Shown here: piece after piece, positions 1-64,000 of the stretch | Layout: every line of letters starts with the position of its first letter | How positions within the stretch are numbered: position 1 is the stretch's first letter | Virus record (IMG/VR): IMGVR_UViG_3300033069_000592 | Coordinates: 400-64,399 of that record | Origin: a virus | Taxonomy: Duplodnaviria > Caudoviricetes | Strand: one strand, 5' to 3' | DNA: 64,000 bases | Notes under the pieces: generated by a model | The model's input: the letters and a program-made list of their open reading frames with translations, nothing else | Database searches by the model: none | Told to the model about the DNA's origin: nothing | Translations under genes and position numbers: made by a program

Positions 1-380
1 CCGATACCCTTGTAGGCAGCGGTATAGTCGGCGGTGGAAATCGCCATCACAGCGCCGCGGTTGCCCCCGGAAACACCGATCTGGATGCCGCTGGTATTGA
101 TCCCGGTGACAGCGCGCCAGTTGGCCTGGATGCCGCCCTTGCCCGAAACGCGCGGAATCTCGTTGCGCAGCGGGGTGAGGACCGGGTAGAGGAACTTGGC
201 GCCCGCTTCCAGGTCGTAGTAGGTGAGGCCGGAGGTAGCCGATCCCGACTGCGCGAAGGTGCTCTTGGCGAGAGCCTCAGGCAGCGAGGGGTTGGCGATC
301 TGCGGGGCAGTGGCAAGAGCCTTCATGAGGGCATCGAGCGAAGCACCCGCAACGAGGCCCTGTTCTTGGACGATAGACAT
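1..380 (-). CDS. Major capsid protein, N-terminal part (runs off window start)
   Basis: ATG at 380 with upstream AAAGAGG; translates MSIVQEQGLVAGASLDALMKALATAPQIANPSLPEALAKSTFAQSGSATSGLTYYDLEAGAKFLYPVLTPLRNEIPRVSGKGGIQANWRAVTGIN; directly downstream of the protease/scaffold gene; not in the ORF track. Confidence 0.85.
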   Translation of the reverse strand, partial: MSIVQEQGLVAGASLDALMKALATAPQIANPSLPEALAKSTFAQSGSATSGLTYYDLEAGAKFLYPVLTPLRNEIPRVSGKGGIQANWRAVTGINTSGIQIGVSGGNRGAVMAISTADYTAAYKGI

Positions 381-469
381 GGTAATAACCTCTTTCTTCA
401 GGTTGGCGAAAACCTCATCGTCCCCGATGAGGGCAGTTTAGGCTTCCGTCCCCGGTCGCCTCGTTGCAA

Positions 470-2314
470 CTAGCGGTTCAGTGACAGGGGAGTACCCTGC
501 GACTGAGCCGCCTTAATCATCATGACGGCGAGAGCATCAGGCCCTTCCGTCTTGATAAGGTTGTGGAGCTCGGTACGGAGCTCTTCTTCGTTCTGGAACC
601 GCTTGCCCATGAACTGGACATCACCTTCACGGAAAGCGATGTTCTGTGGGGCGCGCGGCAGCGGAGTGTCCTCGATGGTCTGGATCCGCTTGGCGAGTTC
701 CTCGACCTTCTCGACGGCTTCACCGGCGATCTTCTTCAGGTCGGCGTTCTCGGCCTCGAGGGCATCGAAGCGCTTCTGCATCGGCGGGGACAGCTCATCG
801 CTGACTTCCACTTCAGCACTGAAGCCCACAGACTTGGCCAGCTTCTCGATGTTCTCAATGGCTTCGTCCTTGAGCGGCTCGACTTCTTCGATCATTTCGA
901 CCACGTGCTTGGCAAGGTCATTGCCTTCGCTGGCCGAACGATAGTAGTAGTCATAGGCGCACCGCGGCGACAGGTCAGTGTCGAGACCCGCGACGAGCTC
1001 GGCGACCTGGTTCTTGGCGTAGTCCATGAAGCTGTCACCGAACGCCGAGAGCTGACCCTGCAGCGTCTTCCACACCGCCTGGTCTTCGCTGTCGCCTTCG
1101 AGCGTCCCTTCCGCCTTGATCGTGCGGGCGAGACCGGCAACGTCACCGATCATGTTGGCGAAGCGGGAAACGGTATACATTCCCTTCTCCAGCTTCGGCG
1201 AGCCATCCTGTTCACGCGGCTGCTCCAGTTCGAGCACCGCCTTGTGGAGGTCGTCGAGACGGCCAACCGAGAAGATCGACTCTTCGGTGACTTCTTCCTT
1301 AGGCTCGGTGGCCTTCGCGAGACGATCCCGAAGCTTGTCGGCCTCGGTCGGTTCCACAGCAGCCTTGGCGAGACTGAGCTCGTGGGCTTCGGCGTCGGAC
1401 TTCTTCTCGAACGTCGAACCGTCGCTGGCGGTCCAGACCTGACGAATACCCGGAGGGGTAACCTTCACGGCTTTTTCGGCAGCTTCTTCGGCATCGTTGT
1501 CCTGGCCGCTTGCTTCTTCGGCGGCCTCATCTTCGTCGTCGCTTCCCTTTTTCTTCTTGCTCGGCTTCTTGGCGTCCTTTCCTTCATCGCCTTCCTCGCC
1601 CTTCTCAGCCATCGCCTTGATGAGTTCGTTCCGAGCAGCTTCGACGTGCTGCATCCAGGTGGTGCCGTCCGAGGCATCCTTGGCCATCTGTTCGGCCCTG
1701 GCAACCACGTCTTCGTTCGAAGGCTCGAGACCCGGGATCACCGGCTCTTCCTCGGTCTTCGACTCTTCAGCATCATCGGCCTTCGTCAGATCACCGGCGG
1801 CCTGGAACTGGATCAGCTCTTCGGCGCCGTCAGCCTTGACGAGCGAAAAGGTTGCCGATTTGACGCAGGGGTTGTCAACCAGGCTGACTTCGTTCGGCAC
1901 GGCGGTGAACTTCTGGATGACGGTATCGCCGACCTTGTCCTTCCACTTCTTGCCGTAACGACCGCCCACACTGAAGCCGGTGTAGCAGCCTTCGAGGACC
2001 TTGCCCCACTCGGCTTCATCGACAACCTTGGCGCAGACTTCGATGGACTGCGACTCGTCATCGAAGGCGATGTCGGTCAGCTTGCCGGCGACTTGCAGCC
2101 CGTGCATCACGCGAAGGTTGCCCTTCGAGAGACCGCCCGAGGCTTCCTCGATCTGCGACGACCACTTCTCGAAGTTCGGCTTGGACGTTTCATAGTCCAT
2201 CACCTCACCCGACTGGTCGATCTCTTCTGCCGTGATACGACCATAGACGAGGCGCTGGTCCTCGTCCACTTTCGTGAGCGGTACGAATACGCTCGGCGCC
2301 TTCATCTTACTCAT
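470..2314 (-). CDS. Prohead protease with long acidic/coiled-coil scaffold C-terminus
   Basis: N-terminal caudovirus prohead protease motifs (LRVMHG, YTGFSVGG, EVSLVDNPC); lies between portal and capsid genes. Confidence 0.85.
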   Translation of the reverse strand: MSKMKAPSVFVPLTKVDEDQRLVYGRITAEEIDQSGEVMDYETSKPNFEKWSSQIEEASGGLSKGNLRVMHGLQVAGKLTDIAFDDESQSIEVCAKVVDEAEWGKVLEGCYTGFSVGGRYGKKWKDKVGDTVIQKFTAVPNEVSLVDNPCVKSATFSLVKADGAEELIQFQAAGDLTKADDAEESKTEEEPVIPGLEPSNEDVVARAEQMAKDASDGTTWMQHVEAARNELIKAMAEKGEEGDEGKDAKKPSKKKKGSDDEDEAAEEASGQDNDAEEAAEKAVKVTPPGIRQVWTASDGSTFEKKSDAEAHELSLAKAAVEPTEADKLRDRLAKATEPKEEVTEESIFSVGRLDDLHKAVLELEQPREQDGSPKLEKGMYTVSRFANMIGDVAGLARTIKAEGTLEGDSEDQAVWKTLQGQLSAFGDSFMDYAKNQVAELVAGLDTDLSPRCAYDYYYRSASEGNDLAKHVVEMIEEVEPLKDEAIENIEKLAKSVGFSAEVEVSDELSPPMQKRFDALEAENADLKKIAGEAVEKVEELAKRIQTIEDTPLPRAPQNIAFREGDVQFMGKRFQNEEELRTELHNLIKTEGPDALAVMMIKAAQSQGTPLSLNR

Positions 2315-3902
2315 GGTTCTGTTGCTCCTTGCTCATCTTGCGGAGGTATTCAGCCAGGCCTTCCTCATCACCGCTGGCAACCAGCTGTTCGAGGGTCTTC
2401 ATAACCGAGTCATCCTTGAGGGCTGACTTCGGGTCCTTGGGTCTTCCCGCCACAGGCTGTTTCTTGCCGGGATTTCCGTTGGGATCCTGTTCGATCTGCG
2501 GATTGGCAGAGTGACCGCTGAAGTCCGTGGTGGGATCATGGTCCCCCTGAGCTTCAGCAGTCATGGTCAACGGCGCAAGGCCGTTCGAGGTCTGGAACAT
2601 TGGATCGTCAAACCGCGGATCATCATAAGGCTCACGCCCGTTGGCCACTCGGCCTTCATTGATGGTCAGCAGGCCGGCCTTGACGTCCGCTTCAGTAATT
2701 GCCTGGCGCTTAGCCGGGTCCAGTTCATCATCACCGCGCCACACAAACTCATAGTCCGAGGCGTCGAAGTCCTCGGCAAGGATCGTATCGACCAGTGACT
2801 TGACCCACGACTGGATCGGAGCGAGGCCCGTTGCTGCAGCCTCACGCTGCGAGGAGTCCGCGGTAGCGCGGTTCATCATCGCCATGAAGGGCTGCGGGCT
2901 GATGCTGAAGGCGAAGCAGCAGACTCGTGCGAGCCATTCTTCCGCCTTGCCGAACAGCTCAGTTTCCTGCGTGGGAATATACGTCTTGCCGACCGCATTC
3001 GGCACAAAGCGAGCACGACGGCGCTCAGCAAGGTTACCGGCAAGGATATTGTCGAACCACTCCTGGAAGGTGCGGATCTGGTCAGGAGTCCAGGTCTCCG
3101 GCACACCGATCAGCGCCGGTGGCATATTGCCTTCAGTGAAGAAGTTGAGCTGGAATATCTGACGACGGAGACCAATGTTGATGGTCATAAGGATCTGCTC
3201 GACCGGCGAGTAACCGTAGATCTTGTGGATCCGGACGTTACGCGGACGGTAGAGGATTTCCTTCTTCGTATAGTCCACAGCAGGCATCCCCTTGAGGATC
3301 TGCTGATAGGCGATTTCATTATCGCCCTCGGGAGTGCGGCCCCAATCGTCGAGGACACGGCGAACGGTGGCGCCGTCAATCGGGTCCAGCGCGATCAGCT
3401 TGCCACCGCGAGTACGACGGCGATGAAGCGTCGGAGCATCGACCACAAAGAGATCCTCGAGGAGCATACGGAGCCAGGTGCTCCAGTCATGCTCGCCGTC
3501 GGGCTTCATGAAGAACTTGGTCATGTCCTTGATCTTGTTCTTCTTCTGGGTGGTCAGTCGTTCCCGACCATCCCGAAGCTGAATGACCCACCGCAATCGC
3601 TCCATAGCATCCTTGCGAGTCTCAATGATGAGACGCAGCAAGTCATAGCTGTCGGCGAATGCGCGGAGAGTCTGATAAGTGACCGGCTCATAGGCGCGAG
3701 TGGTGGTAAGGAGGTTGACGCCTTGGGGAAAATCGAAGGCACGACCGGCGACTTCCTCCGGCGCCTGTGGCGTCATCGGCCGGCCAGGACCGAACCAGCT
3801 AGCACCAGACCCGTCGGTGCCATAGGTGACGCCGACTTGATAGTTCTGGGGGTTCAATGCGATCTGACGACCCCCACCGGCTGCGGCGCGCTGACTAACC
3901 AT
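2307..3902 (-). CDS. Portal protein
   Basis: 531 aa after TerL; portal-like motifs (LDPIDGATVRRVLDDWG, YGYSPVEQI, FFTEGNMP, LTINEGR). Confidence 0.9.
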   Translation of the reverse strand: MVSQRAAAGGGRQIALNPQNYQVGVTYGTDGSGASWFGPGRPMTPQAPEEVAGRAFDFPQGVNLLTTTRAYEPVTYQTLRAFADSYDLLRLIIETRKDAMERLRWVIQLRDGRERLTTQKKNKIKDMTKFFMKPDGEHDWSTWLRMLLEDLFVVDAPTLHRRRTRGGKLIALDPIDGATVRRVLDDWGRTPEGDNEIAYQQILKGMPAVDYTKKEILYRPRNVRIHKIYGYSPVEQILMTINIGLRRQIFQLNFFTEGNMPPALIGVPETWTPDQIRTFQEWFDNILAGNLAERRRARFVPNAVGKTYIPTQETELFGKAEEWLARVCCFAFSISPQPFMAMMNRATADSSQREAAATGLAPIQSWVKSLVDTILAEDFDASDYEFVWRGDDELDPAKRQAITEADVKAGLLTINEGRVANGREPYDDPRFDDPMFQTSNGLAPLTMTAEAQGDHDPTTDFSGHSANPQIEQDPNGNPGKKQPVAGRPKDPKSALKDDSVMKTLEQLVASGDEEGLAEYLRKMSKEQQNHE

Positions 3903-5520
3903 TTACCGACGAGTCCCCATCACTGGCTTCGGCGAAAAACCTACGAAAACCGGCACTTTCGAGTCCTCTCACATCGTCCTCCTTGACTTGGAAAAGGCCG
4001 TCGGTACCGATCATGTACTTATCACCGTTCTTACCGAATGCCGTATTTATACCCAATGGGCCTTGAAGAGAAACGATAGCACTGGGCAAGGCCCTCGTCT
4101 GACCAGAGAGCCGATCACCGATGGCCCGAGCTTCTTGGCGATAGTAATCCATCAGGCCTTCATAGGCGATTGATCCCACCATCAGTTCGGTGATGCCCCA
4201 CACCAGGGCGTCCATGCGGTCGGGTGAGTACCCCATCGAACCATCGGGAGTATATTCGCAGAGCTGATCTTCGAGCTCAGGGAAGTAGCCCACATGGTGA
4301 ACCTTTTTCTGCTCATAGAGCTGGGAGACCGGCTCGGCGCGAACGTACTTGCCACGAGTGGCGTGTACCGCTTTCACCGGAACGAAGTCGGCGGTACGCA
4401 TACCATCCTCCTTCATTGCACGAGCGGCAGCTCGAAGAACAGCGGCTACCATCTCGCCGCCTTGGTTAGCTTCATAGATCACCATGTCAGCAGCCCACTC
4501 ATCAAGAGCGAGAACAGCAGCCCGTCCCCATTCCTCCGGTGAGCCGTTCAGCGATAGATCTTCGAGCAGGTAGCCATGACCATTGCTGTCTTTGCCGACA
4601 ACCATAATGCCCGTTTCAGCCGCGGCCTCGCCCACTTCCTTCGCGGGATCGACTGCAACCACAACTCGCTCAAAGTGAGGGAGAGCAATTGGAGTCTGGC
4701 TATCCACAGGGCGGATGCGGCATTCATCGATCATCGGGCGAGACCACAGAGCGCCAGGAACATCATCCAGGATTTCTGCGTTCAGCTCCTGCCGACCGAT
4801 ACGAGTGCCCTCATACTTCTCGATAACGGCCTTGACGAACGGTGGCGCAAGGTTGACCAGGTTCTCTCGTGTATTGCCCTTTGTAATCGCGGTATCACTA
4901 CGAAGGATAATATCTTTGAGGAGTCGGATTGGACGCGGAGTCGTCGTGACAATGACTCGAGGATGATCGCCCAAGCGAAGGCCAAACATAAGATTGTCCC
5001 AGGCTTCCTGAGCGTAGCGCCACTTGCAAAGCTCGTCGCACCAGGCGCCGTCGAACTGAGGACCGCGGAGTGAGTCATAGTCTTCTGCCGAGAAAAGAGT
5101 TGCCTGAGCGCCATTAGGCCAAGTCAATCGACGCTTGGAAGGTTCGTACTTCGGGCGGAAGTCTCGGGGAGAGCAGGCCATGATGCCTGACTCACCTTCA
5201 ACCATAACGTCTCGGGCGTCCGCGCTATCCTCCGCAATCAAGGCGATGCGCTTACAGTGACCCTCCTTGGCCCACTTGATAACGGTCTCAGCACCGCACC
5301 GTGTCTTGCCAAACCCGCGTCCAGCAAGAATGAGCCAGATAGTCCAGAACTCGCCGTTGGATAGAACGCGCTCAGGCTCAAGCTGATTAGGACGAGCCCA
5401 CAGCTCCCAGGTGTGGAGCAGGTCGTCAGCTTCTTCATCCGTCAGATCGTCGAGCTTCGAAAGGTCGAGGGTCTTCAGGTGATGATTACGAAGAAGCTTC
5501 CCGTCGATTGTCTCCTGCAA
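3895..5520 (-). CDS. terL: Terminase large subunit (probable TTG start at 5520)
   Basis: Walker A AGRGFGKT, Walker B GAWCDE, nuclease VAVDP ... DRMDALVW; start uncertain because no in-frame ATG precedes Walker A downstream of 5727. Confidence 0.92.
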   Translation of the reverse strand: MQETIDGKLLRNHHLKTLDLSKLDDLTDEEADDLLHTWELWARPNQLEPERVLSNGEFWTIWLILAGRGFGKTRCGAETVIKWAKEGHCKRIALIAEDSADARDVMVEGESGIMACSPRDFRPKYEPSKRRLTWPNGAQATLFSAEDYDSLRGPQFDGAWCDELCKWRYAQEAWDNLMFGLRLGDHPRVIVTTTPRPIRLLKDIILRSDTAITKGNTRENLVNLAPPFVKAVIEKYEGTRIGRQELNAEILDDVPGALWSRPMIDECRIRPVDSQTPIALPHFERVVVAVDPAKEVGEAAAETGIMVVGKDSNGHGYLLEDLSLNGSPEEWGRAAVLALDEWAADMVIYEANQGGEMVAAVLRAAARAMKEDGMRTADFVPVKAVHATRGKYVRAEPVSQLYEQKKVHHVGYFPELEDQLCEYTPDGSMGYSPDRMDALVWGITELMVGSIAYEGLMDYYRQEARAIGDRLSGQTRALPSAIVSLQGPLGINTAFGKNGDKYMIGTDGLFQVKEDDVRGLESAGFRRFFAEASDGDSSVNG

Positions 5521-6025
5521 CTGCTCGGCGCTTCCTTCCCCGCTCAGGAACACTTCCAGGGGCCGGGAGGAGTGCGATGGGTTGGTCCTCGGGTTCGGAC
5601 CCATTCGACGACGCAGGTAGCGGCGTCCCCTCCTCACCTGGTCCTCCGAGAACCTGACCCGCAGCCTGGAGCCGCGCAATACGATTGAGAAGCTTTGCCT
5701 TTGAGCCTTCAACATTGATCTGTCCACTCAGTTCGAGTTTGCCACCGCGGTCATACTTCTCAGGACGCCGCGCCTTGAGGATCATCGCCATCAGCGGATC
5801 CGACTTCTTCATGGCCCGTTCAGTAGCCACGTCCTCGATGTAGTCGGTACCCTGCTCGATGGCGTCATCCCAGTCGGCGGCGAAGTCCGGGTCAGTCTCG
5901 CGCCACCGTCGAAAGTTCTGAGTGGTTCCTCCAGCTGCGTGAGCCGCAAATGAGATAGAGGATCCCACAGCCAGCTGATCAAGGAACAGCTTTCGTCGTT
6001 TGAAGGTTCGGACGAATTGGGACAT
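5486..6025 (-). CDS. terS: Terminase small subunit
   Basis: N-terminal HTH-like segment, WRETDPDFAADWDDA and LKARRPEKY motifs; immediately upstream of TerL. Confidence 0.85.
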   Translation of the reverse strand: MSQFVRTFKRRKLFLDQLAVGSSISFAAHAAGGTTQNFRRWRETDPDFAADWDDAIEQGTDYIEDVATERAMKKSDPLMAMILKARRPEKYDRGGKLELSGQINVEGSKAKLLNRIARLQAAGQVLGGPGEEGTPLPASSNGSEPEDQPIALLPAPGSVPERGRKRRAVAGDNRREASS

Positions 6026-6031
6026 GGTCAG

Positions 6032-6060
6032 TTGCTTCCGGGTTTCATTGAACGTATGAT
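6032..6060 (+). promoter_or_regulatory. sigma70-type promoter
   Basis: TTGCTT-17nt-TATGAT upstream of AGGAG and ATG 6094. Confidence 0.6.
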
Positions 6061-6093
6061 GTAACCGATCCCACTCATAGGAGCATATCGATC

Positions 6094-6756
6094 ATGGCAA
6101 GAAAATCCCATAGGACTGATGAAGAGAAATCGAAGGAACAGCGGGGACCGCTCCAATACCCCTACGTTGTCTATGCCTCCTATAATCCGGGCGAGACCTA
6201 CGAAACGATGCGGTGGCTGATCCTGAAGTTCATGAGTCCACAGGCCGCCAGGGGCCATATCAATGCCTTGATCGGCGATGACGAGTGGGAGTTCGGGGTT
6301 ACGACCGTGCTCGAATATCCCAGCGTTATCACGTCTCGCGGTGTTCAGATCACCTTCCGCAATCAAGCGATGCTCGATGAGGTTATGGGTCTTGACTTTG
6401 AGGATCAGCATATGTCCTCGGAGGTTTCCTACTTCAAGTTTCGACGCACCACCGAGCGCGTTGCACCGAAGGATGAGGATGATGACCTGCCGAAGACCGC
6501 CAAGGCCGCTCGTGTATCGCGCGCCGAAAAGCGTGAGCCCAAGGAACCGAAGGCTCCGCGCGAGAAAGTTGACCGTTCGGGTATGGTCTCCGCCAATGAC
6601 ATCGCCGCTGAGCTCAAGGTCGAGGGTCGCGAGGTCCGAGCTGTCCTTCGCGCAATGAAACTCGAGAAGCCCGCCGGCGGTTGGTGGTTCGACAAGAAGA
6701 CAGCTGAAGCAATCCGTGATAAGGTTCGCGCAGGACTGAAGGCGAAGAAGAAATGA
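6094..6756 (+). CDS. Putative DNA-binding protein, C-terminal HTH-like domain (paralogue family member 1)
   Basis: SD AGGAG; C-terminus SANDIAAELKVEGREVRAVLR...GWWF resembles domains in ORFs at 26026, 27653 and 42876. Confidence 0.7.
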   Translation: MARKSHRTDEEKSKEQRGPLQYPYVVYASYNPGETYETMRWLILKFMSPQAARGHINALIGDDEWEFGVTTVLEYPSVITSRGVQITFRNQAMLDEVMGLDFEDQHMSSEVSYFKFRRTTERVAPKDEDDDLPKTAKAARVSRAEKREPKEPKAPREKVDRSGMVSANDIAAELKVEGREVRAVLRAMKLEKPAGGWWFDKKTAEAIRDKVRAGLKAKKK

Positions 6757-7196
6757 CCTACCGGGTATTCGATGACTATCTCCAGCTCCGTGAGTTCATT
6801 CAAGCGGGAAAGGCGAAGATCACTATTAAGTCGAAGAAAACGGGCCAGCATTTCACCTATCAAATCCAATCAAGCCGGGACGGTCGGTGGTTCGTAAGAA
6901 CCCTGACCTCCGGGGAGGATCCTTGGCTTTACCTCGGTGTTATCTGGTCCAATCGCCGCTTCGGCACCACGAAGGCTAGCCCACACAATGCGCGAGAGCT
7001 GCCTGCGTATAAGGCCTTTGATTGGCTGTGGACCCACGAGCTCTGCTACAAGTTCCGCATCCATGACAGCCTCGAGGTATATCATGAGGGCGAGTGTGGA
7101 ATGTGTGGCGGACCACTCACCAACCCTGAGTCCATCGAACGGGGCTATGGCCCAGAGTGCTGGAAAAAGCGTATTCGCATGGGCTATAAAGAGTGA
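6753..7196 (+). CDS. Zn-finger protein (DUF6011-like C-terminus)
   Basis: CGMCGGPLTNPESIERGYGPEC; ATGA-type overlap with upstream gene. Confidence 0.7.
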   Translation: MTYRVFDDYLQLREFIQAGKAKITIKSKKTGQHFTYQIQSSRDGRWFVRTLTSGEDPWLYLGVIWSNRRFGTTKASPHNARELPAYKAFDWLWTHELCYKFRIHDSLEVYHEGECGMCGGPLTNPESIERGYGPECWKKRIRMGYKE

Positions 7197-7208
7197 TATG
7201 ATTGCATC

Positions 7209-7724
7209 ATGAATATCTTTTCTATCTCACGTCACCCGCGTATGTGCGCCAAAGCGCTCGATGACAAGCGCCTTAATAAGATGATCCTTGAGACTGCTCA
7301 GATCATTTGCACGGTCATTAACAAGACTGAAGGCTCACAGGTCACGCGATACCGAAGCAGTCACGTCAACCATCCCGCTACGATCTGGGCTGAGACCTTA
7401 CCCGCCGCATTGCCTTGGCTGTATGCGCTGGGCATCGCTTACGGCGATGAGATCCTGCATCGGCGCGGTCGACAGCACTCCTGCCACACAATGCTGCTTG
7501 AGCTCGTTGAGCAATACCCGTGGCTGCGTCGATACCGTCCGCTGCGCGAGGATCAGCTATTCAACGGCGCTCGACATAAGGGGCTTGACCTCGACTTCAC
7601 CTACCTGCCGACCACACAGGCCTATCGTGCCTATCTGTGTATGCGATGGCCGAACGACAAGCGGACGCCTGTATGGACTAACAGACGCCCGCCGTCATGG
7701 TTCTTTACTCCGGAGCCTCACTGA
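7209..7724 (+). CDS. Pyrimidine-dimer DNA glycosylase / endonuclease V-like protein
   Basis: MNIF...DKRLNKMILETAQII...HVNHPATIWA pattern of the DenV-like phage family. Confidence 0.7.
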   Translation: MNIFSISRHPRMCAKALDDKRLNKMILETAQIICTVINKTEGSQVTRYRSSHVNHPATIWAETLPAALPWLYALGIAYGDEILHRRGRQHSCHTMLLELVEQYPWLRRYRPLREDQLFNGARHKGLDLDFTYLPTTQAYRAYLCMRWPNDKRTPVWTNRRPPSWFFTPEPH

Positions 7725-7932
7725 TGTCCAGGTAGTAGTTCTTGTTGGGAACAAACTGACAGGAGGCTGCCGGATTGTCGATGGTCATCCAAAGCTCCCC
7801 GCTCGGGGTTGCCTTGGTGAAGTTCTTGTCTTCACCATTCGCATCGGGGGCATAGACCGCCGAAAGCTTTACCTTCTTGCTGAAGCCGTAGTCTTCGACC
7901 GCCACACAGCGGAACTTGGCACGAGTAGCCAT
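7705..7932 (-). CDS. Hypothetical protein (75 aa)
   Basis: SD AAGGA; phage-like codon usage; KATPSGELWMTIDNP. Confidence 0.7.
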   Translation of the reverse strand: MATRAKFRCVAVEDYGFSKKVKLSAVYAPDANGEDKNFTKATPSGELWMTIDNPAASCQFVPNKNYYLDISEAPE

Positions 7933-8075
7933 AACTCATCCTTCCTTTATTGATGTTGGGAGTATCGGGAACTTCAGCGATCAGGACGTGGTGGGCGGAG
8001 CAACTCAACGCGAGACCACAGCAAGGACCTGAAGAACAATCCGACGGTGATAGTCTAGCACCGCCCAGTGTAGAG

Positions 8076-8112
8076 AAACGAAAGGGCCGCCGAGCGTGAA
8101 CTCGACGACCCT
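8076..8112 (-). terminator. Rho-independent terminator after the acidic protein gene
   Basis: Minus strand AGGGTCGTCGAG-TTCACG-CTCGGCGGCCCT followed by TTCGTTT. Confidence 0.6.
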
Positions 8113-8132
8113 CCCCGCGACGAACTGAGGGA

Positions 8133-8414
8133 TCAGAGCTGGCCGGGCGGCGTGTAGCTGCCGGAAGCGTCGGTCTGCAGACCGTTCACCGCGGCATCAT
8201 GCGAACCATGCTTGGCAGCGCGCTCGTCCTCGACGGGCTCATCTTCGACCGTGACAGCATCGGCTTCATCGCTGGCGGCTTCAGCTTCATCAGTCGAGTC
8301 GTCATCGCCTTCCTGCTCATCACCGCCTTCGTCCTGCTCGACTTCGGCTTCCTGCTGCTCTTCCGCGGCAGCAGCCTGTTCGACTTCTTCCTGGGTCTGT
8401 TCATTGTCCGTCAT
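8133..8414 (-). CDS. Highly acidic small protein
   Basis: SD AGGAG; 93 aa dominated by D/E/A/Q; own promoter and terminator. Confidence 0.75.
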   Translation of the reverse strand: MTDNEQTQEEVEQAAAAEEQQEAEVEQDEGGDEQEGDDDSTDEAEAASDEADAVTVEDEPVEDERAAKHGSHDAAVNGLQTDASGSYTPPGQL

Positions 8415-8450
8415 GGTGTTCTCCTGTGCTCGAGCTCATTGAGCGAGCGC

Positions 8451-8479
8451 ATCATATGAGGAGGAGAGCCCAGTGTCAA
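8451..8479 (-). promoter_or_regulatory. sigma70-type promoter
   Basis: TTGACA-17nt-TATGAT on minus strand. Confidence 0.7.
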
Positions 8480-8611
8480 TGGGTGGAACACGGGCGGGAT
8501 CGTCGGTGCAATCAGGAGTCACGCCTGAGAGGGTTAGTGCGGCGGTGATCGATGCACGATCTCTTCCACCCGTGTTCCTCAATCAGTCTATCGAAGATCT
8601 GTTAAGAGGAG

Positions 8612-8941
8612 TCACGGGCGAGGATCGGTGGGGTTATGGAGAATGTGCATGAGCGTGTCGAGCAGCGGTCGCCAGCTGCGGCGCTTCATGAATTGAACCA
8701 CCTCGTTGGTCGAGACCGCGAGAATGGCAGTCGTCAAAGCACGAAGGTCGCTGTCAACCATCCCAAGCCGTTTGGTTAAGACCACTGACGTGAGGCCGAC
8801 TAGGCCCAACTGCATGATATAACCCATGGCTTGAAAGATAGTGGGCATTCTTCCCTCCGCGACTAGCCGGCCAAAATGGGCCAAGGACCCCACAACCAGA
8901 CCGCTCAGGATTGCCCCGTATTCCTGAATTAAGTCTCGCAT
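8612..8941 (-). CDS. Small membrane protein, holin-like
   Basis: 109 aa with two to three hydrophobic segments and a basic C-terminus. Confidence 0.5.
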   Translation of the reverse strand: MRDLIQEYGAILSGLVVGSLAHFGRLVAEGRMPTIFQAMGYIMQLGLVGLTSVVLTKRLGMVDSDLRALTTAILAVSTNEVVQFMKRRSWRPLLDTLMHILHNPTDPRP

Positions 8942-9171
8942 GGTGGGTAGTCCCTCGTACTAATGACGGGTCCCTTTATGGCGCGCGAAAAGTTGACGGA
9001 TAACATACAAATGGTGGGGTCGAAAAATCGACGTTTTTAGGTCGTTTCGTGTCGTTTTGCGTATCATGACGCATCGAACGACGAAAAACGCGCCTTGGGC
9101 GCATCCAGCGCGACATTTCACGCGCCTTAGGACATGATCGCAACGCACGATTGCGCGCACTACGTTCAACG

Positions 9172-9483
9172 TCAAAAATCGACCTGTAGATGTCTGTAAT
9201 CGTGAAGTGCCAGGATCAAAGGCGAGACGTATTGCTCAAACGTCGATTGATCGGGCACGACCACGAGGCTGCCCAACTGGAACTCAAATAAAGTACGCTT
9301 GCCACACCACAGTCCGAGGTATGACAGCTGGGTGCCCGGTAGCGTTGGGGAGTTTTGGGCTCGCTCGAAGGAAAGTTCGAAGCAAGGCTTGGGCGAGTTA
9401 AGCAGATAGCCCTTCACCCATCCACCCTTGAGTTCGGTTACGCCAGCAAGACGTCGAAGTCGAGAGTGGATGGGGTGGTACAT
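9172..9483 (-). CDS. Hypothetical protein
   Basis: ORF track; contiguous with upstream minus-strand genes. Confidence 0.5.
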   Translation of the reverse strand: MYHPIHSRLRRLAGVTELKGGWVKGYLLNSPKPCFELSFERAQNSPTLPGTQLSYLGLWCGKRTLFEFQLGSLVVVPDQSTFEQYVSPLILALHDYRHLQVDF

Positions 9484-9486
9484 AGC

Positions 9487-9882
9487 TTATACCAGGTGGG
9501 GGGCGATACGGCGAACGGTGTCCGTCAGCTCCTTCACCGCGTCATCAAGTCGATGGATCGCTTGATCCCGATGCTCTCGAAGAAGGAAGCCGTAGTAAGC
9601 TCGTTCGGTCGTCCTAAAAGTGGTGCAGGGGAAGAAGTCACAGACGGGAGGATTGCCTTCACCCTGCTCATGGGGGATAGACAACCAGTAGGGGCGTTCC
9701 TTGTGACGATTGACCACCCGCATTGCTGCACCGATGGACATATCCTTCAGAAGCCAGCTCGTGTCGAGGGGCATACCCTCATTAGCCTCATCCTTACGCT
9801 GACGCTTGCGCTCCTCTCGACGAATGCGACTCCGCTTGCGCTTGAAGTCGTCGCCTCGTTCCTCGCGCTTCTTCCGTGCCAT
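9487..9882 (-). CDS. Hypothetical protein with basic N-terminus
   Basis: TAATG overlap with upstream gene. Confidence 0.65.
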   Translation of the reverse strand: MARKKREERGDDFKRKRSRIRREERKRQRKDEANEGMPLDTSWLLKDMSIGAAMRVVNRHKERPYWLSIPHEQGEGNPPVCDFFPCTTFRTTERAYYGFLLREHRDQAIHRLDDAVKELTDTVRRIAPHLV

Positions 9883-10340
9883 TAGGCGGGAGCTCCCTCG
9901 AGCTCATCGATGCTCGCCAACCACAGGCGATAGTTGCGGGACTTGCTGTGGCCCTGATAGCCGCTCAGCATATCAGCGCCGGAAGCCTTCTGTTCCCAGA
10001 GTGAGACGTGAACCTCGACGCCTTCGTGGGACAAGCCGATCAGGCCATTCTTGATTGCGGGGATCGAAACGCCACAGACGGTGAAGTCGCCGAGGCCGAG
10101 CTTCGAGGAAGGGCCGATATTATCGATGGTGACATGGGCCCGGAACCGCGCAACGGGGATCGCCGTATTGAGCATCGCCTGGCCAATGGCGACGGCAACT
10201 TCATTCTGCTCAATCTCGGAAGCGACGATGCTGTCTTCCATATTGATCTGAGACTTGGCCTCGGCGATGGACAGGTCAGTCACCTGGATCAGTCGCGTCA
10301 ACGCTTCAACGGGTTGCATTGTATCTTCTCCTTCAAACAA
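9882..10340 (-). CDS. Hypothetical protein
   Basis: 152 aa ORF in tight minus-strand operon; start could be the second Met (MQPVE). Confidence 0.65.
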   Translation of the reverse strand: MFEGEDTMQPVEALTRLIQVTDLSIAEAKSQINMEDSIVASEIEQNEVAVAIGQAMLNTAIPVARFRAHVTIDNIGPSSKLGLGDFTVCGVSIPAIKNGLIGLSHEGVEVHVSLWEQKASGADMLSGYQGHSKSRNYRLWLASIDELEGAPA

Positions 10341-10563
10341 ACATTTCAGCTAGACGCTTCAGGTTGTCGGCGTCATCTTCGAACACCTCGACCTGATGCT
10401 TCAGCTCGTCGATCATCGCCTGCGCGTCGGGATCATCGCTCAGATCAGTGTTCAATCGACCGATGAGCGACAAGGAGTCATTGATACGCGAGTCCTGCAT
10501 TTCTGCGTGAGTCATCAGGATTGCGTGAACCTGTGACACGTCATCGGGCGAAAGGGTAATCAT
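10333..10563 (-). CDS. Hypothetical protein (76 aa, start at 10563)
   Basis: GGAG SD before ATG 10563 (MITLSPDD); promoter immediately upstream. Confidence 0.7.
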   Translation of the reverse strand: MITLSPDDVSQVHAILMTHAEMQDSRINDSLSLIGRLNTDLSDDPDAQAMIDELKHQVEVFEDDADNLKRLAEMFV

Positions 10564-10575
10564 GATTGCGTCTCC

Positions 10576-10625
10576 GTTGCGTTGTTTTGCGTTGTCATCA
10601 TACGATGGAGCATTACCAGACGCAA
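10576..10625 (-). promoter_or_regulatory. sigma70-type promoter with related +1 element
   Basis: TTGCGT-17nt-TATGAT then AACGCAAAACAACGCAAC before GGAG. Confidence 0.65.
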
Positions 10626-10636
10626 CTTCCCGCAAC

Positions 10637-11551
10637 TCACAAATCCCACTCAGGTCGGAAGTCGACAAACTCCTTGAAGTTAGGGTGTCGAGGCTTTTCC
10701 TTAGCACCCACCGCTTGAGACTTGTAGCGAACGAGCTTACCGAGCAGCGCTTTTGGGTCACGTTGAATTAGCTCCCAGAGCTTGTGTCGTTGGATCTTGG
10801 TAAACCCGCCGCCGACTCGAACCTCAGTGCCGTCCTTGATGTCGTCGAGGATAAAACCCCCAAGAGTACCTTTCGCTTTCTTTCCCGACTTAGCTGAGGA
10901 TCGCTTGAGCTTGCCGGTTGCTTCCCTCTTTGCTTCATTGGTGTTCTCCATTTCTTCATACCAGCCCTTGATGCGGCCTTCGCCATCCTTGAAGGGCTTG
11001 CACTTGAGCAACCAAGCCTGCTTGACCGTAGACTTGCCTTCCTTGTAGGGTCCTTTGGTATCTCGGACCATGATGCCTTCATAACCGAGCTCAAGTTTCT
11101 CGGTCAGATAATCCCGAAGCTCGAGGTGATCCCGAATGAGCCGATGCTTGAGCAGCTTGATGCGCTCGTGGGCCACAGAGCCGATCAAGTCGTGAGCCGC
11201 AAGGTATCGATCATACCAGTGATCGTCTAATCCTGGCCTGTCGAAGACCCATAGTGTAAAATCCGGCTCTCCATCTTCAGACGTAAGCCCTGAAGAAGTC
11301 CGTTGGAGAACGCCGGGACCCCGCCGACGACCAACAACTGCCTCCGCGTCGAGGAAACACCGAGGAGGAAGAATGTTGGATAGGGTTTCATGAAAGTGCC
11401 TGTTGGGAAACTTGGCCAATCGGCTGGTCATCGGGTGACTACCGAGCACACAGCGGAAGCCATCGATCTTTGGCGAGGCGTGAAGGGGGTAGATGAGGCG
11501 CTCGAAGTGATCTTCGTTAATCGCCTCACCTTTCATGGGACGCCTAATCAT
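10637..11551 (-). CDS. ATP-dependent DNA ligase (compact phage type)
   Basis: Adenylation motif ASPKIDGFR, EGIMVR, LLKCKP, C-terminal OB fold with VGGGFT and RHP. Confidence 0.92.
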   Translation of the reverse strand: MIRRPMKGEAINEDHFERLIYPLHASPKIDGFRCVLGSHPMTSRLAKFPNRHFHETLSNILPPRCFLDAEAVVGRRRGPGVLQRTSSGLTSEDGEPDFTLWVFDRPGLDDHWYDRYLAAHDLIGSVAHERIKLLKHRLIRDHLELRDYLTEKLELGYEGIMVRDTKGPYKEGKSTVKQAWLLKCKPFKDGEGRIKGWYEEMENTNEAKREATGKLKRSSAKSGKKAKGTLGGFILDDIKDGTEVRVGGGFTKIQRHKLWELIQRDPKALLGKLVRYKSQAVGAKEKPRHPNFKEFVDFRPEWDL

Positions 11552-11931
11552 TTCTTACGAGCCTTCAGTCGGTCACGAGCTTCCTTCTTTGGATCTTTCG
11601 CTTTGAAGCCCTTCTTTTCGATGGGATCCTTAGAATGATCGACCTTACTCGTCGGCTTTTTGGCCACTCGACGGGGCGGAAGCATGACGGTGATAAGCTC
11701 TTCATCCAGCGGAAGGTAAACAATCTGCGGTCGATAGCCCAAGGCTTCAGGGATTTTGAGACCCGCACCCTGTCGCTTGCGAAGGAAGGCGGAAACTTGC
11801 TGAGCAGTGATGCCGTTTTCCACAGCCCAATCACTGACGGATGACTTCTCATCCTTTGCCGCATCTCTTAGGAGCTTGCGAAGCCCCTTTTCAGTGATAG
11901 CGGTCTTGGGAACTCGATATTTCTTGTCCAT
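11548..11931 (-). CDS. Cro/C1-type HTH protein
   Basis: SSVSDWAVENGITAQQVSAFLRKRQGAGLKIPEALG. Confidence 0.6.
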   Translation of the reverse strand: MDKKYRVPKTAITEKGLRKLLRDAAKDEKSSVSDWAVENGITAQQVSAFLRKRQGAGLKIPEALGYRPQIVYLPLDEELITVMLPPRRVAKKPTSKVDHSKDPIEKKGFKAKDPKKEARDRLKARKK

Positions 11932-12038
11932 GATACTCTCCGAAGGTCGGGGCGCACTGCTAAGCCGTGGCGTTTAAGCTTTCCAGCGTTGAAAGGAAAG
12001 ACCCCCGCTGATCCAACGATGCCGTCCCTTGCTCGTTG

Positions 12039-12305
12039 TCAGCTGTCCTTCGACTTCTTGTCGGCCTTGGAAGGCTTTTCGTCGTCGAGTGCCGCGGCAG
12101 CCTTTGCCTCTTCCTTCTCGAAGAGCTCGGACAGCGGCTGGGGCTCGGGACCCTGCTCGACTTCGAGGACGTGGTTGGCTTCGATATGGAACTCGCGTTC
12201 TTCGAAAGGGGCGAGGTTGAAGGTGTTTCCTTCACCGCCCTCCTTCGGGCGAAGGGACACAACGGCGCCCCATGCGCGAGCCTTGACCTTCACAGTGGTA
12301 GTCAT
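12039..12305 (-). CDS. Hypothetical protein (88 aa, start at 12305)
   Basis: GGAG SD and promoter upstream of MTTTVKVK. Confidence 0.75.
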   Translation of the reverse strand: MTTTVKVKARAWGAVVSLRPKEGGEGNTFNLAPFEEREFHIEANHVLEVEQGPEPQPLSELFEKEEAKAAAALDDEKPSKADKKSKDS

Positions 12306-12317
12306 GACTGTTCTCCA

Positions 12318-12368
12318 GTTGCGACATTGCAACGGAGACACAATAACGAATTGACGTTAAGAAGTCAA
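12318..12368 (-). promoter_or_regulatory. sigma70-type promoter with +1 hairpin
   Basis: TTGACT-17nt-TATTGT-6nt-GTTGC AATGTC GCAAC-TGGAG. Confidence 0.75.
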
Positions 12369-12668
12369 CCCGACAATTCTCAGATTAAGAGGGTAGTCAT
12401 CCGCCGGCGGATATGATAGCCAGGGTCGCGGGTAAGGTGTTCCATGGGGAACCACAGGGATCATAGTAAAGAAAGGGACGCCTAGTCGAGTATTGATCGC
12501 AACCTCACCTGCTGCCATGCGTTGCTCAAAGGCCATGACAAGCTCAAACCCAACGGCTTGACTTACGGGACAAGCTAGGCCGGGATAGACTACAAAATAA
12601 AGGCCGAGCGCCGAACGGTACTCGACCTCCACTTCTTGGCCAACCAGCTCAAGCTTAAGAATTCCCAT
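12357..12668 (-). CDS. Hypothetical protein
   Basis: ORF track; purine-rich SD-like run upstream; atypical codon usage. Confidence 0.45.
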   Translation of the reverse strand: MGILKLELVGQEVEVEYRSALGLYFVVYPGLACPVSQAVGFELVMAFEQRMAAGEVAINTRLGVPFFTMIPVVPHGTPYPRPWLSYPPADDYPLNLRIVGLTS

Positions 12669-12756
12669 CCCCTTGTCCCTTCAGCCACTTGCCCAACAAG
12701 ATGCCGGCAGGGATGGCAGCCACCCAATACAAAGCGAACCATCCCCGCCCGGACAT
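12655..12756 (-). CDS. 33-aa single-pass membrane peptide (not in ORF track)
   Basis: TGATG overlap with upstream gene; MSGRGWFALYWVAAIPAGILLGKWLKGQGDGNS. Confidence 0.55.
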   Translation of the reverse strand: MSGRGWFALYWVAAIPAGILLGKWLKGQGDGNS

Positions 12757-12998
12757 CACTCTGGATCCTCGTCCAGCTCATCCCGGTTTTCGATCTTGGA
12801 CTTCTTGAGCAGTCGGTTGTGAAGCTTGGCAATCTGCTTGGCAACCTTGCGCTGCTTGGCGGGAGTCGGGAAGTCGGCATCATCATCGGCTTCGCCCGCA
12901 CAGTAGTCGTCGTAGCGCAGCTCGATAGCATCGAGTGCGACTTCATAGGCCTTGCGGCCCGGCGTCATCTTGACGACGGCTTTCGGCTTCTTCGCCAT
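12756..12998 (-). CDS. Hypothetical protein
   Basis: TAATG overlap; typical codon usage. Confidence 0.7.
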   Translation of the reverse strand: MAKKPKAVVKMTPGRKAYEVALDAIELRYDDYCAGEADDDADFPTPAKQRKVAKQIAKLHNRLLKKSKIENRDELDEDPE

Positions 12999-13156
12999 TA
13001 CTTCGCTTCCTTCACTTCGACGGTAATGGCCTTCGGAGCCCCGTCCTTGAACGCCGATTTCTTGATGTAGAGCGACGGGATCGGCGCGTTGTCCTCGTCG
13101 TTCTTGAAGACGAAGGTGCCCTTCGTTTCACGTTCGATCTTCAGGGTGGTCTTCAT
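12998..13156 (-). CDS. 52-aa hypothetical protein (not in ORF track)
   Basis: GAGGG SD; MKTTLKIERETKGTFVFKNDEDNAPIPSLYIKKSAFKDGAPKAITVEVKEAK; highly biased codons. Confidence 0.75.
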   Translation of the reverse strand: MKTTLKIERETKGTFVFKNDEDNAPIPSLYIKKSAFKDGAPKAITVEVKEAK

Positions 13157-13185
13157 CGTATGTCCCTCGTTGTTTAGACAGAGGC

Positions 13186-13214
13186 ATTATCAATCATTCA
13201 TTGCCACCTGTCAA
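13186..13214 (-). promoter_or_regulatory. sigma70-type promoter
   Basis: TTGACA-17nt-GATAAT. Confidence 0.65.
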
Positions 13215-14044
13215 CGCACCACTTCCGCGGGTAGCATTTTGCGGTACTGGATCCACCCATCGAAGTTCCCGTGGAGGTGGGGCTCATACCAATGATGAAC
13301 CTTATGAACCTTAGCAATCAGCCGGTCCGGCGTTGCCTGGTGCTCGGCCGGCGAAGCGTGAACCGGGCGACTGACAACCAGCTTCTCATACCGAGCAATC
13401 TCAGCGTTGACGTCCGCCTCACCGTCGAACGGCTTGTAGCTGAGTCGGGCGCATCGGGCCACAGACATCATCTGGAGGGTATTCAAGCCCCAACGCCCGT
13501 CGGCTTCCCAGTCGCTGATGTAGGGCAGGTGCCACTCACCGTGGTGCAGCAGCTTCGGGGTGCTCGAGTCCATGGCGTTCTTCATCGCCGTCGCCAGCTG
13601 GTCGAACTCAGGCTGAGCATACGGACTGATCCGAAGCTCAAAAAAGTTCTTCCATCGGGTAGCCGTCACCAGAACGTCAATCCACCCAAACCACTCGAGC
13701 GGCCGATTGGCCCATTGCTTGTGCATACCCTCGGCCTGCCAGTGTTCGACCTGATCGCGGCAGATCTGGGCTAGGCGTTCCCACTCATCCGCCCACTTCC
13801 GCTGAAGATGGTCGGGCGCCCGAATTTCGGATTGCATACCCGGCTTGTTCATGCCGAACTCGGGCACGAAGATCTGCTCGGTCAACAAGACCTTGCTCGG
13901 TACTGCACGACTGCTGCGAGCATTACGGCTGAAGTCTCGATGAGTCATCAGCTCCGAGTGGATCGCTCGCCAATAGCGAAGGTGAAAGGTGGTCAGCCGG
14001 ATGCCTTCGGGGCTGATGCTGTCGAGAATGATGTTGGCGAACAC
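13211..14044 (-). CDS. thyX: Flavin-dependent thymidylate synthase (ThyX-like), GTG start at 14044
   Basis: HSELMTHRDFSRNARSSRAVP, HKQWANRPLE, NFFELR...AQPE; SD AAGGAAG. Confidence 0.85.
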   Translation of the reverse strand: MFANIILDSISPEGIRLTTFHLRYWRAIHSELMTHRDFSRNARSSRAVPSKVLLTEQIFVPEFGMNKPGMQSEIRAPDHLQRKWADEWERLAQICRDQVEHWQAEGMHKQWANRPLEWFGWIDVLVTATRWKNFFELRISPYAQPEFDQLATAMKNAMDSSTPKLLHHGEWHLPYISDWEADGRWGLNTLQMMSVARCARLSYKPFDGEADVNAEIARYEKLVVSRPVHASPAEHQATPDRLIAKVHKVHHWYEPHLHGNFDGWIQYRKMLPAEVVR

Positions 14045-14045
14045 T

Positions 14046-14150
14046 CTACTTCCTTTCTGCGGCTCGTGCCGCCATGCCGATGAGATAACCGGCGACAATC
14101 GAGATGGCCTGCCATAGGGCAACCTCCCGGACGGTATACTCACCCGTCAT
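14046..14150 (-). CDS. 34-aa single-pass membrane peptide (not in ORF track)
   Basis: MTGEYTVREVALWQAISIVAGYLIGMAARAAERK fills the gap between the MazG-like gene and thyX. Confidence 0.5.
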   Translation of the reverse strand: MTGEYTVREVALWQAISIVAGYLIGMAARAAERK

Positions 14151-14454
14151 CGCGAGGGTGCCGCCCGGCCTGAATGTTGTTGTGCCAGCGGCTGAACTTC
14201 TTGAACTTCTTCTCCGCCCGATTGACCATCTTGCCTCGGTTGAGCTTGTTGTGCTGGATCACGAAGTCCATCGCGGCCATTACATCGGCCAGCTCTTCTT
14301 CAAGGAGCAGCTTCAGGTTCAGACCATCCCAGCTGGTGAAGCCATGAGCACCCATGATCTTGCCGATGACCTGGTGAGTCTCCCCCATTTCTTCGATGAG
14401 CTTGCTGAAGCCGGGCAGGGTGTCGCTGCCGATACAGTGTGGGATATTCTTCAT
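14140..14454 (-). CDS. MazG-like nucleotide pyrophosphohydrolase
   Basis: KLIEEMGE ... EEELADV all-alpha NTP-PPase motif. Confidence 0.75.
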   Translation of the reverse strand: MKNIPHCIGSDTLPGFSKLIEEMGETHQVIGKIMGAHGFTSWDGLNLKLLLEEELADVMAAMDFVIQHNKLNRGKMVNRAEKKFKKFSRWHNNIQAGRHPRDDG

Positions 14455-14702
14455 GACAGGGGATCCTTACAGGGTTTGGCTTCGTGGGTATGGCGGTACT
14501 GGTTGACGAACCGGTCTCGATTGGCCTGGCCTTCGAAGACATAGACCCGAGTCCCGCGCTCAAAGACCATACTCATCCAGTGACCGTAGGAGTCGTGGCT
14601 GATATACTCCTGCTTCAGCGGTGTAGAGGCTTGAGCGTAGTGCGGGTCTTGGTACTTCTTGACCTTCTGACGCCACAGGTTCACCTGGTCTCGGTAGCTC
14701 AT
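14451..14702 (-). CDS. Hypothetical protein
   Basis: ATGA overlaps at both ends. Confidence 0.65.
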   Translation of the reverse strand: MSYRDQVNLWRQKVKKYQDPHYAQASTPLKQEYISHDSYGHWMSMVFERGTRVYVFEGQANRDRFVNQYRHTHEAKPCKDPLS

Positions 14703-14992
14703 GGCTTTTCTCCTCGACAACGGTTAGGGGTCTTGGTCCACCGAGGGTCTTTCACGCAGACCTTGACGGATTGATCGCACACGGAGTCATAGCGGATAAC
14801 CGGGTAAGCACCGCCCGGAGCACCGCCACCGCTCGGACTTGTCTCCATCGAGACGTAGGGCTCCTCATGGCTCTTGATGCACCTGCTCTCCCAACGGGGA
14901 GGTTGAGGGATTGAGGCCACATAGACCATCAGGGCGAAGGCCCCCAGGGGTATCCCAATGAAGATCAGGGTATCGGGCCTAGGAAGTCTCAT
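14699..14992 (-). CDS. Membrane-anchored hypothetical protein
   Basis: N-terminal hydrophobic helix LIFIGIPLGAFALMVYVASI; Cys-containing C-terminus. Confidence 0.6.
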   Translation of the reverse strand: MRLPRPDTLIFIGIPLGAFALMVYVASIPQPPRWESRCIKSHEEPYVSMETSPSGGGAPGGAYPVIRYDSVCDQSVKVCVKDPRWTKTPNRCRGEKP

Positions 14993-15180
14993 CTTTTCCT
15001 CGCATACTTGATGACCAGAGTGTAGAGCTCGAAGTCATCGGGCTTCCTTCGGTTGTTGCCAGTGACCTGAGTGATATGGGCGTTGCCCTTCTCTACGTCA
15101 TCCGCAAGTCGGCGGAGCTGACGGATAACCTCGGCCGGCTCAATGCCAACGCGGAAAGTCTTAGCGGCTGGCTTTCTCAC
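14989..15180 (-). CDS. Hypothetical protein
   Basis: 4-nt overlaps with both neighbours. Confidence 0.6.
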   Translation of the reverse strand: MRKPAAKTFRVGIEPAEVIRQLRRLADDVEKGNAHITQVTGNNRRKPDDFELYTLVIKYARKR

Positions 15181-15455
15181 ACCAGATACCTTTCCAAAAA
15201 GTACAAAGCTGCCCCGTTCATAAGGCAGCGCCGAAAATCGACGGGCAATAGGCGCCGGTTCAGTCGCCGCTCGGTGCAGCCGATACAGAGCACCTCATCC
15301 TTGCGAGCGATGCTAAGCCACACTGGGTCCTTGAGCATGGGAGCGTCAGCGCCCCAGCCACAGTCAGCGCATCGGTAGCGATGGCTCTTGGGCTCGATCT
15401 TGCTGTAGATTTCCTGTGGAGTAGCGAGCATCGGCTTCTTCACGCGATCCTCCAT
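15177..15455 (-). CDS. Small Zn-binding protein
   Basis: CADC ... LCIGCTERRLNRRL. Confidence 0.65.
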   Translation of the reverse strand: MEDRVKKPMLATPQEIYSKIEPKSHRYRCADCGWGADAPMLKDPVWLSIARKDEVLCIGCTERRLNRRLLPVDFRRCLMNGAALYFLERYLV

Positions 15456-15640
15456 ACCATAAGAATGCCGCCTTCATACAGAGTGCGGTAGCGTCTGCCG
15501 GCAGCGTTGTTCTTGTTGATCGAGTAGATACGGCCCCTGATGGTCTTACACTCCTTCAGGTTGACCTCGTACTCGGTGGCCTTGCTCAGCGAGATATTGA
15601 GCAGGTCATGATCTGTGGGGATAGTGCGTATCGCTGCCAT
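15440..15640 (-). CDS. Hypothetical protein
   Basis: TGATG overlap. Confidence 0.65.
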   Translation of the reverse strand: MAAIRTIPTDHDLLNISLSKATEYEVNLKECKTIRGRIYSINKNNAAGRRYRTLYEGGILMVWRIA

Positions 15641-15912
15641 CAGTTGAGGTCCTTCTTGTCGAGCGGCTTGTCCTCGGTCATCTTGAGGTTGTAGCCGTGA
15701 AGGATATTCGCGCTGGCGGTCATCATGCCGTCAGTCAGCTCGAGGGTGGACGAAGCGATCACCACGCCGATCATACGGCCGAGCATCGCAAGGTGAACGA
15801 GCGGGCCAAGCTCCATATGCTCGGACAGGGCGGTAGCCATCGCGTGCTCCAGCTTTTCCATCTCAGGCGAAGCTTCGACAAACGCGGCCATGATCTGAGG
15901 GTCGTCAGACAT
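15640..15912 (-). CDS. Hypothetical protein
   Basis: SD AAGGA; promoter upstream. Confidence 0.7.
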   Translation of the reverse strand: MSDDPQIMAAFVEASPEMEKLEHAMATALSEHMELGPLVHLAMLGRMIGVVIASSTLELTDGMMTASANILHGYNLKMTEDKPLDKKDLN

Positions 15913-15938
15913 AACGTGTTCCTTGTTGTGGTGATGTC

Positions 15939-15967
15939 ATTATATGACGACGAGGAGTGGGACGCAA
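15939..15967 (-). promoter_or_regulatory. sigma70-type promoter
   Basis: TTGCGT-17nt-TATAAT. Confidence 0.75.
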
Positions 15968-15972
15968 CTCTC

Positions 15973-16179
15973 TTATGCTTCGAAGTAGTTGCCGTCGGGA
16001 TCGAACAGAACATCGTCGTGGATAAAGGCCACAGGGCTCAGGTCAAGTGTAGAGTCTTTGCGGGGGTCGAACTTGCACAGGCCGAACGTCGGAGGATTGA
16101 CAGGCCACTTGTCCATCTCAGTGGGTGTGAGAGGACGCAGGATCAGCGGGGTATTCATGATAGTAGAAAGCTTGGTCAT
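15973..16179 (-). CDS. Hypothetical protein (start uncertain)
   Basis: ORF track frame; Met candidates at 16179 and 16158. Confidence 0.5.
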   Translation of the reverse strand: MTKLSTIMNTPLILRPLTPTEMDKWPVNPPTFGLCKFDPRKDSTLDLSPVAFIHDDVLFDPDGNYFEA

Positions 16180-16241
16180 TGATAGCGCTCCGGCAGTGGT
16201 GGAAGTGTATTGTCGCACTGCCGGAGCTGGTGTTCAACTGC

Positions 16242-16667
16242 TCAATGCCGGCGCTTGGTACGCGGCAGCTGAACGAGCCAGGATCCTTTGCCGTTCTGGA
16301 CCGCGCAGGTATCAGCAAGCATCATGCTGAACTCCCGGATCCCGCGGAACTCCTTGTGGGATCGAGTGCTGAACTTGAAGTACTGGAAGCCATCCAGCTG
16401 TAGCTGAGGGAAGATGATCAGCTCGGGCTTGTCCCGGCGCTCAGGCGGAATGTCCTCTTCCATATGCTGAGGAGTGATAATCCGGACGTGCGGCCAGGGG
16501 AGAACCTTCGACTCACGATGGAATGACCACAGGATCGCGCCGGAAGGTGAGAGGGTCTCGGAGAGCGAGGAGAGTGGGGAGACCTTGAGAGTTAGGATGC
16601 CATTGTTATGGGAGAGGGCGTAGGGAGAGACCTGGTTAGGGGTTGGAAGAAGGGTCTGGTTCATCAT
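16242..16667 (-). CDS. Hypothetical protein
   Basis: SD AGGAG and promoter upstream. Confidence 0.65.
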   Translation of the reverse strand: MMNQTLLPTPNQVSPYALSHNNGILTLKVSPLSSLSETLSPSGAILWSFHRESKVLPWPHVRIITPQHMEEDIPPERRDKPELIIFPQLQLDGFQYFKFSTRSHKEFRGIREFSMMLADTCAVQNGKGSWLVQLPRTKRRH

Positions 16668-16691
16668 CGTTCTCCTAGGTTAGGATCGGTG

Positions 16692-16720
16692 ATGATCGCA
16701 TCGGTGGACTAGTCTGTCAA
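16692..16720 (-). promoter_or_regulatory. sigma70-type promoter
   Basis: TTGACA-17nt-GATCAT. Confidence 0.55.
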
Positions 16721-16848
16721 CTCGATTAGCCTTTCAATCAATTACGTGACTCCATAAACCTTAGAAATATGGATATGGACCAGGTCAGTGATACATACAA
16801 AAATCGCGGAATTTTATTACGTCGGTGTTTAATGAAATTACATTAATA

Positions 16849-16886
16849 AAACGTTGCGATTGTATGTTTACATTATCGCAACGTTT
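16849..16886 (-). terminator. Terminator-like hairpin after the 99-aa gene
   Basis: Perfect 12-bp inverted repeat AAACGTTGCGAT (16849-16860) / ATCGCAACGTTT (16875-16886), followed on the minus strand by a T/A-rich run. Confidence 0.65.
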
Positions 16887-16900
16887 CATGTCATCGCGCG

Positions 16901-17200
16901 TTATTCCGCATCGACGTTTTCGCGCGTTGTCGCGTCATTCTTTTTCGTCGTGCGCTTTTTCGCGTTTTCGATGCGTTGCGCGTAACGCGCGTCGAATGCG
17001 CAACGAATTGCGTCGTATTCACGCGAATTGTTTGCAATCCATGACGTGTTTTTGACATGCGATTGCGCAAACGCGACGCGCAATTTCGCGCGAATCTTTT
17101 TCGCGTTGTCGTCGATGATCGTTTTTTCACGCATCGCGTCATCGATGATCGTTTTCAAAACGATTGGAAACGCGCGCGTTTTCGTGTTTGACTTCGACAT
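16901..17200 (-). CDS. 99-aa basic protein encoded almost without CC/CT/GG/AG (probable family member 5)
   Basis: SD AAGGAA before ATG 17200 (MSKSNTKT); KKIRAKLR...SW resembles KIARAKLR...SW of the 27653 protein. Confidence 0.75.
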   Translation of the reverse strand: MSKSNTKTRAFPIVLKTIIDDAMREKTIIDDNAKKIRAKLRVAFAQSHVKNTSWIANNSREYDAIRCAFDARYAQRIENAKKRTTKKNDATTRENVDAE

Positions 17201-17224
17201 TTCGTTTATTCCTTTTTTCATCGA

Positions 17225-17281
17225 ATCGCGTGATTGCGTTTTCGATGTCATGAATATGCGCGCAAACGTTTAATAAATCAA
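17225..17281 (-). promoter_or_regulatory. sigma70-type promoter with leader motif
   Basis: TTGATT-17nt-CATATT; leader contains AACGC AATCAC GCGAT. Confidence 0.6.
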
Positions 17282-17347
17282 TAACGTGATGAAAAATTAT
17301 TTGTTTCATTTTGACACAACCCATAATTAACAAACAAGGTTAACAAA

Positions 17348-17446
17348 TTAACCATATTTCTTAACCATATTTCTTAACCCTATTTCTTAACCATACTTGT
17401 TAACCATTAATGTTAATGATTAATTCTTTAACCATATTTGTTAACC
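17348..17446. repeat. AT-rich tandem array of 13-bp TTAACCATATTTC-type units
   Basis: Units start at 17348, 17361, 17374, 17387, 17400, 17428 and (partial) 17441; five contain exact TTAACCAT. Confidence 0.95.
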
Positions 17447-17628
17447 AAGAGTTTCTCCAGCCATGGCCCAACCACGGACGGCCCAACCAAAGCCGACCCA
17501 ATTACTGCTACCCATCCATACAGTCTCTACCTATGCGAGGCTGGCCAGCCCACCCTTGCGCTATGCCGTAAGCCCCTGAGGACCTACGGCTTCGTATTAA
17601 GGGTTCATCATCGGGCATGGTCAGTTCC

Positions 17629-17832
17629 TCAGTTGGCACGGGCGTGATCGAAACGCATCATCCAATTGGCCACACGGGCATTGTCGGCCAGGATCGCACG
17701 ATCATGGGCACGGCGAACGGCATTGCGTTGGTCGGCGATTGCACGGACGCACTCGGAGACACGCTTGCGGCGTTCGAGACCCATGCGACGGCAGAGCTCG
17801 CGGCGATCACGTTCGAGGTTGGCTTCAATCAT
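17629..17832 (-). CDS. 67-aa Arg-rich hypothetical protein
   Basis: Promoter and GGAA SD upstream; helical R-rich sequence. Confidence 0.6.
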   Translation of the reverse strand: MIEANLERDRRELCRRMGLERRKRVSECVRAIADQRNAVRRAHDRAILADNARVANWMMRFDHARAN

Positions 17833-17864
17833 CGTTCATTTCCGTTCGTCGTTTCGATGAATAC

Positions 17865-17892
17865 ATAATAACGCAAACGAATTATGGTACAA
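17865..17892 (-). promoter_or_regulatory. sigma70-type promoter
   Basis: TTGTAC-16nt-TATTAT. Confidence 0.55.
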
Positions 17893-17923
17893 CCGTTTCA
17901 ATCCGTCTCGCTTCGCGAGTTTT

Positions 17924-18006
17924 CTGGCTTGGCCACTCCAGGGTTCTTACGATTAGATCTCTGGCTTGGCCATGGTCCATGGGTGGACCAACCCCTGGCT
18001 TGGCCA
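17924..18006. repeat. Three direct copies of CTGGCTTGGCCA
   Basis: Exact 12-mers at 17924, 17961 and 17995 in non-coding DNA. Confidence 0.9.
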
Positions 18007-18157
18007 GACTTTGGCTGGACCAGCTTTCCGCAGAAAATCTTCAGCGCTCTTCTCCGCGAAAGACAGCATGGCTCCGCAACTCTCTGGATGGTCCACCCAT
18101 CTACGCAGTACCAGATAGCGCCTGTAAGCCCACATGAGCCCACAGACGCTTCTAGTG

Positions 18158-18412
18158 TCAGAGACGCTCGACTCCGTGAAGGTCCTCGTGGACGCGATCA
18201 TAGGGAGCCTCGAAATAAATATCCACGTCATCCCCATCGAGATGGTAACGGACCAGATTTACATGGTCCCGGTTGCAGTCGAGCTCGTCGCGCATATCAT
18301 TGAGCAGCTCGCCCCAAGTAAACCTCACGGCCGCGTCAATATCCGTGGTTTCGGCCAGGTCGATTGCATCGGAGACGTCGAAGGCTCCCCGCATAACATA
18401 TTGCGTCATCAT
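18158..18412 (-). CDS. Acidic hypothetical protein
   Basis: SD GGAGG; typical codon usage. Confidence 0.65.
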   Translation of the reverse strand: MMTQYVMRGAFDVSDAIDLAETTDIDAAVRFTWGELLNDMRDELDCNRDHVNLVRYHLDGDDVDIYFEAPYDRVHEDLHGVERL

Positions 18413-18486
18413 GGCTCAATCCTCCGTTTCGTCGTCATCGAGATCGGCTGCATCGAGCCAGGTTACGATATTATCAATGTTAATAA

Positions 18487-18633
18487 TCATGAGAAGAACT
18501 CCTTGATTGCGGTCAGCGCCTCGATCAGCGATCCCGCAAATTCATCGCGGTCAGGGTGGCTTTCGATTATTTCAATGGCGTCGCTCAGGGCAAGAGGCAC
18601 ATCGTAGAGAGCCTTGAGTTCGGAGAGAGTCAT
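18487..18633 (-). CDS. 48-aa hypothetical protein
   Basis: GAGG SD before MTLSELKALY; promoter upstream. Confidence 0.6.
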   Translation of the reverse strand: MTLSELKALYDVPLALSDAIEIIESHPDRDEFAGSLIEALTAIKEFFS

Positions 18634-18653
18634 GGTAAGCCTCGATTCATGTG

Positions 18654-18706
18654 ATCGCGTAATTGCATCACGTAAAAACATTACGACATGAGCCTCTCGG
18701 AGACAA
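18654..18706 (-). promoter_or_regulatory. sigma70-type promoter with +1 hairpin variant
   Basis: TTGTCT-17nt-TAATGT then GATGC AATTAC GCGATC. Confidence 0.55.
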
Positions 18707-18934
18707 CACCCAAATTCTGCTCTAACTCTCTGGACCGGCCAGTCTCTTAGCTATTTACGGTAGATCTAAATCTTTAACGTAATTGAGTGTATCTACTAGT
18801 CTATCCGCATACCCTCCTACGCGGTCTCTAGTCTCATGTAATTACGTCAGACTCTTAGAGCGTGGCTCTGAGCTGGTCCGGCTGGCCCTTTCCTCCCCTT
18901 TTTCCGGATCCTCACCACCCAAAATCAAGGCTCG

Positions 18935-19110
18935 CGCGCGTGAATACAAAAAACATCATCATTATTGGTATTTTTTACCATTTATTCTGTTGGTATTGAC
19001 ATTAGCGCTATATCCGCATACAATTGCGCTCATCACCCCACCCGGTCTCAATACCGACAGCATATTCGGTATTTTTTACCCATTATGACATTGTTTTGAA
19101 TACACGCGCG
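18935..19110 (+). promoter_or_regulatory. Strong promoter bracketed by two operator-like repeats and an outer inverted repeat
   Basis: TTGACA(18996)-17nt-TACAAT; GGTATTTTTTACC at 18967 and 19068; 17-bp imperfect inverted repeat at 18935-18951 / 19094-19110. Confidence 0.75.
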
Positions 19111-19127
19111 AACCAAAGGATACCCAC

Positions 19128-19748
19128 ATGACCAAACGGACCAAGAAAAGGATCAACACTCTCTTCGGCTACGAGGAGCTTGACATGAAGACATTCAAGC
19201 AGCTCTTCCGCGCGGTGATGCGCTACGGGCTCAATGATAATGCAACCCTCGCAGGCAGGCTCTTAGGCGTCAGCCCTCGTAAGATCCGCGCATGGATTAA
19301 CGCAATCGACGACGACCTCCCTCTCACCGTCAAAGGCATCTGGTGGAATGACATTCTCCAGAAGCTCGCGGCTGACATGGCTAACACTCTCAGCCAACAC
19401 AGCCGTAAGGCATACCGAGAGCGAGCATACCGCCTGCGCTCAGAGCTCCACGGACTAAAGCTGGCGAAAACCAAGTATACCCCCGAGGGCAAGCCTCAAG
19501 AGCTGCCTGATCCCACGGCTGACGCAGAAGCTCCACGCCTCCTTCTTGCAACTCTCAACGAAGCCCCCGGTCAGACGATGACCCTCACTCAGCTCATGCG
19601 GTCCACAGCCCTCAGCAAGGTAACTATCCAGCGAGCTGCAGATCGTCTATGCCTAACACGAGACGTCAGGGGCTTCGGCGAGGATAAGCAGGCCTACTAC
19701 AGCATCCCCCTGCCATCAGACGACTACACAGACGACGAGGACGATTAG
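19128..19748 (+). CDS. Putative DNA-binding protein with N-terminal HTH and C-terminal winged-helix
   Basis: NATLAGRLLGVSPRKIRAW; MTLTQLMRSTALSKVTIQRAADRL; SD AAGGA. Confidence 0.65.
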   Translation: MTKRTKKRINTLFGYEELDMKTFKQLFRAVMRYGLNDNATLAGRLLGVSPRKIRAWINAIDDDLPLTVKGIWWNDILQKLAADMANTLSQHSRKAYRERAYRLRSELHGLKLAKTKYTPEGKPQELPDPTADAEAPRLLLATLNEAPGQTMTLTQLMRSTALSKVTIQRAADRLCLTRDVRGFGEDKQAYYSIPLPSDDYTDDEDD

Positions 19749-19965
19749 GCGGTCGATTTTAACGCGCCCAGCAATGCGTTCAATCGTCGCGCGCATCATT
19801 GATCGCACAAAACCTAATCGACGTTCCTGGCGCGCTCCAGGACGACGATGGACGATACCGCAAATATCGCGTCATATGACGATTGTAACGCGCGCAAACG
19901 ATACGCGCCAAAAGACCGGCAGAGCACTATACCCGCCGGTCTATGACCTGTTCAGTCTTTGGGGC

Positions 19966-20214
19966 TTAAGGCCAGTGGCCCAGCTTTTTCAGGATCTCGA
20001 TAGCTTCAATGCCTCCGTGCTGCGCACAGTAAGGCTTGCCGTCGATCAGGTACTTCGCAGACTTCTGGCAGCAGTCCACGTTCTTGCCTGTCTTCGCGGC
20101 TCTCTTCTTGCGGTACTCTGTGTAGAACTGAGACGACGGGCTGAGCATCTGCTCAACGGTCTTGCTGCACTGGATCAACGTCTGACCCGGTCGAAGATCA
20201 ACTACTCGGCTCAT
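19966..20214 (-). CDS. Cys/His-containing hypothetical protein
   Basis: SD GGAGG before MSRVVDL; CSK...CCQK...YCAQHG. Confidence 0.6.
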   Translation of the reverse strand: MSRVVDLRPGQTLIQCSKTVEQMLSPSSQFYTEYRKKRAAKTGKNVDCCQKSAKYLIDGKPYCAQHGGIEAIEILKKLGHWP

Positions 20215-20455
20215 TGCATACCTCCAGAAGCTCATCGCACAGGTGAGACAAGCAATCGTTCCAGGACTTGTGGAACCACACGGTCTCCCGGTCGAGGTGA
20301 TCGAAGCTCATGGTTACATAAGCTTCATGAAAGGCTTGAGCATCATCGCCCTGGATAAAAGCTCGACGGTTGCCTGAGGTAATCTCATAAGCAATGCCGT
20401 TGCCGTGCGAACGGATCCTGTAGCGGTCCGTGACTTCGAGGTCGACTACTCTCAT
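20198..20455 (-). CDS. Hypothetical protein
   Basis: Overlapping early operon. Confidence 0.65.
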   Translation of the reverse strand: MRVVDLEVTDRYRIRSHGNGIAYEITSGNRRAFIQGDDAQAFHEAYVTMSFDHLDRETVWFHKSWNDCLSHLCDELLEVCNEPSS

Positions 20456-20883
20456 GACGCTTCAGCCATCTTGTCGCAGATCTCTCCCATGCGCTTACGG
20501 ATGGTGTTGACCCGTGAGAGCTGACAAGCGTCCAGCGGGTCGAAGTCGAAGTGATCGACCTGGCCGGTGAGCCGGTTGATTTCTTCGCGGATGAGGCCGA
20601 GTTCATATTGAATACGGTTCTCATTGGCCTGGATCTGTGCGCAGTCACCCAGCACGGTGCTGATCTCGCTGTAGGCCGTAGCCATTGCGCGGTTGAAGAA
20701 CGGCTCATCATGCTCGCCCTCGCCGCGCAGGACCTCGAAGGTGTTATCCCCGCGGTACGGATCGGTCAGCGTAAGAACATAACGGTCGCGGTCGCCGTTG
20801 TAGGCCACGGTGATGCTGACGTCCATCGACTCTTCCCACAGGCGGGCGGTGCAGTCGGTGCTGCTTTCATGGTTAATCTTCAT
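20452..20883 (-). CDS. Hypothetical protein
   Basis: ATGA overlaps. Confidence 0.7.
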   Translation of the reverse strand: MKINHESSTDCTARLWEESMDVSITVAYNGDRDRYVLTLTDPYRGDNTFEVLRGEGEHDEPFFNRAMATAYSEISTVLGDCAQIQANENRIQYELGLIREEINRLTGQVDHFDFDPLDACQLSRVNTIRKRMGEICDKMAEAS

Positions 20884-21200
20884 GGCAGTTCATCCTCATT
20901 AGTTTCGGCTTCGATTGCGGCGATCAGCTCCGCGGTCGTAGCGTAGCTGTCGCACTTGTCCAGCGGCCAGGAGCCGGGAACATCATAGAACCGTTCGGTC
21001 AAGCTGTCGTAGATGACCGCACAGTCGAGCAGGGCATCCCACGTGTAATAGACGCAGTGGTGCTGCTTCGTGCCGCCGGCCATGTGAATGATCGCGGCAT
21101 GGTAATGAAGGCGGCTGACGTAGCGACTGTTGCGAGCCCACAGGATGAAGGGCAGGAAGAACAGAGGCGCAGGGCCGCCGGCGTTACGTTCGTTGGTCAT
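20880..21200 (-). CDS. Hypothetical protein, paralogue of 21668-21964
   Basis: YTWDALLDCAVIYD...FYDV motif. Confidence 0.7.
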   Translation of the reverse strand: MTNERNAGGPAPLFFLPFILWARNSRYVSRLHYHAAIIHMAGGTKQHHCVYYTWDALLDCAVIYDSLTERFYDVPGSWPLDKCDSYATTAELIAAIEAETNEDELP

Positions 21201-21340
21201 ACAGGCTCCACGATGATGAAACGGGTTTTGGGATCGATGGCGACGGGTCGGTAGAAGTCCGTCGGTGTGGCGATGAGGATCTCGTCGATGTCTTCGAGTT
21301 CAGAGGCTTCGAGCAGCTCGATGAGTTCACGCTTGGTCAT
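21197..21340 (-). CDS. 47-aa hypothetical protein (not in ORF track)
   Basis: MTKRELIELLEASELEDIDEILIATPTDFYRPVAIDPKTRFIIVEPV; ATGA overlaps on both sides. Confidence 0.65.
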   Translation of the reverse strand: MTKRELIELLEASELEDIDEILIATPTDFYRPVAIDPKTRFIIVEPV

Positions 21341-21681
21341 TGGCCATATTCCTCATGACCGGGGATCGTGAAGGTGTCGCAGTGCTTATCAAGCTTCACC
21401 CGTTCCCAGTCCTCCTCCGTGATAGGCTCCATGCCGTCATTCAGCATATTGTAGCCGTAGTGGGCCATCGATGAGCCGTCGCGGTAGTCGCGGCCACCGC
21501 GGTCGGGCGACTGGGACAGGTCGAGCATCTCGATGAGGCCGGAGCTGTTTTTCCACCCGACCAAGCAGTAATGGTAATTTTCCTTGATGCGGTCAATGGC
21601 GTTGATGACGCGGGTATCGAGGCCGTAAGCTTCAAGATAAGCAAACAGCTTCGGGTGAGTTTCTTGATTACACCTGGTCAT
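21337..21681 (-). CDS. Hypothetical protein (start at 21681)
   Basis: GGGAGGG SD before MTRCNQET. Confidence 0.65.
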   Translation of the reverse strand: MTRCNQETHPKLFAYLEAYGLDTRVINAIDRIKENYHYCLVGWKNSSGLIEMLDLSQSPDRGGRDYRDGSSMAHYGYNMLNDGMEPITEEDWERVKLDKHCDTFTIPGHEEYGQ

Positions 21682-21964
21682 GAACCCTCCCCATTTCTTC
21701 GACGAGTGCCTCGAGCGACTCGTAGCTGTTGAACGTATACCAGGGCTCATTACATACCCCGTTGAAGTTCCCCTCGCCGATATTGATGTCTTGAACATCG
21801 AAGTACCGATGGCCGTCAAAGACCACAGCGCAGTCGAGGTAGCCATCGAAGAGATAGCCGAGGGTGGGATGACCGCGCGGCCCGTCGACCAGTCGGACGT
21901 TATTAATCATGCGGTCGAGGCAGCGGTGCTGAGAGGTCAGCTCGATGAAGCGATCAGGCGTCAT
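21668..21964 (-). CDS. Hypothetical protein, paralogue of 20880-21200
   Basis: YLFDGYLDCAVVFD...YFDV motif. Confidence 0.7.
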   Translation of the reverse strand: MTPDRFIELTSQHRCLDRMINNVRLVDGPRGHPTLGYLFDGYLDCAVVFDGHRYFDVQDINIGEGNFNGVCNEPWYTFNSYESLEALVEEMGRVHDQV

Positions 21965-22223
21965 AGCTCAGCGGCTCCTGTGCGATGTCGGCTTTGGCGA
22001 TGATCGAGTGCCTGACGGACGAGCGCTTCTTGTTGTAGGCTTCGATGCCCTTGGCTTCGGTGTTGCAGTACCGACCCCAGAAATACTCGGTCGGCTTGGT
22101 CGAACGGGGAGCGCGGACGAAGTGATGAGCGACAAACTCGCCGTTGTCATATTGGCGGAGGATGACTCCTCCCGGCCGTGTCGCAGCGTCACCGCGCGTG
22201 TAGGTGATTTTGAGAATGGTCAT
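21954..22223 (-). CDS. Hypothetical protein
   Basis: Overlapping early operon. Confidence 0.7.
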   Translation of the reverse strand: MTILKITYTRGDAATRPGGVILRQYDNGEFVAHHFVRAPRSTKPTEYFWGRYCNTEAKGIEAYNKKRSSVRHSIIAKADIAQEPLSYDA

Positions 22224-22486
22224 TCGGTCTCTCCCGGGAAAGGAAGGGTGAGGACGCGGCCGGTATCGAAGCTTTCAAACACGAACCATTCAGCATCGCT
22301 GTCGCCCATGTTGTCCTCGGTCTGCCAGAACTCAAGGTCGTCATTACCGAGTTGAAAGCTCAGAGTCAGGCAGTCGGCGTCATTCGATCCCACCCAAAAG
22401 TCGGCCAGGTCGGGAAAATACCGACGCATTTCAGCTTCAAGGTGAGCTTCGAGAACATCGTCCAATTCAAGGTCGGCTTTTTTCAT
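22220..22486 (-). CDS. Acidic hypothetical protein
   Basis: SD GGAGG before MKKADLE. Confidence 0.7.
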   Translation of the reverse strand: MKKADLELDDVLEAHLEAEMRRYFPDLADFWVGSNDADCLTLSFQLGNDDLEFWQTEDNMGDSDAEWFVFESFDTGRVLTLPFPGETE

Positions 22487-22496
22487 GATTTCCTCC

Positions 22497-22547
22497 ATCG
22501 CGTCATTGCGATGTTATGACAATACGATGATGGTTGCCGCGAGTCAA
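22497..22547 (-). promoter_or_regulatory. sigma70-type promoter with +1 hairpin
   Basis: TTGACT-17nt-TATTGT-6nt-ATCGC AATGAC GCGAT-GGAGG. Confidence 0.8.
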
Positions 22548-22568
22548 CGACCCGCGACTTCCATATTC

Positions 22569-23135
22569 TCAAAGATCAATCGGCTGGTTGTCGGCCAGGC
22601 AATCGAGAAGAGCATTGCTCAGGGTAACCTGACCCGACTTGGCCAGTGCCTCAACGAGCTCGCGGACCTGCTTGCGAGTGCCTCGCAGCTGAACGACCAT
22701 CTGTTCGGCCTCCCGCAGGCTGTCAAGGTGCTTCGCGCCGTGCTCGGTCAGCACGAAACGCTTGGCCTTGGTGCGAGCCACGAGCTCATCAGCCAGCAGG
22801 TCGATCAAGAATACGGTCGAAGCCTTGCTGGCCAGTGTGGGATCCCAGCCGTTCGGGTTGGCGTTGGCGATCTCACGGAGGAGATCATCGGCCGATGAGA
22901 TACGGTGCTGGCGTTCCTTGAAGGGATAGTCGAGCTCGAAGACTCGAAAGATCTCCTTGACCGTTGCCGCGCCCGTATTGGGCAGACGGGAGAAATGGTC
23001 ATAGACGACATCGGGATTGGCCTTGAAAGCCTTCTTGAGTTCCTCGACGCCAGTGTAGCTCGAATTGACCATCGCCGTAACGGCGCGGGTGGAAAGGTTG
23101 TAGCCCTTCAGGTCGGATCGTGCGATGCCCGTCAT
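22569..23135 (-). CDS. Protein with N-terminal RNA polymerase alpha-CTD-like (HhH) domain
   Basis: NLSTRAVTAMVNSSYTGVEEL...RLPNTGAATVKEI parallels the alpha-CTD LSVRSANCL...KTPNLGKKSLTEI pattern. Confidence 0.6.
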   Translation of the reverse strand: MTGIARSDLKGYNLSTRAVTAMVNSSYTGVEELKKAFKANPDVVYDHFSRLPNTGAATVKEIFRVFELDYPFKERQHRISSADDLLREIANANPNGWDPTLASKASTVFLIDLLADELVARTKAKRFVLTEHGAKHLDSLREAEQMVVQLRGTRKQVRELVEALAKSGQVTLSNALLDCLADNQPIDL

Positions 23136-23530
23136 GCCTTGTCTCCCCAGGAACGAACCCAGACGATTGCAACGCCCGGTTCAAGCTCAGAGACAGCAAG
23201 ACCGTCATCGCCATCGCCGATCAGCCACTTGTAACCTCCGCAGACGAAGTCGCACTGACCCTCGGGCTCATGGGTGCAGTAATGGTCGAGGATGCGAGCC
23301 ATATAGCCGTAACGGCCGTATTCGCCGCCGCGCCCGATCATCGAGATGCTGTTGGCGTTGTCATGCACCCAACGATAGCCCTCGTAGGTCAGGGCTACGA
23401 CGAGGTTGATGCCCATGACATGGGGGGTGATGTCAAAGGCGGTGTAATCGAAGACGACGCGGCCGGCCAGTTCGGGATGGCGTTCGAGGATCGCGGCGGC
23501 TGCGGCGTCACGGAGTTCAGCGTTTCGCAT
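23132..23530 (-). CDS. Hypothetical protein
   Basis: GGAG SD; promoter upstream. Confidence 0.7.
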   Translation of the reverse strand: MRNAELRDAAAAAILERHPELAGRVVFDYTAFDITPHVMGINLVVALTYEGYRWVHDNANSISMIGRGGEYGRYGYMARILDHYCTHEPEGQCDFVCGGYKWLIGDGDDGLAVSELEPGVAIVWVRSWGDKA

Positions 23531-23542
23531 TGTTCATTCTCC

Positions 23543-23593
23543 ATCGCGTTATTGCGATGACATATAAATACGCGCTGGCATTTCCGCAATCAA
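23543..23593 (-). promoter_or_regulatory. sigma70-type promoter with +1 hairpin
   Basis: TTGATT-17nt-TATTTA-6nt-ATCGC AATAAC GCGAT-GGAG. Confidence 0.75.
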
Positions 23594-23606
23594 CCGAAAC
23601 GGTCTA

Positions 23607-23768
23607 TCAAAAACCGATAGAGTTTTCGAGGGGCTTGCGCTCATGCTCAATCACCATGGATCGGTCGAGAACCTTAACGCTGATGACCTCCCGGTGTGCG
23701 AGCTCACGCTCGAGGAAAGCTTGAGCCTGCTTGGTGGGAAGGTGGAGTGGAACAAAGAGCTGCGTCAT
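23607..23768 (-). CDS. 53-aa hypothetical protein (not in ORF track)
   Basis: MTQLFVPLHLPTKQAQAFLERELAHREVISVKVLDRSMVIEHERKPLENSIGF directly after the 23772 stop. Confidence 0.55.
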   Translation of the reverse strand: MTQLFVPLHLPTKQAQAFLERELAHREVISVKVLDRSMVIEHERKPLENSIGF

Positions 23769-23771
23769 GGT

Positions 23772-24092
23772 TCAGGCCTTCATGTGGCTGATGTCTGCGG
23801 CGATGATCGTCCGCAGCCATTCGTTGTGGGAGTATTGTGCGGCGAAGGCTTCGAGGCCGGCTTCCTGGATCTGTCGTTCCCAGCTCTGTGCTTCTTCGCC
23901 GAACATGGTCTCATGCTCATCGGACTCGATGATGCCGCTGGCCAGGTTACAGACCTCGGAGTAAGCGTCGGTCGACCAGCCCCAGCGGGTGCTGATAACC
24001 TGCTCCACAGATACGTTAAGGCCGAGCTGGCCATAGTTGCTGATCGCCATTGCCGCGGCTGCGCGGGCTACCTTGCGTGGATCGTCGGTCAT
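23772..24092 (-). CDS. Hypothetical protein
   Basis: ATGA overlap. Confidence 0.7.
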   Translation of the reverse strand: MTDDPRKVARAAAAMAISNYGQLGLNVSVEQVISTRWGWSTDAYSEVCNLASGIIESDEHETMFGEEAQSWERQIQEAGLEAFAAQYSHNEWLRTIIAADISHMKA

Positions 24093-24304
24093 AGGGAAAC
24101 TACCTCATAGGTATATTGGCCATACATTCGGCACATGCCGGTCTTGAAACGGCTGGCGTCATTTCGGCTGCGGAACAAAGCCTCCACAGAGCCGGGGAGG
24201 CGGACGGAAACATCGCGGGCGACGATCACGGCGTAGCTGAAGCCCATTTTCTTCAGCGCCTTGATCTGGTCGGGTGTCATACGGATTGCGGGAAGGTTGT
24301 TCAT
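24089..24304 (-). CDS. Hypothetical protein
   Basis: ATGA overlaps. Confidence 0.65.
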   Translation of the reverse strand: MNNLPAIRMTPDQIKALKKMGFSYAVIVARDVSVRLPGSVEALFRSRNDASRFKTGMCRMYGQYTYEVVSL

Positions 24305-24489
24305 GCGGCTACGAGCTCCTCGAGGTCACGGGACTCCTCAGCGCAGCCCATCAAGAAGAACACTTCCTCCTGGCGGGTGTCACAGAACTTGAGAGCCTCG
24401 TCAAGGTTTTGGGGAAGGCCGCCGGCAATGACGTATTCCTTGCCGCACTCAAAGGCGCTGCGACAGCCATCGTTCGGAAAGATCCTCAT
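24301..24489 (-). CDS. Cys-containing hypothetical protein
   Basis: Fills the operon gap; ATGA overlap downstream. Confidence 0.55.
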   Translation of the reverse strand: MRIFPNDGCRSAFECGKEYVIAGGLPQNLDEALKFCDTRQEEVFFLMGCAEESRDLEELVAA

Positions 24490-24492
24490 CGT

Positions 24493-24702
24493 TCAGCCCT
24501 CCACCTTGTGGAACTTGCCGTCATCCTTCAGCTGATAGCGCTGACCGAAGCCGGTTCCATAGCGCACACCTTCGGACTTGGCGCAGTCGAGGCAGACGTT
24601 GCCCCAGCGAGCGAAGCGCGGGATTTTCGCATCGGCGAAGTCGGTGTCGAGATTGGCATGGCAGAGGTCACACTCGGCCGGCGGATTGAGGTAGGTCGTC
24701 AT
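24493..24702 (-). CDS. Small Zn-finger protein
   Basis: CDLC ... WGNVCLDC ... GTGFGQRY; GGAG SD. Confidence 0.75.
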   Translation of the reverse strand: MTTYLNPPAECDLCHANLDTDFADAKIPRFARWGNVCLDCAKSEGVRYGTGFGQRYQLKDDGKFHKVEG

Positions 24703-24712
24703 CGTTGTCTCC

Positions 24713-24763
24713 ATCGCGTTGTTGCGATACGGGCATTATATGATGATGGGTGCTATGACGCAA
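24713..24763 (-). promoter_or_regulatory. sigma70-type promoter with +1 hairpin
   Basis: TTGCGT-17nt-TATAAT-6nt-ATCGC AACAAC GCGAT-GGAG. Confidence 0.85.
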
Positions 24764-24784
24764 CACCCATCATCTTGATTGTTC

Positions 24785-25309
24785 TTAGAGCCAGCGGTCC
24801 ATGTATTCCCGGCCGCGTTCAGTAACACCGCGCTCATCCAGAAGAGCGAAGCGCAAGGCGTACTTGACGTGGTCTTCAATATCGACGCCGGCTGCACCCA
24901 TGTTAGCCTTGAGCTCTTCAAGCTCAACTGCGTTACCCCAGTGAAGCAACACTCGGCAGGTGTCTTCGGGGTCAGTGTCAGCGTAGCCGATAAGCTCGAG
25001 GAGGTCTTCGCCGTCCAGCATATCGTGGGCGTGTTCTTTGGCGGAGTCGCGGACTTCCTCGATCATCATTTCGACCATACGGTTCTGCTCATCCACGGTG
25101 AACAGCTCAGACCGCCACAGAGGTGTGGGCCGGTCACCTGGGGCCCGTTCAAGGTTTTCTTGAACGAAATCAACCAGACGGCTAAGCACCTCTGTGGGAT
25201 AAGGACCACCGAACTCATCCTCAAGGAACTGCGTAACAAGGTCCAGCATTTCTTTGTCGCTGGTATCGGTTGCTTCCTGGTGAAGCTTAAGTGTTTCTGC
25301 AATGGTCAT
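24785..25309 (-). CDS. Acidic hypothetical protein
   Basis: 174 aa; ATGA overlap. Confidence 0.7.
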   Translation of the reverse strand: MTIAETLKLHQEATDTSDKEMLDLVTQFLEDEFGGPYPTEVLSRLVDFVQENLERAPGDRPTPLWRSELFTVDEQNRMVEMMIEEVRDSAKEHAHDMLDGEDLLELIGYADTDPEDTCRVLLHWGNAVELEELKANMGAAGVDIEDHVKYALRFALLDERGVTERGREYMDRWL

Positions 25310-25530
25310 GCTTCGGTCTCCTGAAGCTTGGCGTCGATGGCTTCGATCATGCCGTCATAGTCGCGAGCTTTGAACTTGCGGCCGGTGAACTGTTCGGCAA
25401 CGCGACGGCAATTGGCCGGGGTGTAGGCGCGGTTCAGTCGCATACCAAGCTTGATGGCCTTGAGTCCTTGCTTGGCAGCAACAGCGGCGATGCGGCCGGG
25501 ATCGGGATTGATGATCGTGAAACCGGTCAT
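25306..25530 (-). CDS. Hypothetical protein (74 aa)
   Basis: GGAG SD before MTGFTIINP. Confidence 0.7.
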   Translation of the reverse strand: MTGFTIINPDPGRIAAVAAKQGLKAIKLGMRLNRAYTPANCRRVAEQFTGRKFKARDYDGMIEAIDAKLQETEA

Positions 25531-25721
25531 TCGTAGTCTCCCAGGATCGAGTTGATAAACTCGTCCGCCTCTTCGGACGATGCGCCCCACGAGCACAGCT
25601 CATCATAGAAGGCGTGCTGATTTTCGCGGCTCATGTTGGAATTGGTGAAAGCTTCATAGGCGGCCGAGAAGGCATCGCCATGGCCATTCGAGTGGATCTT
25701 GTCTTCAAGACTCATTGACAT
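25527..25721 (-). CDS. Hypothetical protein
   Basis: AGGAG SD; promoter upstream. Confidence 0.7.
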   Translation of the reverse strand: MSMSLEDKIHSNGHGDAFSAAYEAFTNSNMSRENQHAFYDELCSWGASSEEADEFINSILGDYE

Positions 25722-25728
25722 TCTCCTG

Positions 25729-25779
25729 GATGCGTCATTGCATCGTCATCATATTGCAACTTGGTTATTCTTAATTCAA
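25729..25779 (-). promoter_or_regulatory. sigma70-type promoter with +1 hairpin
   Basis: TTGAAT-17nt-CAATAT-6nt-GATGC AATGAC GCATC-CAGGAG. Confidence 0.65.
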
Positions 25780-26025
25780 CCGCCTCAGTCTCATGAAACG
25801 CGCCTTTTTGCCATGGAGGTTGGTGAAGAACGCGTGGACAACCACCGGCTCATCGCGGTCATCGAGCTCATACTTAAAAGAAAGCTCACCGATTGCAGGT
25901 CGGTCAGGACGGACAGCTTTGTTGTCGGCGATTTGCTGAACCTGCCCACGCAGTTCTGGCAGGTCGTCGGCCTCAATCGACTGGGGGACTGCGACCATAT
26001 GACTGGTCTCTACATTCCATTTCAT
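25771..26025 (-). CDS. Hypothetical protein
   Basis: Starts immediately after the stop of the 26026 gene. Confidence 0.55.
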   Translation of the reverse strand: MKWNVETSHMVAVPQSIEADDLPELRGQVQQIADNKAVRPDRPAIGELSFKYELDDRDEPVVVHAFFTNLHGKKARFMRLRRLN

Positions 26026-26574
26026 TTAATTGACTCCACAGAGCTTCTTGATAGCATCGACTTCATTTGGCGCGAATGCCCAGCCGTATTCGGGCTTCGG
26101 TCGACCAGACGCGCGCAGTGCTGCTCGTGCGATCATCGGCGGGAGGTCCCAGGCGGTGCACAGCTCGGTGATCGTTCGATAACCGTCAGGACGCTCGGCG
26201 CGCTTCGTGCGCTCGGCCTTGGGGGCTCGTTTTTCAACGGTGGTGCCATCACTGGTGGCACGTTCGCGCGGCGCTTCGTCCCAGGTGCCATATTTGAACT
26301 GAAGGATCCATCGCCGATACTGGTCGGGTAGCTGCCAGTCGTCTTCAGTGACATCGAAGACCTCGTCATATCGGGAACACTTGAGCTGGAAAGGGCCAAC
26401 GTCAATAGCGTCCCGCACGGGGATCAGAGGCTCATTGCCCGCGAAGGTTCGAAGCCAGGTAAGCGCTTTGTAGGCTTGATCGAAGATCACGATATGGACA
26501 CGGTCGTAGGTGTCTGTCGGTCGACGCCCGCGAGCGTAGATCACGAAGCTGTCTTTTGGTGTTTTGTTTCTCAT
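26026..26574 (-). CDS. Putative DNA-binding protein (family member 2; full-length paralogue of 6094-6756)
   Basis: N-terminal FVIYAR...TYD; C-terminal RTITELCTAWDLPPMIARAALRASGRPKPEYGWAF. Confidence 0.7.
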   Translation of the reverse strand: MRNKTPKDSFVIYARGRRPTDTYDRVHIVIFDQAYKALTWLRTFAGNEPLIPVRDAIDVGPFQLKCSRYDEVFDVTEDDWQLPDQYRRWILQFKYGTWDEAPRERATSDGTTVEKRAPKAERTKRAERPDGYRTITELCTAWDLPPMIARAALRASGRPKPEYGWAFAPNEVDAIKKLCGVN

Positions 26575-26580
26575 TGGTTC

Positions 26581-26630
26581 CTCGCGTTGTTGCGATACGT
26601 GAACAATAAACGATTGGACGATGGCGTCAA
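26581..26630 (-). promoter_or_regulatory. sigma70-type promoter with +1 hairpin
   Basis: TTGACG-16nt-TATTGT-6nt-ATCGC AACAAC GCGAG-GA. Confidence 0.75.
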
Positions 26631-26857
26631 CCGCTCCGGGCTTTCATGTCCTTGCGGATTTCCTTGGCGAGCGGTTCCATGAGCATGGACAGGTCCCCGG
26701 TCCGTTCGATCACCTTCTGAGCCAGGGCGTCATTGCATCCCTGCTCAATCAGGATCTTGACGAGGCCAAGGGTGACCTCGTGGTAGATCGCATCCATGCG
26801 GTTGGTGAACATACGGCCGTCGGCCTCGCAGACGTAGGCGGTGATAGCTTTTACCAT
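26627..26857 (-). CDS. Hypothetical protein
   Basis: YVCEADGRMFTNRMDAIYHE. Confidence 0.65.
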   Translation of the reverse strand: MVKAITAYVCEADGRMFTNRMDAIYHEVTLGLVKILIEQGCNDALAQKVIERTGDLSMLMEPLAKEIRKDMKARSG

Positions 26858-26862
26858 GGCGG

Positions 26863-27549
26863 TTACCTCAGCAGATTGTTACGAAGGGGTACCGACTGCC
26901 CGAAGGCTTTGCCGGCGGTGAAGGCGCTTGAACTGTTGACCTTCGCGGATGACTTGCGCGCCTGTCCCAGGTTGAGTCCCAGGTTGGTGCGAATGTAGTC
27001 GAGGTTGCCCTGAGCCTCGTTGTTCCCGAGAACTGCAAGCGCCGTCGACTGTGTGCCGGTCAGCTTCAGGATGGGATCCTTGGAGGCAAGCTGATTGCTG
27101 GGAGCCATCTCCATGCAACGTTGGTAGATCGACTGTGCAGCCCCGGTCATGAACGACCGACCACCCGCGGTGGTGCGGGCTTCCTGCTGAACGGCGCGAA
27201 GCACCATGACCGCGATAGCATGGCAGACCGCCACGTTGCTTTCCTCGCCGACGATGGTGATAGTGTCCGTTCGGCCGTTACGGGTGAAGAACCACTTGCA
27301 GTAGTAGAGGTTCGTGATACCATGAAGGATCATTGAGGACCAAGGCCGCTTGAGCACCTGCAGCGTCTTGTGGGTTCGCCTAACGTCCTTCTCGACGTGT
27401 TCGACTTCGGCTCGTTCGAGATTGTAGCGCTGCATGAGCTCGAGCGCTTTTGCGTTGAAGGCTTCCGCCTCTGCCACAGAGCAGGCGGTATTGTCGGCCT
27501 TCGCAAGGAGCTTCGCAATGCGGTCCTTGATCTTCGCCATGTCTTCCAT
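26863..27549 (-). CDS. DUF2786-type protein
   Basis: KIKDRIAKLLAKA...EAEAFNAKALELMQRYNL; GGAG SD before ATG 27549. Confidence 0.75.
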   Translation of the reverse strand: MEDMAKIKDRIAKLLAKADNTACSVAEAEAFNAKALELMQRYNLERAEVEHVEKDVRRTHKTLQVLKRPWSSMILHGITNLYYCKWFFTRNGRTDTITIVGEESNVAVCHAIAVMVLRAVQQEARTTAGGRSFMTGAAQSIYQRCMEMAPSNQLASKDPILKLTGTQSTALAVLGNNEAQGNLDYIRTNLGLNLGQARKSSAKVNSSSAFTAGKAFGQSVPLRNNLLR

Positions 27550-27561
27550 GCGTATTCTCCA

Positions 27562-27613
27562 GTCGCGTGATTGCGACAATTCATCTTGTAATGAAAAAGG
27601 CACCGGCGATCAA
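27562..27613 (-). promoter_or_regulatory. sigma70-type promoter with +1 hairpin, overlapping a terminator
   Basis: TTGATC-17nt-TACAAG-7nt-GTCGC AATCAC GCGAC-TGGAG. Confidence 0.65.
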
Positions 27614-27625
27614 CTCGCCGATGCC
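27594..27625 (-). terminator. Rho-independent terminator
   Basis: GGCATCGGCGA-GTTGA-TCGCCGGTGCC-TTTTT on minus strand. Confidence 0.8.
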
Positions 27626-27652
27626 ATTTCATCCTTCAGTCGGGATTGAGCT

Positions 27653-28336
27653 TTACTTGTCACCCTTGAGGATCTTCTTGATTTCGGCTTCGGCAGCCTT
27701 GGGAAACTCCCAGCTACCGTCCCACTTGGGGAAAGCCTTCTTGATGCGGTCAGTGTGGCGTCGCAGCTTGGCCCGAGCGATCTTCGGATCCATACCAACG
27801 TCCCGAGCGATGTCGGCGGCGCTGACCTTGTTGGGATCCTTTTCCTTCGCCGGCTTCAGCTTACCTTCGGCAGCGCGCTTGGCCCGCTTCTCCTCGATAT
27901 GCTTCTTCTGGCGTTCGGCCTTGTCATCGACCTTCTTGACCGGCTCAGGCTTGGCGGCCTTCTTGGCTTCCTTGCGATCAGCCTTTTCCTTGGCCTTTTC
28001 CTTCTGCCGGTGATCCTGCACAGCCTTGCGCGAGTGCTCGGTGAAGAGGCCATTGTCAGCACCGCGAGCAAGCGCGGGCTTGATCTTCCTCGTTTCGGGA
28101 TCTTTCTTGACGGGAGGTTCGTCGGCGGGTGGTTCCGGTTCGGGGCGAGCCTTCGCCAGCGCGGGATCATCGGTCACCGGAGCGGCATTGATATTCGCGC
28201 CCGGGAGCGTGTCGAGAAAACCTTCTTCACGGAGTTTCGTGATCGCTTCCTCGAGCTTGGCCTTCGAAGCCTTCCAGGAGCGGAGTTCGGGTTTGCCTGC
28301 ATTGACTCGCAGGCGATTGAGCATCGCAAGATCCAT
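27653..28336 (-). CDS. Lys/Ala-rich putative DNA-binding protein (family member 3)
   Basis: SD AAGGAA before MDLAMLNRL; C-terminal SAADIARDVGMDPKIARAKLRR...GSWEF. Confidence 0.75.
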   Translation of the reverse strand: MDLAMLNRLRVNAGKPELRSWKASKAKLEEAITKLREEGFLDTLPGANINAAPVTDDPALAKARPEPEPPADEPPVKKDPETRKIKPALARGADNGLFTEHSRKAVQDHRQKEKAKEKADRKEAKKAAKPEPVKKVDDKAERQKKHIEEKRAKRAAEGKLKPAKEKDPNKVSAADIARDVGMDPKIARAKLRRHTDRIKKAFPKWDGSWEFPKAAEAEIKKILKGDK

Positions 28337-28383
28337 GTGGACGAGTTCCTTCGTGTCGGATGCGTCATTATCGACGCAACGCA

Positions 28384-28412
28384 ACACTACCACTAGCGGA
28401 TGATGGTGTCAA
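28384..28412 (-). promoter_or_regulatory. sigma70-type promoter
   Basis: TTGACA-17nt-TAGTGT, followed by a GCGTC-GATAAT-GACGC hairpin. Confidence 0.65.
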
Positions 28413-28429
28413 TCGCCTACTTGCCATCA

Positions 28430-30337
28430 TTATTCTTCGTCGGATGATGAGTCTTCAATCTTCCAGTACTCAACACCCTTGCGGGTCTTTCTGGTGACTC
28501 CCATCTTTGAAGCTGCTCGTTCGATCATCTGGACATTGATGCTGCGCTTCTCGGCCATGCGGAACAGCTTCGACATTTCAACAGCGGCGCCGGTGATCGT
28601 AGCCTCAAGGAACTCCATAGCATCTTGCATATGAGTACCCTGCTTACCTTCGGCCCGAGCATTAGAGGCTGCGTCGAGAACCTCCTGTGCGGAGTAGTTA
28701 ACGAACCCTCCCCAAACGAAGGCCGACTTGCCCTTGGGCTTTTCGTCAATGCGAAACGCAAGTCCTGGGGGTGCTTTAGCGAAGTTGATCTTGGTAACGC
28801 ACATGACGCGGGTCTCAGTATCGTTGGGGTCAACACCCACAGACATAACAACACGGGCCGAGCCTGAGAACGCGATAGAACCTTGACCACGATACATTGC
28901 AGAGCCGGTTCCCTTGGTCAAGTGACGCAGAACCAACACCGCACAGTTAAAGTCCTTGGCCAGCTTCTTGAATACACCCATCGCCTGCGTAACCTCCGCA
29001 GCTTTATGGGCGTCTGCGCGGCCAATATAGGTATTCAGGGTATCGAACACCAAGAGCGAAGGCTTGATAACCTCAAGGTGCTCGTAGATTTCCGCGATAG
29101 CATCCTCATCATCGATGCTAAAGCCTTCCTCAATTGGATAGTAGTCGTTCAGGTCAGTGAAGCCATTGTCTTCGAGTCGCGGCTTGGTGACTGACCCCGC
29201 GCTGTTTTCCAAGTCGAAATAGACCACGCTTCCCTGAGAGACCGGCAAACCCCGCTTGAATGTTGGGATCCTCTGACCTGTGGAAATCATGGCTGAAACC
29301 ATCATGGCGAGATAGGATTTACCAAGGCCCGGGTCACCCTCAAGGATCGACACTTCGCCGCGAGCCAGATAAGGCTCCCACAGGAAGTCGAGGTTAACCC
29401 GTTGAACCTTCGCCATGGGAATGAAATTGAAGCGCGACTCATATTCTTCCTCGCGTTCTTCCTCATCCGACTTTCGTTTGAGCTTTTCTTTTCCCTTGCC
29501 CTTATCACGGAACTGATTGTTGACGACCTTCTCAATCTCACGGCGAAGTTGAGCGTCCTCGTTGCGACGGCCCGCGAACTTGTTCCAGGCGCTGCGCTTG
29601 ATAACTGCAAGTGCTTCGTCTGTGGTCATCCCCGCTTCAAGGCAGGCGTTCTCCAGCTTCCAAAGCATTTCGCTTCGGTCAGCAGTGCCGGTGATTTTCT
29701 TCGCGAGCAATTCACGACGAACCCAGCGCGGCAGCTTCCCCTCATACTCGGAGAATACCTCCGCAGCAGAAAGGATCTGGCCTTCTTCCTCCTCGTCCTC
29801 CTCGGGAAGCTTCGACTCGATGTTCTTACGCTTATAGACCTTGCCGTCGTCCCACATAACGCGGACACGCGGCTGCGATTTATATTTGTAGTTCTTCGTG
29901 CCGGGGAACCGGAGAACCTGAGTCAAGTCCCAGCCGCCGTGGTCCGCTTCGACGTGATAGGTCAGCCGGCGGTTGATGTCTTCGGTCATCGGCTTATCAA
30001 GTTCCCACAGGCCGACGTAGCGGCCCGGCGACGACTCAATAGCAATGGTCGGCTTCAACCCCTTGAACAGCTTTTCGTTACGCGGGTCCGAATAGTCAAG
30101 GTCTGCCCAGAGCAGGTTCGGGATAACGGCCTCTTCCTTCTGACGCACTCGACGATTGAAGCCGTGCGGGCAGAAGTAAATGTCATGGTCGTCATAGTCG
30201 CGGAGGAACTGCTTGATCGAGCCGAAGTCATCGGGCGAGAAGAAGTGATCCTTCCACTTACCCGCGGGTGACTTGGTAGAAATGCAGAAATACTTACCGG
30301 GCTGTCTCTTCCATAGCTCAATGATTACGTTCTTCAC
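28430..30337 (-). CDS. Primase-helicase (RepB-type primase N-terminus + AAA_25/RecA-like ATPase)
   Basis: LWADLD, ESSPGR, LRFPGTKN; Walker A GDPGLGKS, Walker B LLVFDT; GTG start overlaps the HNH stop. Confidence 0.9.
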   Translation of the reverse strand: MKNVIIELWKRQPGKYFCISTKSPAGKWKDHFFSPDDFGSIKQFLRDYDDHDIYFCPHGFNRRVRQKEEAVIPNLLWADLDYSDPRNEKLFKGLKPTIAIESSPGRYVGLWELDKPMTEDINRRLTYHVEADHGGWDLTQVLRFPGTKNYKYKSQPRVRVMWDDGKVYKRKNIESKLPEEDEEEEGQILSAAEVFSEYEGKLPRWVRRELLAKKITGTADRSEMLWKLENACLEAGMTTDEALAVIKRSAWNKFAGRRNEDAQLRREIEKVVNNQFRDKGKGKEKLKRKSDEEEREEEYESRFNFIPMAKVQRVNLDFLWEPYLARGEVSILEGDPGLGKSYLAMMVSAMISTGQRIPTFKRGLPVSQGSVVYFDLENSAGSVTKPRLEDNGFTDLNDYYPIEEGFSIDDEDAIAEIYEHLEVIKPSLLVFDTLNTYIGRADAHKAAEVTQAMGVFKKLAKDFNCAVLVLRHLTKGTGSAMYRGQGSIAFSGSARVVMSVGVDPNDTETRVMCVTKINFAKAPPGLAFRIDEKPKGKSAFVWGGFVNYSAQEVLDAASNARAEGKQGTHMQDAMEFLEATITGAAVEMSKLFRMAEKRSINVQMIERAASKMGVTRKTRKGVEYWKIEDSSSDEE

Positions 30338-30840
30338 TTGGGCTTCCTTCCCGACACTGAGCCCCAAGGCCGCTTGTTCTTGTTTTGCTCAGACCACGTA
30401 GCCCACTTACAGTTAGAAGGCTCGTAGTTGCCAGCATTATCAATTCGTTCGAGCGTTAATCCCGGCGGCCTATCTCCCATATCGGTAAGAAACTCCTCGA
30501 AAGATTTCCACCGATCACAGAAAGTTACACCCCTACCGCCGTGAGTTGGATAGGCACGGTCTTTAGGATTAGAGCATCGAGAAATCATACTTCGCCAGGA
30601 GGAATAAGCACCTTTATGCTGCTCAATAAAAAGGGCCCTCTCGGTTTTCTCCCGGGGTTTCACCTTATTAAATCTAATCTCGCTTTTAATTCGGTCATAC
30701 TCCCGGCGGTCGATCAGACGAAGTCTACCAAAAGAATGAGTCTGGATTTGTCCTCGTTGAACCCTCGCATATAGGGTCTTGTAGGCTACACCCAATTCCT
30801 GGGATACACTTTCAAGAGTATAGAAATCGGAGAGAAGCAC
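30334..30840 (-). CDS. HNH-type homing endonuclease with N-terminal HTH
   Basis: SWRSMISRC...YPTHGGRGVTFCDRWKSFEEFLTDMG.RP.G.TLERIDNAGNYEPSNCKWAT; lower GC than neighbours. Confidence 0.85.
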   Translation of the reverse strand: MLLSDFYTLESVSQELGVAYKTLYARVQRGQIQTHSFGRLRLIDRREYDRIKSEIRFNKVKPREKTERALFIEQHKGAYSSWRSMISRCSNPKDRAYPTHGGRGVTFCDRWKSFEEFLTDMGDRPPGLTLERIDNAGNYEPSNCKWATWSEQNKNKRPWGSVSGRKPK

Positions 30841-30858
30841 GACAGAAATACCCCCGGG

Positions 30859-30909
30859 TTGACAATGGCGTGAGTTCTAGAGTATATTCCTCAAAGTCAA
30901 CAAAGTCAA
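30859..30909. promoter_or_regulatory. Overlapping divergent sigma70-type promoters
   Basis: Plus: TTGACA(30859)-18nt-TATATT; minus: TTGACT(30909)-17nt-TATACT; the two -10 boxes overlap. Confidence 0.75.
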
Positions 30910-30933
30910 CTGCGGCAAAAACGGGAGTAACTC

Positions 30934-31428
30934 ATGGCCATCATCGTCGAAGGTATGGATAATTCGGGCAAGTCTACGTTGGGACAGGCGCTCGCCGATT
31001 ACATGGACCTGATCGTGCAGGAGAGCGAGGGCCCGCCTATCGACGCGGACGAGATTAATGCTCGCGTTGATCGCTACGAAGGAATGACGGATAGGCTGTT
31101 CGTTCGGCATCCCGTTATCTCCAATGCGATTTACGGACAAGTCCGCGAAGAAGGCGACATTATCTCCGAAGGTCGCCGTATGCTCTTCTACGAAAACAAG
31201 CATACGATCATCTACTGCGATGCGGGGACCCGCGGTCTCGGTGCTCATGTCCAGAAGGCTCATGATACTGAGAAGCACCTGGAAGACATCACCAACAACT
31301 ACAACAAGCTGCTCTACCTTTACCGTCAATGGGCGGCCGAGCATGCTCACTTCGTCTATCGCATCGGCGATGATATGGACCAGCTGATTGCTACGGTCTA
31401 CTTCTACCATATGTATCAGAACAGCTAA
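30934..31428 (+). CDS. P-loop nucleoside monophosphate kinase
   Basis: IIVEGMDNSGKST; 164 aa; first gene of the nucleotide-metabolism operon. Confidence 0.75.
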   Translation: MAIIVEGMDNSGKSTLGQALADYMDLIVQESEGPPIDADEINARVDRYEGMTDRLFVRHPVISNAIYGQVREEGDIISEGRRMLFYENKHTIIYCDAGTRGLGAHVQKAHDTEKHLEDITNNYNKLLYLYRQWAAEHAHFVYRIGDDMDQLIATVYFYHMYQNS

Positions 31429-31437
31429 GGAGAACGA

Positions 31438-32316
31438 GTGATGTTTATTCCAACTCACCGACACGTGGATGGCGGCCTTTATCAGCATATCGGCCCTATG
31501 AGAGGTAAGCATCCTTCGAACGACCTATGGTTCGAGGGCATCGCCTATCGCAATGAAGAAGGCATGATGTTCTGGACCACCGAAGAACGGTGGAATGATC
31601 GCTTCGAAGCCCTCGAGCCCTCATCCTTCCGCGATGTCCTGTTGTGGGACGATCAGAACGAAGCGGTGGCTTCTTTCCGCATCGAGGCTCACCACGCTAC
31701 CGACGCTTACTATATGATTACCCGCGCGGGCCCGGGAAACAGCCACAAGGTCAGCCGCGAGTTCTTGGACTGGATGCGTCGGGTTCTCAAGGTTCAAGCG
31801 GAAATGATCGCCGAGGGTCTTCATATCCGTGAGCACGACTTTCCCGATCTTATCGGTGATGTCAACGCTTTCCACGCCAAGTTCGGTCAGGAATACACCG
31901 GCAAGCCCCGGCTACTGCCACGGGATCTCCATGAGTTTCGCACCAAATTCCATGACGAGGAAACCGGCGAGTATACTGAGGAGTATGAGAAGCTCTTGGA
32001 TGCGATTGAGCGCCGCGACCGGCGGGACATCATTACCGCGATGGAGAAGCAGCTGGACTCGCTGGCCGACGCTGCCTGGGTTATTCTCGGGACTGCAGAT
32101 CTTCAGTTCGGTCGGAAGGCGTTCATCGAAGCATGGCGCCGAGTCGTGAAAGCCAATATGGCGAAAGTCTTGGCGACGGAGGATCCCAACGCCGAGGACA
32201 GCGGCCGGGAAGTCAAATATGACATTCGCAAGCCCGCCGGCTGGCTGCCGCCCGATCACCGTGACCTGGTCGAGGACAACGCCATCTTCGATGAACTCTT
32301 TGGACAGGAAGCCTAA
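31438..32316 (+). CDS. DUF1653-like N-terminus fused to MazG-like (all-alpha) dNTP pyrophosphatase
   Basis: HRHVDGGLY...YRNEEG...RF; DVNAFHAKFG...DEETGEY...LDSLADAAWV...VVKANMAK. Confidence 0.75.
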   Translation: MMFIPTHRHVDGGLYQHIGPMRGKHPSNDLWFEGIAYRNEEGMMFWTTEERWNDRFEALEPSSFRDVLLWDDQNEAVASFRIEAHHATDAYYMITRAGPGNSHKVSREFLDWMRRVLKVQAEMIAEGLHIREHDFPDLIGDVNAFHAKFGQEYTGKPRLLPRDLHEFRTKFHDEETGEYTEEYEKLLDAIERRDRRDIITAMEKQLDSLADAAWVILGTADLQFGRKAFIEAWRRVVKANMAKVLATEDPNAEDSGREVKYDIRKPAGWLPPDHRDLVEDNAIFDELFGQEA

Positions 32317-32319
32317 GCC

Positions 32320-33156
32320 ATGAAGGATGAGTGGATCAAAGAGATCTTGAGGCTTTCGCGTCAAGAAGCCGACTTCTATTCGGGATGCCGAAAGATCATT
32401 CGTAACCACATGGTCACTTTCGATGACCTGTGGGAGGACGAAGATCCACTCATCCTCGAGGACGCCGGTTATACCAAGTCCAAGATGTCCCACCTGGTAA
32501 GGCTCTATCATCACGAGGAGTCTATCGAAAAAGCCATAGAGCTTTGGAAGCTTCGCCGCTCCAAGACTTCCTATGGCTCTGTGGGCTTCACCTGCTACAA
32601 CCACTTGGTGAAGAATGATGCCGAGAAAAAATCGAAGCGGGCCTCGGTCATGGGTCCATGTATTCAGGCTGTTACGATTACGCAGGTTAAGGGCGGTAAA
32701 AACGGGCAGTACTACATCGACGCCTTCTACCGAACCACGGAAATCCTGAAGAAGTTTCCCGCGGATCTGGTCTTTATCCGTGATGTCTTGTTGAAAGACT
32801 TTGACTTCTCCGGCATGGAATTTACGGGGCTGACTTGTCATTTCGCAAATGTTACAGTGCATCCGCAGTACTTCGTGACGGCAATCCCCCATATGGAGGA
32901 TCCCATCAAGGAGCTCGAACGCATCAAGAAGAAGGACCGCTACTTCTATGACTGGATCATCAAGTGGACGGCTCGATACTTGTGTGAAGAGCACTACCGA
33001 GGAATTGCCAAGTTCGCGCAGGCTCTCCGTGTTAAAATGGATGCTGACAAGCGGATCAAGGGACGCCGACGCCGCGAGCTTACTGACTACCTCCGGGCTA
33101 ATCATCCCGGCCATCGCCACGACTACACCGCTCCCGAAGAGGAAGATGAAGAATGA
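32320..33156 (+). CDS. Divergent thymidylate-synthase-fold protein
   Basis: GPCIQ ... YRTTEILKKFPADL aligns register-for-register with APCTI ... IRSCDFVKHFRNDL of the next gene. Confidence 0.65.
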   Translation: MKDEWIKEILRLSRQEADFYSGCRKIIRNHMVTFDDLWEDEDPLILEDAGYTKSKMSHLVRLYHHEESIEKAIELWKLRRSKTSYGSVGFTCYNHLVKNDAEKKSKRASVMGPCIQAVTITQVKGGKNGQYYIDAFYRTTEILKKFPADLVFIRDVLLKDFDFSGMEFTGLTCHFANVTVHPQYFVTAIPHMEDPIKELERIKKKDRYFYDWIIKWTARYLCEEHYRGIAKFAQALRVKMDADKRIKGRRRRELTDYLRANHPGHRHDYTAPEEEDEE

Positions 33157-33995
33157 TGTATAACCGCTTTGATGCCGTCATCCAGGAATATCGGGATAGG
33201 CTGAGGAACGAAGGCGAGCTGGTTCACAGCCGCCGTTGGCAGGGTGTCGAAATTGCGAACAACCCCAATATGGCGTGTCTTGAATTGACTCACGTCCACT
33301 TCGAAGTGCAGATGGATGGTTATGAGGAAGACCTCGAAGTATACGCCAAGTGCATTCAGCCCGACCTCCCATGGGCGGACAACCACTTCGAGGAGCGAGT
33401 TTGCGGCTATCCGATCAATCCCGGTACCGAGTTCAAGAACTGGCCATGGAACAGGGGGCGTGGCGCTGAGTCGTTCCTTGATCGCCGGGGCAAGTTCAAT
33501 CACAACTACATGGAGCGGTACTGGCCGAAGCATGCCCACGTGGTTCAAGAGCCCACAGCCGGTTCGGCGGATTATCGGTCGCGCTTCAAGGACTACTTCC
33601 AGACCGGCAAGGTCTCGACCATGCAGGGCATCATGTATGAGTATGGTGACCTGAAGGACGTGGTGGACCTGATGATCGATGATCCCCTGACCCGCCAGGC
33701 CTATTTGCCTGTGTGGTTCCCCGAGGACACCGGCGGCGGTGACAAGCGAGCACCCTGCACCATTGGTTACCACTTCCTGATGCGGAATGATCGACTGTCG
33801 GTCAACTACCATATTCGCAGCTGCGACTTCGTCAAGCACTTCCGCAATGATCTTTATCTTACGGCTCGATTGGTGATCTGGGTGCTTCGTCAGCTACAGT
33901 CTCGCGATGCTCGCTGGAAGGAAGTGTCCGTCGGTGATTTCATCATGCAGATTGGTTCGCTGCACTCATTCCGTCCGGACTGGGAGCTGATCTGA
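33153..33995 (+). CDS. Thymidylate synthase/dCMP hydroxymethylase-family enzyme, predicted dCMP-specific
   Basis: TRQAYLPVW, catalytic PC, RSCD, Asp at the E. coli ThyA Asn177 position (FRND as in T4 gp42), GSLH. Confidence 0.85.
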   Translation: MMYNRFDAVIQEYRDRLRNEGELVHSRRWQGVEIANNPNMACLELTHVHFEVQMDGYEEDLEVYAKCIQPDLPWADNHFEERVCGYPINPGTEFKNWPWNRGRGAESFLDRRGKFNHNYMERYWPKHAHVVQEPTAGSADYRSRFKDYFQTGKVSTMQGIMYEYGDLKDVVDLMIDDPLTRQAYLPVWFPEDTGGGDKRAPCTIGYHFLMRNDRLSVNYHIRSCDFVKHFRNDLYLTARLVIWVLRQLQSRDARWKEVSVGDFIMQIGSLHSFRPDWELI

Positions 33996-34213
33996 TGTCG
34001 GCTTTTCACACCGACTTCAACACCGGCGAGCGTGTTATCGTGGATGGTGACACCTCCCTGGTGGGAATAGTCACCGCGATCTTGGTAAGGGGTAAAGACT
34101 TCGGGGGAGAACGGTACACCTTTATCTTTCAGTATGAGGTGTCCTGGTTCCACAATGGTGAGTCGAAGTCCTCTTGGATTGAAGAATACCGCCTGAGCAG
34201 ACCGGAGAAGTAG
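33995..34213 (+). CDS. 72-aa hypothetical beta-barrel-like protein
   Basis: TGATG overlap; GERVIVDGD...GIVTAI...YEVSWF. Confidence 0.6.
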   Translation: MSAFHTDFNTGERVIVDGDTSLVGIVTAILVRGKDFGGERYTFIFQYEVSWFHNGESKSSWIEEYRLSRPEK

Positions 34214-34214
34214 A

Positions 34215-34724
34215 ATGGCTCGTATCTCTCGACAGCAAATGTTTATGGGAATTGCAAGGCTCGCTTCACAGCGGGCCACTTGCTTTCGACTGAACGTTGG
34301 GGCGCTGGTTGTTCATGAGAACAATCCCATCGCCATCGGCTACAATGGCCAAGAACCTGGAGCTCGTCACTGCGCCGGCAATGACTGCCCGGGGATTGTG
34401 CCCGGCAAGTGTGGAACGCTTCATGCCGAACACAACGCGCTGACCAAGGCGGACAAGCTCATCGATGACCTGGCGGAGGTTGACCTCTACGTTACCCACA
34501 GTCCCTGCGTCGATTGCTGTTTACTTATCATCAACCAGGACCTCTACGTCCGCAGGATTTTCTTCGAGGTTCCCTATCGATCCACACAGCACCTGAGTAT
34601 GCTTCAAGAGTACCGGGACGTTACCTCACTCGAAGGCGGCGTCCGGCATACGGAAGTTTACGAGGTGACGCCGGCGGGCTACGTCGTGGAATACTTCTCC
34701 CGAAGGGTAGTTGAATTGCCATGA
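34215..34724 (+). CDS. dCMP deaminase
   Basis: RATC.RLNVGA, GYNG, HAE, SPCVDC zinc-binding motifs. Confidence 0.92.
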   Translation: MARISRQQMFMGIARLASQRATCFRLNVGALVVHENNPIAIGYNGQEPGARHCAGNDCPGIVPGKCGTLHAEHNALTKADKLIDDLAEVDLYVTHSPCVDCCLLIINQDLYVRRIFFEVPYRSTQHLSMLQEYRDVTSLEGGVRHTEVYEVTPAGYVVEYFSRRVVELP

Positions 34725-35020
34725 GGTGTCGTCCTTACCAATGGCATGGTAAGAGCATGTCTCCCACCTACGTCAGCTGGTTGGCGATGAAGCAGAGGTG
34801 CTATAACCCACGACGGACAGGATATGAGAACTACGGTGGTCGAGGCATCACCGTATGCGATAGATGGAAGGATAGCTTTGTGGCTTTTCTGGAGGACATG
34901 GGGGAACGCCCCGAAGGTCTTACCCTTGAAAGAAAAGATAACGAGGGTAATTATGAGCCGGATAACTGTGAGTGGGCAACCAAATCCCAACAGAGCAAAA
35001 ACCAACGCCGAAAGCGTTGA
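34721..35020 (+). CDS. HNH-type homing endonuclease
   Basis: SWLAMKQRC...YGGRGITVCDRW...TLERKDNEGNYEPDNCEWAT; same family as 30334-30840. Confidence 0.85.
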   Translation: MRCRPYQWHGKSMSPTYVSWLAMKQRCYNPRRTGYENYGGRGITVCDRWKDSFVAFLEDMGERPEGLTLERKDNEGNYEPDNCEWATKSQQSKNQRRKR

Positions 35021-35045
35021 CTTTGGTCCAGTTTTCTTATATTGT
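35017..35045 (+). promoter_or_regulatory. sigma70-type promoter for the polymerase gene
   Basis: TTGACT-17nt-TATTGT. Confidence 0.65.
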
Positions 35046-35081
35046 CGAGTACTTCACGCGCAAGGTAGTTGAGCTTCCCTG

Positions 35082-37586
35082 ATGGCTAAGAAAAAGGTAA
35101 TGGTGATCGGGGAGCATCCTCGAATTAACCCCCGCGCAAAAGCAATCCTCATGGACGCCATGCTGGCAATCGGCATTGAGGAGGATGAGTTCGATTGGGT
35201 TAACGTTCTCGAGGAAGCTCCCCCGGAAGGAAAGAACGTCACCAAAACCATGATTAAGAATGCGAAGCCGGCGCTGCTTCGTAAGATCGAAAAGAAAAAC
35301 CCAAAGTATATCGTGCCTCTCGGCAACACGCCCTGCATGGCACTGATGGATCAGTCTGGTATCAAGAAGCTTCGCGGTAAGCCGGTGCTTCATGACAACC
35401 GAGTCGTTCTCCCGATCCTGCATCCCAACCAAGCTCTCCATGATGATAAGTGGATTGACATCATCGAGGGGGACATTCGACGTCTTCGGGAGTGCATCCA
35501 GTATAGAGGCATCCCGGAGGAAAAAGCGCTCGACTTTCATATCGTCGATGACTGGGACAAAGTCAAGGCGATGCTCAAGGATCTCGACGGCACTGTGGCG
35601 GTCGACCTTGAAACAACAAGGCTATACCCCTTTACCACCTTACAAGACGAGCAGATCGAGATTGGTCGAGCCTCAAAAGCCCTGCTCGATCAGCACAAAG
35701 CGACTCATGGGAGCAACAACCTTCCTCGGGTCGTTGCTATGCAGTTCGGCTGTCGCAAGCGTCAATGGGTCGTTCCCATGGAAACGGCGGGCATCTGGAC
35801 GCGCGAGGAACTTGAGAAGATCGTCAAGCTGGCGACTCGCAAGTTGAAGGAGTGCAAGACGGTATTCCACAACGGCAAGTTCGACTGCCTGTGGATGCGT
35901 GTTCGATTTGGCGTTAAGTGGCGAGTCGACTTCGATACCATGTTGGCTCACTACCTACTGGATGAGAACGATTTCCACGGGCTGAAGTACTTGGCGCAGC
36001 GTTTCCTCGGTGCTCCCGATTGGGACGTTGAAGGTAAGGAAAAAACCGAATGGTCGCCGAAGAACGCCAAGTATGCCGCGCATGACGTTTTCTATACCCG
36101 TAAGCTAAAGCCGATCCTAGCGAAGCAGCTTCGCGAAGACTGGGACGTTAAGCGCGTCTTCGACTTGGTCATGATGCCCTGCGTTAAGCTTTTCATCGAA
36201 GCCGAATACAATGGCGTTTATATTGACCTCGACAAGATGGACGATGCGGAGGTATTCCTTCGCGAGCAACTTGCCGAAGCTCAAGCGAACCTCGAGGTGT
36301 GGGGTAACAAAGCCAAGAAGGTTGATACCAAGAAGCGTTCGCCAACCTATGGCAAAATCAACTGGGGTAGCGCTGACCAGCTGGGTGACTTGCTGTTCAA
36401 TGTTCTGAAAATCAAGCCCCTTGAAAAAACGAAAGCGGGGAAAAACAGTGTTAGCGAGTCAGTCCTCCTCCGTCTCGACCATCCCATGGTCAGCGACCTT
36501 CTCAAATATCGAGCTGCTCAAAAACAACTCAGCAGCTTCATTGAAGGCTGGAAGCCTTACCTTGATACCTCTGGGCGCCTCCATCCAGTTTTCAAACTGC
36601 ATGGTACTGTTACCGGCCGACTCAGTTGCGAGCATCCTAACCTCCAACAAGTCCCTCGCGATCCTCGGATCCGCAGTCTTATCACAGCTCCTCCAGGATG
36701 GACGCTTATGGAGATGGACCTCAGCCAGATTGAGCTGCGGATTGCAGCAGAGCTGGCAAGCGAACACAACCTCCTTGGGGTCTTCCAAAGCGGAGGTGAC
36801 CCTCACTGGACTACTGCAATTCGAGAAATTGAACGCGGAGCCGGTTATGCCAAGGAGGTGAAGAAAACCGCAAGGCTTCACCATGAAAAGCTTGGCAAAG
36901 AATATGTCAAGATGAATTACAGCGAAGCTATCGAATATATCCTCAGCATCGGCGGTAAGGCCTGCGAAGAGCTGATGGATATGTGGAAGGAAGTTCGTAA
37001 AAAGGCCAAGGCTATTAACTTCGGCTACCTGTATGGTATGTGGTGGAAGAAGTTTAAGATCTACGCCCGTGACAACTACGGCGTTGACGTGACCGACGAG
37101 GAAGCACAAGCCAGCCGCGAAGCCTTCTTTGAGCTGTATTCAAAGTTCCCCGCATGGCACGAAAAGCAAAGGCGCTTTGCACAGGTCAATGGCTACGTCC
37201 GATCACTGTCCGGTCGCAAACGTCGATTGCCCGCCGCCACAGCAGGCCGAGACTCGCCCGAGAGGCGTGAAGCGCAGCGTCAAGCGATCAACTCCCCGGT
37301 GCAGTCGTTTGCCAATGAACTGAACCTCATGGCGGCGCTTCAGATGCGCAAGGAGTTCAGCTGGAATTGGTTCCGTATCTGCGGTACCGTTCATGACGCT
37401 ATCCTTATGTGGGTCCGTAATGACAAGATCGAACACGTCCATGATAGGGGCTTGCGGATTATGTCTGGACCCGAGTTGTTGACAGACTTTGAAATCGACC
37501 TTAGTGTTCCTATTGAAGCTGACGCGAAGGTAGGTCCCTGGGGACTTGGAAAGGATTTAGACAAATGGCTCGCCGCACAAAAGTAA
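35082..37586 (+). CDS. polA: Family A DNA polymerase with N-terminal UDG-like domain and 3'-5' exonuclease
   Basis: GEHP...LHP UDG-like motifs; DLETT, HNGKFD, YAAHD exonuclease; DLSQIELR, KAINFGYLYG, VHD polymerase motifs. Confidence 0.95.
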   Translation: MAKKKVMVIGEHPRINPRAKAILMDAMLAIGIEEDEFDWVNVLEEAPPEGKNVTKTMIKNAKPALLRKIEKKNPKYIVPLGNTPCMALMDQSGIKKLRGKPVLHDNRVVLPILHPNQALHDDKWIDIIEGDIRRLRECIQYRGIPEEKALDFHIVDDWDKVKAMLKDLDGTVAVDLETTRLYPFTTLQDEQIEIGRASKALLDQHKATHGSNNLPRVVAMQFGCRKRQWVVPMETAGIWTREELEKIVKLATRKLKECKTVFHNGKFDCLWMRVRFGVKWRVDFDTMLAHYLLDENDFHGLKYLAQRFLGAPDWDVEGKEKTEWSPKNAKYAAHDVFYTRKLKPILAKQLREDWDVKRVFDLVMMPCVKLFIEAEYNGVYIDLDKMDDAEVFLREQLAEAQANLEVWGNKAKKVDTKKRSPTYGKINWGSADQLGDLLFNVLKIKPLEKTKAGKNSVSESVLLRLDHPMVSDLLKYRAAQKQLSSFIEGWKPYLDTSGRLHPVFKLHGTVTGRLSCEHPNLQQVPRDPRIRSLITAPPGWTLMEMDLSQIELRIAAELASEHNLLGVFQSGGDPHWTTAIREIERGAGYAKEVKKTARLHHEKLGKEYVKMNYSEAIEYILSIGGKACEELMDMWKEVRKKAKAINFGYLYGMWWKKFKIYARDNYGVDVTDEEAQASREAFFELYSKFPAWHEKQRRFAQVNGYVRSLSGRKRRLPAATAGRDSPERREAQRQAINSPVQSFANELNLMAALQMRKEFSWNWFRICGTVHDAILMWVRNDKIEHVHDRGLRIMSGPELLTDFEIDLSVPIEADAKVGPWGLGKDLDKWLAAQK

Positions 37587-38620
37587 AAGCCGCTCCCGCG
37601 CATGACCACAGCACGGTCTTGACGAAGGATGGTCAGATCAACATCAGCCAATCGAAGATCAAGGCGTGGCGTCAGTGCCGTCGGCAATATCACTGGAAGT
37701 TTGTCGAGCTGATCCAGAAGAAGATGCGTAAGCGTCCCTTCATGTTCGGCGGTATCGTTCACCAGATCTGCGAAGCCGAGTTCGAGCGCGAAGACTGGGA
37801 AGAAGTCCTCAGCCAGATTGAGCTTGACAACAAGAAGCTGTTCCGCAAGGAACGGGAAATGTATGGCAACATCATCGAAGATATCCGGGACATCATGACG
37901 GACTACTTCGATTACTGGGATGGTCACCCTTCGGCAGTCAAGCCCCTGAAGCATGACGGCCGCCGGTCCGAGTTTGAGTTCCGCATCGAGCTGGCCGACG
38001 ATCTATGGTTTACCGGACGCATCGACTCGGTCGTCAAGTCGAAGGGTATGCGCTGGGTCATGGAGCACAAAACGTTCAGCCGTATGCCGTCCGAGGATGA
38101 GCGTTGGCGGTCGGTGCAGGCCGCAGTGTATTTCCGCGCGCTCGAGGAAATGGGCTTCCCTCCCATTGACGGCGTTCTGTGGGATTACATCAGCAGCAAG
38201 GCCCCCAATGTCCCGGGTGAGCTGACCGCTACTGGAAAGGTATCGCAGAAGAAGCTGGACACTGTTCCGAGCAGGATTACGCGCTGGATCAAGGAAAATG
38301 GCCACAGTAAGAAGGAGTTCGCCAAGCTCCTTGAGTCATCCAAGGCTAACCTCCCTAACCGGTTCATTCGACTCTTCAGTCCCGTGAAGCGCCCGGTGGT
38401 CGATATGATCTGGGAGGATTTTGTCGATACTGCTCGTGAAGTGCAGGAGTTCCACGGCCGAAAGAAAGATATGAATATCGGCCGGCACTGCACCTGGTGC
38501 GATTATCAGCCTCTGTGCAAAGCGATGATGACCGGGGCAGACGTCGACTGGTTGATCGAACGCGAGTTTGAACAAGAGGACGTCTCACACAAGAGGGATA
38601 ACAATGGCGAGGAGGACTAA
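37565..38620 (+). CDS. PD-(D/E)XK exonuclease (Cas4/RecB-like)
   Basis: CRRQY, GRIDSVV...MEHKT, QAAVY, C-terminal HCTWCDYQPLC. Confidence 0.85.
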   Translation: MARRTKVKAAPAHDHSTVLTKDGQINISQSKIKAWRQCRRQYHWKFVELIQKKMRKRPFMFGGIVHQICEAEFEREDWEEVLSQIELDNKKLFRKEREMYGNIIEDIRDIMTDYFDYWDGHPSAVKPLKHDGRRSEFEFRIELADDLWFTGRIDSVVKSKGMRWVMEHKTFSRMPSEDERWRSVQAAVYFRALEEMGFPPIDGVLWDYISSKAPNVPGELTATGKVSQKKLDTVPSRITRWIKENGHSKKEFAKLLESSKANLPNRFIRLFSPVKRPVVDMIWEDFVDTAREVQEFHGRKKDMNIGRHCTWCDYQPLCKAMMTGADVDWLIEREFEQEDVSHKRDNNGEED

Positions 38621-39035
38621 GGAGTACCGAGAGCGGAAAGCTCGCCAGTCTAAGGAGTGGAGGGAGGCCTTGACACCCGAAGAAGCGGAGGCTTTTCGTC
38701 AGCGTAAGAACGCAACCATGCGTCAGGGACGCCGGGATCGAAAAGAGCTCTATATGTGGCGAGCAGCGAAGAAGAGGGCCCTGGCTCAGGGGCTTCCCTT
38801 CAACATCGAGGTGAGTGACATCAAGATCCCAAGCCATTGTCCCGTGCTTGGCATTGAATTGAAAGTAAGCGACTCCGGTAGGCAGGGCCCTTCCTCTCCC
38901 TCATTGGATAGAATCAAGCCTCACTGGGGGTATGTCAAGGGTAACATCATCGTGGTAAGCTTTCGAGTTAACCAGATCAAGCGGGATGCTACTCTTGCGG
39001 AAATCGCTGCCATCCATCGCTTCTACTCACTGTGA
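38604..39035 (+). CDS. HNH-type endonuclease (second family)
   Basis: AKKRA...PFNI...IP.HCPVLG...SPSLDRIKPHWGYVKGNIIVVS.RVNQIK. Confidence 0.8.
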   Translation: MARRTKEYRERKARQSKEWREALTPEEAEAFRQRKNATMRQGRRDRKELYMWRAAKKRALAQGLPFNIEVSDIKIPSHCPVLGIELKVSDSGRQGPSSPSLDRIKPHWGYVKGNIIVVSFRVNQIKRDATLAEIAAIHRFYSL

Positions 39036-39053
39036 CTACCGGGAATATCGGGG

Positions 39054-39082
39054 TTGCACGGCAGTCAGCGCCGTGATATAAC
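39054..39082 (+). promoter_or_regulatory. sigma70-type promoter
   Basis: TTGCAC-17nt-TATAAC. Confidence 0.65.
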
Positions 39083-39110
39083 GCTGCTCGCTTTCACTGA
39101 AAGGACTCAC

Positions 39111-39944
39111 ATGGCAACCGAGGTTCGCAAGAAAGACCGGGAAAAAGCCGGTCGCTATCCCGGCGCTGAGCCGGTAGCAAAGAAGAAGTACCACACTTCG
39201 ACTGCACTCTACGGCCGAAGCGGTACCGGCAAAACAACGCTCTCCGCCACTTGGCCGAAGCCCATCCTGTATCTCAATATCCGGGACAATGGCACCGACT
39301 CAATCTCCGACGTTGAGGACGTGGACGTTAAGGACATTGACTCCGGCGACGAGCTGAAGGAAGTGATCCTCTGGCTCCACAAACAGTCTGAGCGGGGCAA
39401 GCTGGTTTACCGGACTGTGGTACTCGATACAATGTCCCAGCTCCAGGGGATCCTGGTCGAAGAGCTCGGCGAGAAGAAGGGGCTTGCAAAGACCAAGAAG
39501 CGCGCCGGTGACTTCGGTACGCTGACCAAGCAGGACTGGGGGCAGATCGCTGGTGACTTGAAGTCGGTCATCATGGACATTCGTAACCTGCCGGTCGAGT
39601 CGGTGTTCATCTGCCAAGAGCGTATCTTCGGCATGAGCGATGAGGAAGACGACGGCCTCGGCATGATCGAACCCGAAGTCGGCCCCAAGCTGATGCCCTC
39701 CGTCAAGAATGACCTCAACGCCTCCGTCTCCATCATCGGCAACACTTTTATCCGGCTGAAGTTGACAAAGGAAAAAGTTGACGGTAAGATCAAAAAATCT
39801 GCTGAGAAGCAGTACTGTTTGCGTGTCGGACCCAATCAGGTCTATACGACAAAGATCCGGAAGCCCAAGGGGATCGAGGCTCCGGATTTCATTGTAGATC
39901 CCACCTTCCGTAAGATCAAAGCCATCATGAAAGGTACCGAATAA
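39111..39944 (+). CDS. AAA-family ATPase (AAA_24/Sak4-like)
   Basis: LYGRSGTGKT, VVLDTMSQLQ; SD AAGGA before ATG 39111. Confidence 0.85.
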   Translation: MATEVRKKDREKAGRYPGAEPVAKKKYHTSTALYGRSGTGKTTLSATWPKPILYLNIRDNGTDSISDVEDVDVKDIDSGDELKEVILWLHKQSERGKLVYRTVVLDTMSQLQGILVEELGEKKGLAKTKKRAGDFGTLTKQDWGQIAGDLKSVIMDIRNLPVESVFICQERIFGMSDEEDDGLGMIEPEVGPKLMPSVKNDLNASVSIIGNTFIRLKLTKEKVDGKIKKSAEKQYCLRVGPNQVYTTKIRKPKGIEAPDFIVDPTFRKIKAIMKGTE

Positions 39945-40735
39945 TGGCTCGTGCAAAGAAATCGAAGAAGACTTCCTCGGTGAAGGTCAACTTCAAGAAC
40001 GTCGAGTCGCGGCGCACTCCGCCCGAAGGCGATTATATCCTGAAGGTCCTCGAAGCTGAGGCCGGCACTTCCTCGAGCAGCGGCGGCGACCAGATCGTCT
40101 TCACGCTCGAAATCGCCAAGGGCGAATACAAGGGCCAGAAGGTCTGGTTCTACTGCCCGCTCGCCGAGAACAGCCTGTGGAAGCTTCACGCCTTCCTGAC
40201 CGCGCTGGGCGTCGATGTCCCTGAAGACGAAACCGAAATCGACCTCGAAGAACTGGTCGATCTGGAAGTCGTCGGCGTCCTGACGCATGAAACCTACCAG
40301 GGCAAGAAGCGCGCCAAGATGACCGACTTCGACTCGGTCGAGAACTACAAGGGCGACGACTCCGACGACTCGGATGACGACGACGATGAAGACGAAAAGC
40401 CCGCCAAGAAGGGCAAGTCGAAGAAGTCGAAGGACGACGATGACGATGAAGACGAGGCCCCGAAGAAGGGCCGCGGCAAGAAGTCGAAGAAGCCGGCCGA
40501 CGATGAAGACGACGAGGACGATGAAGACGAAGCTCCCAAGAAGTCCAAGGGCAAGAAGGCCAAGAAGCCGGCCAAGGTCGAGCGCGATGATGTCGATGAA
40601 ATGGATGAAGACGAGCTCCAGGAGCTCATCGACGCCCATGACCTGGACGTTGACCTTGACGACTACAAGAAGATCGCCAAGAAGCGCGAAGCTGTGATCG
40701 ACGCCCTCGAGGAAGAAGATCTGCTCGAAGACTGA
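39944..40735 (+). CDS. DUF669-like single-stranded DNA-binding protein with acidic/Lys-rich tail
   Basis: PEGDY.LKV...IVFTLEI..GEYKGQK...LWKL..FL.ALG; long D/E/K low-complexity region. Confidence 0.75.
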   Translation: MARAKKSKKTSSVKVNFKNVESRRTPPEGDYILKVLEAEAGTSSSSGGDQIVFTLEIAKGEYKGQKVWFYCPLAENSLWKLHAFLTALGVDVPEDETEIDLEELVDLEVVGVLTHETYQGKKRAKMTDFDSVENYKGDDSDDSDDDDDEDEKPAKKGKSKKSKDDDDDEDEAPKKGRGKKSKKPADDEDDEDDEDEAPKKSKGKKAKKPAKVERDDVDEMDEDELQELIDAHDLDVDLDDYKKIAKKREAVIDALEEEDLLED

Positions 40736-40759
40736 TCGGCTCCTTCGGGTCGGAAGGGG

Positions 40760-40794
40760 AGGGCGGCATCCTAACGGGTGTCGCCCTTTTTCTT
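40760..40794 (+). terminator. Rho-independent terminator
   Basis: GGGCGGCATCC-TAAC-GGGTGTCGCCC-TTTTTCTT. Confidence 0.75.
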
Positions 40795-40808
40795 AGGAGT
40801 AAAAAACC

Positions 40809-41219
40809 ATGAAGAAGCATCGAACTAGGGACAAGGACCCACAGGGCTATCAACGGAGCCTTCGTAGGGCCAATCCTTCTCGGTACCTATGGAGAAGTGC
40901 TAAGGGCCGAGCATCCCGTCAGGGTATAGAGTTCGACCTCCTCCCCGAGGACGTGGTGATACCCCTTCACTGTCCAGTCTTTGGTATACCTCTACTGATT
41001 AGCGAGGGACGGCATACTGATAACTCACCAAGTGTTGATCGGGTGGATAGTTCAAGGGGCTATGTTAGGGGGAATGTTGAGGTCATCAGCTGGAAAGCTA
41101 ACCGGCTGAAGAGCAATGCCACCCCTCAGGAGCTTAGGAGGCTAGCTGACTACTATGGCAAAGAAAACCGAAAGTCGTCTTCAGCAAAAGATAAGAAAAG
41201 ACCTACAGAGAAGGTTTGA
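40809..41219 (+). CDS. HNH-type endonuclease (same family as 38604)
   Basis: AKGRA...IEFDL...IP.HCPVFG...SPSVDRVDSSRGYVRGNVEVIS.KANRLK. Confidence 0.8.
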   Translation: MKKHRTRDKDPQGYQRSLRRANPSRYLWRSAKGRASRQGIEFDLLPEDVVIPLHCPVFGIPLLISEGRHTDNSPSVDRVDSSRGYVRGNVEVISWKANRLKSNATPQELRRLADYYGKENRKSSSAKDKKRPTEKV

Positions 41220-41523
41220 GTGCAAGTTCTTTAAGGTTCATGGCAGCAGTTTTCAAGAGGCGGGTCAACCCGACCTGATAGGGTGTGTCGATGGGTTCTT
41301 CTTCGGTTTTGAAGTCAAGGTTCCGGGAAAAGGAAAGCCCTCTATACTCCAGATTGAAACACTACGGGAGTGGAGAGCCGTCGGCGGAATCGCTTGTATT
41401 GTGGAAAGCAGCGAAGAAGCGATCCGGGTGGTTGAAGCAATTACGGCCACACCAGGTAAGAGGAGCAAAGGCCGCGCTCTCATCCGACGGCTTCGCGGCC
41501 TTGTTTGCTCAGAGGACTGGTAA
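41155..41523 (+). CDS. VRR-NUC / Holliday junction resolvase-like nuclease
   Basis: ESRLQQKI, GQPDLIGC, FEVK, LQ..TL...GG. Confidence 0.85.
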   Translation: MAKKTESRLQQKIRKDLQRRFECKFFKVHGSSFQEAGQPDLIGCVDGFFFGFEVKVPGKGKPSILQIETLREWRAVGGIACIVESSEEAIRVVEAITATPGKRSKGRALIRRLRGLVCSEDW

Positions 41524-42862
41524 GACATGGGTTACGGGCGCGGTGCTCGAGGCCGAACGGTGTCTAAGTCTCGACGTACTCCTCGTTGGGCCGTTGACCA
41601 ACTTGGAGTCAACATGGCTAAAGTTTTTCTCAGAGAAGCTGGTACACTATACGGTGTTCCGTGACTTCAACGACTACGTAGCCCACAGGAAGAAGGTCGG
41701 TGCGCAGTCGATCCCGAATGACCACTGTGTCCTTCTGCTCAACTATGAGGCGGTCACTCCCATCCTTAAGAAGCTGAGGAAGGTGAAGTGGGACCGCGTG
41801 ATTTATGATGAGGCTCAGCGGCTAAAAAACCGCAGCAGCCGGTCGTCGCGTGATGCAGGACTGCTCGCTAAGAGCGCTAAGCGTCGCCTAGCGCTGACAG
41901 GAACCCCGATGGACCTGGATCCCAAGGATCTGTGGGCAATCATGCGCTTCGTGGATCCGGGAGCGTTCGGTGACAAGTGGAAGGACTTCGAGGAGGAGTT
42001 CCTCGTCAAGCCGACGATTGACCTCAAGAAAGCTCGCGGTGCAGTCGAACGTAAGAAGATGATGCTCGCTCACCAGATCGCCAAGAAGAAGGCACCCCTC
42101 CGAGACGACATGATCGCCGAGTTTGTGGATCGCATTGCTCCTCATGCTATGCGTATCTCGAAGGAGGATGCCGGGATCGAGCCGGCGGTTGTTCACAAGA
42201 TCAAGTTCGACCTGGACCCCCATGAGGACAAGCTATACCGGAAGCTAGAGAAAACGATGGTCTTGAAGACTGGCGGCGTTACGATCAAGGCACCACTCAA
42301 GATCACACAGATCGGCAAGCTGCAGCAGATCACGGGAGGCTTCATCAAGGATGAGCTCGGCGAGCTTCACGAGGTTGGGACCACGAAGCGTCGAGTGCTG
42401 AAGCGATTGATCCGCGAGCAAGTCGATGGCGAACCCTTCGTGGTGTTCTGTAAGTACGTCTGGGAAGTTCACATGATCGCCGCGATGCTTAAGCGAATGG
42501 GCATGGGACGGGGTGCCAAGTTGTGGGGTAAGGTCAAGGACCTCAAGAAGGACAAGCGGCGCACAAAGATGCTGCTCAACTTCCAGCGTGGCAAATACGA
42601 CTGGATGGTATGCCAACAGAAAACTGGCGGTGTGGGCGTCGACTTGTATCGTGCCCGCAAGTTTTTTGTATATTCGATGGGCCACTCCTTCATCGACTAT
42701 GACCAGATGCTGAGCCGAGGCGACTTCCTGGAACAAAACGAGCAGGCGGAATTTTTCTTGTTAGTGGTACGATCATCTATTGACACTGACATCATAGCTT
42801 GTCATAAGAAGAAAAGATCGATCAGCGAACAGTTCTATGATCGGTTGCAACGCAAGTCATAG
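41432..42862 (+). CDS. SNF2-like helicase (probable TTG start at 41432)
   Basis: LRPHQ, QRTGKT, DEAQ, LTGTP, GGVGVDL...QMLSRG. Confidence 0.88.
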   Translation: MKQLRPHQVRGAKAALSSDGFAALFAQRTGKTWVTGAVLEAERCLSLDVLLVGPLTNLESTWLKFFSEKLVHYTVFRDFNDYVAHRKKVGAQSIPNDHCVLLLNYEAVTPILKKLRKVKWDRVIYDEAQRLKNRSSRSSRDAGLLAKSAKRRLALTGTPMDLDPKDLWAIMRFVDPGAFGDKWKDFEEEFLVKPTIDLKKARGAVERKKMMLAHQIAKKKAPLRDDMIAEFVDRIAPHAMRISKEDAGIEPAVVHKIKFDLDPHEDKLYRKLEKTMVLKTGGVTIKAPLKITQIGKLQQITGGFIKDELGELHEVGTTKRRVLKRLIREQVDGEPFVVFCKYVWEVHMIAAMLKRMGMGRGAKLWGKVKDLKKDKRRTKMLLNFQRGKYDWMVCQQKTGGVGVDLYRARKFFVYSMGHSFIDYDQMLSRGDFLEQNEQAEFFLLVVRSSIDTDIIACHKKKRSISEQFYDRLQRKS

Positions 42863-42875
42863 AAGGGACAGTACG

Positions 42876-43253
42876 ATGGCAAAGAAGGAAAAGGAAGCCC
42901 CGAAGGCTTCGAAGAAGGACAAGGCCGAAACCAAGGCCGCGGCACCGGAATTCAAGTACGGCGTTGCTGACCTGGCCGACAAGCTCAACATCAAGGAAGC
43001 TTCGGTCCGCGTTCAGCTGCGCAACAAGGGCATCGAGAAGGCCGGCAAGAGCTACGGCTGGAACACCAAGGCCGAGCTCGAAGAAGTCATCGATGAGCTG
43101 AAGGCTGAAAAGCCCGCCAAGGCTTCGAAGAAGTCGAAGGGCGATGACGCCGACAAGAAGTCGCCGAAGAAGGCTGCCAAGGCCGAGAAGGCTGCGAAGC
43201 CGGCCAAGAAGGCCAAGAAGCCGCGCGACGAAGACGACGAAGACGACGACTAA
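42876..43253 (+). CDS. Lys-rich putative DNA-binding protein (family member 4)
   Basis: GVADLADKLNIKEASVRVQLRNKGIEKAGKSYGW flanked by histone-H1-like K/A repeats. Confidence 0.75.
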   Translation: MAKKEKEAPKASKKDKAETKAAAPEFKYGVADLADKLNIKEASVRVQLRNKGIEKAGKSYGWNTKAELEEVIDELKAEKPAKASKKSKGDDADKKSPKKAAKAEKAAKPAKKAKKPRDEDDEDDD

Positions 43254-43281
43254 TCGTCTCGCCATCAATCGGCACCCTCGA

Positions 43282-43315
43282 AAAGCCCCTGTTGCCACCG
43301 CGCAATGGGGGCTTT
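43282..43315. terminator. Rho-independent terminator-like hairpin
   Basis: AAAGCCCC-TGTTGC-CACCGC-GCAAT-GGGGGCTTT. Confidence 0.65.
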
Positions 43316-43473
43316 AGAGTAGCAGCGAAATACGCGCACTAGGCGATGATCGCTAGGCGATGCGCAGTGCGACACGTCACGCGCTCGCGATACACCTCAG
43401 CACTGACCCAGCGCTTCGCTGGCATGCCACGAATGATCGATAAACCGAGCGATTATCAATCACAAGGTGCCCG

Positions 43474-43502
43474 TTGACCATAAGGTTAATAGGAAATATG
43501 AT
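43474..43502 (+). promoter_or_regulatory. sigma70-type promoter with GGTTAA in the spacer
   Basis: TTGACC-17nt-TATGAT. Confidence 0.7.
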
Positions 43503-43529
43503 GGCCAGGCATCGAACGAGGGTTGGGCC

Positions 43530-43925
43530 ATGAATGAACAAGTGCTAAAATTGGAAGAGGAGGTGGAGTTGCTTAGACAGCAGCTCGAGTCAGTGACGGG
43601 ATCGGAAAAGGAACTGGGTGTCCTGATGTCGATACGCCATGGCATGACAAAGCGCCTCGCCACCATGCTGTTCATCCTGGCAAAGCGATCTCCGGCTGTG
43701 GTATCGACCCAGGCCTTTCACTCTCTATTCTATGGCGGTAGGGATGATGGTGGTCCTGAGCCGAAGATCTTTACCATACATATCGCCCGCCTCCGTGGTG
43801 TGCTGAAGAGGGTCGATTGCCCTGGCAAGATCGACACGGTGTGGAACGCTGGCTATCGAGCCAGCCCCGAGCTGGTCCGGTGGGTCAAGGAGCTTTACAA
43901 GAACCATATCCCACAGGAGGACTGA
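43530..43925 (+). CDS. Receiver-less OmpR/PhoB-type winged-helix regulator, CtrA DNA-binding-domain-like
   Basis: FYGGRDDGGPEPKIFTIHIARLRGVL...IDTVWNAGY resembles CtrA [24 protein letters not shown]...IETVWGRGY; N-terminal coiled coil in place of a receiver domain. Confidence 0.75.
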   Translation: MNEQVLKLEEEVELLRQQLESVTGSEKELGVLMSIRHGMTKRLATMLFILAKRSPAVVSTQAFHSLFYGGRDDGGPEPKIFTIHIARLRGVLKRVDCPGKIDTVWNAGYRASPELVRWVKELYKNHIPQED

Positions 43926-43927
43926 TT

Positions 43928-44350
43928 ATGGGTGCAGTGCTATTCAAGGTATTCGGCTTCGACGTTACTGGCCGTCTACTCTCCCGCGTGGTCTTGGGCA
44001 TCGTCGGTGCCGGGATCCTCTTCCTGGCTTATAGCAAGATCAATGGCCACTTCGAGTATATCGAAGGGCTCGAGAAAGACAACAAGACGTTACAGTCTGA
44101 CCTGACCTACGCCCAAGGTCAGCTCGACATCTCCATCGAAGTCAACAAGCAGAACCAAGCCACGCAGAAGGCGAAGGATGACATCGATGCCCAGAACCGG
44201 GCAACCGCCCAAGCGGAAAAGGCTGCAGCCACCGCTCGTGCTCAAACCTACAAGGAGATCCGCAATGCAATCGATCAAGCTCCGCCGTCCGATCCTCGCC
44301 CTGTCGCTCCTGTCATCACTGACACTCTTGACCGCCTGTGGCGGCAATGA
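43928..44350 (+). CDS. i-spanin (Rz-like)
   Basis: N-terminal TM helix then periplasmic coiled coil; C-terminal PVAPVITDTL. Confidence 0.75.
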   Translation: MGAVLFKVFGFDVTGRLLSRVVLGIVGAGILFLAYSKINGHFEYIEGLEKDNKTLQSDLTYAQGQLDISIEVNKQNQATQKAKDDIDAQNRATAQAEKAAATARAQTYKEIRNAIDQAPPSDPRPVAPVITDTLDRLWRQ

Positions 44351-44606
44351 GCCCCGGATCCAGACAAAGATCGTCATTCGCGAGAAGATGGTTTTTGCTG
44401 AACCCGATCCTGCTCTTCGTTCTTGCATGGATCGCCTTGAACGTCGGCCGGTAAACAGTGATGCGGATATCGCCAAGCTGATTACCGACTCCTTCGAGGT
44501 AGGCGATGACTGCCGAGCCAAGCTCGACGCAACATGGAAGTCCATCGATGATACGCGCGCCCGGGTAGAGGCGTTCAACCGCGCACAGGAGGCGCAGCAG
44601 CCGTGA
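44265..44606 (+). CDS. o-spanin (Rz1-like lipoprotein)
   Basis: AAGGAG SD, ATG 44265, signal peptide with lipobox LTA-C; overlaps the i-spanin 3' end in another frame. Confidence 0.8.
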   Translation: MQSIKLRRPILALSLLSSLTLLTACGGNEPRIQTKIVIREKMVFAEPDPALRSCMDRLERRPVNSDADIAKLITDSFEVGDDCRAKLDATWKSIDDTRARVEAFNRAQEAQQP

Positions 44607-45247
44607 ACCCTTATGAAGTCCTGGGCGTAGCGAAGGGCGCAAGCGCTGATACGATCAAGCGAGCATATCAGTCGAGAGCTCGAACCGCTCACCCGGACAG
44701 CGGGGGTACTGAGGAAGAAATGATCTGGGTCTCAGAGGCTTACCATATCCTCTCGGACCCGGATCGCCGCAAGCGTTATGATGCGACGGGGAAGACCAAG
44801 CCTTCGCCTTGCACTCCCGAAGCGGTGGAGGAATATCTCGCCGGCCTGATGGTCATAGTCGTAACGGCAAAGCGGCCCGACGGTACACGCGACGACCCGA
44901 CGCGCGAGAACATACGTGATAAGCTGCTGCTCAGTATACGTCAGGCGCGCAATGAGGCGAAGAACAATCGCTTCGAAGTGCAACGCATGATCGAGCGAAC
45001 GCAACGCCTGCTGGAGCGCTTTAAGCCTCAGGAGGACTTCGACCCTGTGGGCAATTCATTGCGGCGGGAGAAGGACAAGCTTCAGTCCGAGATGGATCGG
45101 ATCGATGATCTGATGGAAATGATGGACGAAGCTACGAAGGTTCTCAAGACTTACAAATATGAAATGGGCCCCGGACCGGAGGGACAGCACAGTCCGGGAC
45201 CCACCCTCCGCTTGGCGCGGAACTCCACTACTCCTCTTTGGGAGTAG
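44603..45247 (+). CDS. J-domain (DnaJ-like) protein
   Basis: PYEVLGV...IKRAY...HPDSGG...AY.ILSDP..RKRYD. Confidence 0.9.
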   Translation: MNPYEVLGVAKGASADTIKRAYQSRARTAHPDSGGTEEEMIWVSEAYHILSDPDRRKRYDATGKTKPSPCTPEAVEEYLAGLMVIVVTAKRPDGTRDDPTRENIRDKLLLSIRQARNEAKNNRFEVQRMIERTQRLLERFKPQEDFDPVGNSLRREKDKLQSEMDRIDDLMEMMDEATKVLKTYKYEMGPGPEGQHSPGPTLRLARNSTTPLWE

Positions 45248-45602
45248 AGTCATCACCCTGAGCGTTAAGGTCGATGCTACCGAGCTTGGTATCGACCTTT
45301 GCCTGGGTCTTGCCAATCGGACCACCAATGGTCAAGGCAACAATAACCATCAGCATTCCACAGAAGGCGCCGATGAGCGCCCATCCCAAAAGCTCAAGCT
45401 GTTGACTGCGGAGAGCTTCAGGCCATGAGACGTCCTTAATCTCGAACACCAGCCACACAGCGAGCAGGCCGCAGAAGATGCCGGCACCCGACATCAGCTT
45501 GACCATCAGGGCGCGTTGACCCTCGCGAAAGGTCGTAGCGGGAGGACGGCTATTGAAGATCCCGTGGATCCAGCTTTTCAGCTCGGTGAAGAACCACTTC
45601 AT
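45228..45602 (-). CDS. Two-TM membrane protein, holin candidate
   Basis: Two hydrophobic helices; ATGA overlap directly downstream of the endolysin. Confidence 0.55.
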   Translation of the reverse strand: MKWFFTELKSWIHGIFNSRPPATTFREGQRALMVKLMSGAGIFCGLLAVWLVFEIKDVSWPEALRSQQLELLGWALIGAFCGMLMVIVALTIGGPIGKTQAKVDTKLGSIDLNAQGDDSTPKEE

Positions 45603-46105
45603 GCTTCGCTCCCGCGATTAGCAGCACCGACCTGGTCGGCAGTCAAGACCGGCAAGGGCATCTGAACCCCGTTCGGCCAGCGGATAGAGTCAACCTCATC
45701 GATATGGAACGGGACGATGTTGACCATGTTGCTCTGGTTGCCGCCGAGGCCGAAGAGCGTTCGACCATCGGCAGTCCGGCCGACGATAAAGAACACGTGG
45801 CCGCCGCCCTTTCGTGACTTCACGCCGATAGCACCGAAGGGGATCATCCCGGTCTTGGGAACAATCGTCCCGTAGTCAGCGTAAGCCTTCGCGCGGTACC
45901 AGTGCTGTGGAATACCGAGTCCGGCAGCGACCAGGCAGTGGGCAACGAAAGTCCCACACCAAGGAGTCTCATCCTCCTTCCACCAAGCCTTCAGGGTATT
46001 CAGCCACTTGATAATCGTCGGATTGTGCTGCTTGCCGGGGATCTCCCGCATACCGCGGTAGCGCATTGCCTCCTCGATCCAGGCGGGTAGGGGCTTTGGA
46101 AACAT
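45599..46105 (-). CDS. Endolysin, NlpC/P60-CHAP (TIGR02594-like) cysteine peptidase
   Basis: DETPWCGTFV, GGGHVFF, LGGNQ. Confidence 0.85.
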   Translation of the reverse strand: MFPKPLPAWIEEAMRYRGMREIPGKQHNPTIIKWLNTLKAWWKEDETPWCGTFVAHCLVAAGLGIPQHWYRAKAYADYGTIVPKTGMIPFGAIGVKSRKGGGHVFFIVGRTADGRTLFGLGGNQSNMVNIVPFHIDEVDSIRWPNGVQMPLPVLTADQVGAANRGSEA

Positions 46106-46116
46106 AGTTCTTCTCC

Positions 46117-46875
46117 TTATCCAAGATATTCGACCATGAGGCCGCGGCAGACAATATCATTTGCGACAGCACCGGTGCCTACCTGACCGGTAGCCTTAAT
46201 TTCTACGGTGGCGGTCAGGTCCTGCGTGGAGGTCAGTGTCCCAAAGGCGTTGCCCGCACTGGTGCTGCTGTTGTTGGTGCTCCACTGGGCCACGATGTCC
46301 ATGATCCTTTGTGTGGCCGATCCCGTCCGTATGATGGTCCCCGATACACGAAGAAAAGTGTGGGCCGCCGTGGTGGAAGTCAGGAAGCCGATCACCGTGC
46401 TACCAAAATACAGCCTCCCAGTGCGCGAGCGAGTGGTGCCCGCAAAGTTAAAGTTTGCGCTGATGCGAAGTGCCTTGTAGTCCCGGTTCAAGAAGTTGGC
46501 GGGCATGGTGAAGGTTGCCAGCGTCTTCTCGGTCGTTGCCGCGTCGGTGCCAACCCCCGAGTCGGTGAGATACATCAAGCCGGGCATTGCTTCTCGAGGT
46601 GCCACACAGGCGACTGTCGCCGATCCCGTCAGGTTCAGCAGCGACCCAGTGGAGGAGGCTACTAGGGTTCGAGTCAGCGTGGTGCCGGAAGCAGTGTAGG
46701 TACCATAACCAATTTCCCAGGCCGTCCCATCCTCGATCAGGTAGTCATAGACGAAGCCATCCACCGCACCTGCCGCCGACCATGACTGATAGGGCGTAAC
46801 CGAGCTGCCGAGGGTGACAGTCCCGGTTCCGGTCGTCGAGGTATTGACCTTAGCGCGATTGAGAAGGATAGACAT
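46117..46875 (-). CDS. Tail fibre / receptor-binding-type protein
   Basis: N-terminal [17 protein letters not shown]...[17 protein letters not shown]; T/G/S/A-rich beta C-terminus. Confidence 0.65.
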
Positions 46876-46883
46876 AGATCACC

Positions 46884-47264
46884 TTACCATAGAATTGAGA
46901 TTGAGCCACCCTGTGGGGTAAGCGGATAACCCTGACGTAGGACCTCTCGGACAACCGAGTAGGCCTGGACTGCGATAACCTCGGGATCTCGAAGGACTTC
47001 TCGGACAACAGAGTACTCGAAGATGGAAGTGGTCTGGGGGTCGCGAAGAACCTCTCGAACCACGGTGGTTGAGATTACGGTACCCGGTGTGTCAAGAAGG
47101 ACTTCACGGTTTATCGAAGCAATCTGAGCGGGATCGGTGCCAGTGAGGGTAGGAGTAAATCCTGCGACAGTTACAGATCCGACAAGCGGAGTGATGATGG
47201 TACCACTCAGTGACCCCCCAAGGGAGGCAACGGGGGCTGAGCCTACAGGACCAAAGCCGGCCAT
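46884..47264 (-). CDS. Small virion protein with VVREVLR repeats
   Basis: Four imperfect ~16-17 aa repeats (INREVLL, VVREVLRD x2, VVREVLRQ). Confidence 0.7.
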   Translation of the reverse strand: MAGFGPVGSAPVASLGGSLSGTIITPLVGSVTVAGFTPTLTGTDPAQIASINREVLLDTPGTVISTTVVREVLRDPQTTSIFEYSVVREVLRDPEVIAVQAYSVVREVLRQGYPLTPQGGSISILW

Positions 47265-47719
47265 CAGCTGGTGATCGTAAAGATGCCGCTGGAGAGCGGG
47301 ATGATGAGCGGACTAACGGAGGCCGTCACCGTGGACGATCCGCCGGCGGTGTTCGCGTCGAAGAAGCACAGCAGGTCTTTGTTGGCGTTGGTGTTATCGT
47401 AGATAACCCCATACTTGAAGACCAATGAGCCAGACAGGGACCAGGAGGCATCCGTCGCAAGCCAGGTGACCGCGTTGGCCGCTTGGCTGAGCGAGAGGGA
47501 CGATAGCGATAGGCCTCCTGCGGTATAACCACTTGCAGTCGTCAGCTCATTGGTCAAGTCGGCGTATCGACAGTCGGTCGAGGATCCCGCGAAGGTTCGA
47601 TCCAAGGCCTGGGTCGAGCCACACAGCGCCAACTTGAAGGCGTGACTATCGAGGTCGATAACCGCCTGTGCGAGTTTAAGCTCGCCTTTGTTAAACAGAG
47701 TCCAGGGACCGGCGGCCAT
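47264..47719 (-). CDS. Virion structural protein
   Basis: IDLDSHAFKLAL...ELTTASGYTAGG...YGVIYD...LLCFFD; in tail operon. Confidence 0.7.
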   Translation of the reverse strand: MAAGPWTLFNKGELKLAQAVIDLDSHAFKLALCGSTQALDRTFAGSSTDCRYADLTNELTTASGYTAGGLSLSSLSLSQAANAVTWLATDASWSLSGSLVFKYGVIYDNTNANKDLLCFFDANTAGGSSTVTASVSPLIIPLSSGIFTITS

Positions 47720-47730
47720 TATCTAACTCC

Positions 47731-49284
47731 TTACGAAACGATCTTGACGCCGTGGGTGGCGGCGTTAACCCCCGAGTAGCCCCAAGCGGCGGAGGTGTTG
47801 GGATCGACATTGAAGTAGGAAGCGTATTCAGTAAGCGAAGCCGGCACAGACTGAGCGGACATCGAACCGGTGGCATCTGTCGCCCCCGATTTGGTATGAA
47901 GATCCACAGTTCGGACACCCGAGCCGACTCGCTGAACCAGCGCCTTTACCGCAACGGTATAGATATTCGTTGGCACGGAGCTAAGGTTGTCGAAGGTGTA
48001 AAGATCCTCCTGTCCCACGGTGGCCGAGTAGTTGTAAGCCACGTCCGAGGCATACTGACCATCATTCTCCTGAGACCAGTTAACCGTAATCCCCGTCATA
48101 TTACCCCACATTACCAGACTTGCCTGGCTCGCAGTCATAGTGGGAGCGGGAGAGGGAGCCCCGGAAGTATACGTATTGGAAGCTCGATAGCCGCTGGCCA
48201 GTGTGTCAAGCCTACCCATATTCACTGAGGTATCAACAATATAGCCAATCCAGTAATCCGTACCGGCCGTCAGCGACTGTGGAGTTACCAGCGGTAGGGT
48301 TAGTGTGGTCCCGGTGGTAGTTCCCACAACCTCTGTGCCGCTGGACATCAGGGTCCCGGGAGCGCCCGAGCTATCCGCATAAACTACGCCCTTTAGCTTA
48401 GCGGTAGCGGAGGTAGTGTAAGTTAGCAGGCCGATGCTGTTAAGAGTACCGGAGGCTTCGCATCGGTACTTCATCAGGTAAAGCTGGTTAGCCCCCGGCG
48501 AGGCCGTCGTTCCGGAAGCGCTGATCTTCTTACCGATGATACCGGGACCCGTCGTCCACTGCTTCTGGGCGTCACCCGTGGTGAAGTGAGTTTCCACGAT
48601 AGGATTGGTGAGGCAGGGGGTTTCTGTACCGCCCGATGAGGTGTAGCACCACAGGTAAAGGTGATCCCAGGAGGTTACCACGGCGTTACCCGAGCGAAGT
48701 GCCATGCCGTCGAAACGGTTGTTACCCGAAGGCGCGGTATTAGCTCCCGTGAGAGTAAGCGCGGTCTCTTGAACCCCATTGATCCAGATCTTGACGATAC
48801 CCGCACTGCCGTGGAAGGTGATGTCCCATTCGAGGCAGTAGATATTACCAGCGCTGAAGATCGTAGTGGCGGTTGCCAGCAGAGTACCGCCATTGGTCGA
48901 TCCCCGGTAGATCTGCAACTTGCCGAGCGAGCTTTGGCTGATGCTCAGCTGTGCAGTTGTGCTATCGAAGAAAACGATCCCGCCCTTCTGAGAACCACTG
49001 TCCGAAAAGGGCAGGTCCTTGATAGTAGCTCCGCCGACGCACCGAGCGTAGGTGGAGGGAAGGTTCTTGCGAAGATCGAAGGTACCGCCGGCACCGGTGT
49101 TCCCCCATCCCATCGCTACACCGCCTGCACTCAATGAGGTGACAGGGCCAGCGGCACCAGCGTTATCAGCCGAAGACCATTCGCCGGTAATAAGCGCCGC
49201 GCGATAAGCCCCCGCGGTGATGTCGGAGGTAGCAGCCCCGTACTTGTCGAAGCCGTCAATGAACGTGTAGTCGGGGAGGGCCAT
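47731..49284 (-). CDS. Lectin/ConA-like tail-tip protein with central insertion (paralogue of 54435-55508)
   Basis: FIDGFDKY start; LEWDITF, WDHLY; C-terminal DPNTSAAW...VN. Confidence 0.65.
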   Translation of the reverse strand: MALPDYTFIDGFDKYGAATSDITAGAYRAALITGEWSSADNAGAAGPVTSLSAGGVAMGWGNTGAGGTFDLRKNLPSTYARCVGGATIKDLPFSDSGSQKGGIVFFDSTTAQLSISQSSLGKLQIYRGSTNGGTLLATATTIFSAGNIYCLEWDITFHGSAGIVKIWINGVQETALTLTGANTAPSGNNRFDGMALRSGNAVVTSWDHLYLWCYTSSGGTETPCLTNPIVETHFTTGDAQKQWTTGPGIIGKKISASGTTASPGANQLYLMKYRCEASGTLNSIGLLTYTTSATAKLKGVVYADSSGAPGTLMSSGTEVVGTTTGTTLTLPLVTPQSLTAGTDYWIGYIVDTSVNMGRLDTLASGYRASNTYTSGAPSPAPTMTASQASLVMWGNMTGITVNWSQENDGQYASDVAYNYSATVGQEDLYTFDNLSSVPTNIYTVAVKALVQRVGSGVRTVDLHTKSGATDATGSMSAQSVPASLTEYASYFNVDPNTSAAWGYSGVNAATHGVKIVS

Positions 49285-51986
49285 TAGCGAGTTCCCTTGA
49301 TTGAGCCGTAGATCAAGCCGGCCATGCCGTTGAGGTTAGCGGGTGCCACGATAATAACGGGCTGACCCAGCGGAATTGAAGAAGCGGCAGCCTTGATGAA
49401 AGTACCGGTCGTTGCCGAAGCAGCAAAGCGCATGGTTCCGATGGACGTTCCCGGCGGCGACTGAATGTCAAAGTCCGTCTGAGCGGACGGCGCCACAGCA
49501 GTCTGTGTGGGGCTATCCGTGAGGGTCGCCTGGCTGTCTGTCAGGCTGGCGGGGATGGTCCAGGCAATCGGCGTATCGAACCAAGCGATCGCCTTATTGA
49601 CCTGAGGACTCGGCCAGCTGAAGGCAAACCCAAAGGGCTGACCCGTTCCCGACGCACTAGACGTAAGATTGATCCCCGCGGTATTCGTGCTATCCCCAAT
49701 CGCATTGCTCGCAACCAGGAAATAGGTGTAGCCCGTTCCGGGACCAATCGCCGCGTCATCATAGGACGTAGCCGCAGCGGGAGTCGTAGCAATCAGCGAT
49801 GCAGTGCCGAACGCCGCGCCAGTACCTGAAGCTCGATAGACCTTGTAACCTGTGACGTTATCGTTGGTCGAGTTGGCGGTCCAGGTCAGGCGATTGATGT
49901 TACCGCTTGCGGATCCGGCCAGCCCCGTCGGCATCGAGGGGACACCACCCGCGCCCGTACCAAAGCCACCCCCGGCGGGAGTGATCGTATAAGCCGTCAC
50001 AGTCGATAGATCTTCGACCATAATGTCAAACATATTGATGGACTGGAACTTCAGGTAAAGCGTCTTGCCGATGTAGTCCGCGGGAAGCGTGTACTTGAAG
50101 ACCGCATCGTCGAGGAAGGCGAACTGAGTTCCCGACAGGTGAGCGCCAATCGTCGAGCCGTTCATTCCCCGCCACAGGCGGGTCAGGTTATACTGATAGG
50201 TGGAGGTCAGCGTTGGCACCTCGAAGGAAATGAACTCACCGTCCACATAGGCGAGGTTCTGGCCCGCGGCGGCGTCAACGGCTGATGCTTCCGAAGCGAG
50301 TTCACCCGCGCTCATGGTCAAGTTGACGGAGAGCGTATGGGCGGTATCGGGATTGGTGCCAACGTAGGTTGCGAGAGTAGCGCTCAGCTTACCCATCCGA
50401 GCGTTCGCGTCAATCTCGCCGATCTGGACATAGTGAATATCATCCGTGGAGATCCAGACGTAAGCACCGCCCCAGTTGACATCATTGGTAGTTCCGTCAC
50501 CGCCGGAGACTGCCGCCCAGATCTGCGCAACGCCACCCGTCAGCGAGGAGGGCGGCTCGAACAGGATCGGCGGATTGACCGGGCCCGGCTCAACGGCGGT
50601 GTTCTTTGGGGTGTTGGTAACCGTGCCGCTGGTGTTGGCCGTCAGCTGAGAAATGCTCGAGGGATATTCCTCCGCGGTGATTTCCAGCGTGTCGTCCTCG
50701 GTCTCTGAGATTTCTCGGATCAAGACGTTGAACGTGCCGAGCTGTGAGTCGACTAGCGTCAGAATGTCCATGGGCTCAAGCAAGCAGTACTTGATCGGTA
50801 GCACGAACTCATAGGTATTACGGATATAGGCTCGCCGCTGACCAATCAGCCCCACAACCTTTTCGGCCATGGAGAGCTCGGTGATTTCCTTTGCCTCGAG
50901 GTTCTCATCCTTTCGAAGCCCATACTGATCGACCAAGCCCTGATCGCGCCACGGCACAGGGAGCTCGTTGTAGTCATTCGCCCGGTTGGCGATAATCATG
51001 GACAACGAGTTGTAAGCATCCGCGGGGTCCGAGCGGTTCATCTTCACGGGATCGTCACCCGTGTAGTAGAAGTCATTGTCAGTCAGAACATACCGAACGG
51101 GAAAGTCGGGAATATAGGTAACCCCGTTGCCCGTCACGGTGTCCGGACCATAGGGGTGGAACTTCATCGAGTAGCCATTCCACACAATCGCGGTATTGCA
51201 GAGCATCGCCCAGCGCTCAATCGTATCGCCGGCGGGGTTCTGCGCGACCAGACAGGGGGACAACGCAAACCCCATCGCACGGCAATAGGTCTGGAAAGCG
51301 CTATCGCCTGTGGTCGTAGCAGCGGGAGTGGAATACATGCCGGTGATAACCGACATATCAAAGCCAACCCCGAAGCTATCGTTGGTGAGGAAGTCTTCAA
51401 TGATGAGTGCGGGATCCGCGTCCTTAGCGCCAGCTCCACCGCCGAGACCCGTGTCCCAGCGAAGACCCTGAACCTCGAAGCTATGTTGGCCGAGAGAGTT
51501 CGACTGGCCGAGGTCGTAGTTCGAGACGTCCACGTGGGCAATGCCGGAATAGCCGAGGGCCTCGGCCGGGTGAGCGGTCGTCATGTAACCCCAGGGGGCT
51601 TGAGGAGTGGTGCCGAGGAAAAAGCTAAAGGCAACTGGAAGGCCTGCACCACCACCGCCACCTTTCTTGGTCTTCGAACCGCTACCACCCGTAGTCGTGT
51701 AGTTGATCTTCGACTGATCCTTCCACACAGTGACGATGCCATGGATCTCGCCCCAGCACAGGCCAAGTTGGAAGGAGGCGGTATAGGTGTAGGTCGTCAT
51801 CGACTTACCACCGCCCTTACCCTGCTTGTGCTTGTGGGCCTTGAAGTCACCTTGCCAGATGATGTTGGGTGCCAGTCGGTTCTGGCCCCAGCAGATCGGT
51901 ATCGGCAGCGCACTTGAAGACGTCTGGGTCTGCAGCCCAGTGAACTGGGGCTTTGCCTTCTGACCGCCGCCAAAGAAAAAGCTCAT
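49284..51986 (-). CDS. Central tail-tip / host-specificity protein (GTA-like) with FN3 domain
   Basis: PIPICWGQNRLAPNIIW, LEPMDILTL, LTRLWRG; FN3-like LTW...VTGYKVYR; TGATG overlap at start. Confidence 0.8.
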   Translation of the reverse strand: MSFFFGGGQKAKPQFTGLQTQTSSSALPIPICWGQNRLAPNIIWQGDFKAHKHKQGKGGGKSMTTYTYTASFQLGLCWGEIHGIVTVWKDQSKINYTTTGGSGSKTKKGGGGGAGLPVAFSFFLGTTPQAPWGYMTTAHPAEALGYSGIAHVDVSNYDLGQSNSLGQHSFEVQGLRWDTGLGGGAGAKDADPALIIEDFLTNDSFGVGFDMSVITGMYSTPAATTTGDSAFQTYCRAMGFALSPCLVAQNPAGDTIERWAMLCNTAIVWNGYSMKFHPYGPDTVTGNGVTYIPDFPVRYVLTDNDFYYTGDDPVKMNRSDPADAYNSLSMIIANRANDYNELPVPWRDQGLVDQYGLRKDENLEAKEITELSMAEKVVGLIGQRRAYIRNTYEFVLPIKYCLLEPMDILTLVDSQLGTFNVLIREISETEDDTLEITAEEYPSSISQLTANTSGTVTNTPKNTAVEPGPVNPPILFEPPSSLTGGVAQIWAAVSGGDGTTNDVNWGGAYVWISTDDIHYVQIGEIDANARMGKLSATLATYVGTNPDTAHTLSVNLTMSAGELASEASAVDAAAGQNLAYVDGEFISFEVPTLTSTYQYNLTRLWRGMNGSTIGAHLSGTQFAFLDDAVFKYTLPADYIGKTLYLKFQSINMFDIMVEDLSTVTAYTITPAGGGFGTGAGGVPSMPTGLAGSASGNINRLTWTANSTNDNVTGYKVYRASGTGAAFGTASLIATTPAAATSYDDAAIGPGTGYTYFLVASNAIGDSTNTAGINLTSSASGTGQPFGFAFSWPSPQVNKAIAWFDTPIAWTIPASLTDSQATLTDSPTQTAVAPSAQTDFDIQSPPGTSIGTMRFAASATTGTFIKAAASSIPLGQPVIIVAPANLNGMAGLIYGSIKGTR

Positions 51987-52459
51987 CAGTCCCTCCAGTA
52001 GGTGTAGACACGCATGGGACGAAGCGCTAGCGGTGTCCCTCGCATATCGCATTCTTCAACAATCTGAGACATGGCATACGCATGGATTACATAGGGCCAC
52101 TGCGTCACCAGCGCCGAGTGCGAATATGTGCGCCCCAGGCGGAACATTAGAACATCGCCAGATTGCACCTGGAAGTCCTGAGGCCGCTCAATCAGTGATG
52201 ACTCGTCATCATCCACCAGTTGCAAGCGCTGCTCGATCTCAGCTAGGTATTTTTCCTCGCCGCGATGCAAGTGCCAGTCCATCGAATAAACGGCTGGCTC
52301 GAAGAAGTCGAGAAGGCCAGCGCCGGAGAAGGCGTTGACCAGGAGCTGGGCGCAATCACAGCCATGGCCCTTGACGCTGGCACGATGGTGGTACGGAGTA
52401 CCGAGCCATTCACGAGCGGCAGCCACCACGCGGGCGCGTTCTTCTTGTTCCTTATCCAC
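51986..52459 (-). CDS. Tail-associated NlpC/P60 protein
   Basis: AREWLGTPYHH...GCDCAQL...GDVLMF...HSA...IHA. Confidence 0.9.
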   Translation of the reverse strand: MDKEQEERARVVAAAREWLGTPYHHRASVKGHGCDCAQLLVNAFSGAGLLDFFEPAVYSMDWHLHRGEEKYLAEIEQRLQLVDDDESSLIERPQDFQVQSGDVLMFRLGRTYSHSALVTQWPYVIHAYAMSQIVEECDMRGTPLALRPMRVYTYWRD

Positions 52460-53354
52460 CGACTGCTGTCTCCGCTACTGGAATGAATGGGAAGCCCTTA
52501 AAGTAATTCCGCCAATCCGAGGGGTGGAAGTGTGGGCATCGATCCTTGGTGCGATTGCATCCCGGATAGGCGGTGAAGCCCATACCCGCGGTGGGATCAA
52601 AGTCCAAGGGATAGGACAGGTAAAGCCCCGACCCATCCGCTCGCGAGATTGTGCGGACCCGGGTCGTGCCGTCGCCGTTATCAATGTGGACCTTGCCAAG
52701 CGAATACTCCGAGGAGGATGAGGTCCAAGGAATATAGGTTCGAGTGGGAGTACCCGACACGGTACCGATAGCAGCCCACACAGACTGATCGACTGCACAG
52801 ATCGGATCGCCCCAGGTGTTCTTGCAGTTTGCTTCCCACAGGTCACGAGGGCTATCGACGTTAAGAAAGACCAGGTCAGACTTCACGTTCATGGTTGCTG
52901 ACATTCGACCGACTGCGGAGAGCGTCGAGACAAAGCCGCTGAATAGCGGGAAGCCGCCGAGCCAAGGATGACCAGGCGCAGCAGCTATGTATCGATCCCT
53001 CTTGACACGAGCACCATCGAGACGTCCGCGAAGGAGTGCTTGAGGCCATGTCAGTTGTCCTTGGTAGAGGATCTCCGCGGGATAATCAAGCTGGAGCTGC
53101 TGCTCGTCAACCTCAACCCCCACACTATTCTTTACCCGAAGCCCTTTGATAAGGACCACGTTGCCGAGGTAAGTCTCGCGAGTCACGCCGCCGACGGGAA
53201 CCACAGACACGTCGGTCTGATAGTTGGTGTAGCGAAGAGGCATGCCGACCTTCGGGATAACGGTAAAGCAATCCGCATAGGCAAATTGGCCACTCGCGAG
53301 AACAGCCGTAGTATCAGCTTCAACATAGCCGGGCTGGGGAGTGATCGTTCTCAC
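52452..53354 (-). CDS. DUF2163-like baseplate hub / minor tail protein
   Basis: CKNTWGDPICAVD ... YPGCNRTKDRC ... FKGFPFIP; GTG start overlaps upstream TGA. Confidence 0.85.
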   Translation of the reverse strand: MRTITPQPGYVEADTTAVLASGQFAYADCFTVIPKVGMPLRYTNYQTDVSVVPVGGVTRETYLGNVVLIKGLRVKNSVGVEVDEQQLQLDYPAEILYQGQLTWPQALLRGRLDGARVKRDRYIAAAPGHPWLGGFPLFSGFVSTLSAVGRMSATMNVKSDLVFLNVDSPRDLWEANCKNTWGDPICAVDQSVWAAIGTVSGTPTRTYIPWTSSSSEYSLGKVHIDNGDGTTRVRTISRADGSGLYLSYPLDFDPTAGMGFTAYPGCNRTKDRCPHFHPSDWRNYFKGFPFIPVAETAVGG

Positions 53355-54442
53355 TGGATGATGCTCCGGAAGTTGCAGGACTGGAGACTCCACAGCTGAT
53401 CCATGAACTTCTCGTAGTCTTGCTGGTCGTCGATGAAACGGCAGGCGAAGTAGAACTGGAAGTCCGCGTAGATCTTCCCTGTGGAAGGAGCAACGCCGAA
53501 TACCAGCAGATTGGGCATCGTCACCGTGTAAGCAGCGGGGGCTACGGTATAGGCGTAGGTGATAACCACCGCGTCACCGAAGTCGGCTGCATTGAACGTG
53601 TAGACGCCTGCTGCAACGGCGTATTCGCCGGGGGCCGGAGCACCGGTCACTTTCGTCATGCCGACGCCGCCCTTGGTAACGCTCACGTCCTTGTAGAAGG
53701 CCGCGGCGTGAGTCACCGTGATCGTATAGGGGCCGACCGCAGGAATGGTGTCAGCCTGGGCAAGCTGGTGATAGACCGTAATGGTGTTGGTCGGGTCAAC
53801 CTGATTGACCCTTTCGATAAACCCGCCCAGCGTCCGGCAGAACGGGAATTGGGTAGTACCGCCATCCGCATCACCACAGAAGCCATAGCTGACCAGATAG
53901 TCGTCGGGATCCTTCAGCAGGAAAGAGTCATAGGATCCGCGGCGCTGGAGGAAGAAGCCCATGATCGTTTTGAGCGAAGACTCGGCACCGCTTCGATCCT
54001 CAAGGAACTCATAGGAGAACTCGAAATCCCAGCGGGGATATTCCATGAAGGAAGTACGAACTTCGCCGCCGGCTGCCGACTCGACAACGCGCGTTTTGAA
54101 GTAAGGCTTCTTGTGGATTGAGTACGCGAGACCGGGCAGCGCCGTGTTGAACGGATCCGCGGCCGCCGGAATGGACGGCGTGGTCGTGCTGTTGCCGAAG
54201 CCGGGGAAAGGATCAGTGCTCATGGGTAACTCCGGTGGGACGTTGAACAGGGCTTGACAGAACATTTGATCGAGACGGACTGTCGAGTAGCCGTCGATCA
54301 GCGGCTGGGTAAGTTGGAGGTTGGTTCGGATCTTCGAGTAGCCCTCAATGAGGGGCTGGGAAAACGTCAGGTTAAGCCGAACGCTGGAGTACCCCGCAAC
54401 CAGGGGCTGAGAGAAAGAATAGTTGAGGCGGATCTCAGACAT
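53351..54442 (-). CDS. DUF2460-like distal tail protein with N-terminal 17-aa repeats and an inserted beta domain
   Basis: GGEVRTSF.EYPRWDFE, GFFLQRRG...FLLKDPDD, FYFACRF; ATG at 54442. Confidence 0.85.
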   Translation of the reverse strand: MSEIRLNYSFSQPLVAGYSSVRLNLTFSQPLIEGYSKIRTNLQLTQPLIDGYSTVRLDQMFCQALFNVPPELPMSTDPFPGFGNSTTTPSIPAAADPFNTALPGLAYSIHKKPYFKTRVVESAAGGEVRTSFMEYPRWDFEFSYEFLEDRSGAESSLKTIMGFFLQRRGSYDSFLLKDPDDYLVSYGFCGDADGGTTQFPFCRTLGGFIERVNQVDPTNTITVYHQLAQADTIPAVGPYTITVTHAAAFYKDVSVTKGGVGMTKVTGAPAPGEYAVAAGVYTFNAADFGDAVVITYAYTVAPAAYTVTMPNLLVFGVAPSTGKIYADFQFYFACRFIDDQQDYEKFMDQLWSLQSCNFRSIIQ

Positions 54443-55508
54443 CGACCCTCGGACCAATCTGCAGCGTGTTAACTTCGGCACCGGTGAAAGCAACGCCCGT
54501 ATCGGGGTTGAGTTCGTAGATATCCGGATAGAACGTGTAGCTCTGGTTGATCGCGTGGCTGGTGCCATACGAGCTGAACCCGGTGGCGGTCTTCAGGGAG
54601 TTGGAGACAAACCGCTGAGTGGCATCGTCCTGTCGGTAGGAGCCAGTAATCTCGATCCCGCGGACGCCCGGGGTATTCAAGATAGGATTGATGTTGTAGA
54701 GATCCCTATCATTGACCACGGAGTCGTAGACATACTTGGTGTCATCCAAGGCGGTGTTAAGCACGGACTGCCAGTTCGTAGCGGCAGGCGAAGTACCACC
54801 AATTGCCCACTGGATCGTACCGTTGGACACGGGAGCAAGATACTGAACCCGGACGTTGCCGAGATAGTCGTTGTTTACCGTGCCCGCGTCATCGAGGAAG
54901 TAGAAGTCGTCCCACGCCCAGGAGTTCAGTGCTCCGCTGATGGAAGACTTCCAGAATTCCACAAGGTCGCAGCCTCGAGTCGTTACCCCGACGAGGGTAC
55001 CGTAAGCAGTCTGAACCGAGGGGAGTGACAGGATGGGAACGGTATTGATCTTGACTTCAAACGTCCCGCCGGTGATAGCAGAAGTCCATTTGATTTCGAG
55101 ATAGAACCACTTGCCCGGCGTGTAGGAACCAACATCGGTCCGAGCGGTCAAGACGTTGTTGCCCGTGTAGAGGTCGATGTTCCCCGTCTCAAGGAAGTGC
55201 AGACGCCATTGACGGTTGGGTCCGGTGGTCAGTGAGTCGACCACAGACAACGAGTAACCAGGACCATTCGAGGGGACATACATACGCATACCCATAACGC
55301 AGGTGCCGGTGTATCGACCGCGGAGGGACCGTTGGATAACGTCATTGTTATTATTGCTGGACATGCCCATCGAGTAGCCGTAGCCGAAGGCATTATTCGT
55401 GGACCGGACAATGCTACCCGTGCTACCCGTCCACCCCTGAGCTGCCACAATGGAGGACAGCCCGGAGGAGGGGTAGTAGTCGAAGCCGTCAATTACTCGC
55501 AGTGTCAT
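54435..55508 (-). CDS. Lectin/ConA-like tail-tip protein
   Basis: VIDGFDYY, WFYLEIK, WDDFY, NPDTGVAFT..EVN. Confidence 0.7.
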   Translation of the reverse strand: MTLRVIDGFDYYPSSGLSSIVAAQGWTGSTGSIVRSTNNAFGYGYSMGMSSNNNNDVIQRSLRGRYTGTCVMGMRMYVPSNGPGYSLSVVDSLTTGPNRQWRLHFLETGNIDLYTGNNVLTARTDVGSYTPGKWFYLEIKWTSAITGGTFEVKINTVPILSLPSVQTAYGTLVGVTTRGCDLVEFWKSSISGALNSWAWDDFYFLDDAGTVNNDYLGNVRVQYLAPVSNGTIQWAIGGTSPAATNWQSVLNTALDDTKYVYDSVVNDRDLYNINPILNTPGVRGIEITGSYRQDDATQRFVSNSLKTATGFSSYGTSHAINQSYTFYPDIYELNPDTGVAFTGAEVNTLQIGPRVDV

Positions 55509-58500
55509 CGTTTGCCACCCATCTTAAGGTTACCATTCCGATGCTCATTCTTGATCCACTTCCGAAGCGACTGACCGTCACGACGAAGAAGAGCTTCAAG
55601 ATCGGTGTCCTGGTTGTTATGCGTCGGCTGGTAGTTGAAGTTGACATTCCCGCCGGAGTTGTTATTCACCTCGCTTCGAGCTGAAGCACCCGCCATAGAC
55701 GCGGCGCCGAACATACCTCCGGAGGATCCTGCCTTCAGCTGCTGACGCATGGGCTCAGCGATCCAGGCCGGAAGAATCATTTCCTTCTTATGGACCATCG
55801 CCAGCTGATCGCCCGGCACCTCATCCATACCGCCCTTAGCGGAGATAAGCGCGCCAAACCCAAGCACCGCAGCCAACGCGAGGGCGGCAGCGGCAGGCGC
55901 AGCAATGGGACCGATAAACGGGATAACCACAGTCGACTTGTATGCGCCCGCAGCGGCGACTGCCGCGCTCGTGCCGATTTCCGTAGTACCCGCGGCAGCA
56001 GCAACGCCCGTCTGGGTGGCAGCACCCGTGACAGCAGCACCTGTCTTGATGCCTTCCGCAGCAACGGCAGCCGCGGTAGTCGCGGTGGTCACCGTCTGCT
56101 TGGTTGCTTCAGCTGTGGCGACAACGCCCGTTCGAGCAGCCTCACCGCCAGCGACAACGGCAGTCTTGGCCGCCTGATGCGCCTGCTCCTGAACCAGCTC
56201 CCCGGCATCCATCGCCTTCTTGGCGGTTTTCATCCCCAGCCAGACCATCATCTGTTGGCCGGCAGCCTGGATGGCCATATCGACAACCTTGTAGACCATC
56301 TGATCCGCAAGGTTAATCAACCCCTCCTGCAACGACTGCGAGTGAGTCCACAGTCCCTGGAACGTCGAGGACATTCCGGAGGTGAAGGTATTGGTGATCG
56401 ACGCCCACTGCTGAAGAGTCTGCTGCGCCGCTTGGCGATTGACGTCCGCCACGCGCTGAGCATAACCCGTCTGCATCTGAGTCATCTGTGCAAGATGGTC
56501 AGCTTCAGCGGCCCGGATTTCCGCATTAATCTCAGCCTTGCGATCTGCGCTTTGGCCGGGGAGCGAGAGTTCCTGATTGAGATAAGAGAGCTTCATCTGC
56601 CACATAGCCTGCTCGTGAGCCTGCTGCATGGCGTATTCTTCTTGAAGGATCTGGGCCTTCATCGACAAAGCTTGACGGTCATTGATGAGACCGTTCTGTT
56701 GCATGAAGTCGACATTGGCCGACTTATTGCCCATCTGAGAAGACTCGGCGTCCTGGACTGCGCGAGCCCGAGTCTGGGCAATCTGCTCTTCCTGATGAAG
56801 CCTCTGAACCTCGCGGCTGAGGATCATCTTGTTGTAGCGGTCAACCGTCTCGAGCTCGTGACGCTTGGCGTCTTCAGCTTCCTTCGACTGTTTGCCGTAA
56901 GCCGCTTCGATGATCGCCACCCGAGAAGCCTCGAAGGATCGAACCTTCTCAAGCTTCTGGTCCATGGACAGGGAGTCGTCCTGGCTGAGCGCGGTCTCCT
57001 GAAGGTCAATGGCAGCAACCGCTTCCTTAGCGGCCTTCTGAGCAGCTGTCTCGAGATCCTTCATTCCCTGAGCTTCGGCCTTCAGGGTATCAATCGGGAA
57101 CACGCCCTTACGAGGATCAACGGGCTTACCGTTGATGCGGACTTCGTAATGAAGGTGTGGCTTAACGCCGCCGGTGTCGCCCGACTTGGCGAAGACCTGA
57201 CCCTGCTCAATCCGCTGCCCCTTCTCAAGCCCGGAGGTATCGGATAGATGAAGGTAGCGAGTCGTGACGCCGGCGCCATGGTTCAGGATAACGTACTTGC
57301 CCATCGTGGGACTATAACCCACGGACTCCACTGTGCCGACCTGGGGTGCCCGAACCGCGGTGCCGACCGGTACCCCGATGTCGATCCCCATGTGATTGGT
57401 GGAGCCTCGAGTACCATCCGCCTTGACTGGAGCACTGCGAGCACCGAAGCCCGAAGTAATCCGGCCATTAACCGGCATCAGGTACTGAGCATTCTCCTGC
57501 TTCATTGCGTTGGTATTATCGCGGTGAGCATCCGCCTCAGCTTTGATCCGAGCTTCATGCCGCTCACGCGCAGCGGTCAGGTCTTTCTGGAGCTGTAGGC
57601 TCGCCTCCTCAATCGGTAATCCCTTCTGAGAAAGGATGGCCGCCTGGAGACGATAGTTCTCAATGATGTTCTGCTGTTCTTGCTCGTACTTCTGATCTTC
57701 TGCAGTCTTGGAAGCAGTCGATTTAGCAATCTCGATATTGCTTTCTGCCACGGCGGTGTTAGCCACCACGACTGCCTGACGGGCCCGAGCAACCTGAGCC
57801 TCGGCGCCGCGGACCTGTGCTTGAGCACCGGACAGCTGAGACCAGTAAGCCTCGCCGGAACCCCCGCGAGACTCAAGATCCTGAAGCGCCTTTTTCTTCT
57901 GAGCAAGGTCGGCATTCGCATCCGCCAGGGCCTTCGTGGCCTTAGTCTGCGCGTCCAGCAAGGCAACATGGGTTAGTCGTTGGTTCTCCGAGTCTACGTT
58001 ATTCTTTTCTCGAGCTGCCTTGATGTAATCCCACAGGGCGGCGGTGAGTTCCCTGACGGTGGCGGTACGACGGAACTCCGCATCCCGAACATCATTGGTC
58101 TTCTTCTCACCTTTGTCGTTGGCCGTCCACAGGAAGCCGAGGACGGTGATAGCACCGAGGATCGCCGCACCCCAGTGACCCGCGAAGAACGCAGCAACTC
58201 GACCGGCGGTACCGCCAAGCCCCGACAACGCCGAGGCGGTCTGACCGCCCTGCTGAGCGAGGATGACCAGCGGATTGATGCCTGATGCCCAAGACGCGAC
58301 CACGTCCTGCATCTGATAACCTATCTGGACGCTCATCGCATTCATCCGGCCCATCGACCGGACGTTGATGTCCATCTGGGTTTTGGCTTGCTTCTGGATG
58401 GCGATCCACTCACCCTCCTGAAGCTTGTTAGCCATCAACAGAGACGTTGCCTTCTGCATGGTATCATTGTACCGCTGCTGGGCAGCAAACGTCGGATTGA

Positions 58501-59491
58501 TCGACGCACGGATCTCAGCTACTGCGTCTGCTTCACGCTTCGCCGCACGAGCGGCCTCCTCTGACGCACGAGCAGTCTCGCGAGTAGCTGCAGTAGCCTG
58601 ACGCTCCGCGTTGACTCGATCCTTAGCCGCCGCCGTGGCGACAGCTGAAGCTTCCCGCGCAGCCTGGATCTCCTCGCGTCGAACTGCCTTTTCCACCGCA
58701 GCTTGAGCCTCGATGATCGCGGTCTCCGCAGTTTTACGCTGCTGGGCAGCAGCAACGGCGGAAGCGGCAGCTTCTTCGACGAGGGCCTTTGCGGTAGCGT
58801 AGGTCTGGCGATAGCTCGCGACAATTTCCTGGTCGGCCTGGTGTTCAGCGGTGAAGCGTTCACGCGCTGCTTGCTTAGCGGCTGCTGCCGCATCGCGGAT
58901 CATCGAGGTCTCAGCGGTCTTCGTTACCGTGGTCCCGCCCTGACGCATCGCTGCAGCCTGAGCGGCAGCCGCTTGCTTTGCTACTGTTACCGCCTCGAGG
59001 ATATAGGCCTTCTCGGCAGTCTTGCGTTGCTCAAGCTCTTGACGAAGGGCAGCGGTGTTGCGCTTCTCCTGTGCAAGCCAAGCCGCAGCGATCTGTCGTT
59101 GCTGTGCAGCCGAAGCCTCTCGGGCCTTAACCTCCGCAAGGATGGCCTGCTTCTTTTCGAGGTCTGCCTGCTTGGCAACCGAGCTATTCTTCTGGATCGA
59201 AGCAATCTGGCTATCGTAAGCCTTCTTGACAAGCTCGATGCCCTTGGCATATGTTGCCTGGTCTACCGTCCCCTTCTTGAGGAGCTGGTCATACTCGGCC
59301 AGGGCTTGATTGTATTTTTCCGTTGCCGCGAAGGTGGGATCGATGGCCGACTTCAACCTACGAAAGGCAGCATCGAGTTGCTTCGACTCATTGACCACAG
59401 AGCCGACGGCGGATACCGTCTTCCGTGCTCCCGCCTCGGCCTGAGACGGGTTAATGCCTATGTTAATCTCGAGGTTGTTTTCGTCGGCCAT
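55505..59491 (-). CDS. Tape measure protein with embedded M23 peptidase domain
   Basis: 1328 aa Ala/Gln-rich helical protein; QMQDVVAS...QQGGQ motif; HMGID and HLH M23 zinc ligands. Confidence 0.95.
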   Translation of the reverse strand: MADENNLEINIGINPSQAEAGARKTVSAVGSVVNESKQLDAAFRRLKSAIDPTFAATEKYNQALAEYDQLLKKGTVDQATYAKGIELVKKAYDSQIASIQKNSSVAKQADLEKKQAILAEVKAREASAAQQRQIAAAWLAQEKRNTAALRQELEQRKTAEKAYILEAVTVAKQAAAAQAAAMRQGGTTVTKTAETSMIRDAAAAAKQAARERFTAEHQADQEIVASYRQTYATAKALVEEAAASAVAAAQQRKTAETAIIEAQAAVEKAVRREEIQAAREASAVATAAAKDRVNAERQATAATRETARASEEAARAAKREADAVAEIRASINPTFAAQQRYNDTMQKATSLLMANKLQEGEWIAIQKQAKTQMDINVRSMGRMNAMSVQIGYQMQDVVASWASGINPLVILAQQGGQTASALSGLGGTAGRVAAFFAGHWGAAILGAITVLGFLWTANDKGEKKTNDVRDAEFRRTATVRELTAALWDYIKAAREKNNVDSENQRLTHVALLDAQTKATKALADANADLAQKKKALQDLESRGGSGEAYWSQLSGAQAQVRGAEAQVARARQAVVVANTAVAESNIEIAKSTASKTAEDQKYEQEQQNIIENYRLQAAILSQKGLPIEEASLQLQKDLTAARERHEARIKAEADAHRDNTNAMKQENAQYLMPVNGRITSGFGARSAPVKADGTRGSTNHMGIDIGVPVGTAVRAPQVGTVESVGYSPTMGKYVILNHGAGVTTRYLHLSDTSGLEKGQRIEQGQVFAKSGDTGGVKPHLHYEVRINGKPVDPRKGVFPIDTLKAEAQGMKDLETAAQKAAKEAVAAIDLQETALSQDDSLSMDQKLEKVRSFEASRVAIIEAAYGKQSKEAEDAKRHELETVDRYNKMILSREVQRLHQEEQIAQTRARAVQDAESSQMGNKSANVDFMQQNGLINDRQALSMKAQILQEEYAMQQAHEQAMWQMKLSYLNQELSLPGQSADRKAEINAEIRAAEADHLAQMTQMQTGYAQRVADVNRQAAQQTLQQWASITNTFTSGMSSTFQGLWTHSQSLQEGLINLADQMVYKVVDMAIQAAGQQMMVWLGMKTAKKAMDAGELVQEQAHQAAKTAVVAGGEAARTGVVATAEATKQTVTTATTAAAVAAEGIKTGAAVTGAATQTGVAAAAGTTEIGTSAAVAAAGAYKSTVVIPFIGPIAAPAAAALALAAVLGFGALISAKGGMDEVPGDQLAMVHKKEMILPAWIAEPMRQQLKAGSSGGMFGAASMAGASARSEVNNNSGGNVNFNYQPTHNNQDTDLEALLRRDGQSLRKWIKNEHRNGNLKMGGKR

Positions 59492-59793
59492 CAGTTTATC
59501 ATCCCACCTGGACCAGCTAGCTTCAAGAGTTCGTTCAAGTCACCGGTACCCTTGGACTTGGACTTCCTCGGTTTAATCAATCCAAGGTAGCTGGCGACGG
59601 AGACGTAGACAGGCGGACCATTCTCGGACCACCAAGCAACCATGGCTCGGTACTTCCTCATGGACCACTTCTTCCTTACTCCGTCCCAGCTTCCTCCTTC
59701 GCATCCGGCTGCGACGAGCTCAGCGATGTATCTTGTGCAGTCGCCGTGGAAGGGCTCATCATCTGCGTCCCCAGCGCTGCCAGTGCTTCCCCC
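59491..59793 (-). CDS. Tail assembly chaperone C-terminal extension (gpGT-like, reached by -1 frameshift)
   Basis: -1 frame open from G-GGG-GAA (59793-59787) to TGA 59491: GSTGSAGDADDEPFHGDCTRYIAELVAAGCEGGSWDGVRKKW...; stop overlaps the TMP start. Confidence 0.75.
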   Translation of the reverse strand, partial: GGSTGSAGDADDEPFHGDCTRYIAELVAAGCEGGSWDGVRKKWSMRKYRAMVAWWSENGPPVYVSVASYLGLIKPRKSKSKGTGDLNELLKLAGPGGMIN

Positions 59794-60167
59794 GACGCGG
59801 GATCTCTCATTTCGAAGCCGGCCTCGTCGAGAATATCGAACAAGCAGACCTTGACAGCGCCAATTTCCTTTGCCTTCAGTCGACGCTTGAGCGTGGTCGC
59901 CAGGTCAACGAAGATGTCGTTTTCGCTGCGCGGACGGGGCAATCCGGTTTCGGCATCCTGCTCGAAAGCCTCGATACCAAAAGAGGCCGGATCGAAGTCC
60001 GGTCCTTCCATCATCGTCGCGGCAATCACGCTAAGGGCAGCGGAAGCCCCGTGCATTGGGTGAACGGTCTCCATCGCGAGTTCCACAAAGGGCCAAGCCC
60101 GTTCGACTGCAATGAAGTTCATTTCCGGTAGGGAATACTCATTCCCACCTATCGTAATCTTGGCCAT
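59676..60167 (-). CDS. Tail assembly chaperone (gpG-like)
   Basis: Between major tail and TMP; GGAGGG SD before MAKITIGG. Confidence 0.8.
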   Translation of the reverse strand: MAKITIGGNEYSLPEMNFIAVERAWPFVELAMETVHPMHGASAALSVIAATMMEGPDFDPASFGIEAFEQDAETGLPRPRSENDIFVDLATTLKRRLKAKEIGAVKVCLFDILDEAGFEMRDPASGEALAALGTQMMSPSTATAQDTSLSSSQPDAKEEAGTE

Positions 60168-60258
60168 TGGTTGTCCCTCCATTTGGCATTTGAAAGACTC
60201 CTGTGGGCGACACGTTTGGGAGAGGACCATTCATGCCGCCCACAGGTACCGTCAGGGC

Positions 60259-61011
60259 TTAAGCGCCGCCGCCGGTGATCGAGGTCGTGGTGATGCGACC
60301 AACGCGGTTCTGCGAGTCCGCCATCGCCTGGCCCGAAAGTTCGGCAACCAGATAGTCATCCTGCTTGAGGGGCAGCGACAGCTTGTCCGCCACGTTGCTG
60401 TAGAGCAGCATGGTGAACGTCTTGCTGTCGTAGACCTGAGACAGGACCAGCTGGAACTTCGGGGTCGAGCCCATGAGCTGGTTGTTGATCGCCAGCGAGC
60501 CACCGGTCGAAGCCGACTCGTAGAGGTAGTTGAACAGCATCGCGGTGGATGCCTGGGCGACGTTGAAGGTGTAGACGCCGGCCGAGACCGAGTATTCACC
60601 CGCTGCGGGAGCGCCCGAGACCTGCTTGAGGCCCACACCGGTTGCCGCATTGTAGACCCCCAGATCCATGTAGAAGTCGGCAGCGTTGGCGACAGTCACC
60701 GTGTAGGTGGACATCGCGGGAACGGTGCCGGTCTCATTGATGACCTGCTTCAGCTCGTCATTGGAAGCGACGGTCTGGCCGAAGAAGATCGTATTGAAGG
60801 CCGTCACGTCGATGTTGCCAGTCGACGCCTTCCATTCGATCTTGGTCTTGCCGCGGGCCGTGTCCAGTGCGAACTGGTACTGACCGAACAGCTGCTTGAT
60901 GTCGCCCGAGAAATCGACCGACACGTCCTGCAGAGCACCGAAGCGAAGCGGGGCACCGCCGCCAACGGGCGTTGCAAAGAGCTGCCCGGTGCCGAACATA
61001 TACTGACTCAT
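60259..61011 (-). CDS. Major tail (tube) protein
   Basis: FGTGQLF...FGALQDVSVDFS..IKQLFGQYQF; strongly biased codon usage; precedes the chaperone. Confidence 0.85.
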   Translation of the reverse strand: MSQYMFGTGQLFATPVGGGAPLRFGALQDVSVDFSGDIKQLFGQYQFALDTARGKTKIEWKASTGNIDVTAFNTIFFGQTVASNDELKQVINETGTVPAMSTYTVTVANAADFYMDLGVYNAATGVGLKQVSGAPAAGEYSVSAGVYTFNVAQASTAMLFNYLYESASTGGSLAINNQLMGSTPKFQLVLSQVYDSKTFTMLLYSNVADKLSLPLKQDDYLVAELSGQAMADSQNRVGRITTTSITGGGA

Positions 61012-61091
61012 TGTTCAAGCTCCTTACCTTACCCGACGGGACTATCCCGCTTTCACAGCCATAAAGGTTGGGTGTCGTGAAACCTTGTATA

Positions 61092-61568
61092 TTATGGGAC
61101 CAAAAGTTTAATGGGAACGACCAGCATGCCTTGGCCATCGATGTCGCCCGGATCTTTGAAGATACGGCCGCTGATGAAACAGTGGTATACCAACCCTCCC
61201 AAAGTGTTGCGGCGATCATGAAAGCCCGGATCTGCCGGCTTTGGTCGAATTGCTTGACGGATGCCACGGATGATGGCATTGTTCTCACGCGCTGGCACCG
61301 CTTTGTCGTCACGGCCCACAGACTGGTAGATAATCCAGTTCGCTTCGAGGATCGTTTTGTAGGGCAAGTTCGTCACCTGCCCCTCGGTCGTGCCATGCTC
61401 AGCCTGGAAGCATGCTGGCTGCTCCTCGGCGCTCACGTCCGAGAACAACTTCACGCGGCGGCTCATGGTGACAAACCGGCGCGTATCGGGAGCGGTATCA
61501 CCCGGGCTGGTCCACCGCACTTCGCCCACAATGGCGAACAGCGCGGCGAGGATCGTTTCTTCATCCAT
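61092..61568 (-). CDS. Tail terminator / completion protein
   Basis: Position before major tail gene; SRRVKLFSDV...QPA, TLGGLVYHC. Confidence 0.7.
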   Translation of the reverse strand: MDEETILAALFAIVGEVRWTSPGDTAPDTRRFVTMSRRVKLFSDVSAEEQPACFQAEHGTTEGQVTNLPYKTILEANWIIYQSVGRDDKAVPARENNAIIRGIRQAIRPKPADPGFHDRRNTLGGLVYHCFISGRIFKDPGDIDGQGMLVVPIKLLVP

Positions 61569-61572
61569 TGAC

Positions 61573-62076
61573 TTAGCCCTTCAGTCGAGTCTTCAGTTTG
61601 CGGACAAGGTAGTAATAGAGGCCATTGGTAATCTTGGGGCTGATTTCCCGGTAAGCATCCCGCATGAAGTTCTTGGGGGCGATGGTGCCGCCGGGGTGGA
61701 ATACCTTGGTGGCAAACACCTTGTCGCCCGTTGCTGCCATGAAGGCTAGCACCTTACCATTCTTCGGGAAGATCATATGGGCAGGAGTAACGCCACCCTT
61801 TTCTTGGATGCGAGCATAAGGAACGCCGGCAATGTAGACGCTGCCATTGATCTTCAAGCCTTCTTCGAGGATCTCCACCTCAACGGAGTCCTCGAGCCTT
61901 CCCGATACGCGGTTCAGGCGGTCGGCAATGTTGTTCTCGACCAGGTCACGAAGCCGATAGACCCACTCCTCGAACTTGTCCCGCAGGATCATCCTTATGT
62001 CATCGGGGATAGCCTCGATGTCTTGAAGGAGCTTCCTGTGGCCAAAGAGCTCAACGGAGAGGAAGTCGTCGCTCAT
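61573..62076 (-). CDS. Neck/tail-completion protein (HK97 gp10-like)
   Basis: ATGA overlap at 62076; YARIQEKGG, VFHPG, NFMRDA. Confidence 0.7.
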   Translation of the reverse strand: MSDDFLSVELFGHRKLLQDIEAIPDDIRMILRDKFEEWVYRLRDLVENNIADRLNRVSGRLEDSVEVEILEEGLKINGSVYIAGVPYARIQEKGGVTPAHMIFPKNGKVLAFMAATGDKVFATKVFHPGGTIAPKNFMRDAYREISPKITNGLYYYLVRKLKTRLKG

Positions 62077-62888
62077 ACGGGGATCACGTTCCGGTAGGGT
62101 TGCAGCATTCCACGGATGGAGTCGTTCATATCCTGACGGCTGTAGGAGATAGTTTCCTGACCGCCGAGGGTCTTCGACAGCTGACCAATGCGCTCCTTGC
62201 GGCGATACCACTCACCGATGAGTTCGGTCACGCCTTGGGAAACGTCCCAGGGAGCATAGGAGTAAGACATGATTGCGGTCTTGCTGGCGTCAGCGGCGGC
62301 AAAGGAATAGACGCCCCATTCATCCACCGCATACTCACCGGTCGCGGGATCGCCCGTCACCAGCGTGGCAGCATTGCCGTCAATCGTCACCCCAAGGTCA
62401 GCGGTCCACTGACCGCCGGCGACGGGAGTAAGCGTTACCACGGTCGGAAGTGGGTTACCCGCCGCTGCGGGGATAAGCGAAGCCTGAGACGTCTCGAAGC
62501 CCGCGCGATAGATAACCTGGCAAGAGGTGCGAAACTCAAACTGGTAGCCGTGAAGCTCGACAGCCTGGGGAGCAGAACGAGGATCGTTGAGGGTGTAGCC
62601 GTCGGTCGGCTTGCCCCCCGTCCCAAAGGTGGAAGCGGGAATAATCTTGCCGTTGATGCCCACAGAAGACACGGAGATAACCGGCCAGTTGCGCAGCAGC
62701 TCGGACGTCTTCCCATTGCCATAGAAGTTCTGGGTGTAGTCCTGGGCCGCGAGACTGTCGCGGTTCATGTAGTTCAAGGCGAACTGAGAGGCTGACTCAA
62801 TCACGCGGATAAGCTGAGCATCGCTCGCGTCCGTCGTAATCCCAAGCCAGTCCTTGACCGCCTGAAGAGTAGTCAGCCTCTCAGTCAT
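62073..62888 (-). CDS. Head-tail adaptor with inserted beta domain
   Basis: LTTLQAVKDWLG...D..L..VI..AS; VIYRAGF; ELIGEWYRRKERIG...L.PYR. Confidence 0.85.
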   Translation of the reverse strand: MTERLTTLQAVKDWLGITTDASDAQLIRVIESASQFALNYMNRDSLAAQDYTQNFYGNGKTSELLRNWPVISVSSVGINGKIIPASTFGTGGKPTDGYTLNDPRSAPQAVELHGYQFEFRTSCQVIYRAGFETSQASLIPAAAGNPLPTVVTLTPVAGGQWTADLGVTIDGNAATLVTGDPATGEYAVDEWGVYSFAAADASKTAIMSYSYAPWDVSQGVTELIGEWYRRKERIGQLSKTLGGQETISYSRQDMNDSIRGMLQPYRNVIPV

Positions 62889-62893
62889 TGCCC

Positions 62894-63184
62894 TTATTCC
62901 TCGATCAGACGGCGAGCTTCAGCGCGAAGCTGCTTCTTGGTCATGCCGTCAGTGTCACCGCCACGTTCTTCGATGAACTGGATCAGTTCTTCCTTGTCCA
63001 TGGCGTCCACGTCGATGTCCTCTTCCTCGACGGGATCGAAGTGCTCGGTAAAGCCGTGACGGGTAAGCGTCGAAACGTGGGCTTCATTCACCACGGTGAT
63101 AAGGCCGTCCTCGACCTCATAAGCGTGGCCTTCGATGTTGGCGGAAGTGGTCCCCTTGGGGGCCTTCATTCGGATCTTGGTCAT
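62894..63184 (-). CDS. Small acidic virion-associated protein with C-terminal helical motif
   Basis: MDKEELIQFIEERG...MTKKQLR; between capsid and adaptor genes. Confidence 0.7.
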   Translation of the reverse strand: MTKIRMKAPKGTTSANIEGHAYEVEDGLITVVNEAHVSTLTRHGFTEHFDPVEEEDIDVDAMDKEELIQFIEERGGDTDGMTKKQLRAEARRLIEE

Positions 63185-63218
63185 TGCATTGTCCCTCGCG
63201 CAAGAGATACTAGAAGGA

Positions 63219-63250
63219 ATGGGTGAGAGCCCTGCGCGAGACTCCCACCC
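63219..63250 (-). terminator. Hairpin after the capsid gene (weak terminator)
   Basis: GGGTGGGAGTC...GCTCTCACCC followed by ATTCCTTCT. Confidence 0.4.
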
Positions 63251-63267
63251 ACCCTTGCGACTCGGCT

Positions 63268-64000
63268 TTAGCCGATGTTGCAGATCACGCCCATGGCGGG
63301 CGGGAAGTAGTGCTGGAGCACTTCATCCGCGTAGACGCCATATTCGTACTTGCGGGTCCTCAGCGGCCACTCGATCTGGTAGTATTCCTGACGAGTGCGA
63401 ACCTGGCGGACATTGCCCACACCCGAGACCGGGTAAGGGATGCGCGACGAGTCGAAGAAGACCATGCCCGCCGGCATGTTCGGATGGATGCGAACCTTCA
63501 GAATGTTGGCGCCCGACATCGAGAACCGGTTCAGGTAGGTCGCAACCATGACGCCGCCCATCATCGCGCCCTGCTCGGGGCTGATGACGATACGATAGGC
63601 GCCGTTCGCGTTGCCCTGCAGGATCTTCTGCGAGATGGACAGCGCGAGGTCGGAGCTCACCCACATGGTGTCCGGCGACAGCTTGTAGTTGTCCCAGAAC
63701 GCCTTGAGGGCAGCGTCGACTTCGACGATACCGCCCGCGCCGTCAGCGGTCAGAGCCACACCATCGAGCGATTTGTAGTAGGCATTGCTGCCCGAACGCA
63801 TCGCCTGGGTGAGGAGGCCGTCGAAGACGAGGTTGTTGGTCGAGTTGTCGGCCGAAGGCAGGGTGCTGTAGGCCTGGGTACCGGCACCCGCGTCGGTGGT
63901 CAGCACCGTAGTGTTGACCGTGGTGATCGCACCCAGCGTGGAAGCAGCAGCCGAGGCACCCCAGAACCAGGCATAGGCGACAGCGCCACGGACGGCAGCA
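63268..64000 (-). CDS. Major capsid protein, C-terminal part (open to window end)
   Basis: Frame open from 63999: AAVRGAVAYAWFWG...FDGLLTQA...YYQIEWPLRTRKYEYGVYADEVL; same gene as 1-380. Confidence 0.88.
   Translation of the reverse strand, partial: AAVRGAVAYAWFWGASAAASTLGAITTVNTTVLTTDAGAGTQAYSTLPSADNSTNNLVFDGLLTQAMRSGSNAYYKSLDGVALTADGAGGIVEVDAALKAFWDNYKLSPDTMWVSSDLALSISQKILQGNANGAYRIVISPEQGAMMGGVMVATYLNRFSMSGANILKVRIHPNMPAGMVFFDSSRIPYPVSGVGNVRQVRTRQEYYQIEWPLRTRKYEYGVYADEVLQHYFPPAMGVICNIG

Follow-up and report, generated by a model that had tools for sequence, protein, structure and literature searches.

In 1992, Emory, Bouvet and Belasco reportedly described 5'-terminal stem-loops that stabilise mRNA in the ompA and papA leaders of E. 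coli. These act on single genes, and to our knowledge such hairpins do not need a conserved loop. Other small hairpins lie at or overlap the ribosome-binding site and have letters of their loops recognised, as in the MS2 and PP7 coat protein and T4 gp43 operators. The T4 gp43 operator consists of a 5-bp stem with the loop AAUAACUC beside the SD. T4 RegA is a single protein repressing many early mRNAs, its sites being unstructured. In lambdoid phages, the boxB hairpin of nut sites has a 5-bp stem of variable sequence and a short, A-rich, conserved loop; it is promoter-proximal in early transcripts, is read by the small phage protein N and is accompanied by boxA at two sites per genome. The C1 operators of phage P1 and the stoperators of mycobacteriophage L5 are oriented short motifs present in many copies at or after promoters genome-wide, and they give control by one factor. 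In the PeSL modules of T4-like phages, a stem-loop that acts as a terminator precedes the promoter (PMC2839356, PMC4122927). With respect to mRNA decay, 5'-terminal stem-loops stabilise mRNA and RppH requires at least two unpaired 5' nucleotides (reviewed in PMC3997798).

The window analysed here, a 64,000-nt stretch of DNA from a virus of the Caudoviricetes (IMG/VR record IMGVR_UViG_3300033069_000592), carries an early leader element that can be compared with each of these systems. As in the ompA and papA leaders, the hairpin is predicted at the extreme 5' end with almost no unpaired 5' nucleotide, is followed by the ribosome-binding site and would be expected to protect from RppH/RNase E or RNase J. 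Unlike these stabilisers, in which loop sequence is irrelevant, the element has an invariant loop, occurs at about ten promoters per genome and is conserved across a clade. Its size and position at the ribosome-binding site recall the MS2, PP7 and gp43 hairpins, which control one gene each, whereas the present element is multi-copy, structured and fixed at the 5' end; one of its loops, AAUAAC, presumably resembles that of the gp43 operator. The repeated arrangement of stem-loop, sigma-70 early promoter, SD and start codon beside small early ORFs of high variability appears to be shared with PeSL, as are inverted repeats around the -35. However, the PeSL stem-loop lies just upstream of the early promoter, whereas the covarying, fixed-loop hairpin lies downstream of it at the predicted +1, and an assignment to PeSL was rejected. 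In the P1 and L5 systems, finally, duplex-DNA sequence is conserved and pairing does not covary, whereas here complementarity is conserved rather than the sequence of the arms.

Hairpin cassettes at early promoters

The consensus unit consists of TTGAC-N17-TATTGT, 6 nt, a 5-bp stem with an AAYNAC loop, GGAG and ATG. Between 12.3 and 28.4 kb the minus strand carries seven canonical and three variant hairpin sites. Every hairpin listed by a first-pass annotation of this DNA was recovered in place and on this strand, and one site absent from its list (28361-28378) makes ten:

27547..27613, minus strand: cassette 1; -35 TTGATC, a -10, hairpin 27562-27577 (GTCGC-AATCAC-GCGAC), TGGAG, ATG at 27549; covariance model 27.7 bits; downstream gene of 228 aa (DUF2786/DUF7168)
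26572..26630, minus strand: cassette 2; TTGACG-16-TATTGT, hairpin 26581-26596 (ATCGC-AACAAC-GCGAG, outer pair A/G unpaired), GAGGA, ATG at 26574; weak covariance-model match, 12.9 bits; downstream genes of 182 aa and then a conserved 84 aa
25713..25779, minus strand: cassette 3; TTGAAT-17-CAATAT, hairpin 25729-25744 (GATGC-AATGAC-GCATC), CAGGAG, ATG at 25715; 22.3 bits
24700..24763, minus strand: cassette 4; TTGCGT-17-TATAAT with the -35 bracketed by an 11-bp inverted repeat, hairpin 24713-24728 (ATCGC-AACAAC-GCGAT), GGAG, ATG at 24702; 29.7 bits
23528..23593, minus strand: cassette 5; TTGATT-17-TATTTA, hairpin 23543-23558 (ATCGC-AATAAC-GCGAT), GGAG, ATG at 23530; 32.3 bits
22484..22547, minus strand: cassette 6; TTGACT-17-TATTGT, hairpin 22497-22512 (ATCGC-AATGAC-GCGAT), GGAGG, ATG at 22486; 32.6 bits
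12303..12368, minus strand: cassette 7; TTGACT-17-TATTGT, hairpin 12318-12333 (GTTGC-AATGTC-GCAAC), TGGAG, ATG at 12305; 22.3 bits; operon of an 88-aa gene, a 127-aa HTH/Lys-rich protein and DNA ligase
18631..18706, minus strand: variant; hairpin 18651-18671 (GUGAUGC-AAUUAC-GC[G]AUCAC, a 7-bp stem with one bulged G), weaker SD (GAGG), ATG at 18633
17198..17281, minus strand: variant before a conserved 99-aa gene; TTGATT-17-CATATT, extended hairpin 17219-17247 (outer stem CAUCGAA/UUCGAUG, inner CGC-AAUCAC-GCG), AAAGGAA, ATG at 17200
28334..28415, minus strand: variant before a conserved 227-aa gene; TTGACA-17-TAGTGT, hairpin 28361-28378 (UGCGUC-GAUAAU-GACGCA)

The extended hairpin of the 99-aa gene also occurs in four relatives (G002, G003, G006 and G010). 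The hairpin at 28361-28378 keeps the usual distance to the -10 but its loop differs; in relatives, the homologous sites read GCGTC-AATCAC/AATGAC-GACGC.

Stems start 6 nt (5-7) past the -10, with GGAG 0-3 nt 3' of the stem; the predicted leaders are composed of hairpin, SD, spacer and AUG, and of nothing else. Including relatives, the distance from the first base of the -35 TTG to the stem is 34-36 nt in the 61 sites used for the following counts, so that the stem starts 6 nt past the -10. The stem opens with a purine in 59/61 sites, and a pyrimidine precedes it in 51/61, which places the start of the stem at the predicted +1. Thus, the proposal of the first-pass annotation that places the hairpin at the predicted +1, next to the SD, agrees with our data, as regards the +1 from promoter geometry only, and the stem is predicted to lie within about 0-2 nt of the 5' end, as in a 5'-terminal stabiliser. 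All perfect hairpins that are followed by an SD and a start codon have a -10 upstream; none of them precedes an internal cistron. In folding predictions, every leader has the hairpin (-5.6 kcal/mol, a moderate stability only, as given by 5 bp) in its MFE or centroid structure. Most leaders leave the SD unpaired; in two of ten MFE folds (23558 and 25744) the SD is base-paired to coding sequence. An N4-type hairpin promoter for a virion RNA polymerase was rejected, the loop having six rather than three nucleotides and the hairpin lying downstream of a sigma-70-type -35/-10. A search of the genome for PF00940 gave no match, with control genomes being uninformative, and the largest ORF (1328 aa) lies in the tail-gene block.

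Covarying stems around a fixed loop

The core GCAAYNWCGC occurs 12 times in the window as compared to 3.1±1.75 times in shuffles, ten of the 12 copies being on the minus strand, and the six matches of a covariance model at E <= 8e-4 all fall in the early region, likewise on the minus strand. For analysis of pairing, 74 sites were defined from context alone, that is by -35, loop, SD and start. Full pairing at all five positions was observed in 55/74 of these sites versus 31/2135 background loops; 86.9% of cells were paired, with 13-50% in slid controls. Double-sided stem changes numbered 53 as compared to 10.2±2.8 in shuffles, a value that 0/500 shuffles reached. Compensatory changes affect all five pairs, and the outer three positions are variable and covary in both arms, the stem variants being ATCGC, GTTGC, GTCGC, GATGC, CATGC, ATTGC, TGTGC, GCGTC, CGCGT and AATGC. 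In the loop, positions 1, 2 and 6 do not vary, position 5 is nearly invariant and position 4 is free, and this pattern holds across phages whose primase-helicases are 55-69% identical as well as in unrelated contigs. In the consensus the hairpin core is conserved and spacer and flanks are not, which argues that the sites are not recent copies of each other. The interior deviations comprise two U.G wobbles on the sense strand (n=2 sites, not significant), no A.C, which would be a wobble on the antisense strand, and a single U/C mismatch.

These data bear out, now among relatives, the earlier view that compensatory stem changes around a fixed loop reflect a structure rather than a plain operator. 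The further remark that the motif is free of CC, CT, GG and AG holds in the window and breaks down in relatives (stem CAGGC/GTCTG; loop AACCAC in L237 and L313); a loop test for such avoidance was weak (0/11 versus 17/50, p=0.025). From stem compensation, the fixed loop and the placement at the predicted +1 we infer that the pairing was selected as a single-stranded hairpin, most simply in RNA.

A probably protected 5' end and its alternatives

We consider it probable, judging from sequence features, that a 5'-terminal RNA stem-loop shields the 5' end of early mRNAs and keeps the SD free, its loop being a putative dock for a factor. Early mRNAs would be made by host sigma-70-type RNA polymerase from the TTGAC-N17-TATTGT promoters, and the first 16 nt of most of them would fold into the 5-bp stem with the six-base AAYNAC loop. 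As expected from established knowledge, a paired 5' end should block 5'-end-dependent decay (by RppH and RNase E, or RNase J), giving longer-lived early messages, while locking the upstream leader in a hairpin should leave the SD single-stranded. Of translational regulation, antitermination and 5'-end protection, the three roles envisaged in the first-pass annotation, 5'-end protection together with a loop-specific factor is favoured and lambda-type antitermination disfavoured.

Since known stabilisers need no conserved loop, stabilisation alone leaves the loop unexplained. The chances are about equal that the invariant loop with its C-G/G-C closing pairs is a sequence-specific dock for a trans-acting factor. 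Such a putative factor would most likely be phage-encoded, and when bound near the SD it could switch all early genes off or on in concert. As to candidates, the 188-aa product at 22569 has a homologue in no relative, the 206-aa product at 19128 is patchily and weakly conserved, and the 127-aa product at 11548 co-occurs with the hairpin, which is a correlation only. No RNA-binding domain or fold was found among the proteins that co-occur with the hairpin. Moreover, no more than one protein family is common to the clade and to unrelated contigs bearing the cassette, which makes a dedicated phage-encoded partner less plausible.

The failure of the partner searches is consistent with a purely cis-acting hairpin, that is a 5' stabiliser and SD insulator whose loop is read by no factor, and all support for a 5'-terminal hairpin applies to it as well. 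Loop conservation could then stem from constraints on the initially transcribed sequence, from an A-rich landing patch for the ribosome or S1, or from concerted evolution of the cassettes. Hairpin-less leaders in the group likewise have AAC-rich tracts 5' of the SD, the 227-aa gene promoter retains the hairpin position in relatives while the loop drifts (GATAAT, AAAAAC, AATT), and cassettes do spread by copying, as shown by three identical ones in G002. However, the near-invariance of four loop positions at the divergence described above speaks against this explanation, and homogenisation would fix stems and spacers too, both of which are variable; we regard it as unlikely.

A little less likely still is a DNA operator, in which a phage-encoded HTH dimer, with the regulators of 127, 206 and 131 aa as examples, would bind the 5-N6-5 inverted repeat from +1 to +16 as duplex DNA and silence all early promoters at once. 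The site indeed spans the start of about ten strong promoters needing later silencing, its 5-N6-5 geometry and symmetric, invariant GC...GC suit an HTH dimer, strict coupling to promoters fits equally well, and the phage encodes several HTH or winged-helix proteins, including the 127-aa protein that accompanies the motif. What makes this operator unlikely is that the arms are not fixed in sequence and covary instead: GATGC/GCATC of cassette 3 differs from ATCGC/GCGAT at three positions per arm, all three pairs being compensatory and complementarity perfect. Instead of the conserved half-sites of a dimeric repressor, the best-conserved part is the asymmetric AAYNAC centre, always in sense orientation. 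The sense-strand U.G wobbles and the restriction of the first stem position to purine, as for a start site, also argue against an operator.

Antitermination by a small phage protein that binds the nascent hairpin and rides RNA polymerase through terminators, as does lambda N, appears very improbable. The 5-bp stem and A-rich loop resemble lambdoid boxB (5-6 nt loop), the hairpin is promoter-proximal in every unit, and an arginine-rich protein of 45-49 aa (…LSRRREGEQREQRR…) is encoded by the first gene after the hairpin in three relatives (G006, G009 and G010). However, this protein lacks homologues both in the window and in the remaining relatives that were examined, and no small arginine-rich, N-type protein is shared clade-wide. 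In contrast to the two boxA-containing nut sites of a lambdoid genome, there are about ten sites here, and boxA (CGCTCTTA-like; YGCTCTTWA with one mismatch) is not enriched (21 matches versus 35 expected), none being beside a hairpin. Operons are short with a promoter each, and few intrinsic terminators are there to be overridden: the 20-kb early block contains a single strong intrinsic terminator (27599-27625), whose loop includes the -35 of cassette 1, and terminator-like sites, counting the intrinsic type only, total 28 as compared to 19.7±4.2 in shuffles. Location at the predicted +1 and contact with the SD are not nut features either. Least probable of all is a nuclease tag, with hairpin and GGAG marking early mRNAs for a phage endoribonuclease such as T4 RegB or, conversely, as self to escape a phage nuclease destroying host mRNA: one recognisable structure is shared by early leaders only and GGAG immediately follows the stem in 31/61 sites, but a search of the conserved early proteins yielded no nuclease candidate, and GGAG is so common an SD genome-wide that early genes are not distinguished by it.

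A proposed portable leader module

The cassette with its putatively 5'-protecting hairpin is present in more than 20 uncultured IMG/VR contigs related to the window and in a few unrelated ones, including a Mesorhizobium provirus; it is absent from more distant relatives and from the cultured Brevundimonas phage Strzyga. What had been proposed as a phage-wide regulon is a clade-wide early-gene element, which is confined to the leftward early block, where several promoters have no hairpin. Rfam 15 gave no match at gathering score in the whole window and chance-level matches only in the 22.4-27.7 kb region, and no equivalent was found in a host regulon, in line with the initial impression that the element matches no named system. 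For the majority of ORFs between 14.7 and 25.7 kb the relatives have no homologue, and the cassettes are conserved; 45% of the cassettes, versus 17% of shuffles, have inverted repeats of at least 6 bp bracketing the -35.

Taken together, the hairpin appears to be a selected RNA leader element outside any described family. The cassette, comprising the -35-bracketing inverted repeat, promoter, hairpin and SD, would act as a portable module around highly variable early ORFs. Based on what is known of such leaders, each cassette, its SD being kept single-stranded, would set translation at a standard level insulated from the identity of the downstream gene.

A hairpin at the predicted start of early transcripts

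The window corresponds to nearly the whole of an IMG/VR virus record of 64,399 bp, which is rated 100% complete. Its leftward genes occupy the minus strand from ~30.3 kb down to 9.9 kb and are headed by the gene for a RepB-primase/AAA helicase (28430–30337, minus strand), which is followed by ~45 mostly small ORFs, few of them with a family match (DUF2786/DUF7168, ThyX, ATP-dependent ligase). All hairpin sites listed in the first-pass annotation are present on the minus strand, seven of them canonical; a tenth site was missing from that list.

Hairpin sites in the window (canonical sites are given by their 5' stem base)
28361–28378, minus strand: tenth site, loop GAUAAU, distance between hairpin and -10 unchanged
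27577, minus strand: canonical
26596, minus strand: canonical
25744, minus strand: canonical
24728, minus strand: canonical
23558, minus strand: canonical
22512, minus strand: canonical
18669, minus strand: variant, whose 7-bp stem has a single bulged G
17240, minus strand: variant, folding with an extra outer stem
12333, minus strand: canonical

Canonical sites combine a TTGAC-like -35 box, a 16–17-nt spacer and a -10 box of the TATTGT/TATAAT type with a 5-bp stem that begins after a gap of six nt (seven in one case). The loop is AAYNAC, except for AATGTC at 12333, and GGAG (GAGGA at 26596) follows the 3' arm after 0–3 nt, with the ATG located 5–9 nt further on. The core GCAAYNWCGC occurs 12 times in the window as compared to 3.1±1.75 times in shuffles, and a covariance model of the hairpin built from relatives returned six matches (E ≤ 8e-4), every one on the minus strand within the early block. 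Promoters at about 16.7, 16.2, 15.95, 13.2 and 10.6 kb of the same block lack the hairpin. Many early promoters carry the element, but it is not universal, and "phage-wide" goes too far. The absence of CC, CT, GG and AG from the motif does not hold as a rule; this tendency is weak and violated in relatives.

Further elements were observed in this block. At 10565–10640, a TATGAT promoter is followed by a leader with the direct repeat ACGCA-N4-7-AACGCAA and then GGAG, without a hairpin. This leader precedes a 76-aa gene downstream of the ligase gene, is conserved in G001, G010 and G012 and appears to represent a second leader class. Tandem 13-nt units with GGTTAA (atggttaagaaat…) lie in a low-GC stretch at 17300–17440, directly 5' of the promoter of a conserved 99-aa gene; they could function as an iteron or origin, or be recognised by a CtrA-like regulator. 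Within the 99-aa ORF, the opposite strand carries a hairpin, CGCGC-AATTTC-GCGCG, with a T-run behind it (17077–17092, plus strand). This hairpin is kept in G003 (21436–21451, minus strand) and resembles a terminator of transcription running rightward.

The register of the hairpin relative to the promoter supports its earlier placement at the predicted +1. The TTG of the -35 box starts 34–36 nt before the first stem base in the sites counted, and exactly 35 nt before it in five of the seven canonical sites of the window, which places the stem at the seventh nt after the -10 box, the usual start position. In addition, a purine opens the stem in 59 of 61 real sites, and a pyrimidine stands directly before it in 51 of 61; a pyrimidine at -1 and a purine at +1 are the signature of bacterial start sites. 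The +1 purine preference also accounts for the near-absence of U-A and C-G as the outermost pair, which is typically A-U or G-C. The two extended variants leave the register unchanged. Moreover, all perfect hairpins followed by an SD and a start codon have a -10 box about six nt upstream, and no perfect hairpin was found before an internal cistron. Therefore, the element is tied to the 5' end and does not merely mark ribosome-binding sites. By prediction of the start site, the selected hairpin would span nucleotides +1 to +16.

The closest architectural analogue is provided by the PeSL cassettes of T4-like phages, in which, however, the stem-loop lies upstream of the promoter. PeSL-like inverted repeats do bracket the -35 box in many cassettes here; TTGA lies within their loop, and the spacer is taken up by their 3' arm. 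Stems of 6 bp or more were seen in 45% of cassettes as compared to 17% of shuffles, and stems of 9 bp or more in 17 of 60. Examples are also found in stretches L034, L042, L149, L152 and L178 of other contigs.

Inverted repeats bracketing the -35 box in the window
27599–27625: a true terminator, the only such repeat with a T-run after it
24740–24772: inverted repeat
22530–22552: inverted repeat

These repeats may act as terminators or insulators of the upstream unit, or may be a regulator site.

Selection on stem pairing

To avoid circularity, sites were picked without reference to the stem sequence, that is by the loop AAYNAC together with a TTG 34–36 nt upstream and a downstream SD and start codon. 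Among the 74 distinct sites so defined, all five positions are paired in 55, as compared to 31 of 2135 loops outside that context. In the 74-site alignment, 86.9% of cells are paired, and double-sided, compensatory changes number 53 versus 10.2±2.8 in shuffles (reached in 0 of 500). Sliding the partners by 1–3 columns left a pairing of only 13–50%. Compensatory variants exist at each of the five pairs, and the inner GC/GC is swapped in GCGTC/GACGC and CGCGT/ACGCG; the claim of compensatory stem changes around a fixed loop is supported. Two interior wobble pairs occur, both of them U.G on the sense strand. No interior A.C, which would correspond to a wobble on the antisense strand, was present, and the sole other interior deviation is one U/C mismatch. 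With two sites, this pattern is no more than suggestive.

Conserved complementarity, variable arms and an asymmetric invariant centre together form the pattern of a single-stranded hairpin, as judged from the alignment, and this agrees with the original reading of a structure rather than a plain operator. A duplex DNA operator, which the position and the 5-N6-5 geometry would fit, does not account for the covariation and is improbable. Promoter spacers and flanks are not conserved between cassettes at the consensus level; therefore, the shared hairpin is not a residue of recent duplication. The exception is contig G002 (stretches L037 and L034), which carries three 75-nt cassette copies, two of them letter-identical, before different genes (hairpins at contig positions 64092–64107, 62559–62574 and 1528–1543); their sequences indicate that the module was recently copied or underwent gene conversion. 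Overall, a selected hairpin is well supported by comparative sequence evidence.

A lambda-type antitermination site would have a hairpin of this shape, but there is no boxA, the early block contains almost no terminators and a conserved N-like protein is missing, which makes this explanation very improbable. An arginine-rich protein of 45–49 aa (…TDLSRRREGEQREQRRMFGDVDPQGRRY) was seen in three relatives only, directly after a hairpin cassette (L145:6732–6878 in G006; homologues in G009 and G010), and not in the window. An N4-type hairpin promoter is ruled out, as a sigma-70 promoter lies upstream and the loop size does not fit. In line with the initial failure to match a named system, Rfam holds no family for the hairpin, and no description of an equivalent element was found in the literature searched.

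Distribution in relatives and hosts

The exact string TCGCAAYNACGCGATGGAG was found in 20 stretches from ~14 other IMG/VR contigs, several of them 59–67 kb long with multiple copies. A search with a profile of the primase-helicase recovered 21 loci, whereas a search with a 228-aa protein as sole query yielded no related locus. Relatives with a primase-helicase identity of at least 55% all have the cassette, in 2–10 copies per contig or stretch; it was not found in relatives at 41–49% identity, nor in Brevundimonas phage Strzyga. Early promoters of the hairpin-less relatives instead carry an unstructured conserved leader, TATGAT-gtcttCATCAAC…AAAGGAC, and a search of G016–G018 and Strzyga for an alternative hairpin class revealed none, only the unstructured CATCAAC…AAAGGA leader. 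In Strzyga (L159), at least eight early promoters at 21.2–26.3 kb read TTGAC-N17-TATGAT followed by gtcttCATCAAC…AAAGGACAC, without a hairpin, and the CATCAAC…AAAGGA leader of G016 resembles them. This leader may be the ancestral type of the wider group.

At window positions 14700–25700 the genome is hyperplastic: most ORFs lack a homologue in ~12 related genomes, and the cassettes between them are kept. The largely unshared early ORFs between cassettes fit modular shuffling, though they do not prove it.

The full cassette also occurs in unrelated contigs, with three copies in G014 and one each in G007, G008 and G011, and a wider scan added a few more. An exact 19-mer had 99 matches in 596 Gb of bacterial genomes, nearly all coding coincidences (e.g. 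the peptide HRNYAMEY), and was accompanied by the cassette only in a provirus from a Mesorhizobium MAG, an unrelated contig. A 16-mer had 15 matches in 401 Rhizobiales genomes, again with the context only in this provirus. By these two scans, host chromosomes do not use the motif, and a host regulon was rejected. As the nearest cultured relatives are the Brevundimonas phages Strzyga and Polewnik (60% DNA polymerase identity) and the motif recurs in the Mesorhizobium provirus, an alphaproteobacterial host is likely for the window phage.

Predicted leader function and candidate loop readers

As originally noted, the hairpin abuts the SD, which starts 0–1 nt past the stem in 42 of 61 sites. The hairpin has a predicted energy of -5.6 kcal/mol and is present in the MFE or centroid fold of all leaders; the SD is unpaired in most predicted folds and pairs with coding sequence in 2 of 10 MFE folds. 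RppH needs at least two unpaired nucleotides, and a paired 5' terminus hinders RppH as well as 5'-end-dependent attack by RNase E or RNase J (review PMC3997798). A fully paired 5' end would accordingly be expected to slow these enzymes and stabilise the early mRNAs, and the hairpin would also block pairing between the short leader and any downstream coding sequence.

Stabilisation leaves the fixed loop unexplained. Within the loop, positions 1, 2 and 6 do not vary and position 5 hardly does; position 3 is restricted to pyrimidines and position 4 is unconstrained, while stems and surroundings drift. Since such a pattern is typical of base-specific contact, we infer a trans-acting loop reader, at roughly even odds. 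Bound at the loop, it would be in contact with the SD and could govern all early genes jointly. In a search for a kissing partner, conserved hairpins with a GUNRUU loop, which would be complementary, were detected only on the antisense strand of the known sites.

Eight early proteins occur in each of the hairpin-bearing genomes examined and in none of the hairpin-less relatives, and one protein of the virion block shows the same co-occurrence.

Proteins that track the hairpin
9882–10319: 145 aa
11548–11931: 127 aa, HTH-like at the N terminus and lysine-rich in the tail
16901–17200: 99 aa
25771–26025: 84 aa
Early block: DNA ligase
Early block: 52 aa
Early block: ThyX
Early block: 104 aa
62894–63184: 96 aa, virion block

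Candidate readers are the 127-, 99-, 84-, 52- and 145-aa proteins and a 227-aa family (27653–28336). Profiles of the co-occurring families had no match in unrelated cassette-bearing contigs save for the 227-aa family, which matches the first gene past the hairpin in G014 (E = 3.6e-10). However, this family also occurs in hairpin-less relatives, and at its own promoter the hairpin position is kept while the loop drifts between relatives, which counts against a dedicated reader. An Atlas lead for the 227-aa protein was Rho_N, a helix-extension-helix nucleic-acid-binding motif, whose score of 0.82 falls below the trust level. In Pfam and PHROGs, the only matches of 20 early proteins were to DUF2786/DUF7168, primase-helicase, ligase and ThyX, together with a winged helix and weak HTH hits. 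The 84-aa protein, whose gene is often the first past the hairpin and is kept in all hairpin-bearing relatives, is modelled by AF2 (pLDDT 90.5) as one helix and a beta-sheet whose C-terminal strand, RFMRLRR, is basic; its structural neighbours were uninformative (Foldseek E > 0.3, VIA Z < 5), as were those of the 99-aa model (pLDDT 71, VIA Z < 5). The conserved basic early proteins encoded at 27653–28336, 26026–26574 and 16901–17200 have a short stretch in common, (D/E)(I/L)A…(K/R)(I/V)(A)R(A)KLR…W.

Tentatively, the hairpin could be the operator of a loop-specific phage RNA-binding protein that binds the 5' end of every early mRNA next to the SD, switching translation or stability of the whole early set in one step; this would be a structured, multi-copy counterpart of the T4 RegA or coat-protein operators. 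The putative protein would possibly be encoded by these dsDNA phages, probably of Alphaproteobacteria, themselves, with a sequence or fold not recognisable so far. Conceivably, the loop is read by a general host component instead (ribosome, S1 or ribonuclease).

A 5' stabiliser hairpin, a loop-specific phage RNA operator and a reusable early cassette are each known separately; what is new is their combination in one hairpin that is anchored at the predicted +1, keeps a fixed loop and recurs in multiple copies throughout a clade. The covariance model R1 provides a sequence handle for early regions of related metagenomic phages, and the module, which packs a strong promoter, a 5' protector and an SD into ~65 bp, could be used as a small, transferable expression part in alphaproteobacterial hosts. 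Explanations of early expression in phages usually centre on promoters. Here, an uncultured phage clade, probably of Alphaproteobacteria, places a standard RNA module at the predicted first nucleotide of most early messages. If confirmed, this would be a rare natural example of a post-transcriptional regulon that a DNA phage defines by a single structured 5' tag, and would point to a novel RNA-binding factor.

Follow-up and report, generated by a model that had tools for sequence, protein, structure and literature searches.

A short early transcription unit in the genome of a river/wastewater siphovirus is kept free of cytosine followed by a pyrimidine (5′-CY-3′) on both strands by purifying selection, down to a handful of residual sites. 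We interpret this unit as an early expression island, clear of some obstacle or attack, in a genome whose cytosines are probably modified, and its product as a protein that may counter the hazard or bind DNA; we give this reading a probability of roughly 35%. The source is a 64.4-kb IMG/VR virus record (IMGVR_UViG_3300033069_000592, rated 100% complete), and positions refer to the window, the 64,000-nt stretch (positions 400 to 64,399 of the record) that was analyzed. It carries siphovirus genes (terminase, portal, a 1328-aa tape measure protein, PolA, primase-helicase and ligase) along with ThyX and a DenV-like glycosylase for nucleotide metabolism and repair.

Extent and composition of the depleted zone

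Between positions 16791 and 17319 (529 nt) the plus strand holds three CC, five CT, three GG and no AG steps (together 5′-CY-3′ and its complement 5′-RG-3′; target steps), i.e., 11 of 528 steps where mononucleotide composition predicts ∼111, and this recount bears out the figure given by an earlier sequence-only reading of the same DNA, the depletion as a whole proving more pronounced than that reading described. Target steps make up 2% of the zone versus 26.6% of the genome, and banned dinucleotides have observed/expected ratios (O/E) of 0.0 to 0.13. In a sliding-window count over the whole genome, 529-nt segments contained 140.3 target steps on average (sd 15.1), placing the zone ∼8.5 sd low, and at 100-nt, 150-nt and 200-nt scale it was the sole strongly depleted zone. 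Target-free runs extend up to 107 nt, while runs of ≥40 nt are expected only 0.07 times in the whole 529 nt. None of the other conserved genes of this genome was depleted (sense RG/CY of 0.023/0.003 in the zone gene versus ∼0.13/0.13 elsewhere). Weak partial dips occur at 8970-9213 and 19739-19932.

The remaining steps are unevenly represented. CG is found in 75 copies (3.2-fold enriched) and GC is enriched 1.75-fold, RC steps are abundant (AC 24, GC 41), AA/TT are raised, TA is halved, and TC/GA and CA/TG are normal or high. G+C content is 42% in the zone versus 56% in the genome. The CpG and GpC excess and the lowered G+C can be explained by the ban itself, since in combination with the GC pressure of the genome it leaves C only before a purine and G only after a pyrimidine. 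Purine-purine or pyrimidine-pyrimidine steps (AA, TT, GA, TC) account for 214 of 528 (40%), which rules out the alternating purine-pyrimidine (Z-prone) structure suggested earlier as a cause. Several other candidates conflict with the composition and were dropped. Avoidance of UV dimers does not fit the abundance of TC and TT, nor does McrBC-type avoidance of R-mC fit that of RC, and the ban extends beyond GC flanks, contrary to CviJI-type avoidance of RGCY. An assembly or library artifact was likewise rejected, as assemblies of many samples, from JGI, ENA and Logan, contain the unit.

Anatomy of the unit

The depletion spans a predicted promoter, an ORF and an intrinsic terminator (Table 1), in agreement with the claim of the sequence-only reading that a complete unit is affected. 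The putative promoter and transcript start are not among the sites listed by a simple consensus scan; TTG(A/T)TT-N17-TATATT-like boxes are kept in relatives. About ten early units, this one included, share promoter and leader type, the same type of leader hairpin being found on about nine others. Strong GGAG Shine-Dalgarno (SD) sequences precede other early genes, versus a weak one or none in this unit; in relatives the SD is reduced to AAGTGA or AAGCGA, or absent, and in the predicted fold the SD region is unpaired. A 116-aa reading of the ORF (to 17251) was discarded because the starts of homologues give it no support. The tandem array at the upstream boundary is missing from several relatives that still keep the ban. 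Neither Rfam families nor tRNAs were found in the region. Logan contigs from RNA libraries cover parts of the unit and the upstream non-coding region, and are uninformative on expression, ends and strand.

Table 1. Features of the depleted unit, its boundaries and the probable modification operon (positions in the window)
Feature	Positions	Strand	Remarks
CY/RG-free zone	16791..17319	.	11/528 target steps
Predicted sigma70-type promoter	17253..17281	-	-35 TTGATT 17281..17276, 17-nt spacer, -10 CATATT 17258..17253; predicted from sequence and relatives
Predicted transcript start ACATCG and 5′ leader hairpin ATCGAA...TTCGAT	17219..17248	-	Paired in MFE and centroid folds
Weak Shine-Dalgarno AAGGA	17210..17214	-	Contains two residual targets (AG and GG)
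99-aa ORF with stop	16901..17200 (coding 17200..16904)	-	Start supported by lengths and starts of homologues
Intrinsic terminator	16839..16889	-	15-nt arms 16846-16860 and 16875-16889, then T-run on minus strand
Tandem 13-bp array TTAACCATATTTC	17348..17457	.	Directly upstream of unit; upstream boundary of zone in this lineage
Downstream boundary	16763..16785	.	Inverted copy of CCATATTTCT 16763-16775 and conserved motif ACC^TGGTCC (minus, 16785..16777)
Probable cytosine-modification operon	30934-34721		NMP kinase, MazG-like pyrophosphatase, two proteins called TS-fold by the sequence-only reading, dCMP deaminase

Codon choice and protein composition

The ORF contains seven targets, six within codons and one at a codon junction, and the other details noted from the letters also hold: the protein lacks Gly and contains a single Pro and a single Trp, TTG encodes both Leu residues, and two further targets lie in the SD. 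Recoding the same protein with genome codon usage gave 51.9 ± 4.8 targets (minimum 35 in 2000 draws) versus the 7 observed, and shuffling the gene's own synonymous codons gave 5.4 ± 1.2 junction targets versus 1 observed (P = 0.0006). The depletion is therefore significant against codon-preserving controls, and these had the same outcome when repeated in 11 homologous genes. The lowest count possible for the 99-aa protein is 3, and the proteins of the family can reach minima of only 2 to 4 because they have no Gly, few Pro and none of the [KEQMW][VADEG] dipeptides that would force RG at a junction. Together with the codon controls, these absences support the earlier claim that selection on DNA has shaped the protein.

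Within the allowed set, codons keep a GC3 preference (ACG > ACA, GCG > GCA, CGC > CGT, AAC > AAT), and 350 C-G junctions were counted in 15 pooled strong-ban genes. The main optional violation is AAG: about one-third of these codons follow AAA, thereby breaking a run of A, and most others precede CGN Arg. Residual sites fall where a target is forced (Trp, Pro, SD) or where AAG interrupts a run of A, a pattern that fits a density-dependent cost. PAM avoidance, Rho YC dimers and tRNA or codon adaptation were dropped as explanations, as codon junctions obey the rule too.

Maintenance of the ban across relatives

Homologous genes in relatives were compared in 29 distinct units examined at the DNA level (drawn from JGI, ENA, Logan and IMG/VR assemblies and reaching as low as ∼40% protein identity). 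The ban was strong in 19 (1 to 5% target steps versus 20 to 28% in flanks), including a clade only ∼45% identical to the protein of this phage; it was intermediate in seven (6 to 14%) and lost in three (L021 and L022, 25%; L056, 18%). The most extreme unit, L058, has no AG, GG or CT, two CC, no Trp and no SD, and L012 tolerates CC, though not AG, GG or CT. Strong-ban lineages use different codons at 30 to 50% of identical-residue sites, almost never outside the allowed set, and among lineages with 32 to 85% identity synonymous turnover is confined to that set, indicating that the rule is actively maintained and not an inherited composition. In five lineages (L009, L027, L028, L031 and L058) the zone measures 600 to 870 bp and holds extra small ORFs unrelated to each other, all of which obey the rule (that of L058 has its own promoter and leader), so that the ban is positional and not specific to one protein. 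Across lineages the zone is 0.5 to 0.9 kb long.

These data bear on whether the unit is a foreign cassette that retains the odd composition of its donor. Like phage morons it is a self-contained transcription unit, with its own predicted promoter, leader and intrinsic terminator around a single gene, and its composition is unlike that of its neighbors (G+C of 42 to 49% for the cassette versus 56%); L021, moreover, looks fully ameliorated. However, the composition of a moron is a fading relic of its donor, whereas here synonymous sites are near saturation between deep lineages and yet stay inside the allowed codon set, and the unrelated ORFs in the zone follow the rule too. We know of no donor with such a dinucleotide composition, and consider this origin extremely unlikely.

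A probable DNA-level rule with strand polarity

In most lineages the target-free stretch reaches 50 to 135 nt upstream of the predicted transcript start; in this genome, the spacers and −35 regions of the remaining early promoters do contain target steps. The banned set CC/CT/GG/AG is exactly closed under reverse complement, as follows automatically from a rule for duplex DNA (no C then pyrimidine on either strand). Coverage of the promoter and upstream stretch and reverse-complement symmetry favor a DNA-level over an RNA-level cause, and the ban very probably acts on DNA, although upstream tandem promoters could make part of that stretch transcribed.

The two halves of the rule differ in strictness. 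In every intermediate lineage sense RG (equivalent to template CY) is scarcer than sense CY (observed/expected of 0.15 to 0.42 versus 0.26 to 0.87), and even L021, where the ban is lost, shows 0.78 for sense RG versus 1.12 for sense CY; genome-wide, by contrast, AAG (85%) and CAG (78%) are the preferred codons. The strictest ban falls on template-strand CY, which ties the hazard to the direction of transcription. Obstacles on the template strand are expected to weigh most for elongation, so the polarity fits a block to RNA polymerase. That part of the sequence-only proposal of a block at CY/RG is thus consistent with the data; the context-specific modifier it would need was not found, and the modification pathway described below should act on every C.

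That the constraint is instead one on RNA is unlikely. An mRNA without AG/GG (SD-like, or an endoribonuclease site) and without CC/CU (anti-SD-like) could escape RNases or be translated independently of an SD, and the stricter half of the rule is indeed RG on the mRNA strand; L012, which tolerates CC alone, the strong GGAG SDs of other early genes and the unpaired SD region can be read in the same way. However, the ban includes promoter spacers within the 50 to 135 nt upstream of the predicted start, where other early promoters have targets, exact closure under reverse complement needs special pleading for RNA, and L058 dispenses with any SD, so keeping an SD accessible cannot be the aim.

Recurrent C-to-T change at CY on both strands, for example by a context-specific deaminase acting on transcribed, origin or end DNA while selection keeps the indispensable sites, would account for the lower G+C, for the raised AA/TT and GA/TC, for CG as the sole mutually protected pair, and for residual sites that are mostly functionally forced. 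Yet the sharp boundaries of the zone coincide with functional elements, and transcription-linked deamination should hit the non-template strand most, when it is sense-strand CC that is regained first. C5-modified cytosines would also resist many deaminases, and deaminases read the 5′ neighbor of their target and are not known to read the 3′ neighbor. Such a local mutational bias is very unlikely to be the cause.

Probable cytosine modification and restriction pressure

The operon at 30934-34721 suggests how cytosines are treated in this phage. The protein at 33153-33992 has T4 dCMP hydroxymethylase as its best solved relative (E = 0.006), its FRND aligning to the FRND with the substrate-determining Asp, and matches a PHROG thymidylate synthase (4e-28). 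Further operon matches are a PHROG thymidylate-kinase-like family, a PHROG nucleotide-pyrophosphohydrolase and Pfam dCMP_cyt_deam_1 (3e-18). The putative second TS-fold protein (32320-33153) is the best-conserved protein without assigned function (71 to 83% identity); its model was unusable (pLDDT 44), and no solved relative was found by sequence. Asp177-type thymidylate synthase genes together with MazG-like and dCMP-deaminase genes mark phage contigs in which C is fully modified in any context (PMC8670742). From these homologies, a complete and context-independent replacement of C by a C5-modified form before replication is likely.

An operon that looks pre-replicative should modify every C, and not C in one context. 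PF01555, PF00145, PF01702, PF00535, PF00534 and PF02543 were absent from the 64.4-kb record in searches whose positive controls worked, and no DNA methyltransferase, TGT/DpdA, glycosyltransferase or carbamoyltransferase was recognizable in the genome, in which ORFs without assigned function remain. These results do not support the idea, offered as a possibility in the sequence-only reading, that the TS-fold cluster lays down a context-specific mark. Strong-ban genomes have the operon and so do intermediate-ban ones, and its first two genes appear to be kept, next to the primase, in a lineage that has lost the ban; modification alone therefore cannot set the ban. In a comparison of gene content between strong-ban (G000 and G003), near-strong (G005) and intermediate (G001 and G004) genomes, no gene tracked the ban.

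Genome-wide, 13 hexamer palindromes occur at an O/E of <0.3 (e.g., CGATCG, 1 versus 36.7 expected; ACGCGT, 1 versus 16.9) and GANTC is avoided (142 versus ∼243), suggesting that the phage is under heavy restriction pressure. None of the 13 avoided hexamers lies inside the zone. General restriction-site avoidance was dropped as a cause of the ban, since CGCG, GCGC, TCGA and ACGT sites are frequent there. Classical palindrome avoidance, at work in the same genome, resembles the ban in being a selection on DNA words, there exerted by host nucleases; palindrome avoidance, however, is genome-wide and concerns palindromic 4-6-mers, whereas the CY/RG ban is local, dinucleotide and non-palindromic.

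Zone boundaries and entry of the genome

The downstream boundary offers a different explanation, in which the zone would be the leading few hundred base pairs of virion DNA, entering first as in T5, expressed early and free of the context of a frequent-cutting defense. The junction motif reads CACG(C/A)ACC^TGGTCC in relatives; contigs L017 and L185 end exactly at ACC^TGGTCC, L026 ends 8 nt before it, and in this phage the zone begins 8 nt from it. These contig ends lend weak support to the first-ejected segment that the sequence-only reading had raised as an alternative, as does the extension of the ban over the whole zone regardless of the genes in it, in a genome under heavy restriction pressure. 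T5-like phages resist nuclease defenses only if the first-entering region lacks their sites (PMC10644984). In contrast, the junction is spanned by full-length contigs, and what look like terminal repeats in relatives are overlaps of 127 nt left by the assembler; the ends themselves were read from assembled contigs. The clustering of contig ends was noticed post hoc (chance level roughly 0.1), and when viral contigs were scanned for exact copies of the junction motif, most matches could be put down to chance. The terminase genes lie about 11 kb from the zone, and residual sites and strand asymmetry are unexpected if a double-strand cutter is avoided. On balance, we regard a leading-end position as rather unlikely.

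The first-step-transfer region of T5 nevertheless resembles the zone in being a short early segment free of particular sites, in T5 those that host defenses recognize (PMC10644984), with small early genes and host-type promoters. T5 avoids specific 4-8 bp sites over a terminal repeat of ∼10 kb, whereas the zone bans two dinucleotide classes over 0.5-0.9 kb, at the expense of Gly, and whereas T5 has staged entry and a terminal position, the zone is likened to it from its sequence.

The 99-aa protein

The product is basic and mostly helical and belongs to a small family in phage-like metagenomic contigs, with 82 close homologues and 54 clusters at 50% identity and with conserved K/R/H/N/S/W residues. 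Neither the DNA nor the protein had a match in phage records, and no family for the protein was found in PHROGs, in the ESM Atlas or in Pfam, even at E ≤ 10. An AlphaFold model (pLDDT 75) has four helices, for which Foldseek (best E = 3) and VIA-align (best Z = 3.8) returned no convincing match, and a homodimer prediction scored 0.08, too low to draw any conclusion from. Excisionase/Cox/Apl-like winged-helix regulators bind tandem repeats, but the 99-aa protein bears only a visual resemblance to the HTH_17-type winged-helix pattern, with no Pfam match at E ≤ 10 in 26 members and no fold match. A small domain shared with the 6094 and 26026 proteins was not supported by hhalign (probability <1%). 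One bacterial chromosomal gene encodes a TIR_2 domain fused to the domain of the 99-aa protein, a hint that phage-host conflict involves this protein, as a participant or as a target.

A basic product might itself be the reason for the ban, if it bound RG/CY duplex steps and coated or silenced DNA while its own island, lacking sites, stayed expressed. The ban always travels with this protein family, whose conserved residues and charge would suit such a role; the cost looks density dependent, the promoter lies inside the ban, and the domain is portable, the TIR fusion in a bacterium resembling the use of a sensor or binding domain. On the other hand, fold and family searches lent no support to DNA binding, binding would silence the phage's own genes too, strand asymmetry is not predicted, and lost-ban lineages keep the conserved residues. 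We consider self-exemption of this kind quite unlikely.

A proposed CY-free island for early expression

The facts call for a hazard that reads 5′-CY-3′ on DNA, is density dependent and template-strand biased, concerns one island, and is absent for some lineages or hosts. In the mechanism that we favor, the zone would be an autonomous island of promoter, leader, one small ORF (two in some relatives) and terminator, within DNA whose cytosines would all have been replaced by a C5-modified form before replication. Modified C followed by a pyrimidine would be the context in which something interferes with the incoming genome. The interfering agent could be a host factor with binding or cleaving activity on modified DNA, or else a secondary mark, and each site would have a small effect that adds up with site density. 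Devoid of CY, the island would offer host RNA polymerase a template for immediate recognition and full-rate transcription, whatever befalls the other DNA, and its basic protein would act in the conflict, either as a regulator that binds DNA or by neutralizing the hazard. Since 5-11 sites remain, a nuclease that needs one or two sites would not be evaded. Against the proposal stands the normal CY content of all other early genes, which have the same promoter type.

Crystal structures of 5hmC DNA show the hydroxyl hydrogen-bonded to a 3′ guanine, and, more speculatively, a 3′ purine and a 3′ pyrimidine might present the C modification differently. To our knowledge no enzyme or host factor has CY specificity, and none was found in this analysis. 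Tentatively, and with more doubt than confidence, we suggest a novel activity on C5-modified C with a 3′ pyrimidine in these phages or their alphaproteobacterium-like hosts. The island, as the sole DNA open to expression untouched, would be the phage's "ignition key", and its product the member of a new counter-defense or DNA-binding family whose domain hosts would have captured into a TIR immune protein. Such an activity may be a modification-dependent defense of a new class; alternatively, RNA polymerase may be blocked by a secondary epigenetic mark.

Type IV restriction enzymes read modified C and one base of context (R-mC for McrBC, mC-N-N-R for MspJI), and a hazard of that kind in fully C-modified DNA would need dinucleotide avoidance. 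We know of no type IV enzyme that reads mC and then a pyrimidine; the RC context of McrBC is frequent in the zone, as counted above, and type IV cleavage elsewhere would still hit the genome despite avoidance in a single unit. Host-driven dinucleotide suppression is known from CpG avoidance under ZAP in RNA viruses, from APOBEC "footprints" and from fungal RIP. There, as would be the case here, depletion stems from a factor reading a 2-nt context, but it is genome-wide, weaker (O/E of 0.2 to 0.8) and directed at CG, TC or CA, whereas the zone is local, far more strongly depleted, and threefold enriched in CpG. No precedent for a local CY/RG ban is known to us, and literature searches found no report of such a dinucleotide rule. 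The closest analogies are the site-free pre-early region of T5 and host-driven suppression in eukaryotic viruses, both of which differ in scale, context and strength.

Significance

A near-absolute ban on two dinucleotide classes in one deeply conserved island is a new kind of sequence signature, strong enough to strip glycine from a protein. Its form, which concerns the one-base 3′ context of C and is strictest on the template strand, specifies a biochemical target and allows the phage-host interaction to be tested directly in synonymously recoded genes. Should the hazard turn out to be a defense or a novel mark on DNA, the known activities that read context on modified DNA would gain a further member. 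Scanning phage genomes for local dinucleotide "holes" may reveal further early anti-defense islands.

Flanks and architecture of the CY-free unit

The junction motif bordering the CY-free unit (the minus-strand gene unit written almost without CC, CT, GG or AG steps) recurs at homologous places in the relatives' contigs L003, L007-L012, L015-L017, L025-L030 and L183-L187. For L017 and L185 the contig stops precisely at ACC^, and for L026 it stops 8 nt short of it; the motif may represent the end of the genome, a nick or a packaging site. On the other side of the unit, the tandem 13-bp array has an inverted partner (17323-17346/17397-17420 in the window), and TTAACCAT, identified as such in the sequence-only reading, is presumably a CtrA half-site. 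Arrays of this kind were found in the window phage and in L002, L004, L006, L007 and L013; L003, L009, L010 and L025 are without them, and the depletion is nonetheless kept.

Common to the early units are a -10 box, a leader hairpin of 5-6 bp at the predicted +1 (CATCGC-AAYGAC-GCGATG) and an abutting GGAG SD, of which the CY-free unit has the hairpin, and the SD only in weakened form. In five relatives the corresponding zones hold extra ORFs of 25-80 aa, mutually unrelated and in several cases with a hydrophobic N-terminus; the one in L058 comes with promoter-like boxes and a leader hairpin of its own. Antisense to the CY-free gene, the terminator-like hairpins number five, against 1.5±1.3 expected in shuffles. 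A block to antisense or read-in transcription is one possible role for them; they may also be a mere by-product of composition.

Features of the window phage and of relatives' contigs (L-numbers); other positions refer to the window
Feature	Position	Strand	Details
DenV-like pyrimidine-dimer glycosylase	7209-7721	+	Pfam Pyr_excise, 2e-07
Weaker CY/RG-poor, CpG-rich patches (two)	8970-9213; 19739-19932
Early units (about nine)	22496-27585; 12300-12340	-
Junction motif	16777-16785	-	CACG(C/A)ACC^TGGTCC...ATATTTCTAGG; downstream edge of CY-free zone
Terminator-like hairpins (five)	16922-17184	+	each followed by T-run; antisense to CY-free gene
Tandem 13-bp array	17348-17457		TTAACCATATTTC, at least 5 copies
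Repeat-packed stretch	17460-19120		mostly non-coding
Protein of unknown function	32320-33153	+	inside nucleotide-modification operon
Receiver-less OmpR/CtrA-type winged-helix protein	43467-43922	+	Trans_reg_C, 4e-07
Extra small ORFs in CY-free zones	L009:3372-3449; L027:1082-1279; L028:1893-2075; L031:1875-2117; L058:10408-10548

Repeats, depleted patches and avoided palindromes

The repeat-packed stretch contains GGCCCAACC twice, CTGGCTTGGCCA three times (spacing 37 and 34), GGTATTTTTTACC twice and several inverted repeats. TGG-N-CCA palindromes, of which the window has 27 against 16.5±4.4 expected, cluster in it. The stretch looks like an origin or regulatory hub, and short contigs from RNA libraries cover window 17432-17776. 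Elsewhere, the two weaker patches carry 13-14 CC/CT/GG/AG steps per 150 nt (mean 39.6, sd 6.4), the first with inverted repeats around AGGTCGATTTTTGACG.

Over its full length the window strongly avoids 13 hexamer palindromes, including (observed/expected) CGATCG (1/36.7), ACGCGT (1/16.9), TGATCA (2/19.6), GTGCAC (1/15.1), ATGCAT (0/14.3) and GAATTC (3/20.8); AATT (66/171) and GANTC (142/~243) are avoided as well. Such avoidance would be unexpected were every cytosine protected by modification. The protein of unknown function within the modification operon is the best conserved unknown of the phage group (71-83% identity over five genomes); it had no sequence match in Pfam or PDB, and its structure model was poor (pLDDT 44).

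A bacterial TIR fusion

A homologue of the CY-free unit's protein forms residues 153-234 of a chromosomal gene product on the 23-kb bacterial contig P0108 (ENA ERZ25039489), fused to a TIR_2 domain (E=1e-17). The gene adjoins a transposase amid housekeeping genes. This fusion may be an immune sensor made from the phage protein's domain.

Follow-up and report, generated by a model that had tools for sequence, protein, structure and literature searches.

Two proteins with the thymidylate synthase (TS) fold, TS1 and TS2, are encoded upstream of the DNA polymerase in a phage that has a separate thymidylate synthase, ThyX, and this raises the question of which nucleotide they act upon and where their product goes. 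The locus lies in a viral stretch of 64,000 nt (IMGVR_UViG_3300033069_000592:400-64399), here called the window, for which a first-pass annotation had proposed a cytosine-modification operon made of a nucleotide kinase, a MazG-like pyrophosphatase, the two TS-fold proteins, a small ORF and a deaminase.

Organization and conservation of the operon

All six genes were recovered on the + strand (Table 1), and little or no space separates them: the gaps measure 10, 3 and 1 nt, and elsewhere neighbours overlap by 4, 1 and 4 nt, the TS1 start overlapping the TS2 stop by 4 nt. A sigma-70-like promoter candidate heads the operon, 46 nt upstream of the kinase ATG. The operon had been placed directly upstream of the polymerase; PolA is indeed found downstream, but an HNH gene (PHROG 3377, E 3.2e-42) intervenes after the deaminase. 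An HNH match stands between the deaminase and polA in 0 of 55 related loci, and at another place in six; the gene here is a mobile insertion, outside the pathway.

Table 1. Features of the operon and of its surroundings, in coordinates of the window
Feature	Coordinates	Strand	Basis
Sigma-70-like promoter candidate	30859..30888	+	11/12 consensus positions (TTGACA, 18 nt, TATATT); consensus match only
Divergent promoter-like candidate	30909-30881	-	Same promoter-like scan
P-loop dNMP kinase, thymidylate-kinase-like, 164 aa	30934..31428	+	PHROG 761
MazG-like (all-alpha) nucleoside triphosphate pyrophosphohydrolase, 292 aa	31438..32316	+	PHROG 671
TS2, divergent TS-fold enzyme, uncharacterised family	32320..33156	+	AlphaFold model, Foldseek, VIA-align
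TS1, TS homologue with Asp at the ThyA Asn177 position	33153..33995	+	PHROG 160
72-aa ORF	33995..34213	+	Open frame, tblastn matches in near relatives
dCMP/dCTP-family zinc deaminase, 169 aa	34215..34724	+	Pfam PF00383, PHROG 174
HNH homing-type endonuclease, 99 aa	34721..35020	+	PHROG 3377
UDG-fused PolA, 834 aa	35082..37586	+	Pfam DNA_pol_A, exonuclease domain, UDG
ThyX, flavin-dependent thymidylate synthase	13211..14143	-	Pfam PF02511, TIGR02170

Of the 55 related IMG/VR loci, 44 cover the whole module, and every one of these has the order kinase, MazG, TS2, TS1, deaminase and PolA; in the other 11, at least one gene is missing or the locus is cut by the contig end. The kinase comes first in 45 of the 55, and the deaminase sits between TS1 and polA in 52. 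Among cultured phages, Yersinia phage P744 has the same order, and two phages of Brevundimonas and two of actinobacteria (Gordonia, Microbacterium) differ from it slightly; in the Microbacterium phage Huwbert, a ThyA with Asn177 adjoins TS1. This synteny is a direct observation, as are the folds and active-site residues described below; our search found no published measurement on any close relative.

TS1

TS1 matches PHROG 160 'thymidylate synthase' (E 3.9e-28). Against Pfam, it had no match at E ≤ 0.01 and did not reach the gathering score of PF00303, and a six-frame search of the whole genome with PF00303 returned nothing at E ≤ 1; many TS1 relatives carry a precomputed match to this family. 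The AF2 model (pLDDT 74) has the TS alpha/beta fold, with a best Foldseek E of 3.5e-10 and 396 matches at E ≤ 0.001, and only TS-family structures are present among the matches listed. By sequence, the best PDB match is T4 dCMP hydroxymethylase (1b49, E 0.0057 with phmmer), and the FRND motif is present in both.

The first-pass annotation held that Asp replaces Asn177 of E. coli ThyA, as in the T4 enzyme, and this proved correct: the motif it quoted is real and corresponds to residues 222-233, its last Asp aligns both with T4 gp42 Asp179 (phmmer) and with ThyA Asn177 (MAFFT), and Asp occupies this position in 61 of 61 aligned TS1 family members. The equivalents of Cys146, R166, S167 and D169 are conserved in the same 61 sequences, Arg is found at the L143 position in 60 of them, and position 147 is Thr or Ser, not the His147 of ThyA. 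In addition, TS1 has a large conserved insert (residues 70-165), and it ends 9 residues past the His207 equivalent, without a C-terminal tail. TS1 departs from a canonical ThyA by Asp177, by Thr/Ser147 and by the missing folate-closing tail.

In the MAFFT alignment, Asp at N177 also occurs in T4 gp42, RB69 gp48 and the Xp12 TS; the TS homologues of SPO1 and Kuttervirus, which we take to be dUMP hydroxymethylases, have Asn at N177 and Asp at L143. The change from Asn to Asp at 177 is the established switch from dUMP to dCMP (cited in PMC13326640 and PMC8670742), and TS1 is predicted from its residues to be a dCMP C5-modifying enzyme.

As for the group transferred, Asp or Glu at L143 is the signature of hydroxymethylation (PMC13326640) and a hydrophobic residue that of methylation. 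TS1 has both the Asp at N177 and the catalytic Cys of T4-type dCMP hydroxymethylases, but not the acidic residue at L143, and with its Arg it fits neither published product signature. Of the two, hydroxymethylation is slightly favoured over methylation by the missing C-terminal tail of TS1, by gp42 as its best match among solved proteins and by the absence of a DHFR from the genome.

TS2

TS2 has no Pfam match. Its AlphaFold model (pLDDT 85, pTM 0.80) has the dCMP hydroxylase AfhB (9iqu) as top Foldseek match (E 1e-5), and VIA-align gave Z 13.0 to AfhB (rmsd 3.7 over 179 residues), 12.4 to MilA and 10-11 to ThyA, with 396 chains at Z ≥ 8; all 50 entries listed are TS-family structures. On this model, we are confident that TS2 adopts the TS fold.

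The family comprises 256 clusters at 50% identity. Across 110 diverse representatives, C114, R138 and D149 never vary, and position 141 holds Glu in 96% and Asp in 4%. The Cys, Arg and Asp run in the same order as ThyA Cys146, Arg166 and Asn177, and hhalign pairs C114, R138, E141 and D149 with C146, R166, D169 and N177, with a probability of only 0.4-1.2%; by motif order, TS2 too would have Asp in place of ThyA Asn177. That TS1 and TS2 would carry out C5 chemistry directed at cytosine, and not at uracil, is well supported at the sequence level: Asp replaces ThyA Asn177 in TS1, where it is invariant, and, as judged from motif order, in TS2.

Accessory enzymes and genomic context

The kinase matches PHROG 761 'thymidylate kinase' (E 1.8e-9) and has a Walker A motif at residues 7-14; its NCBIfam matches stop at the P-loop level. 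The label 'MazG-like' for the pyrophosphatase was sustained: PHROG 671 'nucleotide pyrophosphohydrolase' is hit by residues 130-280 (E 7.7e-16), leaving the N-terminal 130 residues outside, and phmmer gave weak PDB matches to 3nl9, an uncharacterised putative NTP pyrophosphohydrolase (E 0.004), and to MazG-like DR2231 (E 0.009), which presumably prefers dUTP; but neither MazG nor PRA-PH of Pfam matched at E ≤ 0.1, and no known dCTPase is among the nearest solved relatives in the PDB phmmer search. The 72-aa ORF has no family match in Pfam, PHROGs or NCBIfam, and in 15 near relatives tblastn matches it at the corresponding place, with 34-45% identity. The deaminase exceeds the Pfam cut-off for PF00383 dCMP_cyt_deam_1 (65.9 bits, cut-off 25), matches PHROG 174 (E 5e-34) and has the zinc motifs HAE and PCxxC.

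Outside the module, ThyX had been named as the dTMP synthase, and it is present on the opposite strand, above the cut-off of Pfam PF02511 (35.8 bits, cut-off 24.8) and with a match to TIGR02170 (E 9.6e-11). PolA contains DNA_pol_A (E 1.6e-69), an exonuclease domain (E 2.4e-18) and a fused UDG (E 1.8e-6) with the GEHPR and HPN motifs. Genome searches found no carbamoyltransferase, TET, C5-methyltransferase or sugar-nucleotide gene, and they bore out the earlier statement that no glycosyltransferase or DHFR is encoded.

Comparison with known cytosine-modifying systems

The division of labour resembles that of T4 (gp42, the gp56 dCTPase, the gp1 dNMP kinase, cd and td): both have a pyrophosphatase, an Asp-bearing TS-fold enzyme, a dNMP kinase, a dCMP deaminase and a separate dTMP synthase, and the C-terminal tail of ThyA is missing from gp42 as from TS1. 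There are several differences: gp42 has Asp at L143 and lacks the conserved insert of TS1, the pyrophosphatase is of the MazG type here whereas gp56 belongs to another family, dTMP comes from ThyX instead of td, there are no glucosyltransferases, and the phage, of 64 kb, adds a further TS-fold enzyme, TS2, and has a family A polymerase.

In the Xp12/PaMx74 type of 5-methyl-dCMP synthase, the Asp177 TS homologue adjoins a dCMP-family deaminase, as here (bioRxiv 10.1101/2024.12.05.627091). However, the Xp12 TS has a ThyA-like C-terminal tail, Asn at L143, and DHFR and HAD hydrolase genes as neighbours; no Xp12 or other Xanthomonas phage appeared among the 41 of 190 and 60 of 1,467 tblastn matches listed for TS1. 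TS1 does not have the full set of features of an Xp12-type dCMP methyltransferase: Asp177 is present, but the tail and a genomic DHFR are not.

The 5-hydroxy-dCMP synthases (RB69 gp48, DLP3 gp80 and HY126 AfhB; PMC13326640) share with TS1 the fold, the Asp at N177 and the lack of a tail, and AfhB is the top structural match for TS1 and TS2 alike. Their diagnostic D169N is absent from both proteins: all 61 TS1 relatives have Asp there, and the putative equivalent in TS2 is mostly Glu; moreover, glycosyltransferase and sugar-nucleotide genes, absent here, set those systems apart. Finally, the CMP hydroxymethylases MilA and BcmA are also cytosine-specific TS-fold enzymes, but they use ribonucleotides and belong to bacterial antibiotic clusters, whereas this operon adjoins the phage replisome.

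The kind of system is already known. Metavirome studies associated neighbourhoods of TS(Asp177), PRA-PH, deaminase and PolA with cytosine-modified viral DNA (PMC8670742; bioRxiv 10.1101/2024.12.05.627091), and the gene order here matches that association. In the MetaGPA screens (eLife), deaminases within 3 kb of a TS accounted for 70% on cytosine-modified contigs against 6% on unmodified ones, PRA-PH and PolA followed as the other leading neighbours, and 5mdCMP was made by five of the seven TS enzymes tested. The novelty that the first-pass annotation assumed is lower for that reason.

Proposed pathway

The operon product is probably a modified cytosine for phage DNA. On balance, with a little more confidence than doubt, we read the locus as a conserved early operon that feeds the phage polymerase a C5-modified deoxycytidine nucleotide, on the T4/Xp12 model; substrates, product and incorporation into DNA are what we infer. 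The MazG-like pyrophosphatase would convert dCTP, and perhaps dUTP too, into the monophosphate. The TS1 cysteine would then attack C6 of dCMP, and a one-carbon or other group would be placed onto C5, with TS2 probably acting together with TS1 or after it. The unusual dNMP would be phosphorylated by the phage kinase, with a host kinase making the triphosphate, and PolA would build it into DNA. Part of the dC or modified-dC pool may be turned into dU or dT by the deaminase, and ThyX would supply dTMP.

The C5-substituted dCMP that the first-pass annotation named as product agrees with Asp177, with the separate ThyX, with the T4-like gene set and with the published neighbourhoods, but the avoidance of CGATCG counts against it. 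This hexamer occurs once where 33.6 copies are expected, and TGATCA twice against 28.6; no other of the 4096 hexamers is as strongly under-represented as these two. Across the related loci CGATCG was observed 143 times against 441 expected, and in the cultured relative Strzyga once against 45; avoidance of CGATCG, TGATCA and GTAC is strong and varies by lineage. In Xp12, with full 5mC substitution, CGATCG avoidance is absent. GC-only palindromes speak for the modified-cytosine reading: they are not avoided in this genome, and a T7-like phage whose host is related avoids nearly all of them. PvuI, which cuts CGATCG, was blocked on 5hmC (T4gt) and 5mC (Xp12) DNA in published tests; therefore, given the avoidance, these phages seem open to restriction at a site that contains cytosine. 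Site avoidance leaves the protection of the phage DNA unsettled, and it is the main doubt on the modified-cytosine reading; the Arg at L143 of TS1 and the solved relatives of the pyrophosphatase weigh against that reading too.

Alternative explanations

The alternative that survives best, although unlikely in our judgement, is that virion DNA is canonical and the module turns the excess dC nucleotides of the host into dT. MazG would yield dCMP or dUMP, the deaminase and ThyX would lead to dTMP, and the kinase would be a plain dTMP kinase; TS1 and TS2 might methylate dCMP, with the deaminase giving dTMP or dTTP, a bypass proposed for Xp12, and little or no modified dC would enter DNA. The avoidance of CGATCG, TGATCA and GTAC, which suggests DNA open to restriction enzymes, and the thymidylate-kinase matches of the kinase both speak for it. 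Caulobacterales hosts have a higher G+C than the window (50-61%) or Strzyga (59.3%), as expected of a phage with G+C below that of its host. In addition, for such TS/deaminase neighbourhoods a 5mC-selective deaminase is on record that converts 5mdCTP to dTTP, and the annotators of Gordonia phages read these genes as thymine synthesis (PMC10353413). Against this stands the fact that ThyX, or ThyA in Huwbert, already gives dTMP, which would make two extra Asp177 enzymes redundant, yet TS1 and TS2 persist in phages of actinobacteria and proteobacteria alike. Further, the reductive methyl transfer of ThyA requires the C-terminal tail that TS1 lacks, the genome has no DHFR, and Xp12 has its bypass alongside full 5mC replacement.

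It is very improbable that a TS-fold enzyme hydroxymethylates deaminase-derived dUMP, with 5hmdU entering the DNA as in SPO1, ViI and M6. A UDG-fused PolA is found in the SPO1 and SP15 types, which are T-modified phages, and the deaminase with a dUTPase-like MazG would supply dUMP; however, the specificity position, in TS2 assigned by motif order, holds Asp in 61 of 61 TS1 and 110 of 110 TS2 relatives, where SPO1 and Kuttervirus have Asn, plus Asp at L143. Moreover, with its 834 aa, the polymerase differs from the large SP15 type, and among about 49 ORFs, many of them without any Pfam match, no family named for a 5hmdU DNA kinase or an aGPT-type transferase was hit.

Least probable of all is a modified cytosine nucleotide that serves as decoy, inhibitor or signal against nucleotide-sensing host defences, by analogy with the hydroxymethyl-CMP made by MilA and BcmA for antibiotics: TS2 is structurally as near to MilA as to any ThyA, and site avoidance suggests DNA without protection, but the genes always lie between the dNMP kinase with the pyrophosphatase and the replicative polymerase, further tailoring genes were not found, and we know of no phage precedent.

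Implications

The new element is a TS1 lineage that is unstudied, tailless and with Arg at L143, together with its constant partner TS2. It is a doubtful prospect, although worth spelling out, that TS2 and TS1, sequentially or as a heterodimer, equip dCMP with a C5 substituent other than methyl, hydroxymethyl or hydroxyl; for example, one enzyme might make 5hm-dCMP, and the other might re-activate it via an exocyclic methylene intermediate, to which a different nucleophile would be added. If true, this would be a new DNA base, made wholly before replication, and it could explain why some cytosine-containing restriction sites continue to be avoided.

Organization and Conservation of the Module

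The window covers almost the whole of the 64,399-bp IMG/VR record, rated complete by CheckV, and the genes of interest form a tight plus-strand run between a divergent primase-helicase and the polymerase, with close spacing (gaps of 10, 3, and 1 nt; overlaps of 4, 1, and 4 nt) and a candidate promoter at its head that matches 11 of 12 consensus positions. PHROG and Pfam matches bear out the gene list of the first-pass annotation: all the genes it named are present in the order it gave, with ThyX elsewhere; TS2 (a thymidylate synthase-fold protein), the MazG-like protein, and the 72-aa ORF are left unnamed by Pfam and NCBIfam family scans.

Genes of the module and other features of the genome
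Feature	Position	Strand	Place in run	Match
Primase-helicase	28430-30367	-		
P-loop kinase		+	1	PHROG 761 'thymidylate kinase', E 1.8e-9
MazG-like protein, 292 aa		+	2	C-terminal 150 residues: PHROG 671 'nucleotide pyrophosphohydrolase', E 7.7e-16
MazG-like ORF, residues 1-130	31438-31830	+		No family match; conserved in close relatives
TS2, 278 aa	32320-33156	+	3	No Pfam match
TS1, 280 aa	33153-33995	+	4	Thymidylate synthase homologue, PHROG 160, E 3.9e-28
72-aa ORF		+	5	
dCMP-family deaminase		+	6	Pfam, 65.9 bits (cut-off 25)
HNH endonuclease	34721-35020	+	7	
Family A polymerase, 834 aa, UDG-like N-terminal domain		+	8	
ThyX	13211-14143	-		
MazG-type protein, 104 aa	14140-14454	-		Pfam MazG, E 0.004 (under cut-off)
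T4 endonuclease V-like pyrimidine-dimer DNA glycosylase	7209-7724	+		Pfam Pyr_excise, E 2.3e-7
ATP-dependent DNA ligase	10637-11551	-		

Regarding its conservation, 55 IMG/VR loci were collected with the TS2 profile, and TS2 is followed by TS1 in 54 of them, the remaining locus ending at a contig edge. Wherever the contig extends, the order is primase-helicase (minus strand), kinase, MazG, TS2, TS1, deaminase, PolA, Cas4-like exonuclease, and Sak4; 44 of the 55 loci have every gene from the kinase through PolA, and identities fall as low as 25-50%. As for named phages, Yersinia phage P744 has the full gene order, Brevundimonas phage Strzyga has the same order without an annotated deaminase, and Brevundimonas phage Polewnik has the TS2-TS1 pair, deaminase, and PolA; a Manatee Spring virus carries ThyX and ligase within the module and lacks an annotated deaminase. 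A module of kinase, MazG, TS2-like protein, TS1, deaminase, and PolA also occurs in Gordonia phage Emalyn and Microbacterium phage Huwbert, whose proteins at the TS2 position match the profile built for TS2 at E 2.5e-8 and 1.2e-6, respectively; in Emalyn a lysin B is inserted between TS1 and the deaminase, and in Huwbert a true ThyA directly follows TS1. The extra genes found between TS2, TS1, and the deaminase in related loci encode a ClpX-type zinc finger, an exoribonuclease, and a protein weakly matching deoxyribosyltransferases; no known modification enzyme is among them.

Some details differ among relatives. In close ones, tblastn matches to the MazG-like ORF begin directly after the kinase; in distant ones, 220-330 nt separate the end of the kinase match from the start of the MazG match. 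The HNH gene looks like a recent mobile insertion, because no HNH match lies between deaminase and polA at any of the 55 related loci (six have one elsewhere). The phage is present in sequencing runs from river, wastewater, and sludge samples, which are uninformative on modification.

In the rest of the genome, neither Pfam scans of ~49 ORFs nor six-frame searches by family turned up a DHFR, carbamoyltransferase, TET/JBP, C5-methyltransferase, or GT2 glycosyltransferase. The genome may encode two nucleotide pyrophosphatases, since a small MazG-type protein adjoins ThyX in addition to the MazG-like ORF of the module. A DNA ligase is also present; in the MetaGPA study, a metavirome screen linking domains to cytosine modification (PMC8670742), ligase was one of those tied to modified contigs.

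The Thymidylate Synthase Homologue TS1

The motif quoted for TS1 in the earlier annotation was confirmed in the sequence. In a phmmer search against the PDB, its best match was T4 dCMP hydroxymethylase (gp42; E 0.0057), and the alignment places FRND of TS1 on FRND of gp42, whose Asp is Asp179. TS1 was also aligned by MAFFT with public records of E. coli ThyA, T4 gp42, RB69 gp48, Xp12 TS, and the SPO1 and Kuttervirus TS homologues, and its Asp sits in the column of ThyA Asn177 (ThyA numbering is used hereafter). Asp at this position is common to the three known cytosine enzymes, T4 gp42, RB69 gp48, and Xp12 TS; the SPO1 and Kuttervirus proteins, which we take to be dUMP hydroxymethylases and which their records annotate as hypothetical protein and thymidylate synthase, have Asn.

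Among 61 members of the TS1 family, from viral contigs and cultured phages, Cys146, Arg166, Ser167, Asp169, and His207 never vary; all have Asp at 177 and Thr or Ser at 147, and 60 have Arg at 143; positions 177 and 147 are the two most strongly associated with cytosine-modified DNA in a metavirome study (PMC8670742). By published residue rules, TS1 is predicted to be cytosine-specific, and its Arg at 143 matches neither the hydroxymethyl nor the methyl signature (PMC13326640). A reading of TS1 as a 5-hydroxy-dCMP synthase, yielding 5-hydroxycytosine, was ruled out: the diagnostic D169N is missing and Asp169 is kept. The C-terminal segment found in ThyA and Xp12 TS is absent from TS1, because the protein stops only nine residues after the His207 equivalent.

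A protein search returned 2,833 homologues of TS1. PF00303, the Pfam model for thymidylate synthase, matches nothing anywhere in this genome, and screens relying on that model could miss TS1-like members.

The Partner Protein TS2

The AlphaFold model of TS2, built from 22 relatives, is confident (pLDDT 85, pTM 0.80), and all the structural matches listed belong to the TS family: the best is the dCMP hydroxylase of phage HY126 (Foldseek E 1e-5; Z 13.0), followed by MilA (Z 12.4), then ThyA and T4 dCH (Z 10-11). Profile-profile comparison of TS2 with TS1 gives a probability of just 0.4-1.2%; therefore, the fold assignment rests on structure. Searched against 1.84 billion cluster representatives, the TS2 profile retrieved 256 clusters (50% identity) at E <= 0.001, and in 110 full-length representatives C114, R138, and D149 are the sole fully invariant residues, with E141 conserved in 96%. 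These four have the order and spacing of ThyA Cys146, Arg166, Asp169, and Asn177, for which reason TS2 looks like an active enzyme handling cytosine nucleotides and not a decayed copy; hhalign pairs them with their ThyA equivalents at a probability too low for proof. Complex prediction of TS1 with TS2 scored 0.46, 0.00, and 0.00, and was counted neither for nor against a heterodimer.

Restriction-Site Avoidance

With expected counts from a maximal-order Markov model, the two hexamers in the window furthest below expectation, out of all 4096, are CGATCG (1 seen, 33.6 expected; at 49586) and TGATCA (2 seen, 28.6 expected; at 5976 and 16415); the mixed forms CGATCA (52) and TGATCG (68) are frequent. 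Also low are GTAC (105 seen, 175 expected), AATATT (0/10), GGATGT (0/10.5), and GATATC; TCGA is over-represented (622 seen, 509 expected). CGATCG is avoided in most, not all, related loci (in total 143 seen, 441 expected), and in Strzyga (1 seen, 45 expected). The subset of avoided sites varies between relatives, and such lineage-variable avoidance is the pattern that restriction pressure produces.

This pattern speaks against DNA fully protected by 5mC or 5hmC, because in published digests PvuI fails to cut either 5hmC DNA (T4gt) or 5mC DNA (Xp12), and the Xp12 genome has no comparable avoidance of CGATCG. Other observations point in the opposite direction: GC-only palindromes are not avoided in the window, whereas the T7-like phage Babayka, on the host of Strzyga, avoids almost all of them; and several of the avoided sites (AATATT, GATATC, GTAC, and GGATG) are either out of reach of protection by cytosine modification or not blocked by it. 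In a by-eye comparison with published digests of 5hmC DNA, the avoided sites comprise 3 of 9 cleavable and ~6 of 45 resistant sites; for BclI, Dam methylation of the T4 control DNA confounds the digest results.

As for the two Brevundimonas phages, in Babayka the GC-rich palindromes of 6 bp are almost all missing and GTAC is absent (72 expected), and Strzyga, a carrier of the module, avoids only a few sites (CGATCG, GGATCC, AGATCT, GCATGC, ACGCGT, and AATT). Strzyga has no AATT (37 expected), so the EcoRI typing reported in the Brevundimonas paper is of no help here.

Relation to Known Systems and Interpretation

The module follows the same pathway logic as T4 (gp56, gp42, gp1, cd, and td) and Xp12. 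Cytosine-modified metavirome contigs carry Asp177 TS homologues together with pyrophosphatases of PRA-PH type, dCMP deaminases, and PolA (PMC8670742; bioRxiv 10.1101/2024.12.05.627091); this kind of system is thus already known, as two papers, both from one group, tie such gene neighborhoods to modified contigs. The literature search found no description of the TS1 lineage, its TS2 partner, or a constant pair of Asp177 TS-fold enzymes, nor DNA-modification experiments on Strzyga, Polewnik, P744, Serbin, Tlacuache, PMBT14, or the Gordonia relatives; a search of the MetaGPA supplements for motifs of TS1 and TS2 gave no match.

The first-pass annotation had proposed a cytosine-modification operon. 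The operon itself stands, and cytosine-directed C5 chemistry is strongly indicated; as to the rest of that proposal, we infer that the pyrophosphatase acts as a dCTPase, what the product is, and that it ends up in DNA. Modified cytosine in virion DNA is the best interpretation, partly supported and somewhat favored on balance. Of the deaminases on modified contigs, 70% have a TS within 3 kb, vs 6% of those on unmodified contigs; 5mdCMP was produced by five of the seven such TS enzymes, and one of the deaminases turns 5mdCTP into dTTP (bioRxiv 10.1101/2024.12.05.627091). A route supplying dT from dC, with virion DNA staying canonical, is an unlikely but serious alternative. That TS1 and TS2 jointly make a new C5 substituent is a speculative proposal, and rather doubtful. 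Small weight goes to modification of thymidine and to a product that stays out of DNA.

In conclusion, the module is widespread, its carriers infecting alpha- and gammaproteobacteria and actinobacteria, and several of them are cultured, including Strzyga, Polewnik, the Serratia phages Serbin and Tlacuache, P744, and Emalyn. Among the main means by which phages escape CRISPR and restriction enzymes is the pre-replicative replacement of cytosine, which also supplies enzymes for epigenetic sequencing. Characterization of the module would yield either a new base or pathway, or evidence that a TS homologue with Asp177 is not always a sign of modified DNA, and either would sharpen the reading of phage genomes.
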